In this document: one piece after another, positions 1 through 64,000 of the stretch
Layout: every line of letters starts with the position of its first letter
How positions within the stretch are numbered: position 1 is the stretch's first letter
Assembly: GCA_963847705.1 (NCBI GenBank)
Contig: CAWKBC010000047.1
Location: 96,001 to 160,000 of the forward strand
Length of the DNA stretch: 64,000 nucleotides
Reading direction: 5' to 3'
DNA from: an uncultured Pseudomonadota bacterium
GTDB taxonomy: Bacteria > Myxococcota_A > Polyangia > Fen-1088
Translations under genes and position numbers: made by a program
The notes under the pieces: model-generated
The model's input: the letters and a program-made list of their open reading frames with translations, nothing else
Databases searched by the model: none
What the model was told of the DNA's origin: nothing

Positions 1-3000
1 CCCGGGGCGACCGAAGCGGCGTTGGTCGACAAGCTCAACGCCGGCCCGTTCCTGGTGAACTACCTCGGGCATGGCTCGGTGGAGGTGTGGGACGACCTGC
101 TGGACGACACCGCGGCCGGAGGGTTGAGCAACGGACATCCGTCGGTCTACGTCGTCATGAACTGCCTCAACGGATTCTTTCACGACCTCTACACGACCAG
201 TCTGGCCGAAACACTGTTGGAGGCGCCGGGAGGTGCCGTCGCGGTGTGGGCCTCCTCCACTTTGGCCGATTTCACTCAACAACCGACGCTTGACCAGGAG
301 TTCCTGATGGGAATTGGACGCGAGTCTCTCGGCGAGGCGGCCGTGGCCGCCAAGGGCGCCATCACCGACCTGGATGCGCGCCGGACCTGGCTGCTGTTCG
401 GCGATCCCACGCTGCTGGGATCACCCTCCTCCCCCGCGGCGCCGGACGCGGGCTCGGTGGACGCGGCACCGCCGCACGACGCTGGTCGGCCCGACGCCGC
501 CCAGACCACGGCGGACGGTGGGATGTCCGCTGCGGGCGGCCAGGATGCGGCGGGCGCCGGCGGTGGCAGCGGCGCGGCCGGCCGACCGGCCGACGCCGAT
601 GCGGCGGCCGACGCCTCCCACGCTCCGGCGGGCGGTGGCGGATGTGACTGTGCGGTGGGCGACGGCGCCGCCGGCTCGGCCGGGTCGGCCGCGATGACGT
701 TGCTGGGCCTGTGGGCGGCTGGCGCGCGCCGCCGCCGCGGCCATGGGCGTTCGCAAGGGAGGCGGCCTGGCCGGTGGTCCCGGCGGTGGTCGCAGCGGGC
801 TTTGGCCGCGCTGGTGCTGGCGCTCGGCGTGACGGCCGGTGCGCAGGCCCAGGCGGCCTACGGCTTCCGCATGGACCTCACGCTCGACCGCACGCGCGTC
901 GGCAACACCGGCGCACCCCCCACGTTGTCGAACTATCCGCTGCTGCTCGACATCACCAGCGCGAACCTGAGGACCGCGGTGAACGGCGGGCACGTGCAGA
1001 ACGCCAACGGCTACGACATCACCTTCGTCGGCACCGACACCACCACCTGCGGCGGCGCCTCGTCCTGCACGTTCAACTACGAGATCGAATCCTACTCGGC
1101 CAGCACCGGGCGCGTGATCGCCTGGGTCGAGATCCCGGGGCTGAAGACCATCTCGTCCACCTCGAACCAGATCATCACCGTCGAGTACGGCGACGCCACG
1201 ATCTCGTCGCCGACCCAGAACGTGAACGGCACCTGGGAGACGAACTTCAAGGCCGTCTGGCACATGAGCCAGTCGAGCAGCCCGGCCAGCGATTCGACCT
1301 CGACCGGCGCCAGCGCCTCGTTCAATGGTTCGCCCACGCCCGCCACCGCCGCGGGATTGATCGGGTCCGCCCTCAGCACCAGCGGCACCACCGGGGCTGG
1401 ATACCTCGATTACCGCTCGGCGACGTTCACCTGGGCTTCGACGGACACGTTCACTTACGAAGGGTGGTTCGAGACCAGCGACTCGTTTGGCCCTCTCTTC
1501 TCTCAGCGTGACAACGGCGCGGGCAATCCGGACATCGACATCACCATCGGGTACAACGGGGCCACCACCAGCGCGGGGACGATGTCCGTGCTGGTCCGCG
1601 ACGATGGGAGCACGACCTACGCCCAGGTGAACGGCGCCACGGCCCTCAATGACGGCAACTGGCACCACTTCGCCGTCACCCGCACCGGGGGCACCGTTCA
1701 GGTCTACGTGGACGGCGCTTCGATTGGGTCGTCGACTGACGCGGGCGCCAGCGGCAGCATCACCACCGACGCCTCGGGCGATTACCAGAACATCGGGCGG
1801 GAGGGGTACTGGGTCCAGACCGGCTATGGCAACGCCGACGAGCAATATCTGGCGGGGACCTTCGACGAATTCCGCATCTCGAACACGCTGCGCTCAGACG
1901 ACTGGATCGTCACCGACTACAACACGATGAAGTCTCCTTCGTCGACCTACACCCTGGGCGGCGAGGTGCCGACCAGTTGCGGCGATGGCACCAAGGTCGC
2001 CGGCGAGGCTTGCGACGACGGCAACATCGTCAGCGGCGACGGCTGCAGCGGCACGTGCACGATCGAGGCCGGTTACACCTGCGTGGGGACGATGCCCAGC
2101 GTCTGCTCCACCACCTGCGGCGACGGGATCGTGGCCGGCAGCGAACAGTGCGACGACGGCGGCACGGTCAGCGGCGACGGCTGCAGCAGCACCTGCACCG
2201 TCGAGAGCGGGTATCACTGCAGCGGCACGCCCAGCGTCTGCACCGCCGCCTCCGAGTTCAGCTACTACAAGACCATCAGCGTCGATCGAACCAAGGTGGG
2301 AACGGCGTCCGGTCCCACGACCTTGAGCAACTATCCGTTCCTGTTCAGCGTGACCGACAGCAGCCTGATGACCGTGGCGAACGGCGGCCGGGTGCAGAGC
2401 GCCAATGGCTACGACATCATCTTTCGCGGGATCGACGCCACCACCTGCGGCGGAACCACCGCCTGCACCTTCTCGCACGAGGTTGAACAGTACAACGGGA
2501 GCACCGGCCAGCTCATCGCCTGGGTGAACATCCCCGTCCTCAACACACAGACCAACAGCTCCAACACGTCGTTCGAGATCCTGTTCGGAAACGCCGGCAT
2601 CACGACCAGCACCGAGCGGGTCCCCTACACCTGGGACTCGAACTTCTCCGGGATCTGGCACCTCGGCCAGGATCCCACCGGGACGGCGCCGCAGATGACG
2701 GACTCGACGTCGAACGCCAACAACGGAACGTCCGCCAGCGCCACCCGGACCACCGGTGAGATCGGCTCGGGGGTGGCCACGGACGGAGCGACCAGCTACG
2801 TCTCGTTCAATTCTGGGTCGTCGCTCAACGTCGGCAGCGGAAACAGCTTCACCTACTCGGCGTGGGTCAAGACCACCGACGCCACCGGTGCCATCTTCTC
2901 GCTGCGGTCGAGCACCAACAGCAACCCGGTCCTCGACATCATGGTGGGCATGGACGGAGCCTCGACCAACGCGAGCCACCTGATGACCCTGGCGCGCGAT

Positions 3001-3924
3001 GACAGCGGCAGTGGGCTGGGCGACGCCGTCGAGACCTCGGCGCCCCTCAGCGACGGCAACTGGCACCTGGTGAACGTCACCCGCAGCGGCACCACCCTGA
3101 ACATCTACGACAACACCACCTTGGCCGGAACGGCCACCATCACCGCGTCGTCGATCTCGAGCGACCTGCGCGACCTCGGGACCGAGGGGCGCTGGGTGCA
3201 GGACAGCTACACCAGCGGTCCGAACGAATACCTGGCCGCCACGTTCGACGAGCTTCGCGCCTCGACCACCGCGCGCTCGCTCGACTGGATCACCACCGAC
3301 TACAACAACCAGTCGTCGCCCTCGACCTTCATCAGCTACACGCTGGGGTCGGCCGGCGAGGTGACGACCGACTCGCACACGGAAGCCGCCATCGTTTCTC
3401 TGCAGGCGACCGACAACTGCCCGGGGACCCTGATCGCCTGGCGGACCGGGTACGAGATCGACGCCCTCGGCTTCAACGTCTACCGGGAGCTGGGCGGCCA
3501 GCGCGTGCGCCTGAACGCCAGCCTCCTGCCCGCCCAGGGGATCACGGGCGGCGGCGGGTTCTCCTATCAGTTCACCGATGCGGCGTCGGCCAATCCGTCG
3601 CGCACCTACTGGGTCGAGGAGGTGCGGTTCAGCCTGGACAGTGATTGGTACGGGCCGGTCGGGCCCATTGCCGGCCCGGCCTGCGGGACCGGGACCGTCG
3701 TCCCAACCGGCCCGACCTATGGCAGCAGCAGCAGCCCCACGCCGGTGGTCGCCGCCTCGCCGCCGGCGGAAGCCGGGACGGCGGGTGGTTGCACCGTCGG
3801 GGGCCGCACCCCCACCTCCTGGCTGGCGTTCCTGGCCGCCGCGGTCTTCCTGCTGGGCGCGGGCCTGCGGCGGCCGCGCGCCGCCGCCGCCCGGCAGACC
3901 CGGCGCTCGCAAAGAGAGAATTGA
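1..3924 (+). CDS. 5'-truncated surface polyprotein: C25 (gingipain-like) peptidase C-terminus, MYXO-CTERM, internal signal peptide, 2x (DUF2341 + LamG/ConA-like), myxobacterial Cys-rich repeats, Ig-like C-terminal domain, MYXO-CTERM
   Basis: NYLGHGS...MNCLNG...LFGDP is the C25 His/Cys region. [14 protein letters not shown] and W.H....R...Y.DG..FDE.RIS match DUF2341/LamG. CGDG..GE.CDDG..SGDGCS repeats. GGC-x-x...TM-RR motif occurs twice. The ORF is open at the window edge. Confidence 0.85.
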
Positions 3925-3999
3925 CAAAAAGCGCACGGCCGCTCGACAATCACGCTCGTCCGTCTGGGGGGAGGCGGCTTTAGCGAAAGGCTATCTCCC

Positions 4000-4707
4000 T
4001 TGGCGCAAAGAAAGAAAACCGGGCGCTCCGATGGCGCCGGCACCGTCGGCGACGAGATCGGATCGATCGTTCACGATCTCCGCAACGTCTTCTCGGCCAT
4101 CCGTGGATTCGCCACGGTCGTCGGCGAGGAGCTGCGCCCGGGCGATCCGTCGCGGGACGACATCGAACAGATCCTGAAGGCGGTGGATCGCGGCGTCACC
4201 GTGTCGCACCGGCTCTCGGCGTTGCGCCCGCGCGACAGCGTGACACCGAAGCCGATCGAGGCCTTGCCGGCGCCGGTCGACGTCAATCTGGATTTCGAGC
4301 AGTCGGACTCCTGGGCGCTGCAGCAGCCGAAGCGGTCGGCCAGCGTGCTGGTGGTCGAGGACGACGATCTGTTGCGACCGATGATCGTGCGCGTGCTGCG
4401 CCGGAATGGCTACGCCACGCTGGAGGCGTCCAACATCACCGAGGCCGAGGAGCAGGCCCTCGCGCACGGCAAGGCGGTCGACCTCTTGCTGCTGGACGTC
4501 GGGTTGCCGGGGGCGAGCGGGCCCGAGATCGCCGAGCGTCTCAAGCAGCAGTGCCCCACGGTGAAGGTGCTGTTCATCAGCGGCTTCGGCCGAAAGGCGC
4601 TGGCGGAGCGCGGCGTCCGACCCGGCCCAGGCCTCCTCGAAAAGCCCTTCGCCCCGCTCACCTTGCTCGAGCGCATCGAAGCCATCCTGGCCCCCGGAAG
4701 CTCGTAG
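4000..4707 (+). CDS. HisKA-like dimerisation segment fused to a receiver (REC) domain, no HATPase
   Basis: H-box HDLRNVFSAIRG, then VLVVEDD..LLLLDVGLP..FISG..KPF. Confidence 0.8.
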   Translation: MAQRKKTGRSDGAGTVGDEIGSIVHDLRNVFSAIRGFATVVGEELRPGDPSRDDIEQILKAVDRGVTVSHRLSALRPRDSVTPKPIEALPAPVDVNLDFEQSDSWALQQPKRSASVLVVEDDDLLRPMIVRVLRRNGYATLEASNITEAEEQALAHGKAVDLLLLDVGLPGASGPEIAERLKQQCPTVKVLFISGFGRKALAERGVRPGPGLLEKPFAPLTLLERIEAILAPGSS

Positions 4708-4721
4708 CAGAGGCTCTCCCA

Positions 4722-6035
4722 TCAAGATCGTCCGAGGGCCAGGCAGAGAGCGGCGCGAGCGGTGGCGAGGTCGTACTGGGCGCCGACCTCCTGCGCGCCG
4801 GCCAGCTCCGCGGCCAGCTCCGCGTCGCTCAGCTCGATGATGCTTCCGACGCCGGCGGCGTAGCGTCCGTCGGCCATCCGCAGCCGCGCCTGGGCGCCCT
4901 TCAGCGCCTCCCCCGAGGCGACCAGGGCCTCCAGCGAGGCGCGCACCCCGAGCACGGCCTGCTCGACCGCCACCCAGACCTGCTGCACGAGCGCGTCGTG
5001 CTGGGCGTGCAGGCCGTCGAGCGTGGCGTTGGCCTCGTGCACGAGCCCGTGGGTGAGGAGGCCCTGAAACACCTCCCAGGTGAGCTGGACACCGCCGAAG
5101 ATGTTCCAGGCCATCCCGCCGTAGGGCACCACCTGCCCGAAGTTGTCGAGGACGTGCGACTTTTCGAACGACTGCCCTGCGGTCTCGGCGCCCGCCACCG
5201 CGCTCAGGGTCGGCCAGTAGCTGTCACGCGTGGCCTTCACGGTCAGCTCCTGCGCGTGGATCTGCGCCTCCATCGCGGCGAGGTCGGGGCGCGCCCGGAT
5301 CGCCTCTTCGATGAGCGCTCCGACTCCGCTCGCCTCGCCCGGCTGCGGCTGCAGCGTCGCGTCGGCGACATCGTAGTCGGTGTCACCGGTGGTGCCCATC
5401 GCCTGGTTCAGCTCGGCGCGCGCCACCGCATAGCTGTTCTCCGAGCGGATCACCTGGACGCGTGCGTTGGCCTCGTCGGCCACCGCCTGCGCCAGATCGA
5501 TGTCGGGCCGCGTGCCTGCGTGGACGAAGCCACGAATCTGCTCGAGGTGGCGCTGCCGGTTGCCGAGCGTCTGGCGCGCCACCGCCACCAGCGCCTTCTG
5601 GGCGTCGGCGCGGAAGTACGCCGTCCGCACGTCGGCGATCGCCTGCAGCCGCATCGCCCGCGCGGTGTCACCGAGCGCGACCGCCCGGGCCTTGGCCGCC
5701 CGCCAGCGGTTGGGCGCCTGGCCGAAGTCCCACAGCAGTTGATTGATCGAGGCCTGACCGTCGTACCAGTTGAAAGAGTCGAAGGTGTTGCCGTAGTTGT
5801 TGGTGTGCCCCGGCTTCTGCGGACGGTTGCCGGTGGTCCGCTCGTAGAGCCCCTCGAGCTTCACCTGCGGCAAGAGCGGCGCCCGCGCCTCCTCGTTGCG
5901 CGCCAGGCCGGCCGCCACGTTGGCGTCGGCCAGGTGAATGTCGGGCCGCTGGGCGGCGGCGGCGCGCTCGGCCTCCTCCAGCGTGACGGTGCGGGCGGTG
6001 AGCGCCAGCAGCAGGGTGGCGGCCGGGATCATCAT
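4722..6035 (-). CDS. TolC-family outer membrane efflux protein
   Basis: Real start MMIPAATLLLAL overlaps the permease stop (ATGA). OEP repeats and RYAAGVGSIIELSDAE. The longer ORF to 7346 is a spurious extension. Confidence 0.88.
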   Translation of the reverse strand: MMIPAATLLLALTARTVTLEEAERAAAAQRPDIHLADANVAAGLARNEEARAPLLPQVKLEGLYERTTGNRPQKPGHTNNYGNTFDSFNWYDGQASINQLLWDFGQAPNRWRAAKARAVALGDTARAMRLQAIADVRTAYFRADAQKALVAVARQTLGNRQRHLEQIRGFVHAGTRPDIDLAQAVADEANARVQVIRSENSYAVARAELNQAMGTTGDTDYDVADATLQPQPGEASGVGALIEEAIRARPDLAAMEAQIHAQELTVKATRDSYWPTLSAVAGAETAGQSFEKSHVLDNFGQVVPYGGMAWNIFGGVQLTWEVFQGLLTHGLVHEANATLDGLHAQHDALVQQVWVAVEQAVLGVRASLEALVASGEALKGAQARLRMADGRYAAGVGSIIELSDAELAAELAGAQEVGAQYDLATARAALCLALGRS

Positions 6036-7276
6036 TCGTACCGCAGCGCCATGATCGGATCGAGGCGCGAGGCCTTGCGCGCCGGGTAGAGGCCAAAGCC
6101 GATGCCGACCGCGGCCGAAAAGCCCACCGCCAGCGCGATCACCTCGGGACGGATCAACATCGGCCAGCCGAAGCGGACCGCCAGCCTCTCCGCGGCGACC
6201 AGGCCCAGCGTCACGCCGAGGAGGCCCCCCGCCAGCGACAGCGCCAGCGCCTCGGCCAGGAACTGCAGCAGGATGTGGCGGCGCTTGGCCCCCACCGCCA
6301 CCCGCACGCCGATCTCGCGGGTCCGCTCGGTGACGCTGACCAGCATGATGTTCATGATCCCGATCCCGCCCACCAGCAACGACACCGCCGCGATGCTGGC
6401 CAGCAGCATGGTGAGCGCCTGGGTGCTCTCCTCCTTGCGCGAGGCGGTCTCGGTCAGGTTCTTGATCGAGAAGTCGTCCTCGCCGCCCAGCGCGATCCCG
6501 TGGCGATCGCGCAAGAGCGCCGCCACCTTGTCGGCGATCTCGGTCGTCTGATCGTCCGAGTCGACCTCGATCATGATCGTGCCGGGGATGAACTTCTGCA
6601 GACCGCCCTGGATCTTGGCCAGGAAGGTGGTCACGGGGACGAAGACCACGTCGTCGTAGTCGCCGCCGCCGGCCGACTGCCCCTTGCGCTCGGCGACGCC
6701 GGCCACCTGGAAGGGGACGTTCTGGATGCGCACGATCTGTCCGGTCGGATCGGAGTTGGCCCCGAAGAGGCGCTCGGCGACCGTCTGACCGAGGACCACC
6801 ACCTTGGCGCCCGAGTCGGCCTGCTCGGGTGTCAGGCCGGGGCCAAGGCGCATCGGCCAGTTGCGGATCTCGAAGAACTCCGGCGTCGTGCCGTCGATGA
6901 CGGTCAACCAGTTGCGATCTTCGGCGACGACTTGCCCGGTGGTGTGGACCCGCGGCGCCACGAACTTCACGTCGGCGACGTCGGTCTTGATGGCGCGCAG
7001 ATCGTCCCAGGTCAGCGTGGGGAGCGTGCCGGCCCCGGCCTTGGCGCCGCCGGCGGTCTTGGCGCCCGAGGAGACGATGAGGACGTTGGTCCCCATCGAG
7101 GCGAAGGCCTGCTCGACGCGCGCGCGCGCCCCTTCGCCGATGGCCACCATGGCGATGACGGCCGCCACCCCGATGATGATGCCGAGCGCGGTGAGGAACG
7201 AGCGCAGCTTGTTGCGCAGGAGCGCCCGCCCCGCCACCCGGACGACGTCTCCGGCGCGCATCTGGCTGACCGTCAC
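6032..7276 (-). CDS. MacB-like ABC transporter permease (MacB_PCD + FtsX)
   Basis: RNKLRSFLTALGIIIG; GGIGIMNIMLVSVTERTREIGVR; LDPIMALRYE. Confidence 0.95.
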   Translation of the reverse strand: MTVSQMRAGDVVRVAGRALLRNKLRSFLTALGIIIGVAAVIAMVAIGEGARARVEQAFASMGTNVLIVSSGAKTAGGAKAGAGTLPTLTWDDLRAIKTDVADVKFVAPRVHTTGQVVAEDRNWLTVIDGTTPEFFEIRNWPMRLGPGLTPEQADSGAKVVVLGQTVAERLFGANSDPTGQIVRIQNVPFQVAGVAERKGQSAGGGDYDDVVFVPVTTFLAKIQGGLQKFIPGTIMIEVDSDDQTTEIADKVAALLRDRHGIALGGEDDFSIKNLTETASRKEESTQALTMLLASIAAVSLLVGGIGIMNIMLVSVTERTREIGVRVAVGAKRRHILLQFLAEALALSLAGGLLGVTLGLVAAERLAVRFGWPMLIRPEVIALAVGFSAAVGIGFGLYPARKASRLDPIMALRYE

Positions 7277-8040
7277 GGCGCCACCGCCCGGGGGTGCGCC
7301 GCGGCGCGGACCGCCAGGTCCGCCTCGGTCCGGCGGTCGTCTTCAATGCGGCTGTCGCGTTCGATGAGCCCGTCGCGCACGACGATGACCCGGCGCGCGT
7401 GGGCGGCGATGTCGGGCTCGTGGGTGACGAGGACGATGGTCATCCCCTCCTCGCCCAGCTGCTGCAGCAGCGCCATCATCTCCAGGCTGGCGTGCGAGTC
7501 GAGGTTGCCGGTCGGCTCGTCGGCCAGGATGAGGCGCGGCCGGTTGACCAGCGCGCGCGCGATCGCCACCCGCTGCTGCTGCCCGCCCGACAGCTGGCTC
7601 GGGTGATGGTGGAGCCGCTCACCGAGGCCGACCCGCTCCAGCGCCTCCTTGGCCCGGGCCCGCCGCAGCGCCGGGCGCAGGCCGGTGTAGACCAGCGGCA
7701 GCTCGACGTTCTCCAGCGCCGTGGTGCGCGCCAGCAGGTTGAAGCTCTGGAACACGAAGCCGAGGGTCTGGCTGCGCACCTCGGCCAGCGCGTCGGCGTC
7801 GAGGCGCGACACCTCCGCGCCGTCGAGGAAATACTCGCCGGTCGAGGGGCGGTCGAGGCAGCCAAGGACGTTCATCAGCGTCGACTTGCCCGAGCCCGAG
7901 GCCCCCATGATGGCGGCGAACTCACCCACGCCGATCTGCAGGCTCACGCCCCGCAGCGCGTGCACGTCGAAGTCCCCCATCCGGTAGGTCTTGGTCACGC
8001 CGGTGATCGCGACGAGCGCCGACGCGTCGGCGTCGTCCAT
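7273..8040 (-). CDS. ABC transporter ATP-binding protein (MacB/LolD-like)
   Basis: GASGSGKST, LSGGQQQRVAIARAL, LADEPTGNLD. Confidence 0.95.
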   Translation of the reverse strand: MDDADASALVAITGVTKTYRMGDFDVHALRGVSLQIGVGEFAAIMGASGSGKSTLMNVLGCLDRPSTGEYFLDGAEVSRLDADALAEVRSQTLGFVFQSFNLLARTTALENVELPLVYTGLRPALRRARAKEALERVGLGERLHHHPSQLSGGQQQRVAIARALVNRPRLILADEPTGNLDSHASLEMMALLQQLGEEGMTIVLVTHEPDIAAHARRVIVVRDGLIERDSRIEDDRRTEADLAVRAAAHPRAVAP

Positions 8041-9332
8041 CAGAAGAGCCCGCCCTTGGTCTTGGCCCTGGCCTCGGCGCGCTCGTTCTTGTCGAGCGCG
8101 TCGGTGACGATGACATCCCCTTCGGCCAGCTCGCCGCCCTTCACCTCGACGTTGCTCCCGTCGGCCACGCCCACCTCGATCGGCACCGCGACCAGCCGTT
8201 CCTCGCGCACCGCCCAGACCGTGCGGTGCGGACCGGGACCCTCCGCTGCGTCGTTGCCCGCCTGTGCCTTGCCATTCGCGCCCGCGCCGGCCAGCGGGTG
8301 CTCCTTGGCTTTCTCCTTCTTGTGCTTCTTGGCAGGCGCGGCCAGGCCCGACTCGGCCAGCAGCTCAGGTGGCGGCAGGAAGCGCAGCGCCGCGCTGGGA
8401 ATGCGCAGCACCCCTTTGTGCGCGGCGTAGACGAAGGTGACGTTGGCGGTCATCCCCGGCTTCAGCCGGTGGTCGGGGTTGTCGACGTCGATGACGGCGT
8501 CGTAGGTCACCACGTTCTGCAGGGTCTGCGGCGCGTCGCGGATCTGCCGGATGACGCCCTTCCATCGCTCGTCGGGGTAGGCGTCGACCACGAAGGTGGC
8601 CGGCATCTCGGGCGCCAGGCGCCCGACGTCGGCCTCGCTGACCGCCGCGTGCACCTGCATCTTCCCGAGATCCTCGGCGATCGTGTAGAGCGTCGGCGCC
8701 TGCAGCGAGGCCGCGACCGTCTGCCCGACGTCGACGTTGCGCGAGATGACCACGCCGTTGATCGGCGAGATGACCGTGGTGTAGCCCAGGTTCACCGTCG
8801 CCTGGTGGAGGTTGGCGCGCGCCTGCTCCAGATCGCCGCGCGCCGTATCGACCGCCGCGGCCGACGAGGCGGCTTGCAGCTCGGCGGAGTCGAAGTCGGC
8901 GGCGGCGATCAGGTTCTTCGATTTCAGCTCCTGCGCGCGGGCCAGCTGCTTCTTGGCGTTGTCGGCCTTGGTGATCGATTCGTGCAGGGCCCCGGCGGCG
9001 GCGTCGCGGTTGGCGCGTGCCTGCTCCGCTGCGGCTTGAAAGAGCTGCGGGTCGAGCCGGGCGATCACCTGCCCGCGCGTCACCCGCTGGCCGAAGTCGG
9101 CGTAGAGATTGGTGATGCGCCCCGAGACCTGGCTGCCGACCTGCACGGTGACCAGCGCCGACAGCGCACCGGTCGCGGTGACGCGCCCGACGACGTCGCC
9201 GCGCTCGACGCGCGACTTCTCCAGATGAAAGGCCGATCGGTGCGCGCTGAAGCGGGCTCCGAACGCCACCCACCCCCCGCCCGCGCAGACCACCGCCAGG
9301 AGGCCCACCAACACTCCCACCCGCCGACTCAT
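8040..9332 (-). CDS. MacA-like periplasmic adaptor (membrane fusion protein)
   Basis: VQVGSQVSGRI; SPINGVVISRNVDVGQTVAASLQAPTL; LKPGMTANV. Confidence 0.92.
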   Translation of the reverse strand: MSRRVGVLVGLLAVVCAGGGWVAFGARFSAHRSAFHLEKSRVERGDVVGRVTATGALSALVTVQVGSQVSGRITNLYADFGQRVTRGQVIARLDPQLFQAAAEQARANRDAAAGALHESITKADNAKKQLARAQELKSKNLIAAADFDSAELQAASSAAAVDTARGDLEQARANLHQATVNLGYTTVISPINGVVISRNVDVGQTVAASLQAPTLYTIAEDLGKMQVHAAVSEADVGRLAPEMPATFVVDAYPDERWKGVIRQIRDAPQTLQNVVTYDAVIDVDNPDHRLKPGMTANVTFVYAAHKGVLRIPSAALRFLPPPELLAESGLAAPAKKHKKEKAKEHPLAGAGANGKAQAGNDAAEGPGPHRTVWAVREERLVAVPIEVGVADGSNVEVKGGELAEGDVIVTDALDKNERAEARAKTKGGLF

Positions 9333-9408
9333 GTGACGACGACCACCACCCCAAGCTAAAGCCGGACGGTCGTCGGTAAAGGGGCGGGATGCCCCTGCGG
9401 CCTACGGC

Positions 9409-10857
9409 TCAGCTGGCGGTGGCGGCGGTGACGTCGGCGATGATCTGGCGCAGACGGCCCTCCATGAGCGCCTTGATCTCGGCGAGGCGCTCCGGACCGT
9501 CGGCCTCGAAGCGCATGACCAGCACCGGGCCGGTGTTCGAGGCGCGCACCAGGCCCCAGCCGACGTTCTTGCCGGAGGGCTTGCCGGAAGGCTGGCCGTC
9601 TCGTGTTCGTTCCTGCGCTCCCGGTTCCTGGAAGAGGACGCGCACGCCGTCCACATCGACGATCGAATAGCGTTCGCGGAACCAGGCCACGGCGCGCCGC
9701 ACGACCTCGAACTTGATGTCGTCGGGGCAGGGCATCCGGATCTCGGGGGTGTTGTGCAAAACCGGGAGCGTGTCGTAGAGCTCCGCCAGCGTCTGCTTGG
9801 AATGGCTGAGCAGCTCGACCAGGCGCATCCCGGCGTAGACCGCGTCGTCGAACCCGAACCAGCGATCGGCGAAGAACATGTGCCCCGACATCTCCCCCGC
9901 CAGCGCGGCCTTCTCCTCCTTCATCTTGGCCTTGATGAGCGAGTGGCCGACCTTCCACATGATGGCCCGGCCGCCCAGGCGCCCGATCTCGTCGAACAGC
10001 GCCTGGCTGCACTTCACCTCGCTGACGAAGGTGGCGCCCGGCTGTCGGGTCAGGATCTCCCGCCCGAACAGCATGACCAGCTGATCGCCCCAGAGAATTC
10101 GCCCCTGACCGTCGACCGCGCCGACCCGATCGGCGTCGCCGTCGAGCGCGATCCCCACCTCCGCGCCCGTCGCCTTCACGCGCGCGATGAGATCGGCCAG
10201 GTTCTCGGGGACGGTGGGATCGGGATGGTGGTTGGGGAACCGCCCGTCGGGGTCGCAGTAGAGCTCGCCGGTCTCGACCCCCAGCTTCTTGAGGATCGGG
10301 ATCAGGGCCGGCCCGCCGGTGCCGTTGCCGCCGTCGACCACCACCTTGATGGGCCGCGGGCCCAGCTTGATGTTGTCGGCGATGTACGCCACGTAGTCGC
10401 GGAGGATGTCGTGCTCGGTGGCGCGTCCGGGGGCGACGTCGGTTCGAAACGCGCGCTTCTCGATCTTCTGGCGCAGCTTCTGGATCTCGCCACCGTAGAT
10501 GGTGCTCTTGCCGCAGACGATCTTGAAGCCGTTGTCCTCGGAGGGGTTGTGGCTGGCGGTGATCATCACGCCGCCGTCGGCGCCCAGGTGAAAGACCGAG
10601 AAGTAGAGGCCGGGCGAGTGGACCACGCCGACGTCGACGACGTCGATCCCGGCGGCCAGCAGCTCGCGCTTGAAGGTGGCGTGGATGCGGGGCGAGGAGA
10701 TCCGGCAGTCGCGCCCCAGCGTCACCCGGCGGGCGCCCGCTTCGGCGAAGTAGGCGCCGGTCGCCCGACCGAGGTCGGCCACGAAGTCGTCGGGAAAGTC
10801 GCTCTCGGCGACCCCACGGATGTCGTATTCGCGAAAGACTCTGGGGTTCATCGGCAT
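9409..10857 (-). CDS. algC: Phosphomannomutase/phosphoglucomutase
   Basis: FREYDIRG, TASHNP, DGDADR, GEMSGH, RASNT. Confidence 0.93.
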   Translation of the reverse strand: MPMNPRVFREYDIRGVAESDFPDDFVADLGRATGAYFAEAGARRVTLGRDCRISSPRIHATFKRELLAAGIDVVDVGVVHSPGLYFSVFHLGADGGVMITASHNPSEDNGFKIVCGKSTIYGGEIQKLRQKIEKRAFRTDVAPGRATEHDILRDYVAYIADNIKLGPRPIKVVVDGGNGTGGPALIPILKKLGVETGELYCDPDGRFPNHHPDPTVPENLADLIARVKATGAEVGIALDGDADRVGAVDGQGRILWGDQLVMLFGREILTRQPGATFVSEVKCSQALFDEIGRLGGRAIMWKVGHSLIKAKMKEEKAALAGEMSGHMFFADRWFGFDDAVYAGMRLVELLSHSKQTLAELYDTLPVLHNTPEIRMPCPDDIKFEVVRRAVAWFRERYSIVDVDGVRVLFQEPGAQERTRDGQPSGKPSGKNVGWGLVRASNTGPVLVMRFEADGPERLAEIKALMEGRLRQIIADVTAATAS

Positions 10858-10888
10858 GATTTTGCGCTGTTCCTACAACAGGATGTTG

Positions 10889-12037
10889 CTACAAGAGATC
10901 GTGGCGGCCGGCCTGCTTGGCCGCCTCCACGATCTTTCGGACGTCCTGGGCCTTGTCCTTGGGGACCACCAGCAGCGCGTCGCGGGTGGCGATCACCACC
11001 AGGTCGTGCACGCCCACGACGCCGACGAAAGGGGCGCCCTCCTCGGCGACCACGATGCAGCCGTCGCCGTCGATCAGCGTGGCGCCGCCGAGCACGACAT
11101 TGCCGCGCGCGTCGACCGGGCGCACCGCGGGCAGCGCGGCCCAGCTCCCCACGTCGTTCCAGCCGAAGGCGCCCGGCACCACGCGCAGCCCGCTGGCCTT
11201 CTCCATGATGCCGTTGTCGATGGAGATCGACGGCACGCCGCCATAGCCGGCCGCGATCAGCCCGGCCGCAGCCTTCGCATCCTTGGCCGCCACGGCGGCG
11301 TCCAGCAGGGCCGCCAGCGCGGGCAGGTGCCGGCGGGTCTCCTCGAACATCCGGCCGGCGGTCAGGAAGAACATCCCCGAGTTCCAGAGGTGCTCGCCCG
11401 AGGCGAGGTAGCGCTCCGCCGTCGGCAGATCGGGCTTCTCGACGAACCCGGCGACGTCGTGGACGGGATCGGCACCGGCGCGCTCCAGCTTCGCGCCCGT
11501 GCGGATGTAGCCGAAGCCGGTCTCGGCGTGCGTGGGGCGAACGCCGATGGTGGTGATCGTGTCGCGCGCCTCCCTGAGCGCGACGCGCACCAGCCGATCG
11601 AAGGCCGGCTCATCACCGATGAACGGATCGGCCGGGAAGACGGCGATCACCGCCTCTGGCCCGGCGCGCCGCGCAGCTTCCACGGCGCCGAGACCGACCG
11701 CGGGCGCCGTGTTGCGCGCGACCGGCTCGGCGATGATGTTCTCGGGCGGAAGATCCGGGATCGCGGAGCGCACCGCCGCCTCCTGATCGGCCGCGGTGAC
11801 GATCAGGGTCCGCTCGAGCCCGACCAGCGCGTGCGCCCGCCGAACCGCGGCGGCCAGCAACGACTCGGGGCCGCCCAGCGCCAGCAGCTGTTTGGGACGC
11901 GCGCGCCGGCTGGAGGGCCAGAGGCGCGTTCCCGATCCGCCACCCAGGATGACGGCGAAGGCCACCGCGGACGCCGGGGACGATGTCAACGCGGCGTCCG
12001 ACGTTGGCGACGTCTTCGACGGAGGTTCCTTGGTCAT
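10889..12037 (-). CDS. manC: Mannose-1-phosphate guanylyltransferase
   Basis: GGSGTRLWPSSR..PKQ, EP.ARNTA, FVEKP, WNSGMF, WNDVGSW. Confidence 0.92.
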   Translation of the reverse strand: MTKEPPSKTSPTSDAALTSSPASAVAFAVILGGGSGTRLWPSSRRARPKQLLALGGPESLLAAAVRRAHALVGLERTLIVTAADQEAAVRSAIPDLPPENIIAEPVARNTAPAVGLGAVEAARRAGPEAVIAVFPADPFIGDEPAFDRLVRVALREARDTITTIGVRPTHAETGFGYIRTGAKLERAGADPVHDVAGFVEKPDLPTAERYLASGEHLWNSGMFFLTAGRMFEETRRHLPALAALLDAAVAAKDAKAAAGLIAAGYGGVPSISIDNGIMEKASGLRVVPGAFGWNDVGSWAALPAVRPVDARGNVVLGGATLIDGDGCIVVAEEGAPFVGVVGVHDLVVIATRDALLVVPKDKAQDVRKIVEAAKQAGRHDLL

Positions 12038-12093
12038 GGGTGGCGCACTTTAACAGACGGCGGCGGTCGGTACCTCCGTGATACGCTGGTCCG

Positions 12094-15000
12094 GTGCGGG
12101 CGGGCGAGGAAACGCTGAGGCACTCCATCGCGGCGGCCACCGACCCGCGGACGCGGGCCCGACTGCGTGTCGATCTGGCCGAGCTCTTGCGAGCGAGAGA
12201 CGCGGCGGCAGCACGCGCCGAGCTCGATCACGCCCTGCGCGAAGGGGGCCCGAGCGGGGCGCTCACCGCCGCGGCGCTCAGCTTCGCGCGCGCGCTCCCG
12301 CCGACCGAGCGGCTGGCCTGGCTGGCAGGCCTGGCCAAAGGAGATGGCAAGGCCGACGGCAAGACGGACGGCAAGACCGAGGGCAAGGCCGAGGGCAAGA
12401 CGGACAACCAGACGGCTGGCAAGGCGGACGGCAGGACGCCCTCGCCGGTCCTGATCTCTGCGCTCGCCGAAGCGCAACTCGGCGCTGATCTCCCCCGAGA
12501 CGCCGCGCTCACCTGGCTGGGGCTGGCGCGCGACGAGCGCGTGGCGCTGCACCACCGGCGCGCGGCCGCGCGCAAGGCGGCGCAGCTCAGCGACCGGCTG
12601 GCGCCGCCCGAGGCGCGCGCCGCCGAGGCCGTGTCGGCGGAGCTCTCGGTGGCGAAGGCGCGGCGCGGTCCCCGCTCGTCGCCGCGTGAGGTTCCCGACG
12701 GATCGGGCGAGACGAAGAGCGGCGTGGTGGCCTCCAAGCCTGCGGCGCCCGCCAGGCCGAATGGGTGGTCCCCCCGCGCCAAGCGTGCGCGCCCCGCCCC
12801 GACGCCACTTTGGGACCGGGCGATGGCCGATGCGCGGGCGGGTCAGGCCAGCCGGTCGCGGCGCCTCGGCGAGGAGGCGTTGCGCGCTGCCGGTCCGGGA
12901 CCGGAGCTCAACGCGCGGGTCGCCGCCCTCGACACCGCGTTGCGAGAAGGGGGATTCGTCAAGGAGGCGCTCCGCCTGCGCCGGACGCACCTCGAGGCGC
13001 TCGACGGACTGAAGGCTCGCCCGGCGCTGCTGGCGCTGGCGAAGGAGGCGGAGGCGGCCGGCCTCGGCGCCCTGGCGACCGAGTGGCGCGCTGACGCCGG
13101 CGTGGTTCCTGTGGTGGTGGCCGCGGTTCCTGCGGACGCCGCCTCCCCGGAGGCGCACTACCTGGCGGCGCAGCGCCGCCTGGCGCGCGACGGCAAAGGT
13201 GAGGGGAAGGCCGACGTCCCGGCCGTGCTCGCGCACCTCGAAAAGGCGCTGGCCGGGCATCCCGGAGCGGACGCGGCGCTGGCGCTCGCCGAGACGCTGG
13301 CGGCGCGGGTGGCCGGCAGCGAGGCCGATCTCGGGAACCGCCGGCTCGACCTCTTGCGGGCGGCGCACGCCGCGGAGCTCGCACCGGCGCGGCGCGGGCG
13401 CCTCGGCCGTCGCCTGGCGGAGACGCTCGAGGCGCGCGGCGACGCCCTGGGCGCGGTGGCGGTGCTGGAAAGCGCGCTGGCCGAAGCGACCTCGGGTGCC
13501 TGGATGGAGCCGGGTGCGATCCGGCGCAGCTCGTCGCCGGGGTCCTCGCGTCTCGATGATGGAGAGCGCGTGCGCGCCGAACGGGTCCGGCTGCTGCGCT
13601 CGCTCGGCCGCAGCCGCGAGCTGTCGGCGGCGCTGGAGAAGGACGCCGGCGCGTTGCAGGGGGAGGCGCGGTTGGCCGTGCTGGCCGAGCACGCCACGCT
13701 GCTCGAGGGGGCGGGCGAAGCCGAGAAGGCGCTCGACGTTCGTCTGATGGCGCTGGCGGAGTTTCCCGGTGCGCCGACGGTGCTCGACGATGCGCGCCGG
13801 CGGCTGGACGCGACCGGGCGCGCGGGGGAATCGCTGGCGCTGGCGATCGCGGCGCTCGATCACACCACCGAGACGACCGATCTTGCGCGCCGGCGTCAGC
13901 TGCTGCGCGACGTGGCCAGCCTGACCGAGAAGGCCGCCGGCGTCGATCGGACGGGCGCCGCCGAGGCCTGGCTGGCGGTGCTGGAGGTCGATCCGTCCGA
14001 CGCGCAAGCGGCGGCTGCCGCCGAGAGGTTTCTGGTGGCGACCGGTGATTGGGAGCGTTGCGCCGAGCTGCTCGCCTGGTTGGCGGCGCGCGCCCCCACG
14101 TTGCCGCTGGAGGCGCCGGAGAGCGGTGCCTCCAGCCGGACCGCTCTCCTCTGGCGGCTGGCGGAGCTGCGGCGTGCGCGCCTCGGGCAGATTGACGAGG
14201 CGCTTCGGCTCTACGTCGAGCTGGCGGCCGCATCGAAGTCGACGCTGCCTCCGCTGGCAGATCCGCCAGCGCTGGCGGCGTTCGTGCGGCGCGAGCCGCT
14301 TCTGGCCGTCGAGACGGCGCGGGCGGCGGTGGCGCCGACGGCGGCCGAGCGCTCGCGCGCGCTGCTCGATCGCGCGCGCGCCTTCGCGGAGCGCGGCCGG
14401 CGGGAGGACGCCGAGCGCGACGCGCTGGCGGCGATCGACTTCGATCCGCACAACATGGAGGCGCTGGCGGCGCTGGAGAAGTTCTTCGAGGAGCCGCCGC
14501 GCGCGCGTCTGCTGGTCGACGAGCTGGGGCGGCGAGCCGCCAAGCTCGAGCCATCGGCGGCGGCGCCCCTCTTTTTCGGCCGGGGCCGAGCCGCGGCGCG
14601 GGCGGGGGACAACGGCACCGCGCGCGAGGCCTACCGGCGTGCGATGTCGCTCGATCCGACGCTGGCGGAGCCGATCGCGGCGCTCGGCGCGCTGGCCTCG
14701 AAGGAGGGCGACTGGTCCGAGGTCGCCAAGCTCCTCGAGAGTGAGGTGGGGCTGACCACGTCATCGGCGCGCAAGGGCGCCCTCTTGCTGGAGCTGGCGG
14801 TGGTGCAGGGCGATCGGCTGGCTGCGCCGGCCCGCGCGGTCGCGCTGCTGGACGAGGCCGCCCGACACCTGCGCGACGAGCCACGGGTGCTGGATCTGCG
14901 GGGCCGATTCAACCTCGCCGCCGGAAACTGGCAGGCGGCGGCGGAGGCGCTCGATCAGCTGGCCGCCCGCAGCGCCGCGATCCCCGACGCGGCCGAGCGT

Positions 15001-15729
15001 TACTTCGCCGTCGGCGCCGCGGCCGAAGCGGCCGGCGAGGTCGATCGCGCGCTGACCCTCTACTCGCGGTCCTATTCGCGCGACGGCGCCTACCGCCCGA
15101 CGTTGGAGCGGCTCTCGGCGATCTGTTTTCAGCGCGGGCAGTGGGACAACGCCTGGAAGGCGACCGAGGCGCTCCTCGATCGGCACGGCGCCTCGATCGA
15201 ACCGGCGCAGCGCGCGACGTTGCTGGTCCGCTCGGCGCTGGCCGATCTGCATGTGGGGCAACGGGTCTCCGCGGTGGCCAAGCTGGGCGAGATCGTGACC
15301 CGGGGACCGTCCTACGCGCCGGAGGCCGGCATCCGGGACGTCGCGGAGAGCTGGGCGGGGATGCACCTCGAGCCGCGGCTGCTGGTCACGCTGGAGGCAC
15401 GGCGCCACGAGCGGATTCTTCGCCGTGCGCGGGAGGCCTTCGCGCTCACCGACGGCGGTGCGGACGCCGCGCGCCGTCAGGCGCTGGAGATTCTCGGCGC
15501 GCTGGCGATGGTGGACGGTCGCTGGGAGGAGGCGTTCAGCGCCCTCGAGGCGCTGGGGGCGGACGCGACGTTCGAGCCGCAACGACGCGCGGAGTTTCTC
15601 GTCGCGGCCGGGGACGTCATGTTGCGTCATTATGGCGATCGTGACGTGGCGGAGCCTTTCTACGAGCGTGCCAGGGCGCTCTGGCCGGGCCACGCACGTT
15701 TCGGGAATCCCCCGGAACATGTTTCCTAA
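12094..15729 (+). CDS. Large TPR-like helical-repeat protein
   Basis: 1211 aa Ala/Leu/Arg/Glu-rich with TPR-like units (AREAYRRAMSLDP, LEVDPSDAQA). Start codon uncertain. Confidence 0.75.
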   Translation: MRAGEETLRHSIAAATDPRTRARLRVDLAELLRARDAAAARAELDHALREGGPSGALTAAALSFARALPPTERLAWLAGLAKGDGKADGKTDGKTEGKAEGKTDNQTAGKADGRTPSPVLISALAEAQLGADLPRDAALTWLGLARDERVALHHRRAAARKAAQLSDRLAPPEARAAEAVSAELSVAKARRGPRSSPREVPDGSGETKSGVVASKPAAPARPNGWSPRAKRARPAPTPLWDRAMADARAGQASRSRRLGEEALRAAGPGPELNARVAALDTALREGGFVKEALRLRRTHLEALDGLKARPALLALAKEAEAAGLGALATEWRADAGVVPVVVAAVPADAASPEAHYLAAQRRLARDGKGEGKADVPAVLAHLEKALAGHPGADAALALAETLAARVAGSEADLGNRRLDLLRAAHAAELAPARRGRLGRRLAETLEARGDALGAVAVLESALAEATSGAWMEPGAIRRSSSPGSSRLDDGERVRAERVRLLRSLGRSRELSAALEKDAGALQGEARLAVLAEHATLLEGAGEAEKALDVRLMALAEFPGAPTVLDDARRRLDATGRAGESLALAIAALDHTTETTDLARRRQLLRDVASLTEKAAGVDRTGAAEAWLAVLEVDPSDAQAAAAAERFLVATGDWERCAELLAWLAARAPTLPLEAPESGASSRTALLWRLAELRRARLGQIDEALRLYVELAAASKSTLPPLADPPALAAFVRREPLLAVETARAAVAPTAAERSRALLDRARAFAERGRREDAERDALAAIDFDPHNMEALAALEKFFEEPPRARLLVDELGRRAAKLEPSAAAPLFFGRGRAAARAGDNGTAREAYRRAMSLDPTLAEPIAALGALASKEGDWSEVAKLLESEVGLTTSSARKGALLLELAVVQGDRLAAPARAVALLDEAARHLRDEPRVLDLRGRFNLAAGNWQAAAEALDQLAARSAAIPDAAERYFAVGAAAEAAGEVDRALTLYSRSYSRDGAYRPTLERLSAICFQRGQWDNAWKATEALLDRHGASIEPAQRATLLVRSALADLHVGQRVSAVAKLGEIVTRGPSYAPEAGIRDVAESWAGMHLEPRLLVTLEARRHERILRRAREAFALTDGGADAARRQALEILGALAMVDGRWEEAFSALEALGADATFEPQRRAEFLVAAGDVMLRHYGDRDVAEPFYERARALWPGHARFGNPPEHVS

Positions 15730-15829
15730 CACCCACTTGGTCGATTGAAACGGTTGTGCTACAAAGCGACGTCGGGTCGGCAACTTTACGTTTTCATCGA
15801 AAAAAGTCCCCCAGAAAGGACCGTTCGCA

Positions 15830-16282
15830 ATGCTCAAGAAAGTACGAAATCTCTTAGTGGTCGCGCTGCTCTCTGGAGGTCTAGCGTTGCTGACCACCAG
15901 CGGTTGCAGCAGCGACAGCACCGGTGCTGGTGGCGCAGGCGGCGGTGGCGCTGGCGGCAAAGCGGCGACTGGCGGCACGGCAGGCGGCGCGGCTGGCGCG
16001 GCTGGCGGTGCAGCAGGCGGCGCGGCTGGCGCAGCAGGCGGCGCGGCTGGCGGTGCGACAGGCGGCCATGCTGGCGCGGCCGGTGGTGCAGCAGGCGGCG
16101 CGGCTGGTGCGGCTGGCGGTGCAGCAGGCGGCACGGCTGGTGCAGCCGGTGGCGCAGCAGGCGGCGCGGCTGGTGCGGCTGGCGGTGCAGCAGGCGGCGC
16201 GGCTGGTGCAGCCGGTGGCGCAGCAGGCGGCGCGGCTGGCGGTGCAGCAGGCGGCACGGCTGGCGCGGCTGGCAGCTCGTAG
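15830..16282 (+). CDS. Small Gly/Ala-repeat lipoprotein
   Basis: AAGGA RBS upstream, signal peptide with lipobox TSG-C, body of GGAAGAA-type repeats, hairpin downstream. Confidence 0.75.
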   Translation: MLKKVRNLLVVALLSGGLALLTTSGCSSDSTGAGGAGGGGAGGKAATGGTAGGAAGAAGGAAGGAAGAAGGAAGGATGGHAGAAGGAAGGAAGAAGGAAGGTAGAAGGAAGGAAGAAGGAAGGAAGAAGGAAGGAAGGAAGGTAGAAGSS

Positions 16283-16307
16283 TTCCAGCGCTCTACAATC
16301 GCATCAA

Positions 16308-16343
16308 ACAACGCCCGCTTCGGATCTCCGAAGCGGGCGTTGT
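16308..16343. terminator. Bidirectional hairpin between convergent genes
   Basis: ACAACGCCCGCTTCGGA-TC-TCCGAAGCGGGCGTTGT perfect inverted repeat. Confidence 0.8.
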
Positions 16344-17173
16344 CATTTCCGGCCGCTGACAGCGGCGCCGACGATCGTCACCGCGAAGACGCGGTCCTTG
16401 AAGTAGGTGTCGATCGCCTCCTTGGTGAAGAAGAAGACGTCCTGCATCTGGTCGCCACGGCCGGAGAGTCGCTTCCACTGCGCCAGCGGTCCGAGCTCGA
16501 TGAGCGGCGCGAAGAAGAACTCCCGTGCGCTCCGAAACAGGATCTCCCAGCGCGCCGTGGTGACCTCGATCTTCTTGAGCCCCGCCTCCGCCAGCCAGCG
16601 GGCCAGGATCTCGCCGTCGGGGAGCGCCGCGACGTAACGATCGACCGCCCCCAGGCTCTCCAGTTTCCCGTTCTCGCGCAGGACGTCCCGGAACAGATCG
16701 AGGAACTCGGACCAGGTGCCGCGCAGCGGGGCCGAAAGCGCGAGCTGCCCCCCCGGCGCCAGAAGCCGCGCCGCCTCCTTCACCGCGGCGCGCGGGTCGG
16801 CGGCGCCCGCGACGGCCAGGTTGGAGACGACCAGGTCGGCCGAGCGATCCGGAAGCGGGATCGACGCGGGCAGCTCTGGGTGGGCGGCCAACGCGATCTG
16901 GACGTGGGGCGCGGCTTCGGCCTCGATCCGCGCGCGGGCCTCGGCGATGAAGGCCGGCGAGGTGTCGAGCGCCGTCACCTGGCCGTCGGGGACGAACCGC
17001 CGCGCCAGCTCCAAGGTGAGGGCGCCTGTTGCGCAGCCGATCTCGATCACCCGCGCGTTCGGACGCCGGTCGATGGCGCGGGCGAGCAACGTCGCGAACC
17101 GCGCCGCGTAGGCGGGGAGAATCTCGCTGTCGTAGAGCCTGGCGAGCCGGACTTCTTTCTCGGCCGGCGTCAC
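16343..17173 (-). CDS. Class I SAM-dependent methyltransferase
   Basis: VIEIGCATG motif I, ALDTS, ADLVVSNL, RLLAPGG. Confidence 0.85.
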   Translation of the reverse strand: MTPAEKEVRLARLYDSEILPAYAARFATLLARAIDRRPNARVIEIGCATGALTLELARRFVPDGQVTALDTSPAFIAEARARIEAEAAPHVQIALAAHPELPASIPLPDRSADLVVSNLAVAGAADPRAAVKEAARLLAPGGQLALSAPLRGTWSEFLDLFRDVLRENGKLESLGAVDRYVAALPDGEILARWLAEAGLKKIEVTTARWEILFRSAREFFFAPLIELGPLAQWKRLSGRGDQMQDVFFFTKEAIDTYFKDRVFAVTIVGAAVSGRK

Positions 17174-17442
17174 CGCAGGGCGCTCCTGGAAGCCTGCTTT
17201 GGCGGCAGATCGACTCTCACGGCGTCGCCGCCAGGTTCATGACCTCCGACGCTAGCATGGGAAGCGGGCCCGTCGATCCCGCCCGCCAGCGTGCGCTCCG
17301 GCCGCGGCGAGCCTCGGGCTGACCAGCGCGAGCAGCAGCGGCAAACCTCCGCGCCGCAGAAGCTCGCGCAAGATTCCCATCGATAGAACCTTCTCGGCCG
17401 ACCGAGCGGCCGACCGAGCGGCCGACCGAACGGTCGTCGGCG

Positions 17443-18714
17443 TCACGGGCGGGTTCGGATCGTGACCGAGCGGCCGTGGGCGTCGAGACCCTCGACGGCG
17501 GTGAGCGCCGTGATGTGGTCGGTCTGCGCCTCCAGGGCGGCGGCGTCGTATTCGATGATCGAGGTGCGCTTGACGAAGTCGGCCACGCAGAGCGGTCCGG
17601 AGAAGCGCGCGCTGCCGCCGGTCGGGAGGACGTGGCTCGGGCCGGCGATGTAGTCGCCCACCGGCTCCGGCGTGTGCGCCCCGAGAAAGAGCGCCCCGGC
17701 CGTGGTCACCAGCGCGGCCAGGGCGCGCGGATTGCGCACCGCCAGCTCGGCGTGCTCCGGGGCCAACCTGTTGATGGCGTCGGCCATCCGACGTTCGCTG
17801 CCGACGACGAAGATCGCGCCCTGATCGCGCAGCGCCTTCTCGGCGATCTCGCGCCGGGGGAGCAACGCCACCTGGCGCTCCACCTCGTCGGCCACCTTGC
17901 GCGCGAAGTCGGCGCCGATGGCGATGAGGACGGGAACGGCCAGCGTGTCGTGCTCGGCCTGGGCCAGCAGATCGGCGGCGATCCAGGCGGGATCGACGCT
18001 GTCGTCGGCGCCGATGACCAGCTCGGTGGGGCCGGCGATCGAATCGATGCCGACGTCCCCGAACACCAGGCGCTTGGCGGCGGCGACATAGGCATTTCCC
18101 GGGCCGACGATCTTGTCGACCCGCGGGACGCTCTCGGTGCCGTAGGCCAGGGCGGCGATCGCCTGCGCGCCGCCGATGACGAACACGCGCGCCACTCCGG
18201 CCAGCCGCGCCGCCAGCAGCGTCTCGGGCGAGGGGCCAGGCGTGACCATCACGATCTCGCGCACCCCGGCGACCTGGGCCGGGATGGCCGTCATGATGAC
18301 CGTCGACGGATAGCGGGCCGTGCCGCCTGGGACGTAGATCCCGACGCGCTCCAGCGGATCGACGCGGCTGCCGGTGCGGATGGGGCCCTCGTTGATCTCG
18401 TACGAGGGGTGCCGCTCGCGCTCGTAAAAGGCGCGCACGCGGCGGGCGGCGTGCTCCAGCGCGGCGCGAACCTGTGACGTGGCGCGCGCCGCGGTGTCGT
18501 CCCACTCGGAGGGAGAGAGCTCGAGCGCGCCGAGCTCGCGCTTTTCGAACCGCGCGGTCAGCTCGCGCACGGCGCGATCGCCGCCGGCGCGCACCTGGGC
18601 GATCACCTGGCGCGCGGCCGCGTCGATCTCGTCCGAAACCGAGGCCTGCCGGTGGCAGAGCGCCTCGAACCGGGAGACGTAGTCGGCGTCGTTGTTCTCG
18701 AAGATCTTCAGCAT
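17443..18714 (-). CDS. hisD: Histidinol dehydrogenase
   Basis: [50 protein letters not shown]. Confidence 0.95.
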
Positions 18715-18773
18715 GGAAGAGCGGGGCAGCATAGCAGCGGGCGCCGCGGCGGGCGAACGCCCGCGACGTCAGC

Positions 18774-19835
18774 CTATCGCAGCTCCGCCGCCCCGAAGGC
18801 CGCCGTCAGATTGCCCCCCAGGCGGTCGTCGCGCAGCGGCCGCGCCGGGGCCAGCAGAGGGATGAGTCGCCGATCGTGAAAGCGGGCGTAGTAGGGCTCG
18901 GCCCAGGCGAGGTCCGGCCCGCGCGCCGGCCGGACCTGCTGAGCGACCCCCGCGGCGGCCGCGAAGGATGCCGGATCGCGCAAGCCGTCGATCACCCGAC
19001 TGGCCAGGCGCCCGAGCGCGCCATGGTCCTCGGCGTAGAGGTCGACGCCGTTGGCCTCGCCGAGCTCGGCCAGCATGATCAGCGGCGCCAGCGCGAACAG
19101 ATGATAGTGCAGCGCCATCGGTCCGCGCGCGAGCTCGAGGGGCATGAACCCGTCCGGGCGAATCTGGGCCATGCCGCCTCGCCCGTGCGCGAGCCCCCAG
19201 TCGTAGAGCGCGCGATCGCGCCCGGCGGCGCCGGCGGCGGCGACCGCCAGCGCTGCCCAGTCGGCGTGGTTGTTGGCGTCCGACATCCGCCCCGGGCGGC
19301 CGTCGCCTGGCTTCACGGCCTCGGCCACCTTCACCAGCCAGGCGTCGACGGCGGCCCGCGCCGCCGGCTCGACGTCGGGCGCATCGCGGACCTTGAGATA
19401 AGCGAGCGCCACGCCGGCCAGGGTCCAGACGCGCTCGTAGCTCCCCTGTTGATTCACCTTGCCGAGCAGCGCCCCGGCCCGCGCCCAGGTGGCCAGCGCG
19501 TCGACCGCCCGGCTCGCGTACACCGGGTCGGCCGGCCGGCTCTCCATCCATCCGTCGGCGAGGTCGATCACCTGGGCGACGTACGCGCGCAGCGGGGCAA
19601 AGGCGGCTTCGTTCTGCCGCTTGCGCGTCGGATCGGCGCTCGAGCGGGACGTGTCGAGGTAGTACGACACCCCGGTGAGGTCGCGGATCGGCGGCCCGAG
19701 CGGCGCCGGCGGCGCCGGCGGCAGCGGACGTCCAATGACCGCCCGCCGCGCGGCCACGTCGACCGGCCCGCGCAGCGCCGGCCCCGGCGAGGAGACCGTG
19801 ACGAGCGCCACCAGCAGCACTGGCAGCCGTGCCAT
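18774..19835 (-). CDS. Secreted alginate lyase-family protein (PL5/AlgL-like)
   Basis: Signal peptide; NNHADWAAL catalytic motif; DG.MPLELARG..ALHYH.FAL.PL. Confidence 0.82.
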   Translation of the reverse strand: MARLPVLLVALVTVSSPGPALRGPVDVAARRAVIGRPLPPAPPAPLGPPIRDLTGVSYYLDTSRSSADPTRKRQNEAAFAPLRAYVAQVIDLADGWMESRPADPVYASRAVDALATWARAGALLGKVNQQGSYERVWTLAGVALAYLKVRDAPDVEPAARAAVDAWLVKVAEAVKPGDGRPGRMSDANNHADWAALAVAAAGAAGRDRALYDWGLAHGRGGMAQIRPDGFMPLELARGPMALHYHLFALAPLIMLAELGEANGVDLYAEDHGALGRLASRVIDGLRDPASFAAAAGVAQQVRPARGPDLAWAEPYYARFHDRRLIPLLAPARPLRDDRLGGNLTAAFGAAELR

Positions 19836-19865
19836 GCCTCAAGCTAGCGCGGAAGGCCCGGGCGA

Positions 19866-21035
19866 CTAAAGCCCGTACTTCTTCAGCTTCTCGTACAGCG
19901 TCGAGGGGGCGATGCCCAGCGTCCGCGCTGCCTGAACCTTGTTCCCGCGGGCGGCGATCAAGGTCTGCCGGATGGCCGCCCGTTCCAGCTGGCCGAGCGC
20001 GTGGCCGCCGAGCGGCAGGCGATCGAGCACCGCCTCGTCCGACGGCGGATCGATGAAACGGAGGTGGCGCGGCTCGAGGGCGCCCTGGCCCGGCTCGACG
20101 AAGGCCAGCGCGCAGGCGAGCACGTTCTTGAGCTCGCGGACGTTGCCCGGCCAGCTGTGAGCGCGCAGCGCGGCGAACGCCGTCTCGGTGATGTCGACAT
20201 CGCCGCGCCCGAGATCGTGCAGGAGGCGCGGGGCCAGGAGCGGAAGATCGTCGAGCCGCTCGCGCAGCGGCGGCAGCGTGACGACGGCTGCCGCCAGCCG
20301 GAAGTAGAGATCCTGACGAAACTGCCGCGCGGCGACCAGCGCGCCCAGGTCGCGGTTGGTGGCGGCGATGATCCGGACGTCGATCTTGCGATCCTTGGTG
20401 CCGCCGACCCGCCGTACGGAGCTGTTGTCGAGGACGCGCAGCAGGCGCGGCTGCAGCTCCAGCGGCAGCTCACCGATCTCGTCGAGGAACAGCGTTCCCC
20501 CTCCGGCGCGCTCGAACGCACCCGGGTGCTCGGCGTGGGCGCCGGTGAAGGCGCCGCGCTCATGCCCGAAGAGCTCGCTCTCGACCAGATTGGGCGGAAC
20601 GGCGCCGCAGTCGAAGACGACGAACGGCTCATCGGCGCGGGGACTGGTGTCGTGGATGAGGTGGGCAAACACGTCCTTGCCGGTCCCCGTCTCGCCGGTC
20701 AGCGTGACGGTCACGTCGGAGGGCGCCAGACGCGCCACCATGGTGTAGAGATCATGCATCGCGGCTGACGTTGCGAAGTTTTGGCCGAGGCTCCTGATCG
20801 AGGGCGCCGATGGGACCGCCGGCCCGGTCACGGGACGCAACGGTCGCAGCATGGCCCTCATAGCGGTGCTGGCGAGTTCCATGTCGTTTGCCGCTCCCGT
20901 TGAAAGGTGTTTCTCCGCAAGTGAATCAACTCCAGGGCTTATACCGGAGCCAGCGCGGGCTCGATGTGACGATTCGGGAGCTGTTCCGTTGCGAGACCGT
21001 TTCGTTTTCGGTCTCTGAAAACCGGTCGCCGACAT
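19866..21035 (-). CDS. Sigma-54 enhancer-binding protein (AAA+ + Fis HTH), no recognisable input domain
   Basis: GETGTGKD, ESELFGHERGAFTGA, LFLDEIGE, WPGNVREL, C-terminal HTH. Start may be at 20882 or later. Confidence 0.93.
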   Translation of the reverse strand: MSATGFQRPKTKRSRNGTAPESSHRARAGSGISPGVDSLAEKHLSTGAANDMELASTAMRAMLRPLRPVTGPAVPSAPSIRSLGQNFATSAAMHDLYTMVARLAPSDVTVTLTGETGTGKDVFAHLIHDTSPRADEPFVVFDCGAVPPNLVESELFGHERGAFTGAHAEHPGAFERAGGGTLFLDEIGELPLELQPRLLRVLDNSSVRRVGGTKDRKIDVRIIAATNRDLGALVAARQFRQDLYFRLAAAVVTLPPLRERLDDLPLLAPRLLHDLGRGDVDITETAFAALRAHSWPGNVRELKNVLACALAFVEPGQGALEPRHLRFIDPPSDEAVLDRLPLGGHALGQLERAAIRQTLIAARGNKVQAARTLGIAPSTLYEKLKKYGL

Positions 21036-21056
21036 TCGGAAATTGTTACAGGAGAG

Positions 21057-22235
21057 TTACAGAAAATAGTGGATCTGCAGAAACAGCGTGTTGGCCGCAC
21101 TGCCGCCGGAGGGGAACTGCACGCGCTCCATCAACTGCAGCTCGAAGTGCGCGTACGGGAACCAGTTGACCAGGAAGGTCCCGGCGGTGTACGCGTCGTT
21201 GATCTGCACGTCGACCTGGTTGCGCTCGCCGAGCGCCGTGATCATCACGCCTCGCACCGGGAACAGCGTGAAGCCGGCGGCGCCCACGATCTGCTGGGTG
21301 GAGCTGTCGCCGAGATCGGTGAAGACGTTGTTGATGACGTCGATCTCGCCGAGCAGCAGCGTGTGCAGCCCCTCGAGGTATCCCTTTCCGACGGCGCCGA
21401 CCATCAGCTTGGTCACGCCCGGATCGATCGCCACGCGCATCTGGCCGGCGATCGCGATCGTGTCCTCGTGGAAGCGTGTCTCCGCGTAGGCGGCGAACCC
21501 CCTCTCGTCGCTGCCGATGTGGCGGACGAAGTCGGGCGCGAAGACCGTCAGGTGCAGCTCCGCGTTGGGATAGACGAAGCCGCCCGAGACGTTGTACGTC
21601 TCTTCCCCCTCGTCGTACCCCAGGTCGCGGTCGATGTAGAGGATGTGCTCGGCCATCCGCAGGCCGTACGGGGCGAAGAACCGACCGACGCGGAGGTAGG
21701 GCCCGACCGCCTCCGGTTCCCACATCAGGTAGTGCTCGGGCGAGATGAGCTGCGAGGTGGAGACCGGTTGAAAGTTCTGGTACGGCACCAGCAAATCGGG
21801 ATCCCGCACCTGGCCGCGCAGGCCGAGCGACGCCAGCAGGGAGAGCCCGGCCGGTAGCGCCACCCGGCCTTGGACCTCCGCCTGCATCGGAAACACCGCC
21901 ACCGTGGGGCCGCCGGGGTCCTGGACGTCCTGATCGACGACGGCGCCGCGGAGGTCGCCCCCGAGCGCGAGCCAGCTGGGGAGGCTCACCGCGCCATGGA
22001 GAAACGCGCCGTTGCCGCCGAACGAGGAGAGCTCATCACCGACGGCGTCTCGCCCATAGCTGTTGATGAGGCCGCCGCCCGCGGGGGCGTAGTGGCACTG
22101 GTTGCAGCGGACAGCGCCGGTGGAGAGCTGGTACTGCGGGTAAGCGCGCGCCGGGCGTTCACCGAGCCAGAGCAGCGCCGCCGCAACGAGCAGGGACGCC
22201 CATTGCGTCGTTCGGAACCGCGGGAAACGAGGCAT
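21057..22235 (-). CDS. Cyc2-like monoheme cytochrome c / beta-barrel porin fusion
   Basis: Signal peptide ending ARA, then YPQYQLSTGAVR-CNQCH-..LINSYGR, then about 330 aa of amphipathic beta strands ending LQIHYFL. Confidence 0.7.
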   Translation of the reverse strand: MPRFPRFRTTQWASLLVAAALLWLGERPARAYPQYQLSTGAVRCNQCHYAPAGGGLINSYGRDAVGDELSSFGGNGAFLHGAVSLPSWLALGGDLRGAVVDQDVQDPGGPTVAVFPMQAEVQGRVALPAGLSLLASLGLRGQVRDPDLLVPYQNFQPVSTSQLISPEHYLMWEPEAVGPYLRVGRFFAPYGLRMAEHILYIDRDLGYDEGEETYNVSGGFVYPNAELHLTVFAPDFVRHIGSDERGFAAYAETRFHEDTIAIAGQMRVAIDPGVTKLMVGAVGKGYLEGLHTLLLGEIDVINNVFTDLGDSSTQQIVGAAGFTLFPVRGVMITALGERNQVDVQINDAYTAGTFLVNWFPYAHFELQLMERVQFPSGGSAANTLFLQIHYFL

Positions 22236-22340
22236 GCCGGGCCGGTGCCGCGCGTATATCCCGGAGGTGCTGGCCTGGGGGTGACGACCCTGCAACATGC
22301 TCGCGTCGGGGCCGCGCAGGTGCGTCCCACCAAGGTGTGA

Positions 22341-23777
22341 TCAGACGGCCGGCTGGCGGCGCGCACCGAGCCATCGCCGTCCGAGCTGAAGCCCCGCGGC
22401 GAGGAGCAGAACGGCGACAATCAGAAGCGCGAGTCGTTGCACCTGCCGGCGGCGAATGGCCTGCATGCCCGCCTCCATCTTGGCCAGCGCCGCCGCGCTC
22501 ACCCCGAGGCCGCGGGCGCGATCGAGGAGGCCGAGCGCGCTCGTGCGGTCACGCTTCTCCACGGCCAGCGCCCACTGCAGCGACACGGTCTTGGGATCGT
22601 TCGGCGCCAGCCTGGCGAGCTTGGCGGTGCAGGCCTCGAGGGCCGCGATGTCCTTGAACCGGAGATCCACCTCGCAGCGAAGCATCGTCGGCACGGTGCC
22701 GTCCTTCGCCTCCTCCTCCATGTGCTTGATGACGGCCTCCAGCTCCTTTCGTTCGTCGGCGGGCAGTGGCCCCGTCGCCCCCAGCACCATCGACACGAAG
22801 CGGGTGTAGTCGGCTGCCGTGGAACCGAGACGCGAGATGGCGGACCGACAGGCCTGGATCGCCTTCGGGAGGTCTCCGGCCGCTTCCAACTCGAAGCACA
22901 TCTGGCGGGGCGGATAGGCCACGGTCGGAGCCGCCTTGGCGAGCGCACCATAAAAGCGGGCCGCGGCGGCATGATCGCCCCGCTTGGACAACGACTCCGC
23001 TTTCGCCGCCAGATCCTGCAGAAGGTAGCCGTATTGCAACGGCTCGCGGGTCGCGACATCTGGTGCGGGGATGCCGGCTTCGGGATCCGCATCGTCGATC
23101 TTGAAATCGCTGAGGTGATCCTTGGCCGCCGTCATCTGCGCGGACGCCGCGCCGCCGCCCAATCCGAAGCTCACGAGGCACACGGCGAGCGACGCAACCG
23201 AGGGGACGCGCCGCCGGCGTGACCGCGCGATCCAGGCCGCGCGGCAAGCATGCACAAACGTACCCAGGAGACCGAGCCCCAGCAGGAGCCGGAAGAGTTT
23301 GACGCCCGTCGAGGGTTGCTCGGCGGCCATGAAGAGCGCCTGCTTCAGGGCGTCGCTTCGGGGCGCGACGCGGCGGAGATCTTCGACGCACGACTCCAGC
23401 AAGCTCGCGCTCCCCAGTCGGCGACCGATATCGCAGCGGGCGAGATATCCCCACGGCTGATAATTCGCCTTTCGAACCGCGGCGTCCGTCATGAGCGTCG
23501 CGATGGCGAGATCGTCCAGCGTCGGGTGCGCGGCGGGGGACACCATGGCGGCCACGTCGTCCCGCATGTCCTCCGGCATGCCGCTCAGAAAGGCGTTGTC
23601 GCAGGCCCTGCGGCTCAGGTACATGGCGCCGCCGGACTCCTCGCGCGCCAGCGCTTTCTTGCAGGTTTCACGCGAGGACATCTGACCCTCGGCGTGTGCG
23701 GGGCGCGCGGCCAAAAGCGTCGCGGCCACGAACGATGCCGACACCAACGCGAGTGCCCCAAATCTCAGCGGCCGCAT
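22341..23777 (-). CDS. Membrane-anchored protein of two homologous helical domains, each with its own signal peptide and C-terminal TM
   Basis: SP1 ends AHA, TM, RSRRRR, SP2 ends ASA, TM-RR. Internal repeat RC[DE]...LE.C...L.R.AP. Confidence 0.75.
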   Translation of the reverse strand: MRPLRFGALALVSASFVAATLLAARPAHAEGQMSSRETCKKALAREESGGAMYLSRRACDNAFLSGMPEDMRDDVAAMVSPAAHPTLDDLAIATLMTDAAVRKANYQPWGYLARCDIGRRLGSASLLESCVEDLRRVAPRSDALKQALFMAAEQPSTGVKLFRLLLGLGLLGTFVHACRAAWIARSRRRRVPSVASLAVCLVSFGLGGGAASAQMTAAKDHLSDFKIDDADPEAGIPAPDVATREPLQYGYLLQDLAAKAESLSKRGDHAAAARFYGALAKAAPTVAYPPRQMCFELEAAGDLPKAIQACRSAISRLGSTAADYTRFVSMVLGATGPLPADERKELEAVIKHMEEEAKDGTVPTMLRCEVDLRFKDIAALEACTAKLARLAPNDPKTVSLQWALAVEKRDRTSALGLLDRARGLGVSAAALAKMEAGMQAIRRRQVQRLALLIVAVLLLAAGLQLGRRWLGARRQPAV

Positions 23778-23928
23778 GGAGGCACCGTACTTATAGGAAA
23801 GGAAAGTCGCATCGTGTGACAGTTGTGAAAACACCCCGCACCGTGGCTTCAAAAGTCGGGAATCGGTGACAATCGGCAGCCCGTAGTTGTGCTAACAGAC
23901 CGCTCCCATGGTCGATGGTTGTTTGCCG

Positions 23929-25581
23929 ATGCGTCGGCTTTGGCTTGGCTTGTTGCTGTGCGGCGCAATGGCCGTTGGCGTGGTGTCTTGTAGCAATACG
24001 GACAACATGGCGCCGTGGACGGCAGGGGGACCGGGGCAGGTCGTGACCTTGAGCAAGGACGCGGGCCACGCTGACGGTGGTCGCGACGCCGCCATGCCGT
24101 CATCGACCGGAGGACACGGGGGAACGGCTCTCGGCACCGGTGGGACCGGCGTGGGAGTCGGTGGAAGCGCCGGAGCGCACGCGGCCGCGGGGGAAAGTGG
24201 TGCGGCCGGGGCCGGTGGGGTTGGTGGCGCCGCTGGAAGTGGCCCCCAGGACGATCCGTGCACGGCCTGCGAAAAATCACGCTGCAGCCATCCCGATCTC
24301 TCAGGCGACAACCCCGCCACCGGTACCGTCACTCACGCCGAGCTCGTCGCCGCCTACGAGGTCTGCTTCATAGGAACGGGCTGGCCGTCGGCGACTCTCG
24401 ATCCGTCTGTAAAATGTCTCCCGGGCGAGACGGGCACCACGGCAATCGACGGGCCCGCCAGCGGAACGGCCAAAACGATCCTCTGCCAGGCGCTTCTGCA
24501 ATGCATCCACCAATCGAAATGCCCCGGACCCGACGACAACGAAACCGATTGTTACTGTGGAGCAGGGGTCGACATCACGACTTGCCGCAGCGCAGGATTC
24601 TCGCCCACCGGCGCCTGCGCCTCGCAAGTCGCCGCGGCCCTGGAGTCGACGGAGTTTTCGACGAGTGGCACCTATTACTTCGATCCGTGCTTGGCCAATG
24701 GCGCTGCGTTTTTCATCTATGACAACTGCGACGCCAACTGCTGCGAAGAGGAATGTGGCCTCACACCGTCCGGGGACGAAGATCTGACCCTCTGCAACGC
24801 GGCCGGTACCGGTGGCGCTGCCGGTGCGGGCGGGACGATCGGCACGGGCGGGGCAACCGGTACGGGCGGCGTGCAAGGGACGGGCGGGACGACCGGCACG
24901 GGCGGGGTGGTCGGTACGGGCGGCGTGCAAGGTGCGGGCGGGACGACCGGCACGGGCGGGGTGGTCGGCACCGGTGGAGTGAGCGGCACGGGCGGGGTAA
25001 CCAGTACCGGCGGCGTGCAAGGTACGGGCGGCACGACCAGCACTGGGGGCCTGGCGGGCTCCGCTGGATCGAGCGGTTCGACGGGAGGTTCGTCGGGCTC
25101 CAGCGGGGCCGGGGGACTTCAGAATGCGACCTTCAACACGAACACGGTGAGTTGGACGCCCGACTCTGGGGCCACGATCAGCTGGAGCACGAATGACGCC
25201 GGCGGCAGCGCCCTGTCGGGCTCACTCGACCTCGAGGTGACGGGCGATCCCACGATCGGCGTCCAGGCGGCCGCCGTGCAGTGCATCTCCGCGAGCCCCG
25301 GCGCCAGCTACAGTCTCGACGCCGATATTCTGATCCCGACCGGAAGCTCGAGCTACGCCTCACTCTGGTTCTACGGCTCGAACGATTGCTCGGGCTCGGC
25401 GCTCAGCGTCGTCGCTTCGACCCCGTCGTTCACCACCGTGACCGCGTGGCAGGAGGTCTTCGCCTCGGCGTCAGCACCGTCGGGCGCTCACTCCGCCGGT
25501 GTTCATCTCCAGGTCGAGAAGTCCGTCGGACAGTCGTCAGGGGAAGCGTTGTTTGACAACGTCATGGTGACCTCGCAATGA
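23929..25581 (+). CDS. Lipoprotein: Cys-rich domain, GTGG linkers, C-terminal CBM-like jelly-roll domain
   Basis: Lipobox VVS-C; (GTGGxx)n; LQNATFN..W...QCI...WQEV...ALFDNV. Confidence 0.78.
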   Translation: MRRLWLGLLLCGAMAVGVVSCSNTDNMAPWTAGGPGQVVTLSKDAGHADGGRDAAMPSSTGGHGGTALGTGGTGVGVGGSAGAHAAAGESGAAGAGGVGGAAGSGPQDDPCTACEKSRCSHPDLSGDNPATGTVTHAELVAAYEVCFIGTGWPSATLDPSVKCLPGETGTTAIDGPASGTAKTILCQALLQCIHQSKCPGPDDNETDCYCGAGVDITTCRSAGFSPTGACASQVAAALESTEFSTSGTYYFDPCLANGAAFFIYDNCDANCCEEECGLTPSGDEDLTLCNAAGTGGAAGAGGTIGTGGATGTGGVQGTGGTTGTGGVVGTGGVQGAGGTTGTGGVVGTGGVSGTGGVTSTGGVQGTGGTTSTGGLAGSAGSSGSTGGSSGSSGAGGLQNATFNTNTVSWTPDSGATISWSTNDAGGSALSGSLDLEVTGDPTIGVQAAAVQCISASPGASYSLDADILIPTGSSSYASLWFYGSNDCSGSALSVVASTPSFTTVTAWQEVFASASAPSGAHSAGVHLQVEKSVGQSSGEALFDNVMVTSQ

Positions 25582-28500
25582 CGACGAGAACGGGCTTCAA
25601 ACGCTGGTCGCGGCCTGGTCTGTGGATCGGGCTCTGGTGCGGGCTGGCGGTCACCGCCGGTTGCGGCCGGCCGGGCGGTCCAACCGCCTACTCGTCCTCA
25701 CAAAGCGAGTTTCCCCTTCCGGACAGCGGCGCCCCTCCACCCCCGATCGGCGCCCAAACGAGTCCGACCTGCACGCCGGCGCAAACCTCGGCAGTGAACG
25801 CTTTCCCCGCCCGAACGACGATTGCGGGCGCGGCGCAGGGCGGAGGATCGCAAGACAACCTCTTCCGAACATCTGACCTCTTCAGCCTGTTCAAAACCGT
25901 ATGTGGCGGCTGCCATGTCGATGCCCCCGACGGCTCGTTCCAGGTTTCGGCCACCAGCTTCGCGACCGTCGTCTCGGGCGCCATGGGGTCCACGGTCCTC
26001 GGTCTCATCGAGTCGGACGATATCTCGACGAACATGCCGCCGTACGGCGTCGCGTATGATTCGCGCGCCTCCAGCGACGCGGTCGTCCAGCTCGCGACCC
26101 TGCTCGACACCTGGCTCATGCAAGGGAGTCCGGCGACCAGCTTCACCCTGCCGACCCAGGCGTCGAGCGCCAGCGCGGGATATGCCATGTCGGCGTCGCT
26201 CGGGGCGCAACTCACCAACCTCGGAAGCTGCATCCCCAACAAGGCCGCCGTGGGTACCAGCGCCGACACGATGGATCAGCTCGATTCCTTTTTTGCCCAG
26301 GCCACCGAGCTTCCGGCGACGCTGGACCAGACCGATTTCGTCTCGCTGGACAGCGCGACCCTGGCCAAGACGGGCGTCATCTCGTACGCGCCGACCTACC
26401 CGCTCTGGAGCGACAACGCGGGCAAGATGCGCTACGTGCGCGTCCCGGTCGGTCAATCGATCGTGTTCGACAAGGCGACGCAGAAGTTCGCGATTCCGCC
26501 GAATACCCGCTTCTACAAGACCTTCCTCAAGCAAGTGACAGACGCCAACGGGAATCCGACCTACCGAAAGATCGAGACGCGCCTCATCGTGTCGCGGCCG
26601 GACACCACGAATCCCGACGGGAGCGCCCAGCAGAACGCGCTGTTCGGCACCTACGTTTGGAACGCGGACGAATCGCAGGCAAATCTCTCGAATCAACCGC
26701 TCCGCAACAATTCGCCCTTCGCCGATCAGCTCTTCACCTATGTCACTGACGAAGCCAAGGACCAGACCATCATTGCCAGCCACCCCGCCAACCTGCCGGC
26801 GGCGGAGGACGCGGCGGGGATCACGCGCCACTACGCGGTCCCCGGATCCGAGCGCTGTGTCCAGTGCCACATGGGGAGCCCCAGCGAGGCCTTCGTCCTC
26901 GGATTCACGCCGCTTCAGGTGGCGCGCCGGCCGGACAGGCGAAGGGGGCGTTTACGAGCCCGCCGCCGGCGACGAGCTGACCCAGGTCCAGCGGCTCATC
27001 GACTACGGCGTCATCACCGGGTCTGACCTCGCAGCAGGACATCCTGCCCCTCGAGGAGGCAGAGGGGTCGCGCTCTCCGCGCAACCAATACGAGCTGAAC
27101 GCGCAGGCTTACATGGTCGGCAACTGCGCGCACTGCCACAACCCGCGCGGCTTCCCGTCGATTCGGCAGCCGGCGATCGCCGACGTCCTCATCTTCCTTC
27201 CTGGGTCAGGCCCGAACGAGGGAATCTTCCAGTTCCCGCTCGAGACGATGAGCCCCATTCGCAAGCGCGGTCTCAATCAGGACGTTCCGATCCCCTACAT
27301 CACCCCTTCGCTCTACGACATGCCCAGCGACGACGCGCTCGGGAAGTACTTCTGTCCGAACGTGGATCGATCCAGCCTGCACCTCATCGGGGGGGCTGCA
27401 ATGGGTCCTGGCTCCCTGGCGCAGCCTCATCTACCGGAACACCGATACGCCATACGATTACTTCGACGACTACACGCCATTTCCCCACATGCCGCTCAAC
27501 ACATCCGGCTACGACTGCCGTGTTGCCAGTCTCATGGGCGACTGGATGGTCAGCATTCCATCGAAGATCAAGAATCCCTCGATGCCGCAGAATGTCTTTC
27601 CCAACGGAACGTTTGCGGGAACGAACGCCAACGACGACATCCAGCCCTACCAGGAGGTCCTTCCGGGCGACAGCGATTACCCCGCCGCGGTGGGTGCCGC
27701 CGCCGCGCGGTTGCAGCAATATCACACCACGGGCTACCGGTACGGTTTCTGTCCGAGCACCTATACGGCCGACATCGTCGATCCCCTCATTGCCGACGAG
27801 GCGGCCCGGAACCTGCCCGTCCTCAGCGACGTCGCTCCTTTCTACAGCCCCACCAACCCCGACTTGCTGATCATGCCGCCCCTGACCCCCATCAGCCCCG
27901 ACTACGTGACACTCGACGATACCGATCCACCTGGTGCCTGGCTGCCACGGCGGCCGGACTGGGCCACGGCGTTGGTGACGCCAGACATCGCTTCGTTCAT
28001 TCAGGCCGAAACCGCGTCGGGCGATCTGGCGACGCCGAGCGAAGCGGAGGATCTGACGAACGTGATGACGGCCTTGGAGAACGTCACGATCACGGACGCC
28101 ACGCGTGCCGCCCTCACGCAGAAGTATCCCTTCGGACTTTGGGACACGAGCACGCCCGGCTGTAACTTCTCGGGCGTTCCGACGGCCGGAAGCTTCACTG
28201 GTGCCGACCAACCTCAGTGGATGAGCGTGGCCCCCCCGCCGTCTCCCAACGCGCCCGTCTTCGTCGAATCGACGGGGGCGGCGATCTTCACCACCGTCTG
28301 CTTCAACTGTCACGGGATCAATGCCGATTCAAAGGGATTGCTGGCGGACGAGATCAGCAGCCTCACCGGTGGAAGCGCCCGGGTGGCTGATTTCCGGGAT
28401 GGGTTCCTTGGTCCGGTCTCGGCACCCGGTATGAACCGGACGGCGGTATTCGGCGATTCCGCGACGACCTTGGGGGTGACGGTCGACGATCTCTCTGCGC

Positions 28501-29300
28501 GCTACATGGCCTGGATGGCTCTCGGCGGAACCAACAAGCACCTGCCCCAGGACGTGTTGACCCAGGTGGCGCTGGCTCCGGTGCTGGGCCAGGTTCGAGC
28601 CCACGTCGCGCAATCGGGAACTCCCGACATGCTTCGGCTGGCCTTGGACCTGTGCGAAGAGCTCGTTGGGTCGGACGCCGACCAGACCACGATCACGATA
28701 TCAAACTTGATCAATACCGGACAAATGGGCTGGAGCCAGTTCACCGGCCTCGTGGACAGCAACGGGGATGCCGAGATGTGGTTGCGGGTTTGCAACCTCG
28801 GCAACAGACAGATCGTCCGCGCGCTCATCCCTCCGGGAGGATGGACGGCGACGACGAGCGCAGGGACCTTGTTCGCCAACGGCCAACACCTGTACTGGGC
28901 GACCAGTCCAACCGGAGACGATTGGTATGGCGCCAATCCCGCGATGGACCAGCTCGGGAACATCCAGACGGGGGTGACGCCCGGGAACCTATTTCCCACC
29001 TGCGTCCTGCCGCCGGCCGCGGCTCAGCTGCCGATCGCACAGCAGGTGCTCCAGGCGTCTCCTGTGTCGGGGAAGAACGTCATTCCCTTCTGCCCGGATG
29101 GCTTCGCGGTGCCGGCCCATCAGTTGACAGTCACGGGCGCCCAGGGCAGCACGGACTTTGTGGACGGCCGGAAGTGGGCCGCGCGCGGCGCCATCAATGC
29201 CGCGCTGGCGGTGTTCCTCTACCTCGATCAGATGGAGCGCGATCCGACGCAGCGACAGCCGCTCTACACGCAGTGCAATCTCCTCGGGGGGCAGCAGTGA
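25578..29300 (+). CDS. Large multiheme c-type cytochrome lipoprotein with SO2930-family diheme core (frameshifted in this assembly)
   Basis: Lipobox TAG-C; CGGCH, CVQCH, CAHCH, CFNCH; YPLWSD.AGK.RY, KTF..IETRLI, TYVWN, AYMVGNCAHCHNP. Frames join through indels near 26935, 27020 and 27365-27420. ATGA overlap with the upstream gene. Confidence 0.75.
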
Positions 29301-30391
29301 CCGCGGCGGCTTGGGTGTCGAACGTCGCTTCGCGGGTCGATCGTTGGCGGCTGCGGCGCGTGCTGGCGTTCAGCGGTGTCGTGATCCTGCCGGCCATCCT
29401 GTCGCTGCTGACGCTCCGCTACGCGCTTCCCTCACGCCTGGCGGTCGCGGGCGGAGGGGTGACGGGCCTTCTCGCAGGGCTGGCCGACGGCTATCCCCTG
29501 TTCGTCGGCCTGGTGATCTTCGTGGCTCTGTCCGAGACCGTCCGATACTGGGGGAAACGCTGGCGTGACGGCGCGTCGGATCTCCAGCCGCGCGCGCGGC
29601 CGTTCGACGTTCGCCGCCTGGCGGTCGGCCTTTTCGCGGTCGTCGTCCTGGCGTTCGTGACGCGGACCTCGCTGGTCGCGACGTACCGGGTCGTGGGCCC
29701 GTCGATGCTGCCGACCCTGGAGATCGGCGATCGGCTGCTCGTGAACCGCCTGGCCTACGGCGTGAAGCTCCCGTTCACGAAGACCTATCTGGGCAAGAAG
29801 TTGCCCAGACGCGGCGACCTGGTCGTGTTTTCGGGCGAAGCGGGCGCCGGGCCCAGCGGGCCCCGGACGTTGGTCAAGCGAGTCATCGGGGTGCCGGGTG
29901 ATCTGATCTCTTTCCGGGACGGCAGCCTTCAAGTCAACGACTGGCGCGTTCCGAGCTGTGACGCAGGCCCGTACACCCAGATGGACGGTCGGCTGACGGT
30001 CCGCGGTCGTCTCACCGTGGAGTATCTCGGAGACCGCACCTATCTGACGGTGCGCAAGCCGGTCGAGAGCCCGTTTTCGGGATATCTCGTGAAGGCGAAC
30101 GAAGTATTCGTGGTGGGCGACGATCGGGGGGTGAGCAGCGATTCTCGCGCCTGGAACGAGGGGCGCGGCGCCGGGGTTCCGATCGACGTCCTCGACGGGC
30201 GGGTCTCGCGCGTCCTGTTTGGCGCGCGTCCCGACGGACGCCTCGATTTCTCGCGCGTGCTCGCGCCAGCGCTCGACCTCAGGGTCCGTATCCCGGGCAT
30301 CGACACCCACAAGGCGGACGAACGGATCGCCAACTGCCTCAACAGGCGACCGACCACGACCTCGCCTCCGCCGGGCCTCGCGGCGCTCTGA
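29297..30391 (+). CDS. lepB: Signal peptidase I with an extra N-terminal multi-TM extension
   Basis: GPSMLPTLEIGDRLLVNR (Ser), LVKRVIGVPGD (Lys), VFVVGDDRGVSSDSR. GTG start overlaps the cytochrome stop. Confidence 0.88.
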   Translation: MTAAAWVSNVASRVDRWRLRRVLAFSGVVILPAILSLLTLRYALPSRLAVAGGGVTGLLAGLADGYPLFVGLVIFVALSETVRYWGKRWRDGASDLQPRARPFDVRRLAVGLFAVVVLAFVTRTSLVATYRVVGPSMLPTLEIGDRLLVNRLAYGVKLPFTKTYLGKKLPRRGDLVVFSGEAGAGPSGPRTLVKRVIGVPGDLISFRDGSLQVNDWRVPSCDAGPYTQMDGRLTVRGRLTVEYLGDRTYLTVRKPVESPFSGYLVKANEVFVVGDDRGVSSDSRAWNEGRGAGVPIDVLDGRVSRVLFGARPDGRLDFSRVLAPALDLRVRIPGIDTHKADERIANCLNRRPTTTSPPPGLAAL

Positions 30392-30409
30392 GCGCCGAGC
30401 CACCAATCA

Positions 30410-30530
30410 CCCGGGCCCTTCGACGCGATGCCGTTGCCGGTCGTGTCCGCTCTGGCGGCGAGCCCGGCTGCTCCGGCTCCCGCGGACAAGAGTGCGGCGC
30501 CTGCGATCGACGGTCTCCTTCGAACCTCTT
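30410..30530 (-). pseudogene. Decayed copy of the 5' end (RBS + signal peptide) of the PstS-like gene
   Basis: Reads (R)RPSIAGAALLSAGAGAAGLAARADTTGNGIASKG versus MRTSIAGAALLLAGAGAAGLAAAADTNGSGIALNG. ATG is replaced by AGG; GAGG is retained. Confidence 0.75.
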
Positions 30531-30583
30531 TCGACCACGCTGGCCGAGCAACCTGGATTCGGCGGGGCGCAAAGCGCTCTCAC

Positions 30584-30619
30584 AAAAAAGGGCCCTTCCA
30601 CCAGACGGCGGAAGGGCCC
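30584..30619 (-). terminator. Rho-independent terminator of the PstS-like gene
   Basis: GGGCCCTTCC/GGAAGGGCCC stem followed by T6 on the minus strand. Confidence 0.85.
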
Positions 30620-30641
30620 CCACTCGCCAACTGACTTCAGA

Positions 30642-32723
30642 CTAGAACGTCTCGGTCGCCTCGGGGATGGCGACGCCGTTGACGTCGGTCAGCTGGCCCG
30701 CACCGGTGCACGCGTCGCCGTTGCTGCCGGCGCCGCAGCCACCGAGCGCCACGTTGCCCGAGCCCTGGACGTTCGGGGCCGGGGTGCCGGTGCCCTGGGT
30801 CTCCGGGTAGTCGACGCAGCTGACGCCCGCCGGAACCGGGACGAACCCGTTGTTGGTCATGGCGCTGGTCATGATGCTGTTCGTTCCGTAGCACTGGGCC
30901 AGCTCCTTCTCGTGTCCCTGCAGGTTGCCGAACCCGTAGATGGTGGAGAACCAGAGCCGGCGAGCCAGCGGGTAGAGCGGCGTGGTGCCGGGGGCCGCCA
31001 ACAGGTTCTTGATCGGGGCATCCGGGTCCCCGGTCAGGGCAAACGGCGGGGTGCCGTTGATGGTCAGACCCTTGAGCGTCTGCGGCGTCGGGTTGCCCGC
31101 GATGCCCGGGAAGCCCTGAGCCGCTTCACGACCTGCGTAGCCGACGCTGCAGGGATCGGAGTCGGTCAAGCAGCCAATCGTCGACGTGTCGTCGTTCTCC
31201 TGGCAGACACCGGTCGTTCCGGTCTCTGAGCCCACGCCGGCCGCGTAGTTGGCGCCCGGGACCACCGAGTGGATGCGGTGGAACCCTCCGACGAGGATGC
31301 GGGGCACCGGTGCGGTGGCGTCGACCGAGAACTGGAAGGTCCCGGTGCGGAAGGCAGACGGGATCTGGCTCGACGGCACCATCGTCACGAGGTTGTACCG
31401 GCGACCGTCGGGCTTGCCGCCGACGACGTCGACGCACTTGGTGGTGTTCGCAGCGATGCAGCGCGGGTCGGGCGCGCTGGCCGAACCGGCGAACGGCATG
31501 AAGCACAAGTTGCCACCGCTCGGGGGAAGGCCGTTGGGGCAGAGGAAGCCCGGGTACTTGCTGGCCTGGCTAACCTTGAAGGCCGGGAACGGGTTGCAAG
31601 CCGCGGTGCAGACCGTCTGGGGATAGAGGTCGGCAGTGTGCGTGGCGGCCGCATCGGGGATGAGGATCGGAAGAACCACGCCGAGGTCGCCGGCGAAGTT
31701 GCCGCCCGAGGTCGTCAGGTTCTTGAATCCCGAGCAGACGGTGTCCACGCCCGGAACGCAGTTCGTGCGAACCGGATCGGCGTCCGAGAAGTCGGCCGAG
31801 CCGCCCGGCGTGATCGGGGCGGGAACCGTGTTGGCGTCGACCGAGTTGCAGAACGGATTCGACTTGGCGACGGCGCCCGGGGCCGCGGGCGGGCCGAGGA
31901 GCGACGGCAGCGCGCCGATACCGACCGCCACAGCCGCGCCCTTCCCGTTGGACACGGTGCCGGCCGGCGGGTTGATGATGCTCACGAAGGCGTCCGTCGT
32001 GCCCGAGAGGTCGCTGCGGCGCCAGGCGTGGGTGATGCCGGTGGAGCAGGTCGCGTCGCCGGTGCCACAGTCGCTGGCGAACAGGTTCTTCCAGTTGCGG
32101 ATGAGCGACTTGCGGGTGTCGCTGGCGCAGCTGTAGTTTCCGTCGTGCGTGAGGCCGAAGTAGAGAACGGCGAGCGCGTCAAACGACGGCTGGTTCTTGA
32201 AGAGGGCGCCCGACGGGTCACCGAAGGTGTACGTCACGCCGCTGTCGGTTCCGGTCCCGCCCGCGAGGATGTGCATCGCCGTCGCGGAGCCGAGCCCGGA
32301 CGCGGCGCTGCTGGAGCAGCTCATGACCTGGTTGGCCGAGATCGCCACGCCGTCGAGACCGACGAGCAGCCCGGCGGTGAGGCCCGCAGAGGCCGAGACC
32401 GCCGGAGCCGTGTAGACCGAAGCGACGGTCGAGCAGAACTCGCTGTTCTTCAGCGCGCTCGACATCGGGCTCACGGCCTGAAGGCTCTGGTCCATGTTGC
32501 CGGCGCCGACGCGAGAGCCGCCGCCCTGATAGGTGATCGGGTTGGTGGTCCAATCCGAAAACTGCGCACTACATGCCGAGAAGACGTCGTTGTTGGTGAC
32601 GTCGAACAGTGTGTCCGAACCATTCAGCGCAATGCCGCTGCCGTTGGTGTCCGCGGCAGCCGCGAGACCGGCAGCGCCGGCACCCGCGAGCAGGAGCGCG
32701 GCGCCTGCGATAGAAGTTCTCAT
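30642..32723 (-). CDS. Oversized Cys-rich PstS-like (PBP2 fold) secreted substrate-binding protein
   Basis: ALNGSDTL, YQGGGSRVG, SPMSSAL, GLDGVAI, RRSDLSGTTDAF, SVGYAG, YPLARRLW. About 690 aa. GGAGG RBS. Confidence 0.75.
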   Translation of the reverse strand: MRTSIAGAALLLAGAGAAGLAAAADTNGSGIALNGSDTLFDVTNNDVFSACSAQFSDWTTNPITYQGGGSRVGAGNMDQSLQAVSPMSSALKNSEFCSTVASVYTAPAVSASAGLTAGLLVGLDGVAISANQVMSCSSSAASGLGSATAMHILAGGTGTDSGVTYTFGDPSGALFKNQPSFDALAVLYFGLTHDGNYSCASDTRKSLIRNWKNLFASDCGTGDATCSTGITHAWRRSDLSGTTDAFVSIINPPAGTVSNGKGAAVAVGIGALPSLLGPPAAPGAVAKSNPFCNSVDANTVPAPITPGGSADFSDADPVRTNCVPGVDTVCSGFKNLTTSGGNFAGDLGVVLPILIPDAAATHTADLYPQTVCTAACNPFPAFKVSQASKYPGFLCPNGLPPSGGNLCFMPFAGSASAPDPRCIAANTTKCVDVVGGKPDGRRYNLVTMVPSSQIPSAFRTGTFQFSVDATAPVPRILVGGFHRIHSVVPGANYAAGVGSETGTTGVCQENDDTSTIGCLTDSDPCSVGYAGREAAQGFPGIAGNPTPQTLKGLTINGTPPFALTGDPDAPIKNLLAAPGTTPLYPLARRLWFSTIYGFGNLQGHEKELAQCYGTNSIMTSAMTNNGFVPVPAGVSCVDYPETQGTGTPAPNVQGSGNVALGGCGAGSNGDACTGAGQLTDVNGVAIPEATETF

Positions 32724-32918
32724 ATCAAGCCTCCCTATCCTTTGTTGTGTCTTGTCGAATCGCGTTTCCCGGCCGTTCTGGCCGGGAATTCCAGGCCCTC
32801 GCCATAACAAAGATCGGGCCAAATCCCGGCGCCTCCTCCCGTCGAGCTAACCCTCGGCTTCTGCTCCCGATTTCCCGCTGAGCGCCAAAGCGCCCAACCT
32901 GGGTCCGGGAAAGACGAT

Positions 32919-33027
32919 TCGATTATCGGTGGTCTCTCCCCGATTTTCGGAGTAACCGGCCAAACGATTGCTTTCTGGAAGCTCGCCGATCCGTTCCGAG
33001 AACCGTATGCCGTTTTCCGATTATCGA
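32919..33027. promoter_or_regulatory. Two pairs of palindromic CCGA-N3-TCGG-like sites, putative enhancer-binding-protein UAS
   Basis: TCGATTATCGG 32919, CCGATTTTCGG 32940, CCGAGAACCGT 32996, CCGATTATCGA 33017; 21-bp spacing within each pair. Confidence 0.5.
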
Positions 33028-33228
33028 ACGGCCGGCGAGGCCCCGCAAAACGAGCACGCTCGCGGTGTTCCCCCTAACGGAGCCTAATGATTGAGCATTC
33101 TCGAGCCCGCCCAGCGAAGGGCTCCGCGGCCCAGGAGTTGCTCTCGGAAGGGCCGACGCTGGCGGTCTGCGCTCGGTTGCAGGGGCCAGCAATTCAACCA
33201 ATCAAGAAATTTTTGGGAGGACATCGTG

Positions 33229-34642
33229 ATGATTCGAAATTCTCTGAAACTGACGGCGCTTACGGCTGTCGCGCTCGCAGGCGGGGCGGTCGGCCTCAAT
33301 TGTTCCAAGGGAGGCGGTACTGACACGGGGAGCTTGAAGATCGCGTTCGCCAGTCGGCGGCGTCGTCCTCAACGCGGTCGCCTACAAGATCACCTCGAGC
33401 CTGACCGGCACCACGATCGTGTCGGGGACCATGAACACCTCTGACCCGAACGCGACGGCGTCGCTCGATCTCGCCCTCCCGCCGACTGCGGCGGGCGCGA
33501 CGGACACGGTCGTCCTGACCGCGACGAGCGCCGGCGGCGTGGCCTGTGCCACCGCGCCGGCCACCTTCACGGTGACCTCGGGCGCAAACACCGACGTCAT
33601 GTTGACGATGGTCTGCGGCACCTCCGTTCCGCAGACTGTTCCCGGCACGGTCGACATCACCACGACCGTTTCGTCGAACAACAGCTGCCCCAGCATCACC
33701 AGCGCGGTTGTGGCTCCTGACCAGACCTCGGTCGGCGCGACGGTCGCCGTCAGCACCACGGGCGCGGATCCGGACAGCGATCCGCTGACCTTCGCCTGGG
33801 GCCCCACGGCCAACTTCGCGGCGCCGACGGCGGCGTCCACGACCTATACCTGCACGACGGCCGGCGTCCAGCCGATCACGCTCACCATCAGCGACGGCAA
33901 GTGCAACGCGACCGTCACGCTGAAGATCACCTGCGTCGGCGCGGGCGCTGGCGGCGCGGCCGGTGGCGCGGCTGGCGCTCCGGCGACCGGCGGTGTGGTC
34001 GGCACGGGCGGCATCGTGGCGACCGGCGGCGTGGTCGGCACCGGCGGCGTGGCCGGCGCGGCTGGCGCCCCGGCGACCGGCGGCGCGGTCGGCACGGGCG
34101 GCGTGGTCGCCACTGGCGGCGTGGTCGGCACCGGCGGCGTGGTCGGCACGGGCGGGACGATGGGCGTGGCTTGCAACACCTGCGAGTTCAACGACTCGGC
34201 CCCGCCGCTGTCGTTCTGCGCGGGGACGACGATCGCCGCCTCGACGACGACGCTGTCGGCCTTCGGCTGCGACGGCTTCACCGCGGCGGCCGACGTGGCG
34301 AGCTGCAAGGCCCTCGCGGCTTGCCTTCGTGGCGCGGCCTGCCAGACGGCGATTCAGACGGCGACGTCTGACTACGCCGAAGCGGGCAGCAACTTCGACG
34401 ATCCGCACCCCTGCCTCTGCGGCGGCGTTTCGCTGGCGACCTGCCTCGGGGCGTCGACCTTCACGGGCGTTTGCCAGGCTCAGTACGTTGCCGCCTCCAA
34501 CGGTGGCAGCCCGCTGAACAACTTCGGGAACAACGCGCTGCCGATCGGCATCGCGAACAACCTGATGACCTGCGACGTCGACTCGACCGTGGCCGACAAC
34601 GGCCTCCAGAACTGCGGCGCTTCCTGCGGTCTCGGCCAGTAA
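33229..34642 (+). CDS. Lipoprotein with Ig-like + PKD-like domains, GTGG linker and Cys-rich C-terminal domain (frameshift near 33350)
   Basis: GGAGG RBS, MIRNSLK..GLN-C, continues in another frame as GGVVLNAVAYKITSS; DPDSDPLTFAW; TYTCTTAG. Confidence 0.78.
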
Positions 34643-34689
34643 CTCGCCGAGCAGCGGTGAGCCCGCGCCGGCGGGTCTGAAATCCGGCT

Positions 34690-34734
34690 AAAGGAAAGGG
34701 CGCGTTCGGGAAACCGGATGCGCCCTTTTTCTTT
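34690..34734 (+). terminator. Rho-independent terminator
   Basis: AAAGGGCGCGTTCGG-GAAA-CCGGATGCGCCCTTTTT. Confidence 0.8.
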
Positions 34735-34798
34735 GGCGGCCCTCGTAACGGAAGTGTTGCACTCCCGAAGGTCGGCGTGCCAACCTTGCCTGCGTCAG

Positions 34799-35539
34799 AT
34801 GAAGCCGAACGCAGCTCGCAATGTCACGATTTGTTTGCGCTCGGTTGTCGGGGGAATCCTGGCCGGTCTCGTGGGTTGCAGCGGTTCAATGCCGCCTGAC
34901 GTCGAGGCGAACGTCGCTTTCGTCCTTCCAAATGGATGGAACGTCGTTTCCGCCACCTATGTTGTTTGGTCGTCTGATCAGGTCGCCATCCTCGAGGGGA
35001 CTGAACGTCTCAGTGACCCCAGCGCCCCGCTCTCGCTCAGTCTGCTGGTGCCGGCGGGAAGCGGCGACCTCCTGGAGCTGACCGTGATGACCAGCGATGG
35101 CGAGTCCTGCAGCGGGACCAGCGTGCCGTTCAACGTGGTGGCAGGGGTCCCGACGAACGTCGGTCTGGTGTTGTCCTGCCTCCCCGCCAGCCCGCCCGCC
35201 GACAGCTGTCCCACGGTCGATGTGGAGCTCCCCACGCCCGCGGAGGCAAGCGCGCCTTCGGGCCGGATCACGGTCGCCGCCCTCGCCAGCGACAGCGATC
35301 CGGGGGACCTGCTCACCTTCTCCTGGGCGGCGTCAGCAGGCACCTTCGGTGACCCGGCGGCGCCATCGACCGACTACCTCTGCACGACGGCCGGCACGCA
35401 AACGCTGGTGCTCAACGTCGATGATCATCACGTTCCCAGCAGCTGTACCGAGACCTTCCTCTTGCCGGTCACCTGCCTGGCGGATCCAGGCGACGCCGGC
35501 GCCTGCACCGACGGCTGCGGGCCGCCCTCGGGTTCCTGA
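34799..35539 (+). CDS. Ig-like + PKD-like lipoprotein, paralog of the 33229 N-terminal half
   Basis: Lipobox LVG-C; SDSDPGDLLTFSWAASAG; YLCTTAG. Confidence 0.75.
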   Translation: MKPNAARNVTICLRSVVGGILAGLVGCSGSMPPDVEANVAFVLPNGWNVVSATYVVWSSDQVAILEGTERLSDPSAPLSLSLLVPAGSGDLLELTVMTSDGESCSGTSVPFNVVAGVPTNVGLVLSCLPASPPADSCPTVDVELPTPAEASAPSGRITVAALASDSDPGDLLTFSWAASAGTFGDPAAPSTDYLCTTAGTQTLVLNVDDHHVPSSCTETFLLPVTCLADPGDAGACTDGCGPPSGS

Positions 35540-35541
35540 GG

Positions 35542-36251
35542 TCAGTGCTTCACCTGCACCGTCCCGAGCGGGATCTCGACGGTGCTCGCCAGGCTCCAGC
35601 CGTCGCAGAGCACCGCCTTCACGGCTTGCGGACCCGCCGGCCAGTTCGATGAAGGGATGCTCACAGCGAAGGATCCGGGCCGGTTCATCAAGAAGGCGAG
35701 CCCGTTCACCTCGATGACCCCCAGCACGGAGTCGCCGTCGGGATCGTCGATGACGGCCGTGAAGGCCAGCTCGGCGCCCGGCGGTGGCCGGAAAGTCACT
35801 GAGCTTCAATCGTGGGCGCTCGATTGTCTGGCGGGGGCGGCCCCTTGACCGGCTGCGCAGCCCACCGTCGGAGGGTGTCGCTCTCCCATCCGGGCAGCGC
35901 GGGACTCGGTTGGGGCGGCATTCGAGGCCACATCGCGCCCTGCTGCGCGACGACGTCGGTCTCGATCTGAGGCGGCGCCAGCGAAGAGCCGGCGAGGATC
36001 GACCCACTCCCCAGCGCCAGCGCCGCGTCGCCGCAGACGGCCGCCGTGACGTCGAAGAAATCGAACCGGTAACCGCCGCCCGTTTGCCCCGCGTTCCACC
36101 CGTGGCATCCGTTGCACTCGCCACGGAAGATCGGCGCCACGTCGGCCCAGGCCGGGTTCGCAGGCTCGGCCGGCGTCGAGCTGCAGCCCATGCCAGCCAG
36201 GAGACCGAACACCAGAAGACCGGCGAGGTCGAGGGGGCGCTTCCGCGTCAT
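35542..36251 (-). CDS. Monoheme cytochrome c lipoprotein with Ig-like C-terminus (probable frameshift near 35780-35810)
   Basis: Lipobox GMG-C; WADVAPIF..CNGCH; RMPP distal Met; NRAPTI...IDDPDGD. Confidence 0.7.
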
Positions 36252-36255
36252 CGTT

Positions 36256-36822
36256 CTAGTCCGCGCCCTGGTCGCGGGCAGCGTCGGAGATCGGTCCATC
36301 GATCGCCCCAGCCTTGGCGTCGCTACCGCTGATCGATGCGTCGGCGCCCCGGAGGCCAACCGGATATTCGAACGCGCCGTTCAGGATCCAGCGCTCGACC
36401 AGCTCGATGTCGGCTTCGGGCAACGGCCGATCGGGCGGCATCCGGGGCGCGTCGCGGGCGCGCAACATGTTGACCACGCGCGAGCCGGCGGGATCGTAGG
36501 GCGTGACCAGCGGGCGCTCCTTCTCCTCGCAAACGTGCGTCCCATCCACCGTTGCGCAGGCAGTGCCGAGGGGCGCCGCGGCGTCGGGCGGAGACACCAC
36601 CCAGACCCAGAGCTGCGTCAGGCTGGCGTAGCCGTTCGCCGGTGTCGAAAAATCCAGGCCTGACACCGCGGCAGCGGGGTTGTGGCAGCTCGTGGTGGCG
36701 CAGTTCGGCTGGAAGATGGCGGGCGAGATGTAGCCCCACTCGGCCGGCCGATCGTCGGTTTGACTGCAGGCACCCGCGCCAATCACCGCGACGACGAGCG
36801 TGAGCCAATGCGCCGTGTTCAC
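36256..36822 (-). CDS. Cytochrome c-like lipoprotein with CX4CH motif
   Basis: Lipobox AGA-C; IFQPN-CATTSCH; V.PYDPAGS..RMPP..IELVERWILNGA (planctomycete cytochrome-C-like). Confidence 0.72.
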   Translation of the reverse strand: MNTAHWLTLVVAVIGAGACSQTDDRPAEWGYISPAIFQPNCATTSCHNPAAAVSGLDFSTPANGYASLTQLWVWVVSPPDAAAPLGTACATVDGTHVCEEKERPLVTPYDPAGSRVVNMLRARDAPRMPPDRPLPEADIELVERWILNGAFEYPVGLRGADASISGSDAKAGAIDGPISDAARDQGAD

Positions 36823-37005
36823 GGAGAGACCCAACCCAAGGCCGCGCGTATATCAAAGGCGACGCTCCCCCGGTGTGACGAGTGTGAAAATGTCCCGCGG
36901 CGAATTGGTCAGGCACACAGTCGGGGGGCTGAGGCCGCCGTCGTCGGGCCTGCGACGCACCCAGGCGCACGCTGGCCTTCAGCCGCACCGCTTCCGGCGC
37001 CGTCG

Positions 37006-37491
37006 TCAGGCGTGCGACGGAACGAAGCTGACCGCGCCGATCCGCACGGGCGCCGCGCCTTTCGTGATCCCCCCAGCGGCCTCGAGTTGCATCGGCTTCG
37101 TACAGGAGAGACCACCGCGGCTCATGAACCGAAGCTCGAAGTTGCCCGCCTGGCCGGCCTCGATCGACAGCGGATCGCTGGCCTTCCAGGTCGTGGTGGG
37201 AACCGCGCGCCCGTCGGCGCCGCGCAGGCGAAAGGCATCGCGGTGGATCACCAGCGGCGGCGGGGCCGCATTGCGCACCTGCACTTCGATCCTGGCCTCC
37301 ACGAGGTTGACGCCGGGAAGCTCGGTCTCGACGGTCTCGGTACAGCTCTGGCCAATGACCGCGATCTCGACGCCGCTCGGATCCGCGGCGGCGCCGCTGT
37401 TTTGAACCGGTGGATGCAGCGCGCAGGCAGGCGTCAGCGCGGCGAGAGCAATGGACGTGAAGAACAGGATTCGGGTCTGGTCAATTTTCAT
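37006..37491 (-). CDS. Hypothetical Ig-fold lipoprotein
   Basis: GGAGG RBS, lipobox TPA-C, beta-rich body; first gene after a sigma-54 promoter. Confidence 0.7.
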   Translation of the reverse strand: MKIDQTRILFFTSIALAALTPACALHPPVQNSGAAADPSGVEIAVIGQSCTETVETELPGVNLVEARIEVQVRNAAPPPLVIHRDAFRLRGADGRAVPTTTWKASDPLSIEAGQAGNFELRFMSRGGLSCTKPMQLEAAGGITKGAAPVRIGAVSFVPSHA

Positions 37492-37514
37492 GGAAGCGCC
37501 TCCATCCCCAACAA

Positions 37515-37531
37515 AAGCAGCGGCCGTGCCA
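37515..37531 (-). promoter_or_regulatory. Sigma-54 -24/-12 promoter
   Basis: TGGCACGGCCGCTGCTT on the minus strand. Confidence 0.75.
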
Positions 37532-37548
37532 TTATAGAAATTGAGCAA

Positions 37549-37561
37549 AATCAAACACTTG
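37549..37561. promoter_or_regulatory. IHF binding site
   Basis: AATCAAACACTTG matches WATCAANNNNTTR, located between the sigma-54 promoter and the UAS. Confidence 0.65.
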
Positions 37562-37581
37562 TGGCAGGCCACGTTTCTCGG

Positions 37582-37618
37582 GGGCGGAGATTCTCCCTGA
37601 GGCCCAGGAATTTCTCCC
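37582..37618 (-). promoter_or_regulatory. Tandem upstream activator sites
   Basis: GGGAGAAATTCCT-N8-GGGAGAATCTCCGCCC; same layout as 42138-42174. Confidence 0.65.
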
Positions 37619-37855
37619 TTGATGACAACTCAGCCGGTTGGATCGGCTGGCGACGGCGGAGCCGCCGGGGCGGAGGCGCGGCCGGATCGAGCGGCGGAGT
37701 CGGTGCCGGCGGGGCCGGTCCTGCCGGGGGAAGGCGTTGGCCACGCCGGAGGCGGCGGCGCTGGCGGTCAGAGTGACGCCGGCGTCGACCGACCGCGGTT
37801 CCCCGGCCCGGCGTCAGCCATCCGCCAAGGAGGCGGCGGCAAGGGTGGGCGCTCA

Positions 37856-39052
37856 TCAAAGCATCAGATTGATCTGGAGCGTGATGAGCTGGGTTCGGCC
37901 GGCGGTTGCCGGGAGCGTCACCGATCCGAGCGCCGCCATCCTGGGGCTCTGCTGATCGCCGTAGCCGTACCGGAGCTTCAGGATCAGCGTCGGGGCCGAG
38001 ATGTAGTAGGCGATCTGCCCCTCGGCCGAGAAAAAGCGATCGTCGGCGAGGGCTGTGCTGGGGTTGGTCCAGCTGATACGAACGGCGGCGTCGAGCCGCT
38101 TTGGGAGCAGCAGAACCCCGAGCTGTCCCCACAGTCCCAGCGACAGGAAGCTCGAGCTGCCCGCCGGATAGGTCCGCCGTACATAGCCCTCGCTGAGGAA
38201 CATGAGACGGCGCGATTGGAGGAACAGATCCGCGCCGCCCGCCCGTTCCTTGTTGGTCATGCCCGTCGGCGTCGCCGTGTAGAGAAAGCTGTTCGGATCG
38301 AAGTTCTCGGTCGCGTCCTGGATGTTCCCGAAGTAGCCCTGGATCGTGAAGGAGACGCGCGTCGGGGCTGGGGTGTCTCCCAGCACGTAGGCGTACTCGG
38401 CGTCGCCGGTCTTCCCCATCGGGTTGGCCGTGACGCGCCCCTCGACGAGGTAGTTCCCGGCGATCGTCGTGAACTGGCGCAGCGGCGAGCCGCCATAGTA
38501 GCCCGCGAAATAGTCAATCCGATCGGAAGCAAGCGAGCCGTACGCCGTGATCCCCTTGTCACGGCCCGTCCAGAAGTAGTCTGGGACCGGTCCCGTTTCG
38601 GGGAAAAGGCCCCGGTAAAGGCCGAAGGACTCGTGGCGTGAGAAGGGTGTGTCCTGCTGCCCGCCGCGGATGCCGAATGCCTTCACTGGCCTGACGTCGA
38701 GGTAGGCGTACAGCAGGTAGGGAGGGTTATCGGCGAGCTCGGCTGTCGTCAGGAACGTGATCCAGGGCCGTACCACGTTCCCGCCCAACGACGGGCGCGC
38801 CGAGTAGATCGCGTCGCGATTCTGCGAAACGCCGTTCAGATACCTCGGCTCGAACCGATATGCCCCCTGCAGGCCGATCCGAAGCCGGTAGCTCTCGTCA
38901 GGGGACTGGAGGACGAACCCTTCTCCAGGATCGTAGCCCGACAACCCCGGTTCTCGTTCGGTATCTCCCCCTTCCGCGTTCGCCGCCACACCTCTCCCGG
39001 CACACATCGAAACGACAGCACACGCGACAATCGCCCTTGGACCTCTCGACAT
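37856..39052 (-). CDS. OprO/OprP-like (phosphate-selective family) porin
   Basis: GFVLQSPDESYRLRIG, YAYLD..GQQDTPFSRH, GRDKGI, terminal TLQINLML. Confidence 0.72.
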   Translation of the reverse strand: MSRGPRAIVACAVVSMCAGRGVAANAEGGDTEREPGLSGYDPGEGFVLQSPDESYRLRIGLQGAYRFEPRYLNGVSQNRDAIYSARPSLGGNVVRPWITFLTTAELADNPPYLLYAYLDVRPVKAFGIRGGQQDTPFSRHESFGLYRGLFPETGPVPDYFWTGRDKGITAYGSLASDRIDYFAGYYGGSPLRQFTTIAGNYLVEGRVTANPMGKTGDAEYAYVLGDTPAPTRVSFTIQGYFGNIQDATENFDPNSFLYTATPTGMTNKERAGGADLFLQSRRLMFLSEGYVRRTYPAGSSSFLSLGLWGQLGVLLLPKRLDAAVRISWTNPSTALADDRFFSAEGQIAYYISAPTLILKLRYGYGDQQSPRMAALGSVTLPATAGRTQLITLQINLML

Positions 39053-39256
39053 GGCCCCTCCCAAAGGCCACGCAAGCTAGGGTCGGCGTCAGGCTTCGCA
39101 AGATCGGCGATCGGTCGGAGCGGAAGAGGCGACGAGCTCAGCGTCGCTGCGCCGGCGACACCGAGGAGCATCAGAACGTCACCAGCGAGGTCGTCGTCGC
39201 GCTCCAGAAGGCGGACTTCGAAGATCTTCGAGCCCGGGCACACGACAACTGATGGA

Positions 39257-40657
39257 TCAGTCGGACTTCGGAAGATCGGAGCTGTTTGGTCCGCGGCGCT
39301 CGGCCGACTCATCGCTCAGCCACTTCGCGAGCGTCTTCCCGTCGACGCCGAGCTGATCGGCCGTGCGACCGCGCTGGCCACCGAACTGGGCAAGAGCCCA
39401 GGCAGCATAGCGGCGCTGCAGCTCGCGAAACGGAATGACGCCGCCCCGAAACTCCAGGTCGGAGGGAGGGCCGCCGCGTTCGATCTCGGTGGGGAGATCT
39501 TCCGGGCCAGCCTCCTCCTTCCGCGCCAGCAGCACCACCCGCTCGACCGTATGAGCCAGCTCGCGCACGTTGCCGGGCCAAGAGTAGGTCAGCAACAGCT
39601 TCAGGGCTCCCACGGTAAAACCACGCATTGGCGAATTTGAATGGCGCTCCCGAGCAAGCGTCAGGAAGTGACCCAGGATCGCCGGGATGTCCTCCCGGTG
39701 ATGGCGCAAGGCGGGAAGCGACACCGTGACGACATCGAGGCGATAGAGGAGGTCTTCCCGAAAGGAACCGGCCCGAACCGCGTCCTTGAGGTCGCGGTTC
39801 GTCGCCGCGACGATCCGCGCGTTGACCGCGCGCTCGCGCGTGGCGCCAACCGGGCGCACCGAGCCACTCTCCAGCACATGAAGCAGCTTCGATTGCAGCC
39901 CGATCGGCATCTCGCCGATCTCGTCCAAGAACAGGGTGCCGCCGTTCGCCTCGGCGAAGAGCCCGGGGCGATCGGCAGTGGCCCCGGTAAAGGCGCCCCG
40001 GACGTGGCCGAAGAGCTCGCTCTCCAGGAGCGCCTCCGGGATGGCAGCACAATTCACGTGGACGAAGGGCGCACCGCTCCGATGGCTTTCAGCATGAAGG
40101 GCCCGCCCGACCACGCCCTTGCCAGTTCCGGTTTCGCCGGTAATCAAGACCGGGACGTCGGTGTCGGCGACGCGTTCGATCACATCGATGACGGCCCGCA
40201 TGGCCGGCGTGTCGCCGATCAGGTTGGCGGCGGAGAACCTCTGCTTCAGGGTCTTCCGCAGGGCGGTCGCCTCGTGTCTCAACCGGTGCTCTTCGAGCGC
40301 GCGGGCCAGGAAGATCCGAAGCTCATCCAGCTTGAATGGCTTCGTGAGGTAGTGATAGGCGCCTTGCCGAATCGATTCGACCGCAGAATCGATCGCGCTG
40401 TAGGCGGTCATCACGATGACCGGCGGACCCGGGGCGACGCGACGAGAGGCAGCCAGGACGGCCAGACCGTCCACGCCCGGCATTCGCAGGTCGGTGACCA
40501 CTGCGTCGAGGGGCTCGGCCGCCAGCCGGTCGACGGCCTCCTGACCACCGGCAGCGATGACTGCGTCGTAGCCGTGCTCGGTGAGACCGTCGGCGATCGT
40601 CCGCGCCATTTCGACGTTGTCGTCGGCAATCAAGATTCGCGGCCGAGGACGATTCAT
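39257..40657 (-). CDS. NtrC-family sigma-54 response regulator
   Basis: REC (ILIADD, TDLRMP, KPF) + GETGTGK + GAFTGA + WPGNVREL + HTH. Confidence 0.95.
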   Translation of the reverse strand: MNRPRPRILIADDNVEMARTIADGLTEHGYDAVIAAGGQEAVDRLAAEPLDAVVTDLRMPGVDGLAVLAASRRVAPGPPVIVMTAYSAIDSAVESIRQGAYHYLTKPFKLDELRIFLARALEEHRLRHEATALRKTLKQRFSAANLIGDTPAMRAVIDVIERVADTDVPVLITGETGTGKGVVGRALHAESHRSGAPFVHVNCAAIPEALLESELFGHVRGAFTGATADRPGLFAEANGGTLFLDEIGEMPIGLQSKLLHVLESGSVRPVGATRERAVNARIVAATNRDLKDAVRAGSFREDLLYRLDVVTVSLPALRHHREDIPAILGHFLTLARERHSNSPMRGFTVGALKLLLTYSWPGNVRELAHTVERVVLLARKEEAGPEDLPTEIERGGPPSDLEFRGGVIPFRELQRRYAAWALAQFGGQRGRTADQLGVDGKTLAKWLSDESAERRGPNSSDLPKSD

Positions 40658-42084
40658 GCGTCGATTCTCCTCCGGTCGGCCGGGATCTCCACCACGGCGC
40701 TGGTTCCGCGCGGAAACCTGGGCGTGAGCGACAGGGTCCCCAGGTGACTCTTGACGATCTCGTTCGTGATTGCGAGACCGAGGCCCGTTCCTTCGCCGCT
40801 CGCCTTGGTCGTGAAGAACGGTTCCAGAACCCTCTCGGCATGTTCTTCCGAGATGCCAGAACCGTCGTCGACGACCGAGAAGCGGACCGCGCTGCCGTGC
40901 GCCTCGACGGAGAGGCGCACGTGTCCACCCGGGGCGCAGGCGTCGCAGGCGTTGAGAAGCAAGTTGACCAGCGCGCTCTCGATCAGGCGCGCATCACCGG
41001 TGATCGTCGGGAGGTCTTCGGAAACGTCGATCGCCAGCGGAATGCCTGCCTTGTCGAAACGGTGCTCCACGAGAGCTCGTGCTCCCTGCACCAGACCGAC
41101 GGCTGACAGATGGTCCGCCGTGACCCGATCGCCACGCGCCAATCCGAGGAGACCACGGATGACCTGACTGATCCGGTGCGTTTGATCCAGGATGGCCTGA
41201 ACGGCCGCATACCCGCGCTGGTCGTCGCGGACCTTTGGCAGGAGCTGCTCCGCCCGTCCAGCGATGACGCCCAGAGGTGTCGACACCTCGTGCGCGACGC
41301 CGATCGCCAGGGTTCCGAGCGAGGCGGCGCGGGTCGCCAATGCGAGCCGTTCGTCCTGTTCGTCGCGCAGGCTGGCGAGAGCCAGCTCCCGTTTGAGCTC
41401 CAGCTCCTTCCGTTGGTTTCGGAGAGCGACGACGCCGAAGACCAGCAATAGTCCCGTCGCCGTCAGCACACTGAGGATGGAGCGCGCTTGCGCCCAGCGA
41501 TCTCGGTCACGCTCGCGGAGCGCCGTGGCTGCGACCGCGATGGTCCAGCCGGCCAGTGGTCCCCGGGCGATCGTCGCCAAACCGACGAAAGCGGTCCGCG
41601 GCGGGAGGCCCAATTCACCCGCCTCCGGCCTCGAGAGATGGACAATTGCCTCTCCGCGCCGGGCAGCATCCACGATGCGGTCGGACGAAATCGAGCGCCC
41701 TTCGCTCGCTTCCAGGCGGGACCCGTCAGGCGGAAGCAGGAACAGCTTCAGCGCACCCTGCCTTTCGACGGCCGCCAGCTCGCGGGGAATGCGGCCGGCT
41801 GCCGCTTCCGGCAGGCCATCCGTCCGAAGGGCCAGAGCCGCCGCCATTCCGCGCGCAAGATTCACCTGCTCGTCCGCCAAATCGGCGAGCGCCGCGCGCG
41901 ACACGCGCACCGCATCCCAGTAGGCCAGGCCGCCCACGATTCCGATCGCGATCCCGACCGACCACAGGAGGCGCGACGTTCGAACCTGAGCGCCGTGGTC
42001 GCTCCCAGCGGTCTTCCCCGGATGAGTGGGCTCAGCTTTCGACCCGGATTCGCTCGCGTACATACTCGACTGCGAGCTTAGCAA
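40654..42084 (-). CDS. Membrane sensor histidine kinase
   Basis: Two TMs, AHEVSTPL, NLLLNA, DDGSGI, FFTTK..GTGLGL. Start uncertain. Confidence 0.92.
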   Translation of the reverse strand: MLSSQSSMYASESGSKAEPTHPGKTAGSDHGAQVRTSRLLWSVGIAIGIVGGLAYWDAVRVSRAALADLADEQVNLARGMAAALALRTDGLPEAAAGRIPRELAAVERQGALKLFLLPPDGSRLEASEGRSISSDRIVDAARRGEAIVHLSRPEAGELGLPPRTAFVGLATIARGPLAGWTIAVAATALRERDRDRWAQARSILSVLTATGLLLVFGVVALRNQRKELELKRELALASLRDEQDERLALATRAASLGTLAIGVAHEVSTPLGVIAGRAEQLLPKVRDDQRGYAAVQAILDQTHRISQVIRGLLGLARGDRVTADHLSAVGLVQGARALVEHRFDKAGIPLAIDVSEDLPTITGDARLIESALVNLLLNACDACAPGGHVRLSVEAHGSAVRFSVVDDGSGISEEHAERVLEPFFTTKASGEGTGLGLAITNEIVKSHLGTLSLTPRFPRGTSAVVEIPADRRRIDA

Positions 42085-42137
42085 GGTGTGGGCCGCGAAA
42101 CCGCCACGCAGAAGGCCGCCTTCATCTGATGGACAGC

Positions 42138-42174
42138 GGGACTATTTCCTCCTGCACCGGGAAAAATTCCGCCC
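42138..42174 (+). promoter_or_regulatory. Tandem upstream activator sites
   Basis: GGGACTATTTCCT-N8-GGGAAAAATTCCGCCC. Confidence 0.6.
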
Positions 42175-42223
42175 GCTTTGCGGTGACCAGGGGTCCCAGC
42201 GCTCGCTGACGCGGGTCATCCCG

Positions 42224-42240
42224 TGGGCATGGGCGTTGCT
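42224..42240 (+). promoter_or_regulatory. Sigma-54 -24/-12 promoter of the RND operon
   Basis: GGCATGGGCGTTGCT (GG-N10-GC). Confidence 0.62.
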
Positions 42241-42255
42241 TAGGTCGTTCGGACG

Positions 42256-43707
42256 ATGCCGAGTCGGACGCGCGCAGGGGCGCTATTGGGAGCGCTCGGG
42301 TTATTCAGTTCGGGATTCGCCGTGGCCGCCGGCACCGCCTCGGTACCAGATTCCTCGCCCGCAGCGCCCACTGTCACAAATCTCGGAATACCCCAGGCGC
42401 GCTCAATCACGCTCATCGAAGCACTCGCATTTGCACGCAGCCACCAGCCAGCGGTGCTCGCGTCCCTCGCACGCATCCGAACCGAGAAGGCGAACGCCGA
42501 GGTGTCGCGCGCGCAGTACTACCCGCTTCTCGGCCTGACCGCTCAGTTCCTGGAAGGCAGCACGAACAACACGACGGCTTCCTATCTGACCGATCCAGTC
42601 GTCGATCTGCCGCGGATCGGGGGCACCCCTTCGACAACCGGCGACAGCGCGACCTGGAAGCCCTACGCATCGACGCTCGTGGCCGCGGGTCTCAGCCAGG
42701 AGATCTTCGACTTTGGCCGGATCGCGGCCGAGGCCGCGGCAGCCGATGCGCGCGTGACCGTCGCCGCGCACGCCGCCGACACCCAGCTCCTCGACATCGA
42801 ATTGAACGTCGAGGAGGCGTTCTTCGCGGTCCATGCAGCGAAGTCGATCCTCCAGGCCTCCGAGGAGGCCTATCAGCGATCGCTGGTCCACCGAAACTTT
42901 GCCAGCGCAGGGGTCAAGTCGGGCCTCCGCTCGCCCATCGAGCTGACGCGCGCCGAGGCCGACCTCAGCCGCTTCGACACCGGACGGATCCGCGCGCGCG
43001 GCGGTCTCGCGGTCGCTCGCACGGTTCTGGCCGCAGCGGTCGGCTCGTCGGAGCTGGCACTCGATGCGGCCGACGAGGCGCCCAAGGCCGCCGATCTGCC
43101 GACGCTCTCGAACGCCATTCAGCTCGCCTCGGAACGTGACCCGCGCTTGCAAGAGGCGCTGGCACGGCTGCACCAGCAAGAGCTCGCCACACGAGCGGTG
43201 AGTGCCCTGGCGCGGCCAGACATCCACCTCTCCGCCGCGATCTCAGGCCGGGCCGGCGGGGCCATGCCCAGCAACGGCGGCCAAGAGGCCTCGGGAAGCG
43301 GGTACCTCCCGAACGTGCCCAACTGGGACGGCGCGCTGGTTCTGAGCTGGCCGCTCTTCGATCCGATCATCAACGCCCGCCAGAGGGCTTCGCGCGTTGC
43401 CGAGGAGATCCAGCGGTCCGAGATCGATCTGGTTCGACAACAGGTCGTGGCCTCGGTCGAACAGGCCTACGTGGGCGTCTCCGTGGCGCGGGAGGCGCTC
43501 CCCTCGCTGCAACACGAGCTCGAAGCCGCGCAAGCGAACTACGCTCAGGCGGACGCCCGGTTCAAGGCCGGGCTCGGCACCAGCGTCGAGCTGGCCGACG
43601 CCGAGGCGCTGCGGGCCGACGCCGACATCCGGCTGGCTATCGGCGTCTTCGATCTGGCCAAGGCCCGCGCGGCCTTCGGGCGCGCCATCGCCGAAGGCAT
43701 CAGATGA
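42256..43707 (+). CDS. TolC-family outer membrane factor
   Basis: Signal peptide; IFDFGR, WPLFD, RFKAGLGTSVELADAE. Confidence 0.9.
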   Translation: MPSRTRAGALLGALGLFSSGFAVAAGTASVPDSSPAAPTVTNLGIPQARSITLIEALAFARSHQPAVLASLARIRTEKANAEVSRAQYYPLLGLTAQFLEGSTNNTTASYLTDPVVDLPRIGGTPSTTGDSATWKPYASTLVAAGLSQEIFDFGRIAAEAAAADARVTVAAHAADTQLLDIELNVEEAFFAVHAAKSILQASEEAYQRSLVHRNFASAGVKSGLRSPIELTRAEADLSRFDTGRIRARGGLAVARTVLAAAVGSSELALDAADEAPKAADLPTLSNAIQLASERDPRLQEALARLHQQELATRAVSALARPDIHLSAAISGRAGGAMPSNGGQEASGSGYLPNVPNWDGALVLSWPLFDPIINARQRASRVAEEIQRSEIDLVRQQVVASVEQAYVGVSVAREALPSLQHELEAAQANYAQADARFKAGLGTSVELADAEALRADADIRLAIGVFDLAKARAAFGRAIAEGIR

Positions 43708-44906
43708 CCGACCAGAGAGAATCAAGGAGCCCGGGAAGCGAACCTCACGGACGATCGAGGCTGCCGGTGGCGATTGGGGTCTCGGCAATCGCGATTGTCC
43801 TGGTGGGCGGTCTGATGGCGTGGCGTGCCGACGCGCGCACCAACAAGATCGCGCTCGCCGCCCGTCCGAAACCGGTGACGGCGGTCCGGGCCAAACGGGC
43901 GCTCTACCGTTCGACGCGCACCTATGTCGGTACGCTGCAGCCCTGGCTTCAGGCCAACGTCGGACCGCAGCTCGTCTCCGCCTACGTCGACACCGTGCTG
44001 GTGCGCCCCGGCGCGGTGGTCAAGAAGGGTGAAGTTCTCGCGACGCTCGACTGTCGCGAGGCCAGCGCCGCCACCAAAGCCGTCGCCGCCCGTGCGCGGG
44101 CGCTCGACGCCCGACAGCAAGCGGTCGAGCACGAGGCTGCCCGAACGCAGGGGCTCTTGAACGGGGGCTTCGTCTCCCCGAACGAAGCGGAACAGAAGAA
44201 CGCCCAGAGCGCGTCAGAGGCCGCGCAGGTCGACTCCGAGCGGGCCAACCTGGCTCGCAGCTCGCTCGACGTCAACGACTGCATCATGCGCGCGCCGTTC
44301 AACGGTGAGATCGCGCAACGGTTGATCGACCCGGGCGCCTTCGTCCGTCCGGGAACCACCATCGTGAGGGTGATCGATCGCGACACCGTCCGCATGACGG
44401 CTGACGCCCCGGAGATGGACTTCGACGTGGTTCCCGCGGGCACCAGGGTCGCGGTCCACGTCTACGCGACGAAGCGAGACCTCCCAGGCACGATCACCCG
44501 GCGCTCGCCGGCCGCCGATCCGTCGACCCGCACGGTGCACTTCGAGGTCGATCTGCCCGATCCGACCCGCGCCATTCCGGTGGGCACGACCGGCGAGGTT
44601 CGCATCGAGGTCGGTGCTCCAGTGCCCGCAACCGAGGTCCCGCTCTACGCCGCGACCGTGCGCGGGGACGAGGCGACCGTCTTCGTCGTCGACCACGGTG
44701 TGGCGCAAGCACGGACGGTGGCAGTGAAGGGCGAAGCGCAAGGCTCGCTGTTCTTGGATTCGGTGCTGGCGCCGGGGGCATTCGTCGTCACCGAGGGCCG
44801 GGCACTCCTGGTCAACGGCGACCGAGTCGACCTCAAAGAGGAGCCCAAGCTGGGACCGACGGTGACCACACGCCGACCGGCGGGAGCCGAACGAGAAGGC
44901 CGATGA
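43704..44906 (+). CDS. RND periplasmic adaptor subunit
   Basis: V.PG..VKKGEVLATLD, RAPFNGEI, ADPSTRT. Confidence 0.9.
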   Translation: MTDQRESRSPGSEPHGRSRLPVAIGVSAIAIVLVGGLMAWRADARTNKIALAARPKPVTAVRAKRALYRSTRTYVGTLQPWLQANVGPQLVSAYVDTVLVRPGAVVKKGEVLATLDCREASAATKAVAARARALDARQQAVEHEAARTQGLLNGGFVSPNEAEQKNAQSASEAAQVDSERANLARSSLDVNDCIMRAPFNGEIAQRLIDPGAFVRPGTTIVRVIDRDTVRMTADAPEMDFDVVPAGTRVAVHVYATKRDLPGTITRRSPAADPSTRTVHFEVDLPDPTRAIPVGTTGEVRIEVGAPVPATEVPLYAATVRGDEATVFVVDHGVAQARTVAVKGEAQGSLFLDSVLAPGAFVVTEGRALLVNGDRVDLKEEPKLGPTVTTRRPAGAEREGR

Positions 44907-47900
44907 CCTCGCTGTCGCTCCGCAATCCGATCGCCATCCTCATGATCTGCGTCGGGCTCGTCGTGTTTGCGGCCGTGGTCACGCCGCGGATGAGCGTGGA
45001 CACCTTCCCCGAGCTGACCCCCCCCGTCCTCATCATCGGTACTCTGTGCCCCGGCCTCGGACCGAAGGACGTCGAGAAGACCATCAGCTGGCGTCTCGAG
45101 AAGTACGTGTCGGCGACACCGGGCGTCGATCACGTCGAGAGCGCCTCGCGGAACAGCCTTTCGATCATCTACGTCTGGCTGAAGTGGGGCACCGATCTCA
45201 ACGGCGCGCAGACGTTGGTGCAGCAGCAGGCCGCCTTCGCGATGGCGGCGGTTCCCAAATCGCTCGGCGTGCTGCCCCCCTTCGTCCTCCAGTACGATCC
45301 TTCGAACGCGCCGGTCATCCAGGTGGTCGTGTCGGGCGCCGGCTACACCGGCCCCCAGCTCTACGACTACGCGTTCAACAGCGTCGAGCCGCTGCTGGAA
45401 GGGATCGCCGGCGTCGCCAGCGCGGCGCCCGACGGAGGGCGGATGCGCCAGATCAACGTGGTCGTCGATCCTGTGCGCGCCCAGGCGCGGAACGTCACCA
45501 CGGCAGACGTCTCGGCCGCGGTCGCGAAGTCGAATGCGCTGCTCCCCTCGGGCGAGCTGATCTCGCCGAAGTTCGACGCCAACGTCTACACCAACGCCAT
45601 CCCGGCCCGGGTGAGGGACATTGGTGACGCGCCGGTGAAGATCGAGGGCGCGATCCCGGTCCTCATCCGGGACGTGGCGCAGGTCGATGACGGCGGAACT
45701 CCCCCCACGCAGTCCGTTTCGGTCAACGGCCGGGACGCTGTCTACCTCAACGTCCTTCGCGTTCCGGGGGGCAACACCTTGGAGATCGTGGACGCCGTCC
45801 GCAAGGTGGTGGCCAATCTCCACGATCTGCCGCCCGGGATGACGGTCAAGGCGTTCTTCGACCAGTCGACCTTCGTTCGTACGACCTACCACGGGCTCAA
45901 GAAGGAGATCGTTCAGGCGCTGGTTCTCATCGGGATCGTCATCCTGCTCTTCCTGCAGAGTGCCCGGGGAACGCTGATCGTGTCCGTCGCCATTCCGCTG
46001 TCATTCGCCATCACCCTGCTGGTCCTCTATGCGGCGGGGCAGACGCTGAATGCCTTCACGCTCGGGGGCCTGACGTTGGCGATGGGCCGGCTGGTCGACG
46101 ACGCGGTCGTCGTCCTGGAGTCGATCCACCGTCACCAGCGGATGGGCCTCGACAACCGCGAAGCCGCCCTGCGAGGCGCCAACGCTGTCGCGCTCCCGGT
46201 GTTGGCCTCCACGCTGACGACCATGGCGGTCCTCCTGCCCGTGCTGCTCCTGGCGGGGCTCGCCAAGAAGCTCTTTGCGCCGTTGGCGCTCACGGTGGCC
46301 GTCGCCATGATCGCCTCCTACTTCGTGAGCATGGCGGTGACGCCGGTCGCCTGTCGCTACTTTCTCGGACACGCCGAGCGCGGAGAGCTCGGCCGGCGGG
46401 TGGAGGGCCTGGTCGACCAGATCGCCACCGGCTACTCCCAGCTTTTGCGCCGTGTTCTCCCCTTCCGGCGAACCGTGCTCGCGTCCGCGGCGCTGCTCGT
46501 ATTGGGCAGCGTCTGGGCGGCCGCTCGCCTTCCAAGCACCTTCTTCCCCGAGATCGACGAGGGGATGGACATGATCTACGTCCGCTTCACGCCGGGCATC
46601 TCGCTCACCGACGCCGCTCAGCAGCTGAACGCGATGGGCGAAGCGCTCTCGCGCGAGCTGCCGAAAGGCAGCGTCCAGATGGTCATCGCCAACATCGGCA
46701 CGCCCCAAAACGCGCGCGCGGCCATCATCAGCCCGAACGTCGGGCCCCACACCGGCTTCCTGCGTTTGGCGTTTTCCGAGCCCGAGGAGCGCAGTCTGTC
46801 GCAGTCCGAGCTGGCGGTTCGGGCGCGCGCCATCCTCACCCGCGAATTTCCGGGCGTCGAAGCGCTGCAGTACCCCGGCGGGCTGGTCGCCAGCGTCTTC
46901 GCCAACGGGTACACCGCCCCCTTGGTTGTCGAGGTGCGCGGCGAGAAGCTCGAGGAGCTCGACGCCCGAGCCAAGGCGATCGCCGAGGTGGCGCGGACCG
47001 TCCCCGGCATCCGCGACGTCCGCTCGTCGCTGCAGATGGACTACCCCGAGATTCACGTCGACACCGATCGCGAGAAGGCCGGCCTGGTCGGCATCAATCT
47101 GCAGAGCGCGGCTCAGACGACGCTGGAGGCCACTCTCGGCAACATCAACACGCCGAGCGTCTGGATCGACCCGGACAACGGGCAGTCCTATTACGTGGTG
47201 ACCTCCTACGCCGGCGTCGACGACCTCCGGGCCCTCGCGCAACTGCCCGTCCGGGTGAGCAACACCGGCCAGCCGGTGATTCTGGGGGCCTATGGCCAAA
47301 TCAGGCGCGCGTTGGGACCGATCGCCGTCGAGCGCAACCAACTCGAACGCGCCGCGCACATCTTGATGCAGACGGAGGGGCGAGACATCGGCAGCGTTTC
47401 AAACGAGCTCGAGCGCGCTCTGCACGCCGATGCGCGTACGCGCGACATTCCTTTCGACTACGTCGGACAGGTGCAGCTCATGCGCACGACCTTTTCGGGA
47501 CTGGGCCTGGCGCTGGGGCTCGCCGTCATGGTCGTCTTCATGATCATGGCGTCGCAGTTCAAGTCGCTCCGGCTGCCGTTCGTCATGCTGTTCACCATTC
47601 CGGTCTCGCTGGTCGGGATCGTCCTGGCGCTGATGGCGGCCGGCCAGGGATTCTCCATCACGGCGCTGATGGGGATTCTGATGGTGATCGGAATCGCGGT
47701 CTCCAACGGAATTCTGCTGGTCGACGACGCCAACCGCCGGCTCGGCGAAGGGGTGGAGATGATCGACGCGATCGTGGCGGCCGCGCGCTCGCGGTTCGTC
47801 CCCATCGCGATGACCAGCCTGGCGACCGTGGTCGGGTTGATCCCCACCGCGCTCGGCCTCGATCGCGGCTCCGAGGCGAATCAGCCGCTGGCGCTTGCCG

Positions 47901-48034
47901 TCGTGGGCGGCCTCACCTCTTCGACGATTCTCTCGCTGTTCCTGGTCCCGGTGATGTTCCTGTTCTTCGCGCCCAGGCCGGTCGAGGAGAGCGAAGCCGC
48001 GCCCGGGGCACCACTCGTCGAGGCACACCCCTGA
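44903..48034 (+). CDS. RND efflux permease (AcrB/AcrD/AcrF family)
   Basis: GRLVDDAVVVLE, VSNGILLVD, RFVPIAMTSLAT; 1043 aa. Confidence 0.95.
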   Translation: MTSLSLRNPIAILMICVGLVVFAAVVTPRMSVDTFPELTPPVLIIGTLCPGLGPKDVEKTISWRLEKYVSATPGVDHVESASRNSLSIIYVWLKWGTDLNGAQTLVQQQAAFAMAAVPKSLGVLPPFVLQYDPSNAPVIQVVVSGAGYTGPQLYDYAFNSVEPLLEGIAGVASAAPDGGRMRQINVVVDPVRAQARNVTTADVSAAVAKSNALLPSGELISPKFDANVYTNAIPARVRDIGDAPVKIEGAIPVLIRDVAQVDDGGTPPTQSVSVNGRDAVYLNVLRVPGGNTLEIVDAVRKVVANLHDLPPGMTVKAFFDQSTFVRTTYHGLKKEIVQALVLIGIVILLFLQSARGTLIVSVAIPLSFAITLLVLYAAGQTLNAFTLGGLTLAMGRLVDDAVVVLESIHRHQRMGLDNREAALRGANAVALPVLASTLTTMAVLLPVLLLAGLAKKLFAPLALTVAVAMIASYFVSMAVTPVACRYFLGHAERGELGRRVEGLVDQIATGYSQLLRRVLPFRRTVLASAALLVLGSVWAAARLPSTFFPEIDEGMDMIYVRFTPGISLTDAAQQLNAMGEALSRELPKGSVQMVIANIGTPQNARAAIISPNVGPHTGFLRLAFSEPEERSLSQSELAVRARAILTREFPGVEALQYPGGLVASVFANGYTAPLVVEVRGEKLEELDARAKAIAEVARTVPGIRDVRSSLQMDYPEIHVDTDREKAGLVGINLQSAAQTTLEATLGNINTPSVWIDPDNGQSYYVVTSYAGVDDLRALAQLPVRVSNTGQPVILGAYGQIRRALGPIAVERNQLERAAHILMQTEGRDIGSVSNELERALHADARTRDIPFDYVGQVQLMRTTFSGLGLALGLAVMVVFMIMASQFKSLRLPFVMLFTIPVSLVGIVLALMAAGQGFSITALMGILMVIGIAVSNGILLVDDANRRLGEGVEMIDAIVAAARSRFVPIAMTSLATVVGLIPTALGLDRGSEANQPLALAVVGGLTSSTILSLFLVPVMFLFFAPRPVEESEAAPGAPLVEAHP

Positions 48035-48101
48035 GACGGACGCGGATCCACCGCGGCCAGTCGGCCGAGGCGGATCCGCTCGATCTCGGACAGACCAGAG
48101 A

Positions 48102-48419
48102 TCAGGCGCCGGCAGCACCCCCGGCGCCGCCCGCAGCGCCGCCCCCCGCTCCTGCGACGCCCGCGCCGCCGCCACCACCCGCACCAGCGCCGCCCGCACC
48201 GGCCGAACCGCCGCCGGCACCGGCCACACCACCGCCAGCGCCGGCATGACCTCCACCGGCTCCAGCCGTTCCTGCGCTGGCGCCTCCGGCTCCGCCCGCC
48301 GCAGGCGTGATCTTGCCGTCGGAGTTGACGTCGCTGCTGCACCCCATCGTCCCGAGGCAAACTGTGACTGACCCAGCCAGAAAAGCGCCGGCGAGAACGT
48401 TTCGGAGGATCCTTGGCAT
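48102..48419 (-). CDS. Small Gly/Ala-rich lipoprotein
   Basis: AAGGA RBS, MPRILRN..TMG-CSSD, then GGAGG repeats. Confidence 0.7.
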   Translation of the reverse strand: MPRILRNVLAGAFLAGSVTVCLGTMGCSSDVNSDGKITPAAGGAGGASAGTAGAGGGHAGAGGGVAGAGGGSAGAGGAGAGGGGGAGVAGAGGGAAGGAGGAAGA

Positions 48420-48476
48420 TGGCTGTCCTTTTCGTTGACGAGGTCGGTAACTGAACGTGTTCATGTGAAGCACAGG

Positions 48477-50072
48477 CTAGAAGATGTAGAACGCCGAGAA
48501 TTGCACGCGGCTGTTCTTCCCGGTCGAGCCATCCAGGAAGTTCTGGTGGAAGTAGGCGTACTCCAGGCCGAAGCGAACGGCGGAGTTCGCCTCGACGAAC
48601 AGGTTGCCGTCGACGAAGTCGGACTTGTTGAACATCTTGGTGGCGTTCGCCGAGGTCTCGAGCGCCTTGATGTCGCTCGAGTACATGTGCGAGTAGTTGG
48701 CCGCGAGCCACATACGGTTCGGCGTCGGCAGGTAGTACTGCAGCCCGACGAGCACCGATTCCCAGCGGATGGCGTGCAGCACGCCGTCGGCGGTGAAGGC
48801 CACCAGTCCGTTGTCGACGTCCTGCGGATAGGTCGGCACCACGCCCATGGCGTTCGCCGGCGGGCTCGCGAAGGCGGCTCCGCCATTGAGGCCGGTGTAG
48901 AGATCGGCGATCGCCTGACCGTAGACGAACGAGCCGGTCAGCGTCAGCGCGTTGTCCGGGTGGTTGACGTCGGTGGCCGGGATGACCGGGATGAGCGCGT
49001 CGACCGAGTAGCCGTAGCCGTTGATGGTGATCGCCTTGGTGGGCGCACCCGACAGGTTCGGGATCTTGAAATAGCGGCCCACCGTCGAGAAGCCGATCGA
49101 CATCCCGTCCACGGCGCTGCCCGCGGCACCGGCGGTGTGCATGCCCTTCCAGTTGTTGATCGCCAACCGAATGCCGGCCTGGCCGTCGGGCACCTCGGAG
49201 TCACGCTGCGGCGGGCGGGAGGCGGCGCCGGCGAGCTCGACGTTCACGGCGTCGCTCTTGAAGACGTGCGAGAGGCGGAACTGCGGCGAACGCGAATAGA
49301 TCTGCCCGGGGATGCCCTGCATCTCGACGGTATTGGGGTGAAACAGCGACTGAAACCCGAACAGCTGCCAGTACTGGCCGGCCAGGAAGTCGATGTAGGG
49401 CGTCTCCATCTTCAGCGCATAATGGCGCATGCGGAACGTCGGGCTGGTGTAGAACGACGCCTCGGAAACGGCAGGCGTGCCGACCGGGTTCGGGGACGAC
49501 AGCGGCTGATTGCCGAGGAAGTCGCACTCGAAGATGCCGGAGGTCTTGATCGTGTCCGTCTCCGGTCCCTTGAGCTTGACCCCGAAGCGCGAGTTGCGCG
49601 CGCTGAAGGTGGTGCGCCCGTTCTCGGCGCCGTACACCGGCGTCGGGTTCGGCGTGGCCGTGGTCGGAGCCGGCGTGTGCGTGATGGCGGCGTTGCCGGC
49701 CAGATCGTTGAAGGTCTGGGTCGAGTCGTAGATCCCGTCGGCCTCGACGAAGCCATAGACCGTCGCGGAGAACTTGCTCATCACGTTCACCAGCGGCGAC
49801 GAGGTCGGAGGCGTGTGCGCCAGTGGCGTGAGCGTGATCGGGGCCGAAGGTGCCGCCGGCGGTGGCGGCGGCGGTGGCGGCGGTTCGGGAGCGATCATGA
49901 CTGACGGTGGCGGCGGCGGGGGCGGCGGTGCGTCGGCGGCCGGCGGTGGCGGCGGCGCCGGCGCCGCCTCGGGAGCCGGCGCGGGCGTGGCCGGCGTTTG
50001 AGCGACCGCGATCCGACCGATGCAGGAAATCGCGAGCGCGACCACGCTGTTTCTCAAGGGGCCTGATTTCAT
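48477..50072 (-). CDS. Outer-membrane porin (DcaP-like) with Pro-rich N-terminal linker
   Basis: Signal peptide, poly-Pro, VYGFVEADG, ARNSRFG, ECDF, RMRH, GQYW, terminal FYIF. Confidence 0.78.
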   Translation of the reverse strand: MKSGPLRNSVVALAISCIGRIAVAQTPATPAPAPEAAPAPPPPPAADAPPPPPPPPSVMIAPEPPPPPPPPPAAPSAPITLTPLAHTPPTSSPLVNVMSKFSATVYGFVEADGIYDSTQTFNDLAGNAAITHTPAPTTATPNPTPVYGAENGRTTFSARNSRFGVKLKGPETDTIKTSGIFECDFLGNQPLSSPNPVGTPAVSEASFYTSPTFRMRHYALKMETPYIDFLAGQYWQLFGFQSLFHPNTVEMQGIPGQIYSRSPQFRLSHVFKSDAVNVELAGAASRPPQRDSEVPDGQAGIRLAINNWKGMHTAGAAGSAVDGMSIGFSTVGRYFKIPNLSGAPTKAITINGYGYSVDALIPVIPATDVNHPDNALTLTGSFVYGQAIADLYTGLNGGAAFASPPANAMGVVPTYPQDVDNGLVAFTADGVLHAIRWESVLVGLQYYLPTPNRMWLAANYSHMYSSDIKALETSANATKMFNKSDFVDGNLFVEANSAVRFGLEYAYFHQNFLDGSTGKNSRVQFSAFYIF

Positions 50073-50141
50073 TTTTCTCTGTCTCCTCTGGGATTGGTTT
50101 TCCGCGTGGCGGACCGTACCGGAGGACATTCACTGACATCC

Positions 50142-50180
50142 ATAACAACCCCGTTAAGGTCTTGTGTCATTTAGGTGACA
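50142..50180 (-). promoter_or_regulatory. Pho-box-like 11-bp periodic direct repeats
   Basis: Minus strand TGTCAC-N5-TGACAC-N5-CTTAAC-N5-TGTTAT. Confidence 0.5.
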
Positions 50181-50389
50181 TCGTCCCCGCTCGCGCAGCT
50201 GTGGACTTGCTGGGACGCCTGCTGGTCGCATGGCGCCGGCGCCGAAAGGCCCGCGCGGCGGGTGGAGCCCGGAGCTGGCGAGTGCCGGGCCGCCCGGGGC
50301 GTTGACCGGTTCGCGCAGCCGGGACGCGCGTGATCGTGCCGGGCGGCTGCTGGGGAGGCCGCCCCCAGCGACAGGTGAGAAGGCGAGCC

Positions 50390-50848
50390 CTATTGGCAGG
50401 GGCAGCAATAAACTACGGCGCCGGCAGAGAAAGAAAATGCCAGCCGACATCCGTAGGTTGGGTCTGAAGAGGTCGCTGCGTCCGGCTGGGAAACGCCGCA
50501 CGACAGTGCAAACTCCCCGGCGGTGCAGGAGTCCGCGCAGGTTCCGCTGCAGTCCAGGCACCCCATCGGGTCCGTTGCGGAGTATGAAGATGAACTGGTT
50601 GGCGTCGTGCAGGTAACGAAAGCACGCGCCGGCACGCACCCAGCTGCGCCGCCGTTATCGAGCTTCGTCGGCCATCGGCATTGAGGGCCCGAGTCGAGCG
50701 CAACGTCGGTCCGAGCCGCACCATCGGTGAGGACGGGACGATCGGCCGGTCTCGCACCGTCGGTTGGGCTGGGAAGGTTCGATGTGCTGCTGCATGCCAA
50801 TGGCCAGAGGGACAATAGCGCGAGCCAATGGCGGCGATCAAAGTGCAT
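50390..50848 (-). CDS. Small Cys-rich lipoprotein
   Basis: Lipobox PLA-C, many Cys, ends YCCPCQ. Confidence 0.65.
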   Translation of the reverse strand: MHFDRRHWLALLSLWPLACSSTSNLPSPTDGARPADRPVLTDGAARTDVALDSGPQCRWPTKLDNGGAAGCVPARAFVTCTTPTSSSSYSATDPMGCLDCSGTCADSCTAGEFALSCGVSQPDAATSSDPTYGCRLAFSFSAGAVVYCCPCQ

Positions 50849-50920
50849 TTGCCCTTCCAAACATTGGCTCCTCCAACATTGCCTCCTCCAAACATCGCCG
50901 CCTTCTCCAAACATCGCCGT
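50846..50920 (-). repeat. Four imperfect ATGTT(T)GGAR direct repeats immediately upstream of the start codon
   Basis: CGATGTTTGGAG / CGATGTTTGGAG / CAATGTTGGAG / CAATGTTTGGAA then GGGCAAATG. Confidence 0.7.
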
Positions 50921-51088
50921 CCGAGTGCCCTTTCGCCGGGTCGTCGCCCTCGGACGAGGCAACGGAGTCTTTCACCGGCGCGCCGGAAGAGTCAACCTCC
51001 CGCGGCCGGATTCGACGGTCCCTCGACACCGAGTCGGGGCGGCCTCAATCGAGGCTCATTGAGAGGGTGGCCGCAATGTCCACCCACG

Positions 51089-51454
51089 CTAACCCTGGCC
51101 GGCGGTCTCGCCGGCGCGTGGGCCGTTTTGCGGCGGCGCAAGGCGCGGCTTCTGTGCCGGCGCGAGCCGCGCCGGCAGCAGCCTGGCCAGGGTCAATAAC
51201 AGGGATCGGTTCACGGAGATGAAGCGGTGCTTGCCCTGGCACCGCACCGACAACACCCCGGCGACGCACAGAACCTTGAGGTGGTGCGAGATCGTCGGCT
51301 GCGTGACGTCGAATCTCTCGGCCACCTCACCGCAGCAGAGCTCCCCGCCCGCGGCAATCTCCTGAACCATTCGAAACCGCGTCGTGTCACCGAGCGCCCG
51401 GAGCGCCCGCAACAGCGCGTGGTCGTCCGGCTCAGGGACGTCTTCCGCGACCAT
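51089..51454 (-). CDS. ArsR/SmtB-family transcriptional regulator
   Basis: RALGDTTRFRMV..ELCCGEVA..TQPTISHHLKVL. Confidence 0.88.
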   Translation of the reverse strand: MVAEDVPEPDDHALLRALRALGDTTRFRMVQEIAAGGELCCGEVAERFDVTQPTISHHLKVLCVAGVLSVRCQGKHRFISVNRSLLLTLARLLPARLAPAQKPRLAPPQNGPRAGETAGQG

Positions 51455-51554
51455 CGCCCATTGAAGGTGGGGCCCGGGAGGGATGCCGCCAAACTGAAGC
51501 GGCGCGAAAAAACTGGCGGCGCCGGCACGCCGGCTCGACCATCGTTCGAAGCCG

Positions 51555-52790
51555 ATGCCGGCACGCTCCAAACGCGACCTGCTCTGGACCTCCACGACCT
51601 ATTTCGGCGAAGGGCTCCCCTGGAGCTTCCTTCACCAGATGGGGACCGAGTTCTTGACCGCCATCGGCGCCTCGAAGACGCAGATCAGCTCGACCTCGCT
51701 GCTTCACCTGGCGGTCACCTTCAAGTTCGCCTGGAGCCCCGCGCTCGACCTGTTCGGCAAGCGCCGGACCTGGCTCTGGGTGCTGCAGCTGGTGCTCGGC
51801 CTGGGGATGTTCGCCGTCGCGGCCGTCTCGCCCAGCCGCAATCTCTCCGCGTTCTGGCTGGTGGTCTCCGCGCTGGCGGTCGTGCACGCCACCCACGACG
51901 TCGCCTGCGATGGTTTCTATCTGCAGGCGCTCGACAAGCGGGGTCAGGCCCTCTATTCCGGCACGCGCCTCGGCGCCTACCGGCTGGCGATGATCGTCGG
52001 CTCGTCGGTCCTGGTGGTTCTGGCGGGCAAGACCAGCTGGCTGTGGGGATTTGGCGCGGCCGGCGTCCTCATGATCCTGACCGCGCTGGTGAACGCGGCG
52101 ATCATGCCGCACCCGCCGGAGCACCCCGCTGCCGACCCAGCCACCCCGGAGGGGGCGCATCCCCCCAAGGCGATCGCTTTCATCGACGCCTTTCGATCCT
52201 TCATCACCCAGCCCCAGGCAGCCCTGGTGCTGTCGTTCATGCTCTTCTACCGGCTGGGCGACATCATGATGTTCGCCATGTCGAAGCCGCTCCTGCGCGA
52301 TCTCGGCGTCGGCACCGCCCAGCGCGGCTTGCTGAACGGCTTCGGAACTGGCGCCTCGATCCTGGGCGTGGTGCTGGGCGGGGCGTTCGTTGCCCGGCGC
52401 GGCCTGGAGCGGGCGCTCGTGCCGCTCATCTACGTTCAGAACCTGGGCATCCCGCTCTATATCGGGATGGCGGTCTGGAAGCCGCACCTGCTGGCGATCA
52501 CCGCCATCGTCCTGGTCGAGCAGCTGGTCGGCGGGTTCGGGATGGCCGGCGCCACTGTGTTTCTGATGCAACGCTGCCGGCGGGCTTTCTCGGCGTCGCA
52601 TTTTGCGATGGCGACCTCTGTGGTGTCACTGGCGAGCACATTTTCGGGATATGCCTCCGGTCCGCTCAACGAGCGGCTGGGGCACCCGCTCTTCTTCACG
52701 TTGGCCTTCTTGGCCAGTGTTCCCAGCCTGGTGCTGGTCCTCCTGGTGCCGAAGACTTCCATCGAGCTGGATCCGGACGGCGTTCGCTGA
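51555..52790 (+). CDS. AmpG-like MFS permease
   Basis: YFGEGLP, KFAWSP.LD, ATHDVACDG, FYRLGD. Confidence 0.88.
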   Translation: MPARSKRDLLWTSTTYFGEGLPWSFLHQMGTEFLTAIGASKTQISSTSLLHLAVTFKFAWSPALDLFGKRRTWLWVLQLVLGLGMFAVAAVSPSRNLSAFWLVVSALAVVHATHDVACDGFYLQALDKRGQALYSGTRLGAYRLAMIVGSSVLVVLAGKTSWLWGFGAAGVLMILTALVNAAIMPHPPEHPAADPATPEGAHPPKAIAFIDAFRSFITQPQAALVLSFMLFYRLGDIMMFAMSKPLLRDLGVGTAQRGLLNGFGTGASILGVVLGGAFVARRGLERALVPLIYVQNLGIPLYIGMAVWKPHLLAITAIVLVEQLVGGFGMAGATVFLMQRCRRAFSASHFAMATSVVSLASTFSGYASGPLNERLGHPLFFTLAFLASVPSLVLVLLVPKTSIELDPDGVR

Positions 52791-52913
52791 GCGCTGGGCC
52801 GGTTGCGGCGGCTATCGCACATCAGACCACGTCCCAGACGGCACGTTCCACGTCCGAGACGGCACGCTGGATCTCTCTGCTGGGCGTACAATGATCCGTC
52901 TAGCGAGGGAACC

Positions 52914-54839
52914 ATGACTAAGACCCTATCGATCGCCACTGCCGCCGCCGTCGCCACCGTCTTCGTCGGACTTGGCTGCGCCTTCAACCCGTCGAACCTG
53001 CAGCCCACCACCGGCACGACCGGCCCCGGGAGCACGCACAGCATCTCCGGGTTGACCTCTCTCAGCATCAGCCCGACCAGCGCGACGTTGTCGGTGTCCT
53101 CGGGCGGTGCCACCAAGACCCAGCAGTACAAGGTCACCGGGATCGTCAACGGGCACGCGCAGGACGTGACGGGTCAGGTCGGCTACTCGCTGAGCACGAG
53201 CGGCATCGTGACGATCAACGGCAGTGGCCTGGCGACCACCACCAACACCAGCGGCGGCGTCGTGGTCATCACCGCCGCAGCCGGCAGCGTCACAGCCACC
53301 GCGGTCCTGACCGTTCAATATGGGTTCACCGGTCCCGATCCGGGGATGGCCGGGCAGGGCGTGCCGGCGAATGCCGGGTCGTTCTTCACCACCACACAGA
53401 ACGACACCAGCCGCGCGCCGCAGCTCATCTACCCAAACGACCACGTGCTGTTTCCGCCCAACGTCACCGGGATCGAGATCCACTTCATGCCCGGCAGCAG
53501 CAGCAACACCCTCTTCGAGGTCAGCTTCCAGGGGCCCGTCTCGACGATCAACACCTTCATCCGCTGCCAGTCGCCGCAAGGGATCAACGGCTGCATCTAC
53601 CTGCCCGATGCGACGCTCTGGCGCAGCGTGGCCCTCTCGAACGCTGGCCAGGGGGACGTGACCCTGACGGTCCGCGGGACCGACGACACCGGCAGCTCGG
53701 TCGGCAACAGCTCCACCTTTCACATCTCGTTTTCGAAGTCGTCGATCGAGGGGGCGCTCTACTACTGGACCACCAGCGGCCAGACCGCGATCATGCGCTG
53801 GGACTTCGGCGGCAGCACCACCACCGCGACGTCGTACCTGACGCCCACCAACACCGACGGCAAGACCTGCGTCGGCTGTCACGCGCTGGCCCCCGACGGC
53901 ACCAAGCTGGTGGCGAGCGCGGGTGGACAGAATGACGGGCGGCTCCTGCTGTGGGACATCGTCAACAACCAGGCGATGCAGCCGTTCCCGCTGGCGCAGA
54001 AGAGCCAGTTCGAGTCCTGGAACGCCGACGGGACTCAGTTCGTCGGCGTCTATGGCGACACCACGCACATGGCGCCTTCGAACCTCATGATCTTCGACGG
54101 GACGATGGGGACCGTGGTCTCGACCATCGATCTCGGCGGGCTGCGGGCCGATCACCCCGACTGGTCGAAGAACACGGACGGCGCCAACACCATCGCCTTC
54201 ACCTCGGTCGACCCGGTCGCCAACACCACCGATCAGCGGCCCGCCACCGGCGGCATCGACTTCGTCCAGTACAACAACGGCGCCTGGGGCGCGCCGCAGG
54301 TGCTGGTCCCCTCGGAGCTGGGGAAGAACCGCTACTACCCGGCCATCGCGCCCGACGGAAACCTGCTGGTCTACGACGAGTCGACCTGCACCAACGGGAC
54401 GGCGACCGCGGGCCAGCCGGCCGACAAGTCGTGCGACGCCGACACCGACGCCACGGCGACGATCATGTTCACCTCGCTCCAGGGCGACACGCCGATTCCG
54501 CTCACCAACGCCAACGCGCCGGGCGTCGCCGACAACGGCGCGACTGCGCTCACCAACTCGTTCCCCAAGTGGGCGCCGTTCGTGGAACAGCTCGACGAGC
54601 AGAGCCAGCTGGTCTGGCTCACCTTCTCATCGACGCGGCAGTACGGGCTGCGCACGCCGCCCGCGCCGGCCGACATGGACGAGACCACCAAGGGGACGCT
54701 GATCTGGATGGTCGGGATCAGGCCCTCCATCGGCGGCGGCGACCCCAGCTTCACCGCGTTCTGCCTGCCGTTTCAGGACATCACGACGTCCAACCACATC
54801 GCGCAGTGGACCAAGGTCTTCATCAAGGGCCCGGGCTAG
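52914..54839 (+). CDS. Lipoprotein: Ig-like domain + TolB/PD40-like beta-propeller with CVGCH
   Basis: Lipobox GLG-C; P.LIYP.D..LFP.N; GALYYW; CVGCH; HPDWS, YYPAIAPDG, WLTFSSTRQYG, FCLPFQD. Confidence 0.78.
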   Translation: MTKTLSIATAAAVATVFVGLGCAFNPSNLQPTTGTTGPGSTHSISGLTSLSISPTSATLSVSSGGATKTQQYKVTGIVNGHAQDVTGQVGYSLSTSGIVTINGSGLATTTNTSGGVVVITAAAGSVTATAVLTVQYGFTGPDPGMAGQGVPANAGSFFTTTQNDTSRAPQLIYPNDHVLFPPNVTGIEIHFMPGSSSNTLFEVSFQGPVSTINTFIRCQSPQGINGCIYLPDATLWRSVALSNAGQGDVTLTVRGTDDTGSSVGNSSTFHISFSKSSIEGALYYWTTSGQTAIMRWDFGGSTTTATSYLTPTNTDGKTCVGCHALAPDGTKLVASAGGQNDGRLLLWDIVNNQAMQPFPLAQKSQFESWNADGTQFVGVYGDTTHMAPSNLMIFDGTMGTVVSTIDLGGLRADHPDWSKNTDGANTIAFTSVDPVANTTDQRPATGGIDFVQYNNGAWGAPQVLVPSELGKNRYYPAIAPDGNLLVYDESTCTNGTATAGQPADKSCDADTDATATIMFTSLQGDTPIPLTNANAPGVADNGATALTNSFPKWAPFVEQLDEQSQLVWLTFSSTRQYGLRTPPAPADMDETTKGTLIWMVGIRPSIGGGDPSFTAFCLPFQDITTSNHIAQWTKVFIKGPG

Positions 54840-54849
54840 CCAGCTCGCC

Positions 54850-54948
54850 CGGGACCCTTTGAGGGTCCCGAACTGGATCGCGTGAGGGAGAGACGGCTCA
54901 GCCGGCTCGAGCTCGTCGCGGGGGGCGCGGGACCCTTTGAGGGTCCCG
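54850..54948. repeat. Pair of identical palindromic 21-nt repeats (REP-like)
   Basis: CGGGACCCTTTGAGGGTCCCG at 54850-54870 and 54928-54948. Confidence 0.85.
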
Positions 54949-54951
54949 ATC

Positions 54952-56002
54952 TTACGGCAGCCCGGGCACCGGGACGCGCACCTCGTACACGGCGTGCAAC
55001 GTCGTGACGTAGAGGGTCCGGCGATCGGCGCCGCCGAAGGTGCAGTTCGACGGTGCGGAAGGGAAGGGGATTCGCCCCAGGAGCTCGCCGGCGGCGTCGA
55101 ACACCTCGATCGCCTTGATCTCTTCGCTGTTGTTGGCGACGTAGAGATTTCCGTGGTCATCGACGCAGATGCCGTCGGGGACCTTGAAGCCGCCGGGCAC
55201 ACGCGCGCCGTCGATGAGGACGGTCGGCCCCACGGTGCCGGCGACCACGGCGCCGCTGGCATCGAGCGGGAGCTTCCAGACCTTGGCCTGGGTGTCGCTG
55301 CCGATGTAGAGGGTCCCGCCGTCGGGCGACAGCGCGACGCCGTTCGGCTTCTCCATCGCGAGGACGACGCTCAGCGCGCCCGCCGGCGAGACGCGGTAGA
55401 CGGCCATCGGCGCGTGCGGCGTGCCAGGGCGGGCGCCCCAGTCGGTGTCGGTGAAGTAGATGTTGCCGTCGCTGCGCAACACGAGAATCGTTCGGTGCAT
55501 TCAGTGGAACGCCGGGCCGGCCCGCAGCCGAGGGCGGCCAGGCGTCGGCGAGCACGGTGCGCTTCCCCTCGGGCGACACCCGAACCAGGCGCCCGTTGTA
55601 GCGCTCGCAGGCGACCAGATCTCCGGCGGCGTCGACAGCGAGACCGTTGGTGCTGGTCGGTCCGGGCGGCTCGGTGGCGGGGTAGGGGAAGATCGAGAAG
55701 CGGCGGTAGACCGGATCGAAACGGTAGATGACCGCGCCCGCCCCGTTGTTTTCCACCACGTCGGAGAAGAGCAGATAGGGGCCGGCGGCGACCCACAGCG
55801 GACCCTCCAGCGAGACGAATGGGACGGGGCTGGGGATCGCGCGCGGCGTGCCGGCTCCGGCCAGCAGAGCGGGCGGCGCCGCCGCGGCCGCCGCCAGGGC
55901 GGGCGGCGGCGCGGTCGCTTCGGTGGGCGCGCAGGCGCCGAGGGCCGCGAGCGAGGCGGCCACGATCAGGAGCGAAGCCAAGGGGGGTCGCCGGGCGAGC
56001 AT
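54952..56002 (-). CDS. SMP-30/gluconolactonase lipoprotein (frameshift near 55487)
   Basis: EGPLW, NGLAVD, LNAPND|LVLRSDGNIYFTD, PNGVALSPDG, PDGICVD, SNCTFGG. Confidence 0.85.
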
Positions 56003-56038
56003 GGCGCATCAAATCACGGGCCGGCGTTTCTGGCGACG

Positions 56039-58504
56039 TTACGTTCGCGTCTCCTCCAGGCCGACCTCGCCGCGTCGCCGGCGAGGGAGCACCACGGTGA
56101 ACGTCGTCCCTGCCGACTCGGCCGAACGGACGTCGATCGAGCCACCGTGGACGCGGACCAGCTCGCGGGTGATGAAGAGGCCCAGCCCGAGACCGCGTGA
56201 CTTCTGCATCTGCCGCGCGGCCAGCGGCTCGAACAGCGTGGGGAGCCGGTCGGCCGGAATGACGCCCTGGTTGTGCACCGCGACCTGCACGCTGTCGGAG
56301 GCGCGTCCGTCGATGGTGACCGCCACGCCCCCCTCGGCCACGCCATGTTGAACCGCGTTGGCCACCAGGTTCGAGAACAGCTGCGACAGCCGGTCCTGGT
56401 CCCAGTGCCCGAGCGTGTCGCCCAGGCTGGTCGAGCGGAGCGTGCAGTCGGGATTGGCCTCGTCGAGCTCGTCGATGACCTGGCGGACCAGGGGGAGGAG
56501 ATCGAGCTCGGTCCGCACCAGCGGGATTCCGCCGCCCAGGCGCACGCGCGTGAAGTCGAGCAGCTGATCGATCATGCGGGTCATCCGCTCGCTGCTGGAG
56601 AGGATGCGTGACAGAGGCTTCTGCAGCCGTTCGGTCTCGGCCCGGTTCATCGCCAGGCGCGCCGAGGTGATGATGGCGGCCAGCGGATTGCGCAGATCGT
56701 GGCCCAGGATGCCGGCGAACGTCTCGTTGAAGTGGACGGTCTGCTGCAGCTCGGCCAGCGAGCGAAACCGAAGCACGGCGGCGGCGACGTGGTTGGCGAT
56801 GGCGCGCGCCAGCTCCAGCTCCTGCGCGGTCAGGTCGCGCGGGCGCGTGTAGTACACCATGAACTTCCCGATCAGGCGTCCGCCTCCGACCAGCGGGATG
56901 AAACCGAGCGCGCCGATCTGCTCGCTCTCGAACAGCGGCAGGTAGGAGGCCATCGCCGGGTCGGTGGCGACATCGCCGCTCACGATCGGTTGCGGGTCTC
57001 GCGCGTCCGCAGCCCAGGGCGAGTGCCCCTCGACCGCTGCCCGGTACTGGTCGGAGAGGTTGCGCCAGGCCCGAAACCGCATGACCCCCTCCCCGTCCAA
57101 CAGCAGCACCGAGGCGCGGTCGGTCCCGAGCGCCCGGGCGATCGCGTCCAGCGCGGCGTCGTAGATCTCCTCCACCCTGCTGGCGCTGATGACCGTCGCG
57201 GCCAGCTTGTAGAGGAGCTCCGCGCGGATGCGGTTCTGTTGCTCCACCGCCAGGAGACGCAGCCGCTCCAGCGCCTGGCCGCAGTAGCGGGCAATGAGAA
57301 ACAGGAAGTGCGCCTCCTCGTCGTCCAGCGCCCGCGCGTCTTCGAACGTCAGCCCGATCGCGCCCAGCGTCCGTCCGGGGGTCTTCACCGGGAGACAGAC
57401 CACGCCGTAATGGCGTGAAGGCGTGGCGCTCCCGGCCAGGTTGGGATAGCGGGCGATGAGCTCGTCGCGCGAGGCGATCCAGATCAGCTCGCCGCCCCGG
57501 ATGGCGTCGACGATCGGCGTCGCGGACGGGTTTCCCTCGAGCGAGATCGTCGCGAAGGCCTGGGCGGCCTCGTCGCTGTATCCGTCGGCGCGGACCAGAC
57601 GAGCCGCCGCCTCGCGCCAGCCGGTCAGCCAGAGGGCGGCGCTGGAGGCCCCCAGCGCGACGCGTGTCTGATCGACGACGGCCTCGAAGACCTGCTCGGC
57701 GGTCACGGCGTCGGCGATCGCCGAGGTGATCTTCGCCAGCCGCTCGGTCCGGCGCGCTCGGCCGTCACGCTCGACCGCCGCCCGCTTCAGATCGGCGAGG
57801 TGCGCCTTCAGCTCCTGTTCCCGGAGCCGGAGCTCGCGCACCGAGTTTCTCAGCTCGTGTTCGAGCTCCTTCCGGTGCCCGATCTCCGCGGCCAGCGCCC
57901 GGACATTTTCGGCGGAGTGCTCGGGGCGCTGGCGATCGAGCAGCGGACGCACGTGCGTGTGCGTCCGGCAGATGTCCTGGAGGCCGCTGCTCTCCTTGTA
58001 AAAGCTCGACACCACGTAGCTGCAGAGGAGCGAGAACGAGCGGAGGGTTCGCAGCTCGTTCCACATCCCCTCGAGGGCCACGGCCGCGCTGCGATTTCCG
58101 CCCCGCCAGAGCAGATCGACCATCTCGCCGTAGGCCCGGATCTCCCTCCGCCCGCCACTGGCGCGCGCCCGCTCGATGACGGGGCCCACCGTCCCGGTGA
58201 ACCGCTGCCAGTCGGGGGACGCGCCCACCATGAACTGGTCGAGCGTCTCCTGGGCGTCGAGCATGACGAGGAGGCCGGCCGCGATCCGGCGCCCCGGATC
58301 GAACCCCCGGGTGGTCAACTGCGCGATGAAGGACCGCCGGTGCGCCTCCGTGGCGATGACGACGGTCGGCGCGTCCGCCGCCAGGCCGTCCGCCAAGAAG
58401 TCGACCACGGCGCTCTCGAGCAGATCCTCACTCTCGTAGAACTGGACGATGTGCGGCGGCTCGTCACCTTGACTGTTGACGGTCGTGGCAGATTCCAGCG
58501 GCAT
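56039..58504 (-). CDS. Cytoplasmic MEDS-GAF-GAF sensor histidine kinase
   Basis: HIVQFYE..RAYGEMVDLLW..LLCSY (MEDS), two GAF domains, GHDLRNPL, GLGLGLFI. Confidence 0.92.
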   Translation of the reverse strand: MPLESATTVNSQGDEPPHIVQFYESEDLLESAVVDFLADGLAADAPTVVIATEAHRRSFIAQLTTRGFDPGRRIAAGLLVMLDAQETLDQFMVGASPDWQRFTGTVGPVIERARASGGRREIRAYGEMVDLLWRGGNRSAAVALEGMWNELRTLRSFSLLCSYVVSSFYKESSGLQDICRTHTHVRPLLDRQRPEHSAENVRALAAEIGHRKELEHELRNSVRELRLREQELKAHLADLKRAAVERDGRARRTERLAKITSAIADAVTAEQVFEAVVDQTRVALGASSAALWLTGWREAAARLVRADGYSDEAAQAFATISLEGNPSATPIVDAIRGGELIWIASRDELIARYPNLAGSATPSRHYGVVCLPVKTPGRTLGAIGLTFEDARALDDEEAHFLFLIARYCGQALERLRLLAVEQQNRIRAELLYKLAATVISASRVEEIYDAALDAIARALGTDRASVLLLDGEGVMRFRAWRNLSDQYRAAVEGHSPWAADARDPQPIVSGDVATDPAMASYLPLFESEQIGALGFIPLVGGGRLIGKFMVYYTRPRDLTAQELELARAIANHVAAAVLRFRSLAELQQTVHFNETFAGILGHDLRNPLAAIITSARLAMNRAETERLQKPLSRILSSSERMTRMIDQLLDFTRVRLGGGIPLVRTELDLLPLVRQVIDELDEANPDCTLRSTSLGDTLGHWDQDRLSQLFSNLVANAVQHGVAEGGVAVTIDGRASDSVQVAVHNQGVIPADRLPTLFEPLAARQMQKSRGLGLGLFITRELVRVHGGSIDVRSAESAGTTFTVVLPRRRRGEVGLEETRT

Positions 58505-58711
58505 TGGTCCTTCCCATCGGCCATTTGCTCGACGCACCACCCTCGAGCGTGAACAAACTGCGTACGAGAAATCCGTAGGCCAGCCCCGGGGAGCGATTTC
58601 GGAGCGCGATTTTCGGGAGCCCGCTGGCGACCCGGCCCGCCGAGCTTGGATGTCGAGCCGGGCGTACCCAGGTTGCTGGAAGTACGGCGTGTCATTGGAG
58701 GAGGGCCTGGG

Positions 58712-59263
58712 ATGAAAAGAGCGAAGGGCGTTGGTGGTCTGGGTGTGGTGGCGGCGTGGGCGCTCTCGATGGGGGCGGTGGCAACCGCGCGGGCGCAGCC
58801 GCTGCCGGGTGGGGGACCGGTCCGGACGCAGGTGTCGCAGATCGAGACCCGCCTGCAGCAGGATCCCAACCTCAAGAACAATCCCATCCAGGTCACGGTC
58901 GCCAACGGCGTCGCCACCTTGACGGGGAAGGTCGACACCCAGGCCGAAAAGGCGGAGGCCTCACGCCTCGCGTCGGTGAGCGGCATCGTCGGGATCGACA
59001 ATCGGCTGGAGGTCGGCGACGCCAACCTCGACCAGTCGGTGGCGGACGATGCGCTGACCTCCAACATCAAGGAAGGGTTGATCGCCAGCCAGTCGGGCCA
59101 CTTCGATCACGTCTCGGTCGCGACCCACAACGGCGTCGTGACGTTGACCGGGTCGGTGGCCAACGAAAGGGCGCTCAAGCAGGTCCTGGAGATCGCCCAC
59201 GGCACCGACGGCGTCGCGGGGGTCGAGAACAAGCTGACCATCGCGCCGCCGAGTCAATATTGA
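58712..59263 (+). CDS. Periplasmic double-BON (OsmY-like) protein
   Basis: Signal peptide; NGVATLTGKV and NGVVTLTGSV BON repeats. Confidence 0.88.
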   Translation: MKRAKGVGGLGVVAAWALSMGAVATARAQPLPGGGPVRTQVSQIETRLQQDPNLKNNPIQVTVANGVATLTGKVDTQAEKAEASRLASVSGIVGIDNRLEVGDANLDQSVADDALTSNIKEGLIASQSGHFDHVSVATHNGVVTLTGSVANERALKQVLEIAHGTDGVAGVENKLTIAPPSQY

Positions 59264-59300
59264 GCCCCGGCGGGCCTCCGACCGCGATAGGTTCGAGTCC

Positions 59301-60311
59301 ATGAAGACGGTGGTGACCCTGTTGCGGGGAGATGGCATCGGACCCGAGGTGGTGGATGCCGCCGTGCGCGCGATCGAGGCGACGGGCGCGGAGATTGACT
59401 GGGAGCCGCGCGACGCGGGCGCGGGCGCCGTCCCCAAACATGGCGCGCCGCTGCCCGAGGCGACGCTGGAGTCGATCCGGCGCACGCGGCTCTGTCTCAA
59501 GGGCCCCCTGGCCACGCCCATCGGCGGTGGGTACGCCAGCGTCAACGTGGCGCTGCGACGGGAGTTCGATCTCTACGCCAACGTCCGGCCGGCCCGCACC
59601 TTCGCGGGGCTGGCGGGGCGCTACGACAAGGTGGATCTCGTGGTGGTCCGGGAGAACACGGAGGGCGAATACTCCGGCATCGAGCACTACATCGATCCGG
59701 CCCGGAACGCCGCCGAGGCGATCTCGATCATCACGCGGCACGGTTGTGATCGCATCGTCCGCTTCGCCTTCGAGTACGCCCGCGCCAACAAGCGCAAGCA
59801 GATCACGCTGGTGCACAAGGCGAACATTCTCAAGATGACCTCCGGTCTGTTTCTGCAGATCGGACGGGAGATCGCGGCGACCTACCCGGACATCGTCTTC
59901 AACGACCTCATCGTCGACAACACGGCGATGCAGCTGGTGCGCGATCCCACGCGGTTCGATGTCATCGTGACGACCAACCTGTTCGGCGACATCCTCTCGG
60001 ACCTCACCGCCGGGCTGGTCGGTGGGCTCGGCCTGGTGCCGGGGGCGAACATCGGCGAGGGGGCCGCCATCTTCGAGGCGGTGCATGGCACGGCCCCCGA
60101 CATCGCCGGCAAGGGGATGGCCAACCCGACGGCGGTGATGCTGGCCGGAGCGATGATGCTCGATCGGCTCGGGCAGCGCGACCGCGCGCTCCGCCTCGAG
60201 CGGGCGGTCCGTCAGGTGATCGAGGGCGGCCGGGATCTCACCCCCGATCTGGGAGGCAGCGGATCGACCACCTCGTTCACCGATCGCGTCATCGCCGCGC
60301 TGGGCGCCTAG
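59301..60311 (+). CDS. Isocitrate/isopropylmalate dehydrogenase family (NAD-IDH-like)
   Basis: GDGIGPEV, SVNVALRR, RENTEGEY, HKANILK, NLFGDILSD, EAVHGTAPDIAG. Confidence 0.9.
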   Translation: MKTVVTLLRGDGIGPEVVDAAVRAIEATGAEIDWEPRDAGAGAVPKHGAPLPEATLESIRRTRLCLKGPLATPIGGGYASVNVALRREFDLYANVRPARTFAGLAGRYDKVDLVVVRENTEGEYSGIEHYIDPARNAAEAISIITRHGCDRIVRFAFEYARANKRKQITLVHKANILKMTSGLFLQIGREIAATYPDIVFNDLIVDNTAMQLVRDPTRFDVIVTTNLFGDILSDLTAGLVGGLGLVPGANIGEGAAIFEAVHGTAPDIAGKGMANPTAVMLAGAMMLDRLGQRDRALRLERAVRQVIEGGRDLTPDLGGSGSTTSFTDRVIAALGA

Positions 60312-60323
60312 CCCCGGGCCCGA

Positions 60324-61708
60324 TCAGTTCGCACAGCGCGCCGATGGCGGCGTCGCCGCCGCCAGATCGCCGTCGGTGAGCGTCTCCAGGAAGCAGACCA
60401 GGTCGCTCACCTGCTGCTCGGTCATGGGGGGCTTCGTGCCCGGCGCCCGCCCATCGAGGGGGAGCTGGCTGTCGAGGTTCTTGCGGTCGCCGGCCGGAAG
60501 ATCGTCGTACTTCTGGACGGTGCCGCCCAGGTGCTGGGCGGTGACCAGGCCGTAGCGCGGGAAGTCGGGGTCGGGCTTCGCCTTGGCGCGACCGCCGGCG
60601 GTCGGGTACCAGAGCTCCGGGCGGGTGTCGCGGGTGTTGTAGAAGCGGACCGCCTGCTCGAGCGAGTGGATGACGCCGTTGTGGAAGAAGGCGCCGCGGG
60701 TGGCGACGTTGCGCAGGGTGGGCGTCTTGAACAGGCCGCAGTACTCGGGGAACTTGGTGTGATCGTCGCGGAGCGGGCCGCAGATGCCGAGATCGCGGTA
60801 CTTGTGGTCGCGGTTGGCGGGGATCTCCGGGTTGCGCGGGACGCCGATCGCCTCGAAGGAGAAGTCGGTGAACTGGGCCGGTGCGCCGTCGTTGAAGCTG
60901 GCGTCGGCCAGGTGGCAGCCCTGGCAGTTGCCGGTCTCCTTGTCCTTGAAGACCTTGAGCCCGCGTTCTTCGGCGGGCGTCAGCTCGGAGCCCGGCTTCT
61001 TGTAGAGATAGAGGTCGTACTTGCTGTTGTAAGGATGGAAGCTGGGGTCCTCGATCTGAAACGACTGCAGGGCCAGCTGCACCTTGCTGAAGGCGACGTC
61101 GACGTCGGCCAGCGCCGCCGCGCCGAAGGCGCCAACGAACTCGGGCGCCGCGGGTGAGGCCCGGAGCCTGGCCACCAGCTCGGCGGGGCTGGCGTTGGCC
61201 ATCTCGAACGGCGAGAGCAGCGGCGCCTTGGCCTGCTCGGAGAGCGAGTTGGCCCGCCCGTCCCAGGCGAACCCGCCGCCGGGCGCGGGGAGGCTGAAGC
61301 CGTCGGGGTTGTCGAGAGATCCAGATAGCCGGGGGTGAACTCCTTGTAGCGGATGGACGGCGTGGCGCGCAGTCCGGGCGAGGTCCCCTGGGGGCCACCG
61401 AGCTGCACCGCCAGGCCGTTGGGCGGACCGTAGCCGTGCGCCGGATCGTGGCAGGTCGCGCAGGACATCTGCCCGGAGGCGGAGAGGCTCTTGTCGAAGA
61501 AGAGGAGCTTGCCGACCTGCGCCGCCGGCGTGAGGTGGTGCGGGGGCGGGGCGGCCGGCCCGGGCGCCAGCTCGGCGGCCGGCTTCTCGGACGGGAGCTG
61601 CCCGACCGAACCGTCGGCACGCGAGCAGGCGTCGACGGGGAACGTGAGGCAGGCGAGCGCGAAAACGGTGCCTGCGTTGCGCTTCCAGATGTCTCGCGAA
61701 TCAATCAT
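60324..61708 (-). CDS. Diheme cytochrome c peroxidase/MauG-superfamily protein (frameshift near 61315)
   Basis: GKLLFFDKSLS..CATCH, WDGRA..L.EQA..P..EM, CQGCH, FKTPTLRNV..FFHNG. Confidence 0.88.
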
Positions 61709-61735
61709 GCGTCTCCCCGGGTTCGGTCTTGCCGA

Positions 61736-61786
61736 AACGAAAAACGACCGGCGCCCCTCACCCCGTCGAGCGGGGGGCGCCGGTCG
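61736..61786 (-). terminator. Terminator-like hairpin between phosphoesterase and peroxidase
   Basis: CGACCGGCGCCCC...GGGGCGCCGGTCG followed by T-rich tract on the minus strand. Confidence 0.6.
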
Positions 61787-61799
61787 GAACGAGGACGGC

Positions 61800-64000
61800 C
61801 TACTGGTTAAAGTCGAACGCGTCCCACAGGTCGGTGAGCGCCGGGGAGTTGACCGGGGCGTACGGGTTGTCCGCGGTGGTCTGCGGGTTCGGCAGGTTGT
61901 CGCGGCTGCGGCCGGTGATCGGCGCGAGCTGCCAGTTCTTCTCGATGAACTTCAGGATCGAGACGTGGTCCGCGTACCCGTGGTTCACCTTACCGCCCGT
62001 GGTGTAGGGCGAGACGATGATGAGCGGGATCCGCGTGCCGTCGCCGAAGAAGTCGAGCGGCTGGATGTAGCCCGAGTCGTAGTAGCCGCCGCCCTCGTCG
62101 AAGGTGACCATCACGGCCGTGCTGGCCGCCAGCGCCGGGTTGGCCTGCAGCTTGACCAGGATGTTCTTCACGTACGACTCGTAAAGGTCGAGCTTCGACG
62201 ACGACGGGTGTCCGTCCATCACGCCGTCCGGGTGGGCGTAGGAGACCGACGGCAGCGTGCCGTTGGCGATGTCGGTGTACATGTCGGTGGTGTCCTTCAT
62301 GTGCTCCGCCACCGAGGCCGGATCGCCCATGACCTGGGCCTGGTACTCGAACGGGTTGCAGATCTGGCAGTAGCCGTTGTTGGTGTTGAACCCGCCGCCG
62401 TAGAAGCGCCAGGAGATCCCCTTGGCGTTGAGCGAGTCGGCGATCGACTTTTGGTTGGTGGGCGGCACCACCGTCCCCGACTGCACGTTGCCGTGCGGGT
62501 CGTAGGTCGGGTTGGTGTTGTTCAGGTAGTAGTAGGTGTTCGGCGCGCAGTTCGGGTTCGGGTGGCTGGGCAGCGAAGCCAGGTAGCCGAGGATCGGCGC
62601 GACGCCCGGCTGGGTCGGGTCGGAGCAGTTGCTGAAGTTTCCGTCCACCGTGTAGTTGTTGTTGGTCCCGGACTTGGGGTTCGGGTTGGCGATCAGGCTG
62701 GCCGGCGGCATGGCCGGGCTGCCGGTCTTTCCGTCGGTCCAGGCGACCGCGTCGCCGAAGCCGGCCATCGAGTGGTCGGCGCCCGTGCCGCCCATGAACG
62801 ACTGGTGCATGTTGTCCGACAGCGTGTAGCTGTTGGCCAGCATGGTGAGGAACGGCATGTCGCCGTTCTGCACGTTGGTGAACGCCATGCTGCTCCCCAC
62901 GCCGTTGTCCGAGGTGGAGAAGGAGATGCCGACGAACGGGAAGAGATCGCTCACGCAGCCGCTCGGGTTGGCGGCGGTGGCGTTGGAGACCGAGCAGTCG
63001 GTCTGCTGCCACATCTGGTAGAAGCGGTGGATGATGTCGCCGGTGTACGAGTCGTAGGGCATCGTCGGGCCGGTCAGCTGGAACGACCCGTTCGGCAGGT
63101 TGGCGGCGTTGGTGACGCGCGTGTCGACCGTGCGCGCCGGAAGGCCAGTGGCGCCGGTGGTCACCAGGTTGATGTCGGCCGGGAAGATGTCGGTCTCGAA
63201 GGCGGCCTGCGCGGTGGTCTGGAAGGGCGGCGCGGTCGGCCGCTGCGCGCTCGGCGCGCCCGAGGTGCTGGGCGGCGGCAGGGTCGCGTAGGGCGACTTG
63301 CTGTCGGGCGCGATCCAGAACGCCGTCTGCGCGGCGGCCTGTGACTGCGCGGAGACCGCGAAGTTCGGGCCGGGCGTGCCGTCGGCGTTGACGATCCCCT
63401 TCGACAGGAGGTTGGAGATCGTCTGTCCCGACTTGGGGACGTAGGTGCCGAAGGCGTGGTCGAAGGACCGGTTCTCGCCGATGAGCACGATGACGTGCTT
63501 GATCGGCGATTGCGCCTGCGGCTCCGTGCAGACGACGTCGATCGACTGCTGCGAGGCGCAGGCCGAGTCGCCGTCGGAGGCCGCCAGGGTGACCGTCACC
63601 ATGCCCACCTGGGTGCAGGTGAAGTTGGCGCTGGCGCTGGCCGGGGTGTCGATGGTGCCGGAGCTGGCCGTCCAGCCATAGCTGAGCGCCGCGGGGCCGT
63701 GGTCGACGTCGACCGCGGTGGCGGTGAGCGAGATGGTCCCGCCGACGGCGGCGTTGGCCGGGCTGGCGCCGACCGCGTCGATGCGCGGGCAGGCGTTGAG
63801 CACGCCGTTGACCACGATGCTGCCGGTCTGCGGCTGCAGGTTGCAGGTGATCGCAACCGGGACCGCGACGGTCGTCGTGCTGGTCACGTCGAACGAGGCG
63901 GAGCCCATGCAGACGCCCAGGCCGTCGGCGGTGGTCCCCTTGAGGGAGATCTGATAGCCGGTGCCGAACGGGATCCCGCTGATGATGGCGTTGACCGCCG
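61800..64000 (-). CDS. Phosphoesterase (phospholipase C/AcpA family) with N-terminal Ig/PKD-like modules, 5'-truncated
   Basis: IKHVIVLIGENRSFDHAFG, DGHP, TFDEGGGYYD, GDGTRIP, DHVSILKFIE; open to the window edge. Confidence 0.9.
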   Translation of the reverse strand, partial: AVNAIISGIPFGTGYQISLKGTTADGLGVCMGSASFDVTSTTTVAVPVAITCNLQPQTGSIVVNGVLNACPRIDAVGASPANAAVGGTISLTATAVDVDHGPAALSYGWTASSGTIDTPASASANFTCTQVGMVTVTLAASDGDSACASQQSIDVVCTEPQAQSPIKHVIVLIGENRSFDHAFGTYVPKSGQTISNLLSKGIVNADGTPGPNFAVSAQSQAAAQTAFWIAPDSKSPYATLPPPSTSGAPSAQRPTAPPFQTTAQAAFETDIFPADINLVTTGATGLPARTVDTRVTNAANLPNGSFQLTGPTMPYDSYTGDIIHRFYQMWQQTDCSVSNATAANPSGCVSDLFPFVGISFSTSDNGVGSSMAFTNVQNGDMPFLTMLANSYTLSDNMHQSFMGGTGADHSMAGFGDAVAWTDGKTGSPAMPPASLIANPNPKSGTNNNYTVDGNFSNCSDPTQPGVAPILGYLASLPSHPNPNCAPNTYYYLNNTNPTYDPHGNVQSGTVVPPTNQKSIADSLNAKGISWRFYGGGFNTNNGYCQICNPFEYQAQVMGDPASVAEHMKDTTDMYTDIANGTLPSVSYAHPDGVMDGHPSSSKLDLYESYVKNILVKLQANPALAASTAVMVTFDEGGGYYDSGYIQPLDFFGDGTRIPLIIVSPYTTGGKVNHGYADHVSILKFIEKNWQLAPITGRSRDNLPNPQTTADNPYAPVNSPALTDLWDAFDFNQ

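Follow-up and report, generated by a model that had tools for sequence, protein, structure and literature searches.

A conserved, apparently undescribed envelope system is encoded in Polyangia myxobacteria, a conclusion strongly supported by the co-occurrence and linkage of its genes across two families; a literature search, mostly covering the main texts of open-access papers, did not find a description of such a gene set. Its invariant core, as seen in 88 genomes of one Polyangia family, is the pair formed by a PstS-fold protein and a tetraheme lipoprotein cytochrome of ~1240 aa. Both members were found in 40/88 genomes and neither in 43/88, and the five genomes holding a single one are fragmented assemblies. 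Carriers amount to 42-43 of the 88 genomes (about half) and to 22/201 (a tenth) in another family. Among 300 genomes of the phylum, the core PstS and cytochrome occurred together only in G279, where they are adjacent. A PstS-like gene lies close to the cytochrome gene in 14/14 long metagenome loci and in 10/10 loci of the second family, three of them minimal forms; related genomes are included in these counts, and kin should not be taken as independent. The system had been proposed in a first-pass annotation of the window (i.e., the whole 64,000-nucleotide stretch of DNA analyzed here), and conserved synteny, rather than scattered homologs that never co-occur, was what the comparison revealed.

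All the products named in that annotation were located in the sequence (CxxCH-porin, 4-CxxCH gene, signal peptidase, PstS-fold protein, lipoproteins and two sigma-54 activators); the block does not form a single operon and resolves into five units with strand switches. Gene order is reshuffled from genus to genus, and the gene set is nonetheless retained across genera and the two families in spite of shuffled order and strands. The entire cluster is duplicated in G001, G006, G015, G033 and G355, and its signature families are almost restricted to it. Long forms add to the core a TPR membrane protein, Ig/Cys-domain lipoproteins, the CxxCH-porin and two small cytochromes, with a signal peptidase, a sigma-54 activator and a porin as frequent extras. 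The minimal form consists of a lipidated PstS of 357-393 aa as the binder and the cytochrome, without anchors, TPR protein or cytochrome-porin. Unrelated genes insert freely into the loci, and porin, signal peptidase and activator vary.

The giant PstS-fold protein of the window (30642..32723, minus strand) comprises 693 aa with 22 Cys and a non-lipidated signal peptide. Its AlphaFold model (pLDDT 91.2) adopts the type II periplasmic-binding fold, and structure comparison with 4gd5 aligned 243/243 residues (Z 19.7, rmsd 2.9); the best 13 structural matches are all phosphate binders. The top Foldseek matches agree with phosphate binders, yet all have E > 0.001, and neither the giant PstS model nor that of the cytochrome gave a Foldseek match at E <= 0.001 (Tc-toxin and other rows were dismissed as chance). 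The single protein did not recover PstS in a PDB sequence search, and a profile search reached only E 0.007. Besides ~400 residues of Cys-rich insertions, in which it departs from ordinary PstS, the protein has 22 Cys that are each conserved at 97-100%. Alignment to 4omb located the phosphate-binding motifs (GSDT, GS, S, R-x-D-x-SGT), conserved at 86-100% per residue among 116 homologs (S36 111, D37 112, T38 100, S70 113, S88 112, R236 104, D238 116, S240 105, G241 114, T242 107), which we take to correspond to the E. coli ligand residues; in the window's copy two motif residues are changed, with R71 in place of G and S89 in place of R. The profile gathers 655 clusters (50% identity level) at E values of 1e-10 or below, some of which may be ordinary PstS-like proteins. 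Of a second PstS-like copy, arranged in tandem, a decayed N-terminus is left (30340..30519, minus strand; 77% identity to residues 2-36), and tandem copies are found in G021, G279 and G573.

The fold match and the neighborhood bear out the earlier claim of a PstS-fold protein without adjoining pstCAB. With the PstSCAB and OprO/P system the cluster shares the PstS fold, the binding motifs and, in 6/27 loci, a pst-type porin; it differs in a PstS of 2-3 times the usual size with ~22 Cys, in the missing pstCAB and in the link to a cytochrome. Identity with a PstSCAB transporter was rejected, as pstC, pstA and pstB are not in the cluster and the three canonical pst operons of this genome sit on other contigs. 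None of 14 long metagenome loci contains pstC (0/14), nor any pst gene or OprO/P porin within 10 kb; G035 has a canonical pstS next to the cluster, and L226 a pstC-like gene. Sulfur-starvation genes adjoin it about equally often (six genome loci and L261).

The second core member, the tetraheme lipoprotein cytochrome c (25578..29300, plus strand; 27/27 loci), has CxxCH motifs at 25902, 26856, 27125 and 28299. The 4-CxxCH lipoprotein gene announced in the first-pass annotation is thus present, but it is not intact in the window, where three frameshifts split over four frames (25578-26924, 26935-27021, 27020-27361 and 27369-29297) what is a single ORF in relatives. Together with one frameshift each in the 33229 and 35542-36251 genes, these make five in three window genes, all of them probably assembly errors. 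Conserved Met motifs (M90, M579, M922/M960) fit hemes 1, 3 and 4, and these three hemes are likely His/Met-ligated, judging from the sequence. The middle of the protein is of the SO2930 type (TIGR03806): homology to the diheme domain is indicated by an hhalign probability of 99.8% and E 6e-19 on the window piece, although the frameshifted piece scores 68.3 bits versus a curated cut-off of 313.3. The usual partners of the SO2930 family are a beta-helix or a propeller; here, the cytochrome is enlarged by two further heme domains and by large insertions, and is accompanied by a PstS-fold protein.

The first heme domain of that middle is weakly P460-like. Heme 2 sits in a P460/c'-beta-like sheet ahead of its CxxCH, and K255, present in 116/120 homologs, would lie, via the SO2930 profile, in register with McP460 Lys78 (probability 55%, E 1.2e-4, 18 columns), the lysine described in the consulted part of PMC11928373. 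Five P460/c'-beta chains align to residues 173-423 over 120-136 residues with Z 4.1-5.8, under the Z 8 level; the Foldseek P460 match (E 0.19) and the direct profile comparison (probability 16.6%) are weak, and a PF16694 scan of the window proteins gave no match. The similarity is weak, and differs from canonical members in that the P460-like part is just one domain within a 1240-aa tetraheme lipoprotein; a separate canonical P460-family gene is present elsewhere in the genome.

The CxxCH-porin (21057..22298, minus strand; 25/27 loci) shows in the alignment of homologs a signal peptide and a single N-terminal CxxCH (22106); a beta-barrel is predicted from its sequence and its Atlas neighbors. 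Its Atlas neighbors are unnamed and mostly from Myxococcota, the nearest named cluster being PF07396 on 12% of members. In Cyc2, a fused cytochrome-porin, AXPXFAR[Q/K][T/Y] precedes and PXL follows the CxxCH, according to the part of 10.1101/228056 consulted. The signal peptide, the single near-N-terminal CxxCH and a predicted barrel with OprO/P-like neighbors resemble the Cyc2 layout; on the other hand, 13 aligned homologs lack both motifs and show the consensus AYPQWQLS and PAGGGL instead, the porin is partnered by two lipoproteins, one with CX4CH and one monoheme, and the family comprises three paralog classes. The identification as Cyc2 was rejected since both motifs are missing. The cytochrome-porin is also found alone outside the cluster and, because the minimal form lacks it, a trans-membrane conduit is not essential. 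Two small heme lipoproteins had been named: the monoheme one (CxxCH + MPP, C-terminal Ig-like part; 35542..36251, minus strand; 26/27 loci), frameshifted near 35790 and a single ORF of 224-279 aa in relatives, was retained, but its neighbor (36256..36834, minus strand; CX4CH + MPP, weak PF07635; 24/27 loci) is cytochrome-like with CX4CH rather than CxxCH in 29/29 copies. PDB sequence searches with alignments A5 and A3 (CxxCH-porin) and with the 48477 porin gave no matches.

The remaining lipoproteins share Ig and Cys modules, as had been noted at the outset. The lipoprotein at 23908..25581 (plus strand), whose stop overlaps the cytochrome start, combines the signature Cys domain, a Gly/Thr linker and a C-terminal beta domain (the latter in 22/27 loci); that at 33229..34642 (plus strand, frameshift near 33348) joins an Ig/PKD pair (Ig module in 27/27 loci) through a Gly/Thr linker to the Cys domain, and its paralog at 34718..35539 (plus strand) keeps, by sequence comparison, the Ig/PKD part without the Cys domain. 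The Cys domain, for which a named Atlas neighbor was not found, follows the system (42/45 genomes with it, 3/43 without it), is absent in the three loci with lipidated PstS and in P0279 forms a fusion with a fragment of PstS-like sequence. A TPR protein predicted to be anchored in the membrane (22341..23777, minus strand) occurs in 27/27 loci; it has two related domains, and a search with its profile recovered consensus TPR structures at a best E of 2e-22. The signal peptidase I (S26; 29297..30391, plus strand), with extra N-terminal membrane segments and PF10502 and TIGR02227 above cut-off, keeps its Ser and Lys motifs. At 29297-29300 its start and the stop of the cytochrome gene overlap, in agreement with the coupling first described. 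As a dedicated enzyme it stands in the window, but not as a constant member, being found in 19/27 genome loci and 9/14 long metagenome loci; a housekeeping-like S26 peptidase is encoded on another contig.

A sigma-54 activator without receiver domain (19866..21035, minus strand; PF00158 + HTH_8; 20/27 loci) is likely the regulator of the cluster. A sigma-54-like element (GG-N10-GT variant; 32805..32822, minus strand) lies ~95 nt ahead of the PstS-like start and recurs in 16/20 parsed starts; its pattern, derived from the same sequences in which it was counted, has two matches genome-wide. Another (GG-N10-GC; 33126..33143, plus strand) would serve the divergent Ig/Cys lipoprotein and recurs in 13/15 divergent pairs; a search for a sigma-70-type promoter found none. 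For 25600-35400, a look-up listed no RNA holder. An intrinsic terminator-like hairpin (30588..30621, minus strand; 15-bp stem and T run) directly follows the PstS-like gene, such sites overall being no commoner than in shuffles (9 vs 10.8).

The limits of the system were drawn by comparison with relatives. The gene set proposed held, except for the window's OprO/P-like porin (37856) and the second activator (39257), which belong to an unrelated insertion; the 39257-48034 block (regulator/kinase/RND) is absent from relatives' clusters and was rejected as a member. The 37856 porin occurs in 1/27 loci, the window alone. Gene 37006 was also rejected; a sulfate-uptake module at another place in this genome contains a paralog 87% identical to it. 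Likewise set aside were the alginate lyase and the MFS/TolB-like neighbors, which are syntenic in genus g1 only. The variable porin slot is represented by a porin-like outer-membrane protein (48477..50129, minus strand), presumably DcaP-like and without Pfam, NCBIfam or PDB match, which is in or beside the cluster in 10/27 loci and is displaced in the window by an 11-kb insertion. An OprO/P-family porin is found in 6/27 loci and missing in 21/27, the best copy being 48-66% identical to the porins that the pst operons of the window's genome encode. The phosphate link suggested earlier finds some support in the intact binding motifs and in the OprO/P-family porin of these 6/27 loci, but not in the window's own porin.

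Some known systems show a partly similar layout. AioX/AioAB joins an oxyanion-binding protein to a redox enzyme under sigma-54 control, and TasA is matured by its operon-specific signal peptidase SipW; the likeness is one of layout, and the cluster differs in that no molybdoenzyme or sensor kinase was seen in it and its signal peptidase is optional. In the Geobacter extHIJKLMNOPQS cluster, a phosphate-porin-like protein is grouped with c-type cytochromes and implicated in selenite/tellurite reduction, as stated in the portion of PMC5877670 consulted; its gene set is a different one, with rhodanese, Rieske, cytochrome b and multi-heme proteins and no PstS-fold protein among the genes listed in that portion.

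What is observed directly is the co-occurrence and linkage of the genes, the fold, and the motifs for phosphate binding and for heme. The reading we tentatively prefer, from sequence, is that redox chemistry at or near the cell surface may free phosphate, or an oxyanion much like it, and that the PstS-fold protein would then capture it. The sigma-54 activator would induce both the giant PstS and the Ig/Cys lipoprotein encoded divergently from it. The giant PstS would be exported, with assistance from the signal peptidase in loci that have one, and retained by the Ig-linker-Cys lipoproteins. The P460-like open heme would be the reactive site; the three His/Met hemes would connect it with the two small lipoproteins (CX4CH and monoheme) and, across the outer membrane, with the cytochrome-porin. 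An anion porin might take over the bound oxyanion and pass it on to Pst transporters whose genes lie outside the cluster. Counted against this capture scheme are the canonical pst operons already in the genome, the loci without OprO/P porin, the minimal form without cytochrome-porin, the sulfur-gene neighbors, the weak P460 likeness, the two motif changes of the window's copy, and four hemes over 1240 aa, sparse for a mineral-reducing wire. A narrower version, in which a P460-type Lys-cross-linked heme enzyme would act on a P oxyanion or phosphate mineral presented by the giant PstS and wired by the cytochrome-porin, seems unlikely.

Several alternatives draw on the same observations. AioX/ArxX serve arsenite oxidases, and by analogy the PstS-fold protein might bind phosphite, hypophosphite or arsenite/arsenate and feed the P460-like heme, with electrons passing to respiration; sigma-54 control, a minimal form of merely binding lipoprotein and cytochrome, and the enzyme-like layout of one open and three transfer hemes speak for such an oxidoreductase, which is nevertheless doubtful, as the binding motifs fit phosphate-type PstS and no molybdoenzyme or ars/ptx gene was noticed in loci inspected by eye. 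The known P460 hemes, moreover, work on hydroxylamine, NO or peroxide, as far as the part of PMC11928373 consulted describes them. That chemistry, the P460-like fold and its Lys would suit a surface defense against nitrosative or peroxide stress with a merely co-regulated phosphate binder, but this is quite improbable, since it would not explain why the cytochrome and PstS-fold genes so constantly go together, and a separate canonical P460-family gene exists.

The giant PstS could likewise be an abundant, disulfide-rich subunit of a surface coat or fiber; its maturation would fall to the signal peptidase and TPR protein and its anchoring to the Ig/Cys lipoproteins, with the cytochromes serving oxidative folding or cross-linking. 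Its conserved Cys, tandem copies, own promoter-like element and terminator, a GC3 above that of the cytochrome gene in 28/35 loci and the same orientation of cytochrome, signal peptidase and PstS in many loci favor this structural role; its codon adaptation is modest (only 65-75th percentile, with three GroEL genes as reference, since a search of the genome did not recover the ribosomal genes L1 and L2), 8/27 loci lack the signal peptidase, the ligand site is kept and the minimal PstS is lipidated without anchors, which leaves it rather unlikely. Also unlikely is a sensor in which phosphate on the PstS fold would gate the redox or ligand (NO, peroxide) state of the cytochrome, relayed by the TPR protein to the receiver-less activator: the ubiquity of that protein in long loci, the activator without sensory domain and canonical Pst systems elsewhere agree with it, but the loci have no conserved kinase, cyclase or anti-sigma factor, the TPR protein is not part of the minimal form and 7/27 loci are without the activator. 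Finally, a co-inherited island of exported proteins with no common function, to which variable members and frequent insertions might point, is largely refuted by the gene set kept under shuffled order, by whole-cluster duplications and by signature families nearly confined to the cluster.

A bounded system is recognized, carried by about half of the genomes in one Polyangia family and by a tenth of those in another, and three complete genomes hold a two-gene minimal version suited to E. coli expression. If true, the P460 link would provide the first mechanistic hypothesis for the large, uncharacterized SO2930 family, and the P460-type enzyme reading would make this widespread family an unrecognized branch of the P460 superfamily and the cluster a new class of surface oxidoreductase with a new cytochrome-porin module. 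The coupling of a phosphate binder to heme redox chemistry, if true, would be a mechanism for the microbial release of soil-bound phosphorus.

Every gene product named in the first-pass annotation was found in the sequence of the window, whose source assembly measures 6.1 Mb (85% complete, GC ~69%); the named homologs and related records belong to Polyangia or Myxococcales MAGs. The tetraheme cytochrome gene (25578-29300) is split over four frames in the window. Of 17 relatives examined, 16 have it as a single ORF of ~1230-1310 aa with all four CxxCH motifs, and the seventeenth, from genome G026, has three canonical ones. Two further genes of the window carry one frameshift apiece; from the sequence, all these frameshifts are probably assembly errors. 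The block is not one operon, since the strand alternates over five units. That the system exists as a unit, a conserved envelope gene cluster with this cytochrome and a giant PstS-fold protein (30642-32723) as its core, is almost certain.

Among 88 genomes of the window's own family searched with profiles, 42 had the cytochrome and 43 the giant PstS-like protein, with both in 40 and neither in 43; the five genomes with one core gene only consist of 320-970 contigs each. Across a phylum-wide sample of 300 genomes, each core profile matched a single genome (G279), where the two genes are neighbours. In the family of this genome, 22 of 201 genomes carry the cytochrome, and the long system was found in seven of the ten fetched from these 22. 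Three complete genomes of this second family combine a short cytochrome (~970-1020 aa) with a lipidated PstS-like protein of 357-393 aa, encoded next to it or one gene away with the same motifs kept, and no accessory genes lie within ~20 kb of the pair. Metagenome searches left 80 loci out of 252 matches, 14 of them with at least 9 kb on both flanks. The PstS-like gene occurs in all 14, together with the Cys domain (12), Ig module (12), TPR protein (9), signal peptidase (9), activator (6) and cytochrome-porin (5), counts that are lower bounds from loci not dereplicated. Scattered homologs that never co-occur, named in the first-pass annotation as a refuting outcome, are not what was observed.

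Gene content was compared in 27 loci selected by the PstS-like gene and the cytochrome, out of 49 stretches fetched (22 were left out as too short). Besides both core genes, all 27 hold the TPR protein (22341-23777 in the window) and the Ig module, followed by the monoheme cytochrome (26), cytochrome-porin (25, a further one lying 3 kb beyond its fetched stretch), CX4CH protein (24), sigma-54 activator (20), signal peptidase (19), 48477-type porin (10) and OprO/P-family porin (6). Loci and genomes include kin and are not independent, hence counts are given without a p-value. From genus to genus the genes change order and strand, which favours function over passive synteny; a gene set without common function is hardly credible. 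Window positions 37006-48034 are an insertion with a lipoprotein, a weak OprO/P-like porin, a sigma-54 regulator/kinase pair and a TolC-RND set; in relatives, the cluster is directly followed by the 48477 porin and an MFS gene. The lipoprotein gene 37006 has an 87% paralog in a Rrf2-porin-sulfate ABC module (read by eye) on contig C8. Porin 37856, earlier counted as part of the system, lies within this insertion; present at 1 of the 27 loci and lacking close relatives at the rest, it is no longer included. Porin 48477-50129 represents an unclassified family, with a paralog adjoining uronate-utilisation-like genes on contig C30. Matrixin-type metalloproteases recur in divergent loci (2/27 and 3/14, e.g., L056:14428-15348 and L076:15241-16848), as do arylsulfotransferase-like and DUF2911 genes.

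The predicted model of the giant PstS (pLDDT 91.2, pTM 0.91) aligns with all 243 residues of phosphate-bound PstS (Z 19.7, rmsd 2.9), and phosphate binders fill the first 13 rows of the structure comparison. The remaining ~400 residues are insertions holding 22 Cys, each conserved at 97-100%. Predicted phosphate-binding motifs are conserved at 86-100% per residue, the window's copy departing from the majority at two positions, R71 instead of G and S89 instead of R. Among 114 distant full-length representatives, 104 keep a GSDT-like and 92 an RRxDxSGT-like motif, and four look lipidated. A sigma-54-like element lies ahead of 16 of the 20 giant-PstS starts parsed (it was missed at both G279 copies and at the second copies of genomes G021 and G356), its genome background of two matches being only indicative because the pattern was derived from the same sequences; of 15 divergent gene pairs, 13 have another such element ahead of the Ig/Cys lipoprotein. 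The gene has modest codon bias and a strong hairpin directly 3', and beyond this terminator-like hairpin lie the remains of another PstS-like gene copy in tandem (30340-30519, minus strand). In protein record P0241, a giant PstS-like domain is N-terminal in a 3403-aa RHS-repeat protein, either a real fusion or read-through.

The ~100-aa Cys domain, assignable to no family, is present in 42 of the 45 genomes that carry the system and in 3 of the 43 that lack it, in one to six copies per locus, and is absent from loci with a lipidated PstS. One record (P0279) joins it to a PstS-like fragment, and two other PstS-like representatives terminate with the Ig module; these are single records that may be gene-calling artefacts. 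The Cys domain would thus tether the giant PstS, we infer.

In the model of cytochrome homolog P0153 (pLDDT 91.7, pTM 0.89), residues 37-128 and 735-1169 form class I-like heme domains. Its sheet at 173-423, a domain of the SO2930 family (99.8%), scores Z 4.1-5.8 against five P460/c'-beta chains, below the level called safe. When 30 Myxococcota sequences were combined into an SO2930 profile, this aligned with the P460 profile over a P-x-G-x4-K stretch (55%, E 1.2e-4), whose Lys would correspond to Lys78 of M. capsulatus P460 by residue count and Table 2 of PMC11928373; this Lys is retained in 116/120 cytochromes and 30/30 SO2930 domains. Because the direct profile match between cytochrome and P460 is weak, the link is a lead. 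Conserved Met motifs would fit a transfer role for hemes 1, 3 and 4, so heme 2 is the likely open site. The SO2930 family (TIGR03806) occurs in 57 of 121 Myxococcota genomes, and its domains from sequence loci L172-L201 share a fully conserved Lys that would align with the P460 cross-link Lys.

The cytochrome-porin (21057-22298) has a predicted layout like that of Cyc2 but lacks the Cyc2 motif as given in 10.1101/228056, and by the tests made it is not Cyc2. It occurs in 62 of 88 genomes, in three similarity classes and more widely than the system, and a stand-alone operon in the window's genome (contig C40, 8059-10791) encodes a CX4CH lipoprotein, a CxxCH-porin and two monoheme lipoproteins, possibly a new small porin-cytochrome module. 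Given both observations, the cytochrome-porin seems to be a pre-existing conduit module that the core has recruited. A third CxxCH-porin paralog (contig C27, 163447-165126) apparently shares its reading frame with another CxxCH protein, which has a sorting-like tail at its end.

In favour of a link to phosphate, OprO/P-family porins, found in six loci of which four fall in one clade, are 48-66% identical (best copy per locus) to the pst-operon porins of the window's genome and far from its sulfate-module porin; locus G355b carries a sulfate-type porin too, and genome G035 has a canonical pstS alongside the cluster. Two observations speak against such a link. No pst gene or OprO/P porin was found in the 14 long metagenome loci, and cysE, family 2A encapsulin-like and cysteine desulfurase genes (names read by eye) adjoin the cluster in six genome loci of two lineages (G001:C2, G015:C207, G006:C134, G033:C42, G279:C13 and G529:C23) and in locus L261; these genes may supply cysteine to the Cys-rich proteins.

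A Pst transporter was rejected by the tests made, three canonical pst operons lying elsewhere in the window's genome (contigs C36, C37 and C40), and so was a SipW fibre operon, the signal peptidase being encoded in 19/27 loci. The C36 and C37 operons look near-duplicate, possibly from bin redundancy (contamination 6%). The first-pass annotation knew of no described system with this gene set, and none was found in the portions of the literature searched, including a 2026 Myxococcota preprint; the nearest described analogue, from the text available, is the Geobacter ext cluster (PMC5877670). We regard an oxyanion oxidoreductase and a surface coat as equally unlikely, a sensor as slightly less likely still, and nitrosative defence as highly improbable. 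The most likely reading, tentative as it is, is that redox chemistry at the envelope would help the system to capture phosphate or a similar oxyanion.
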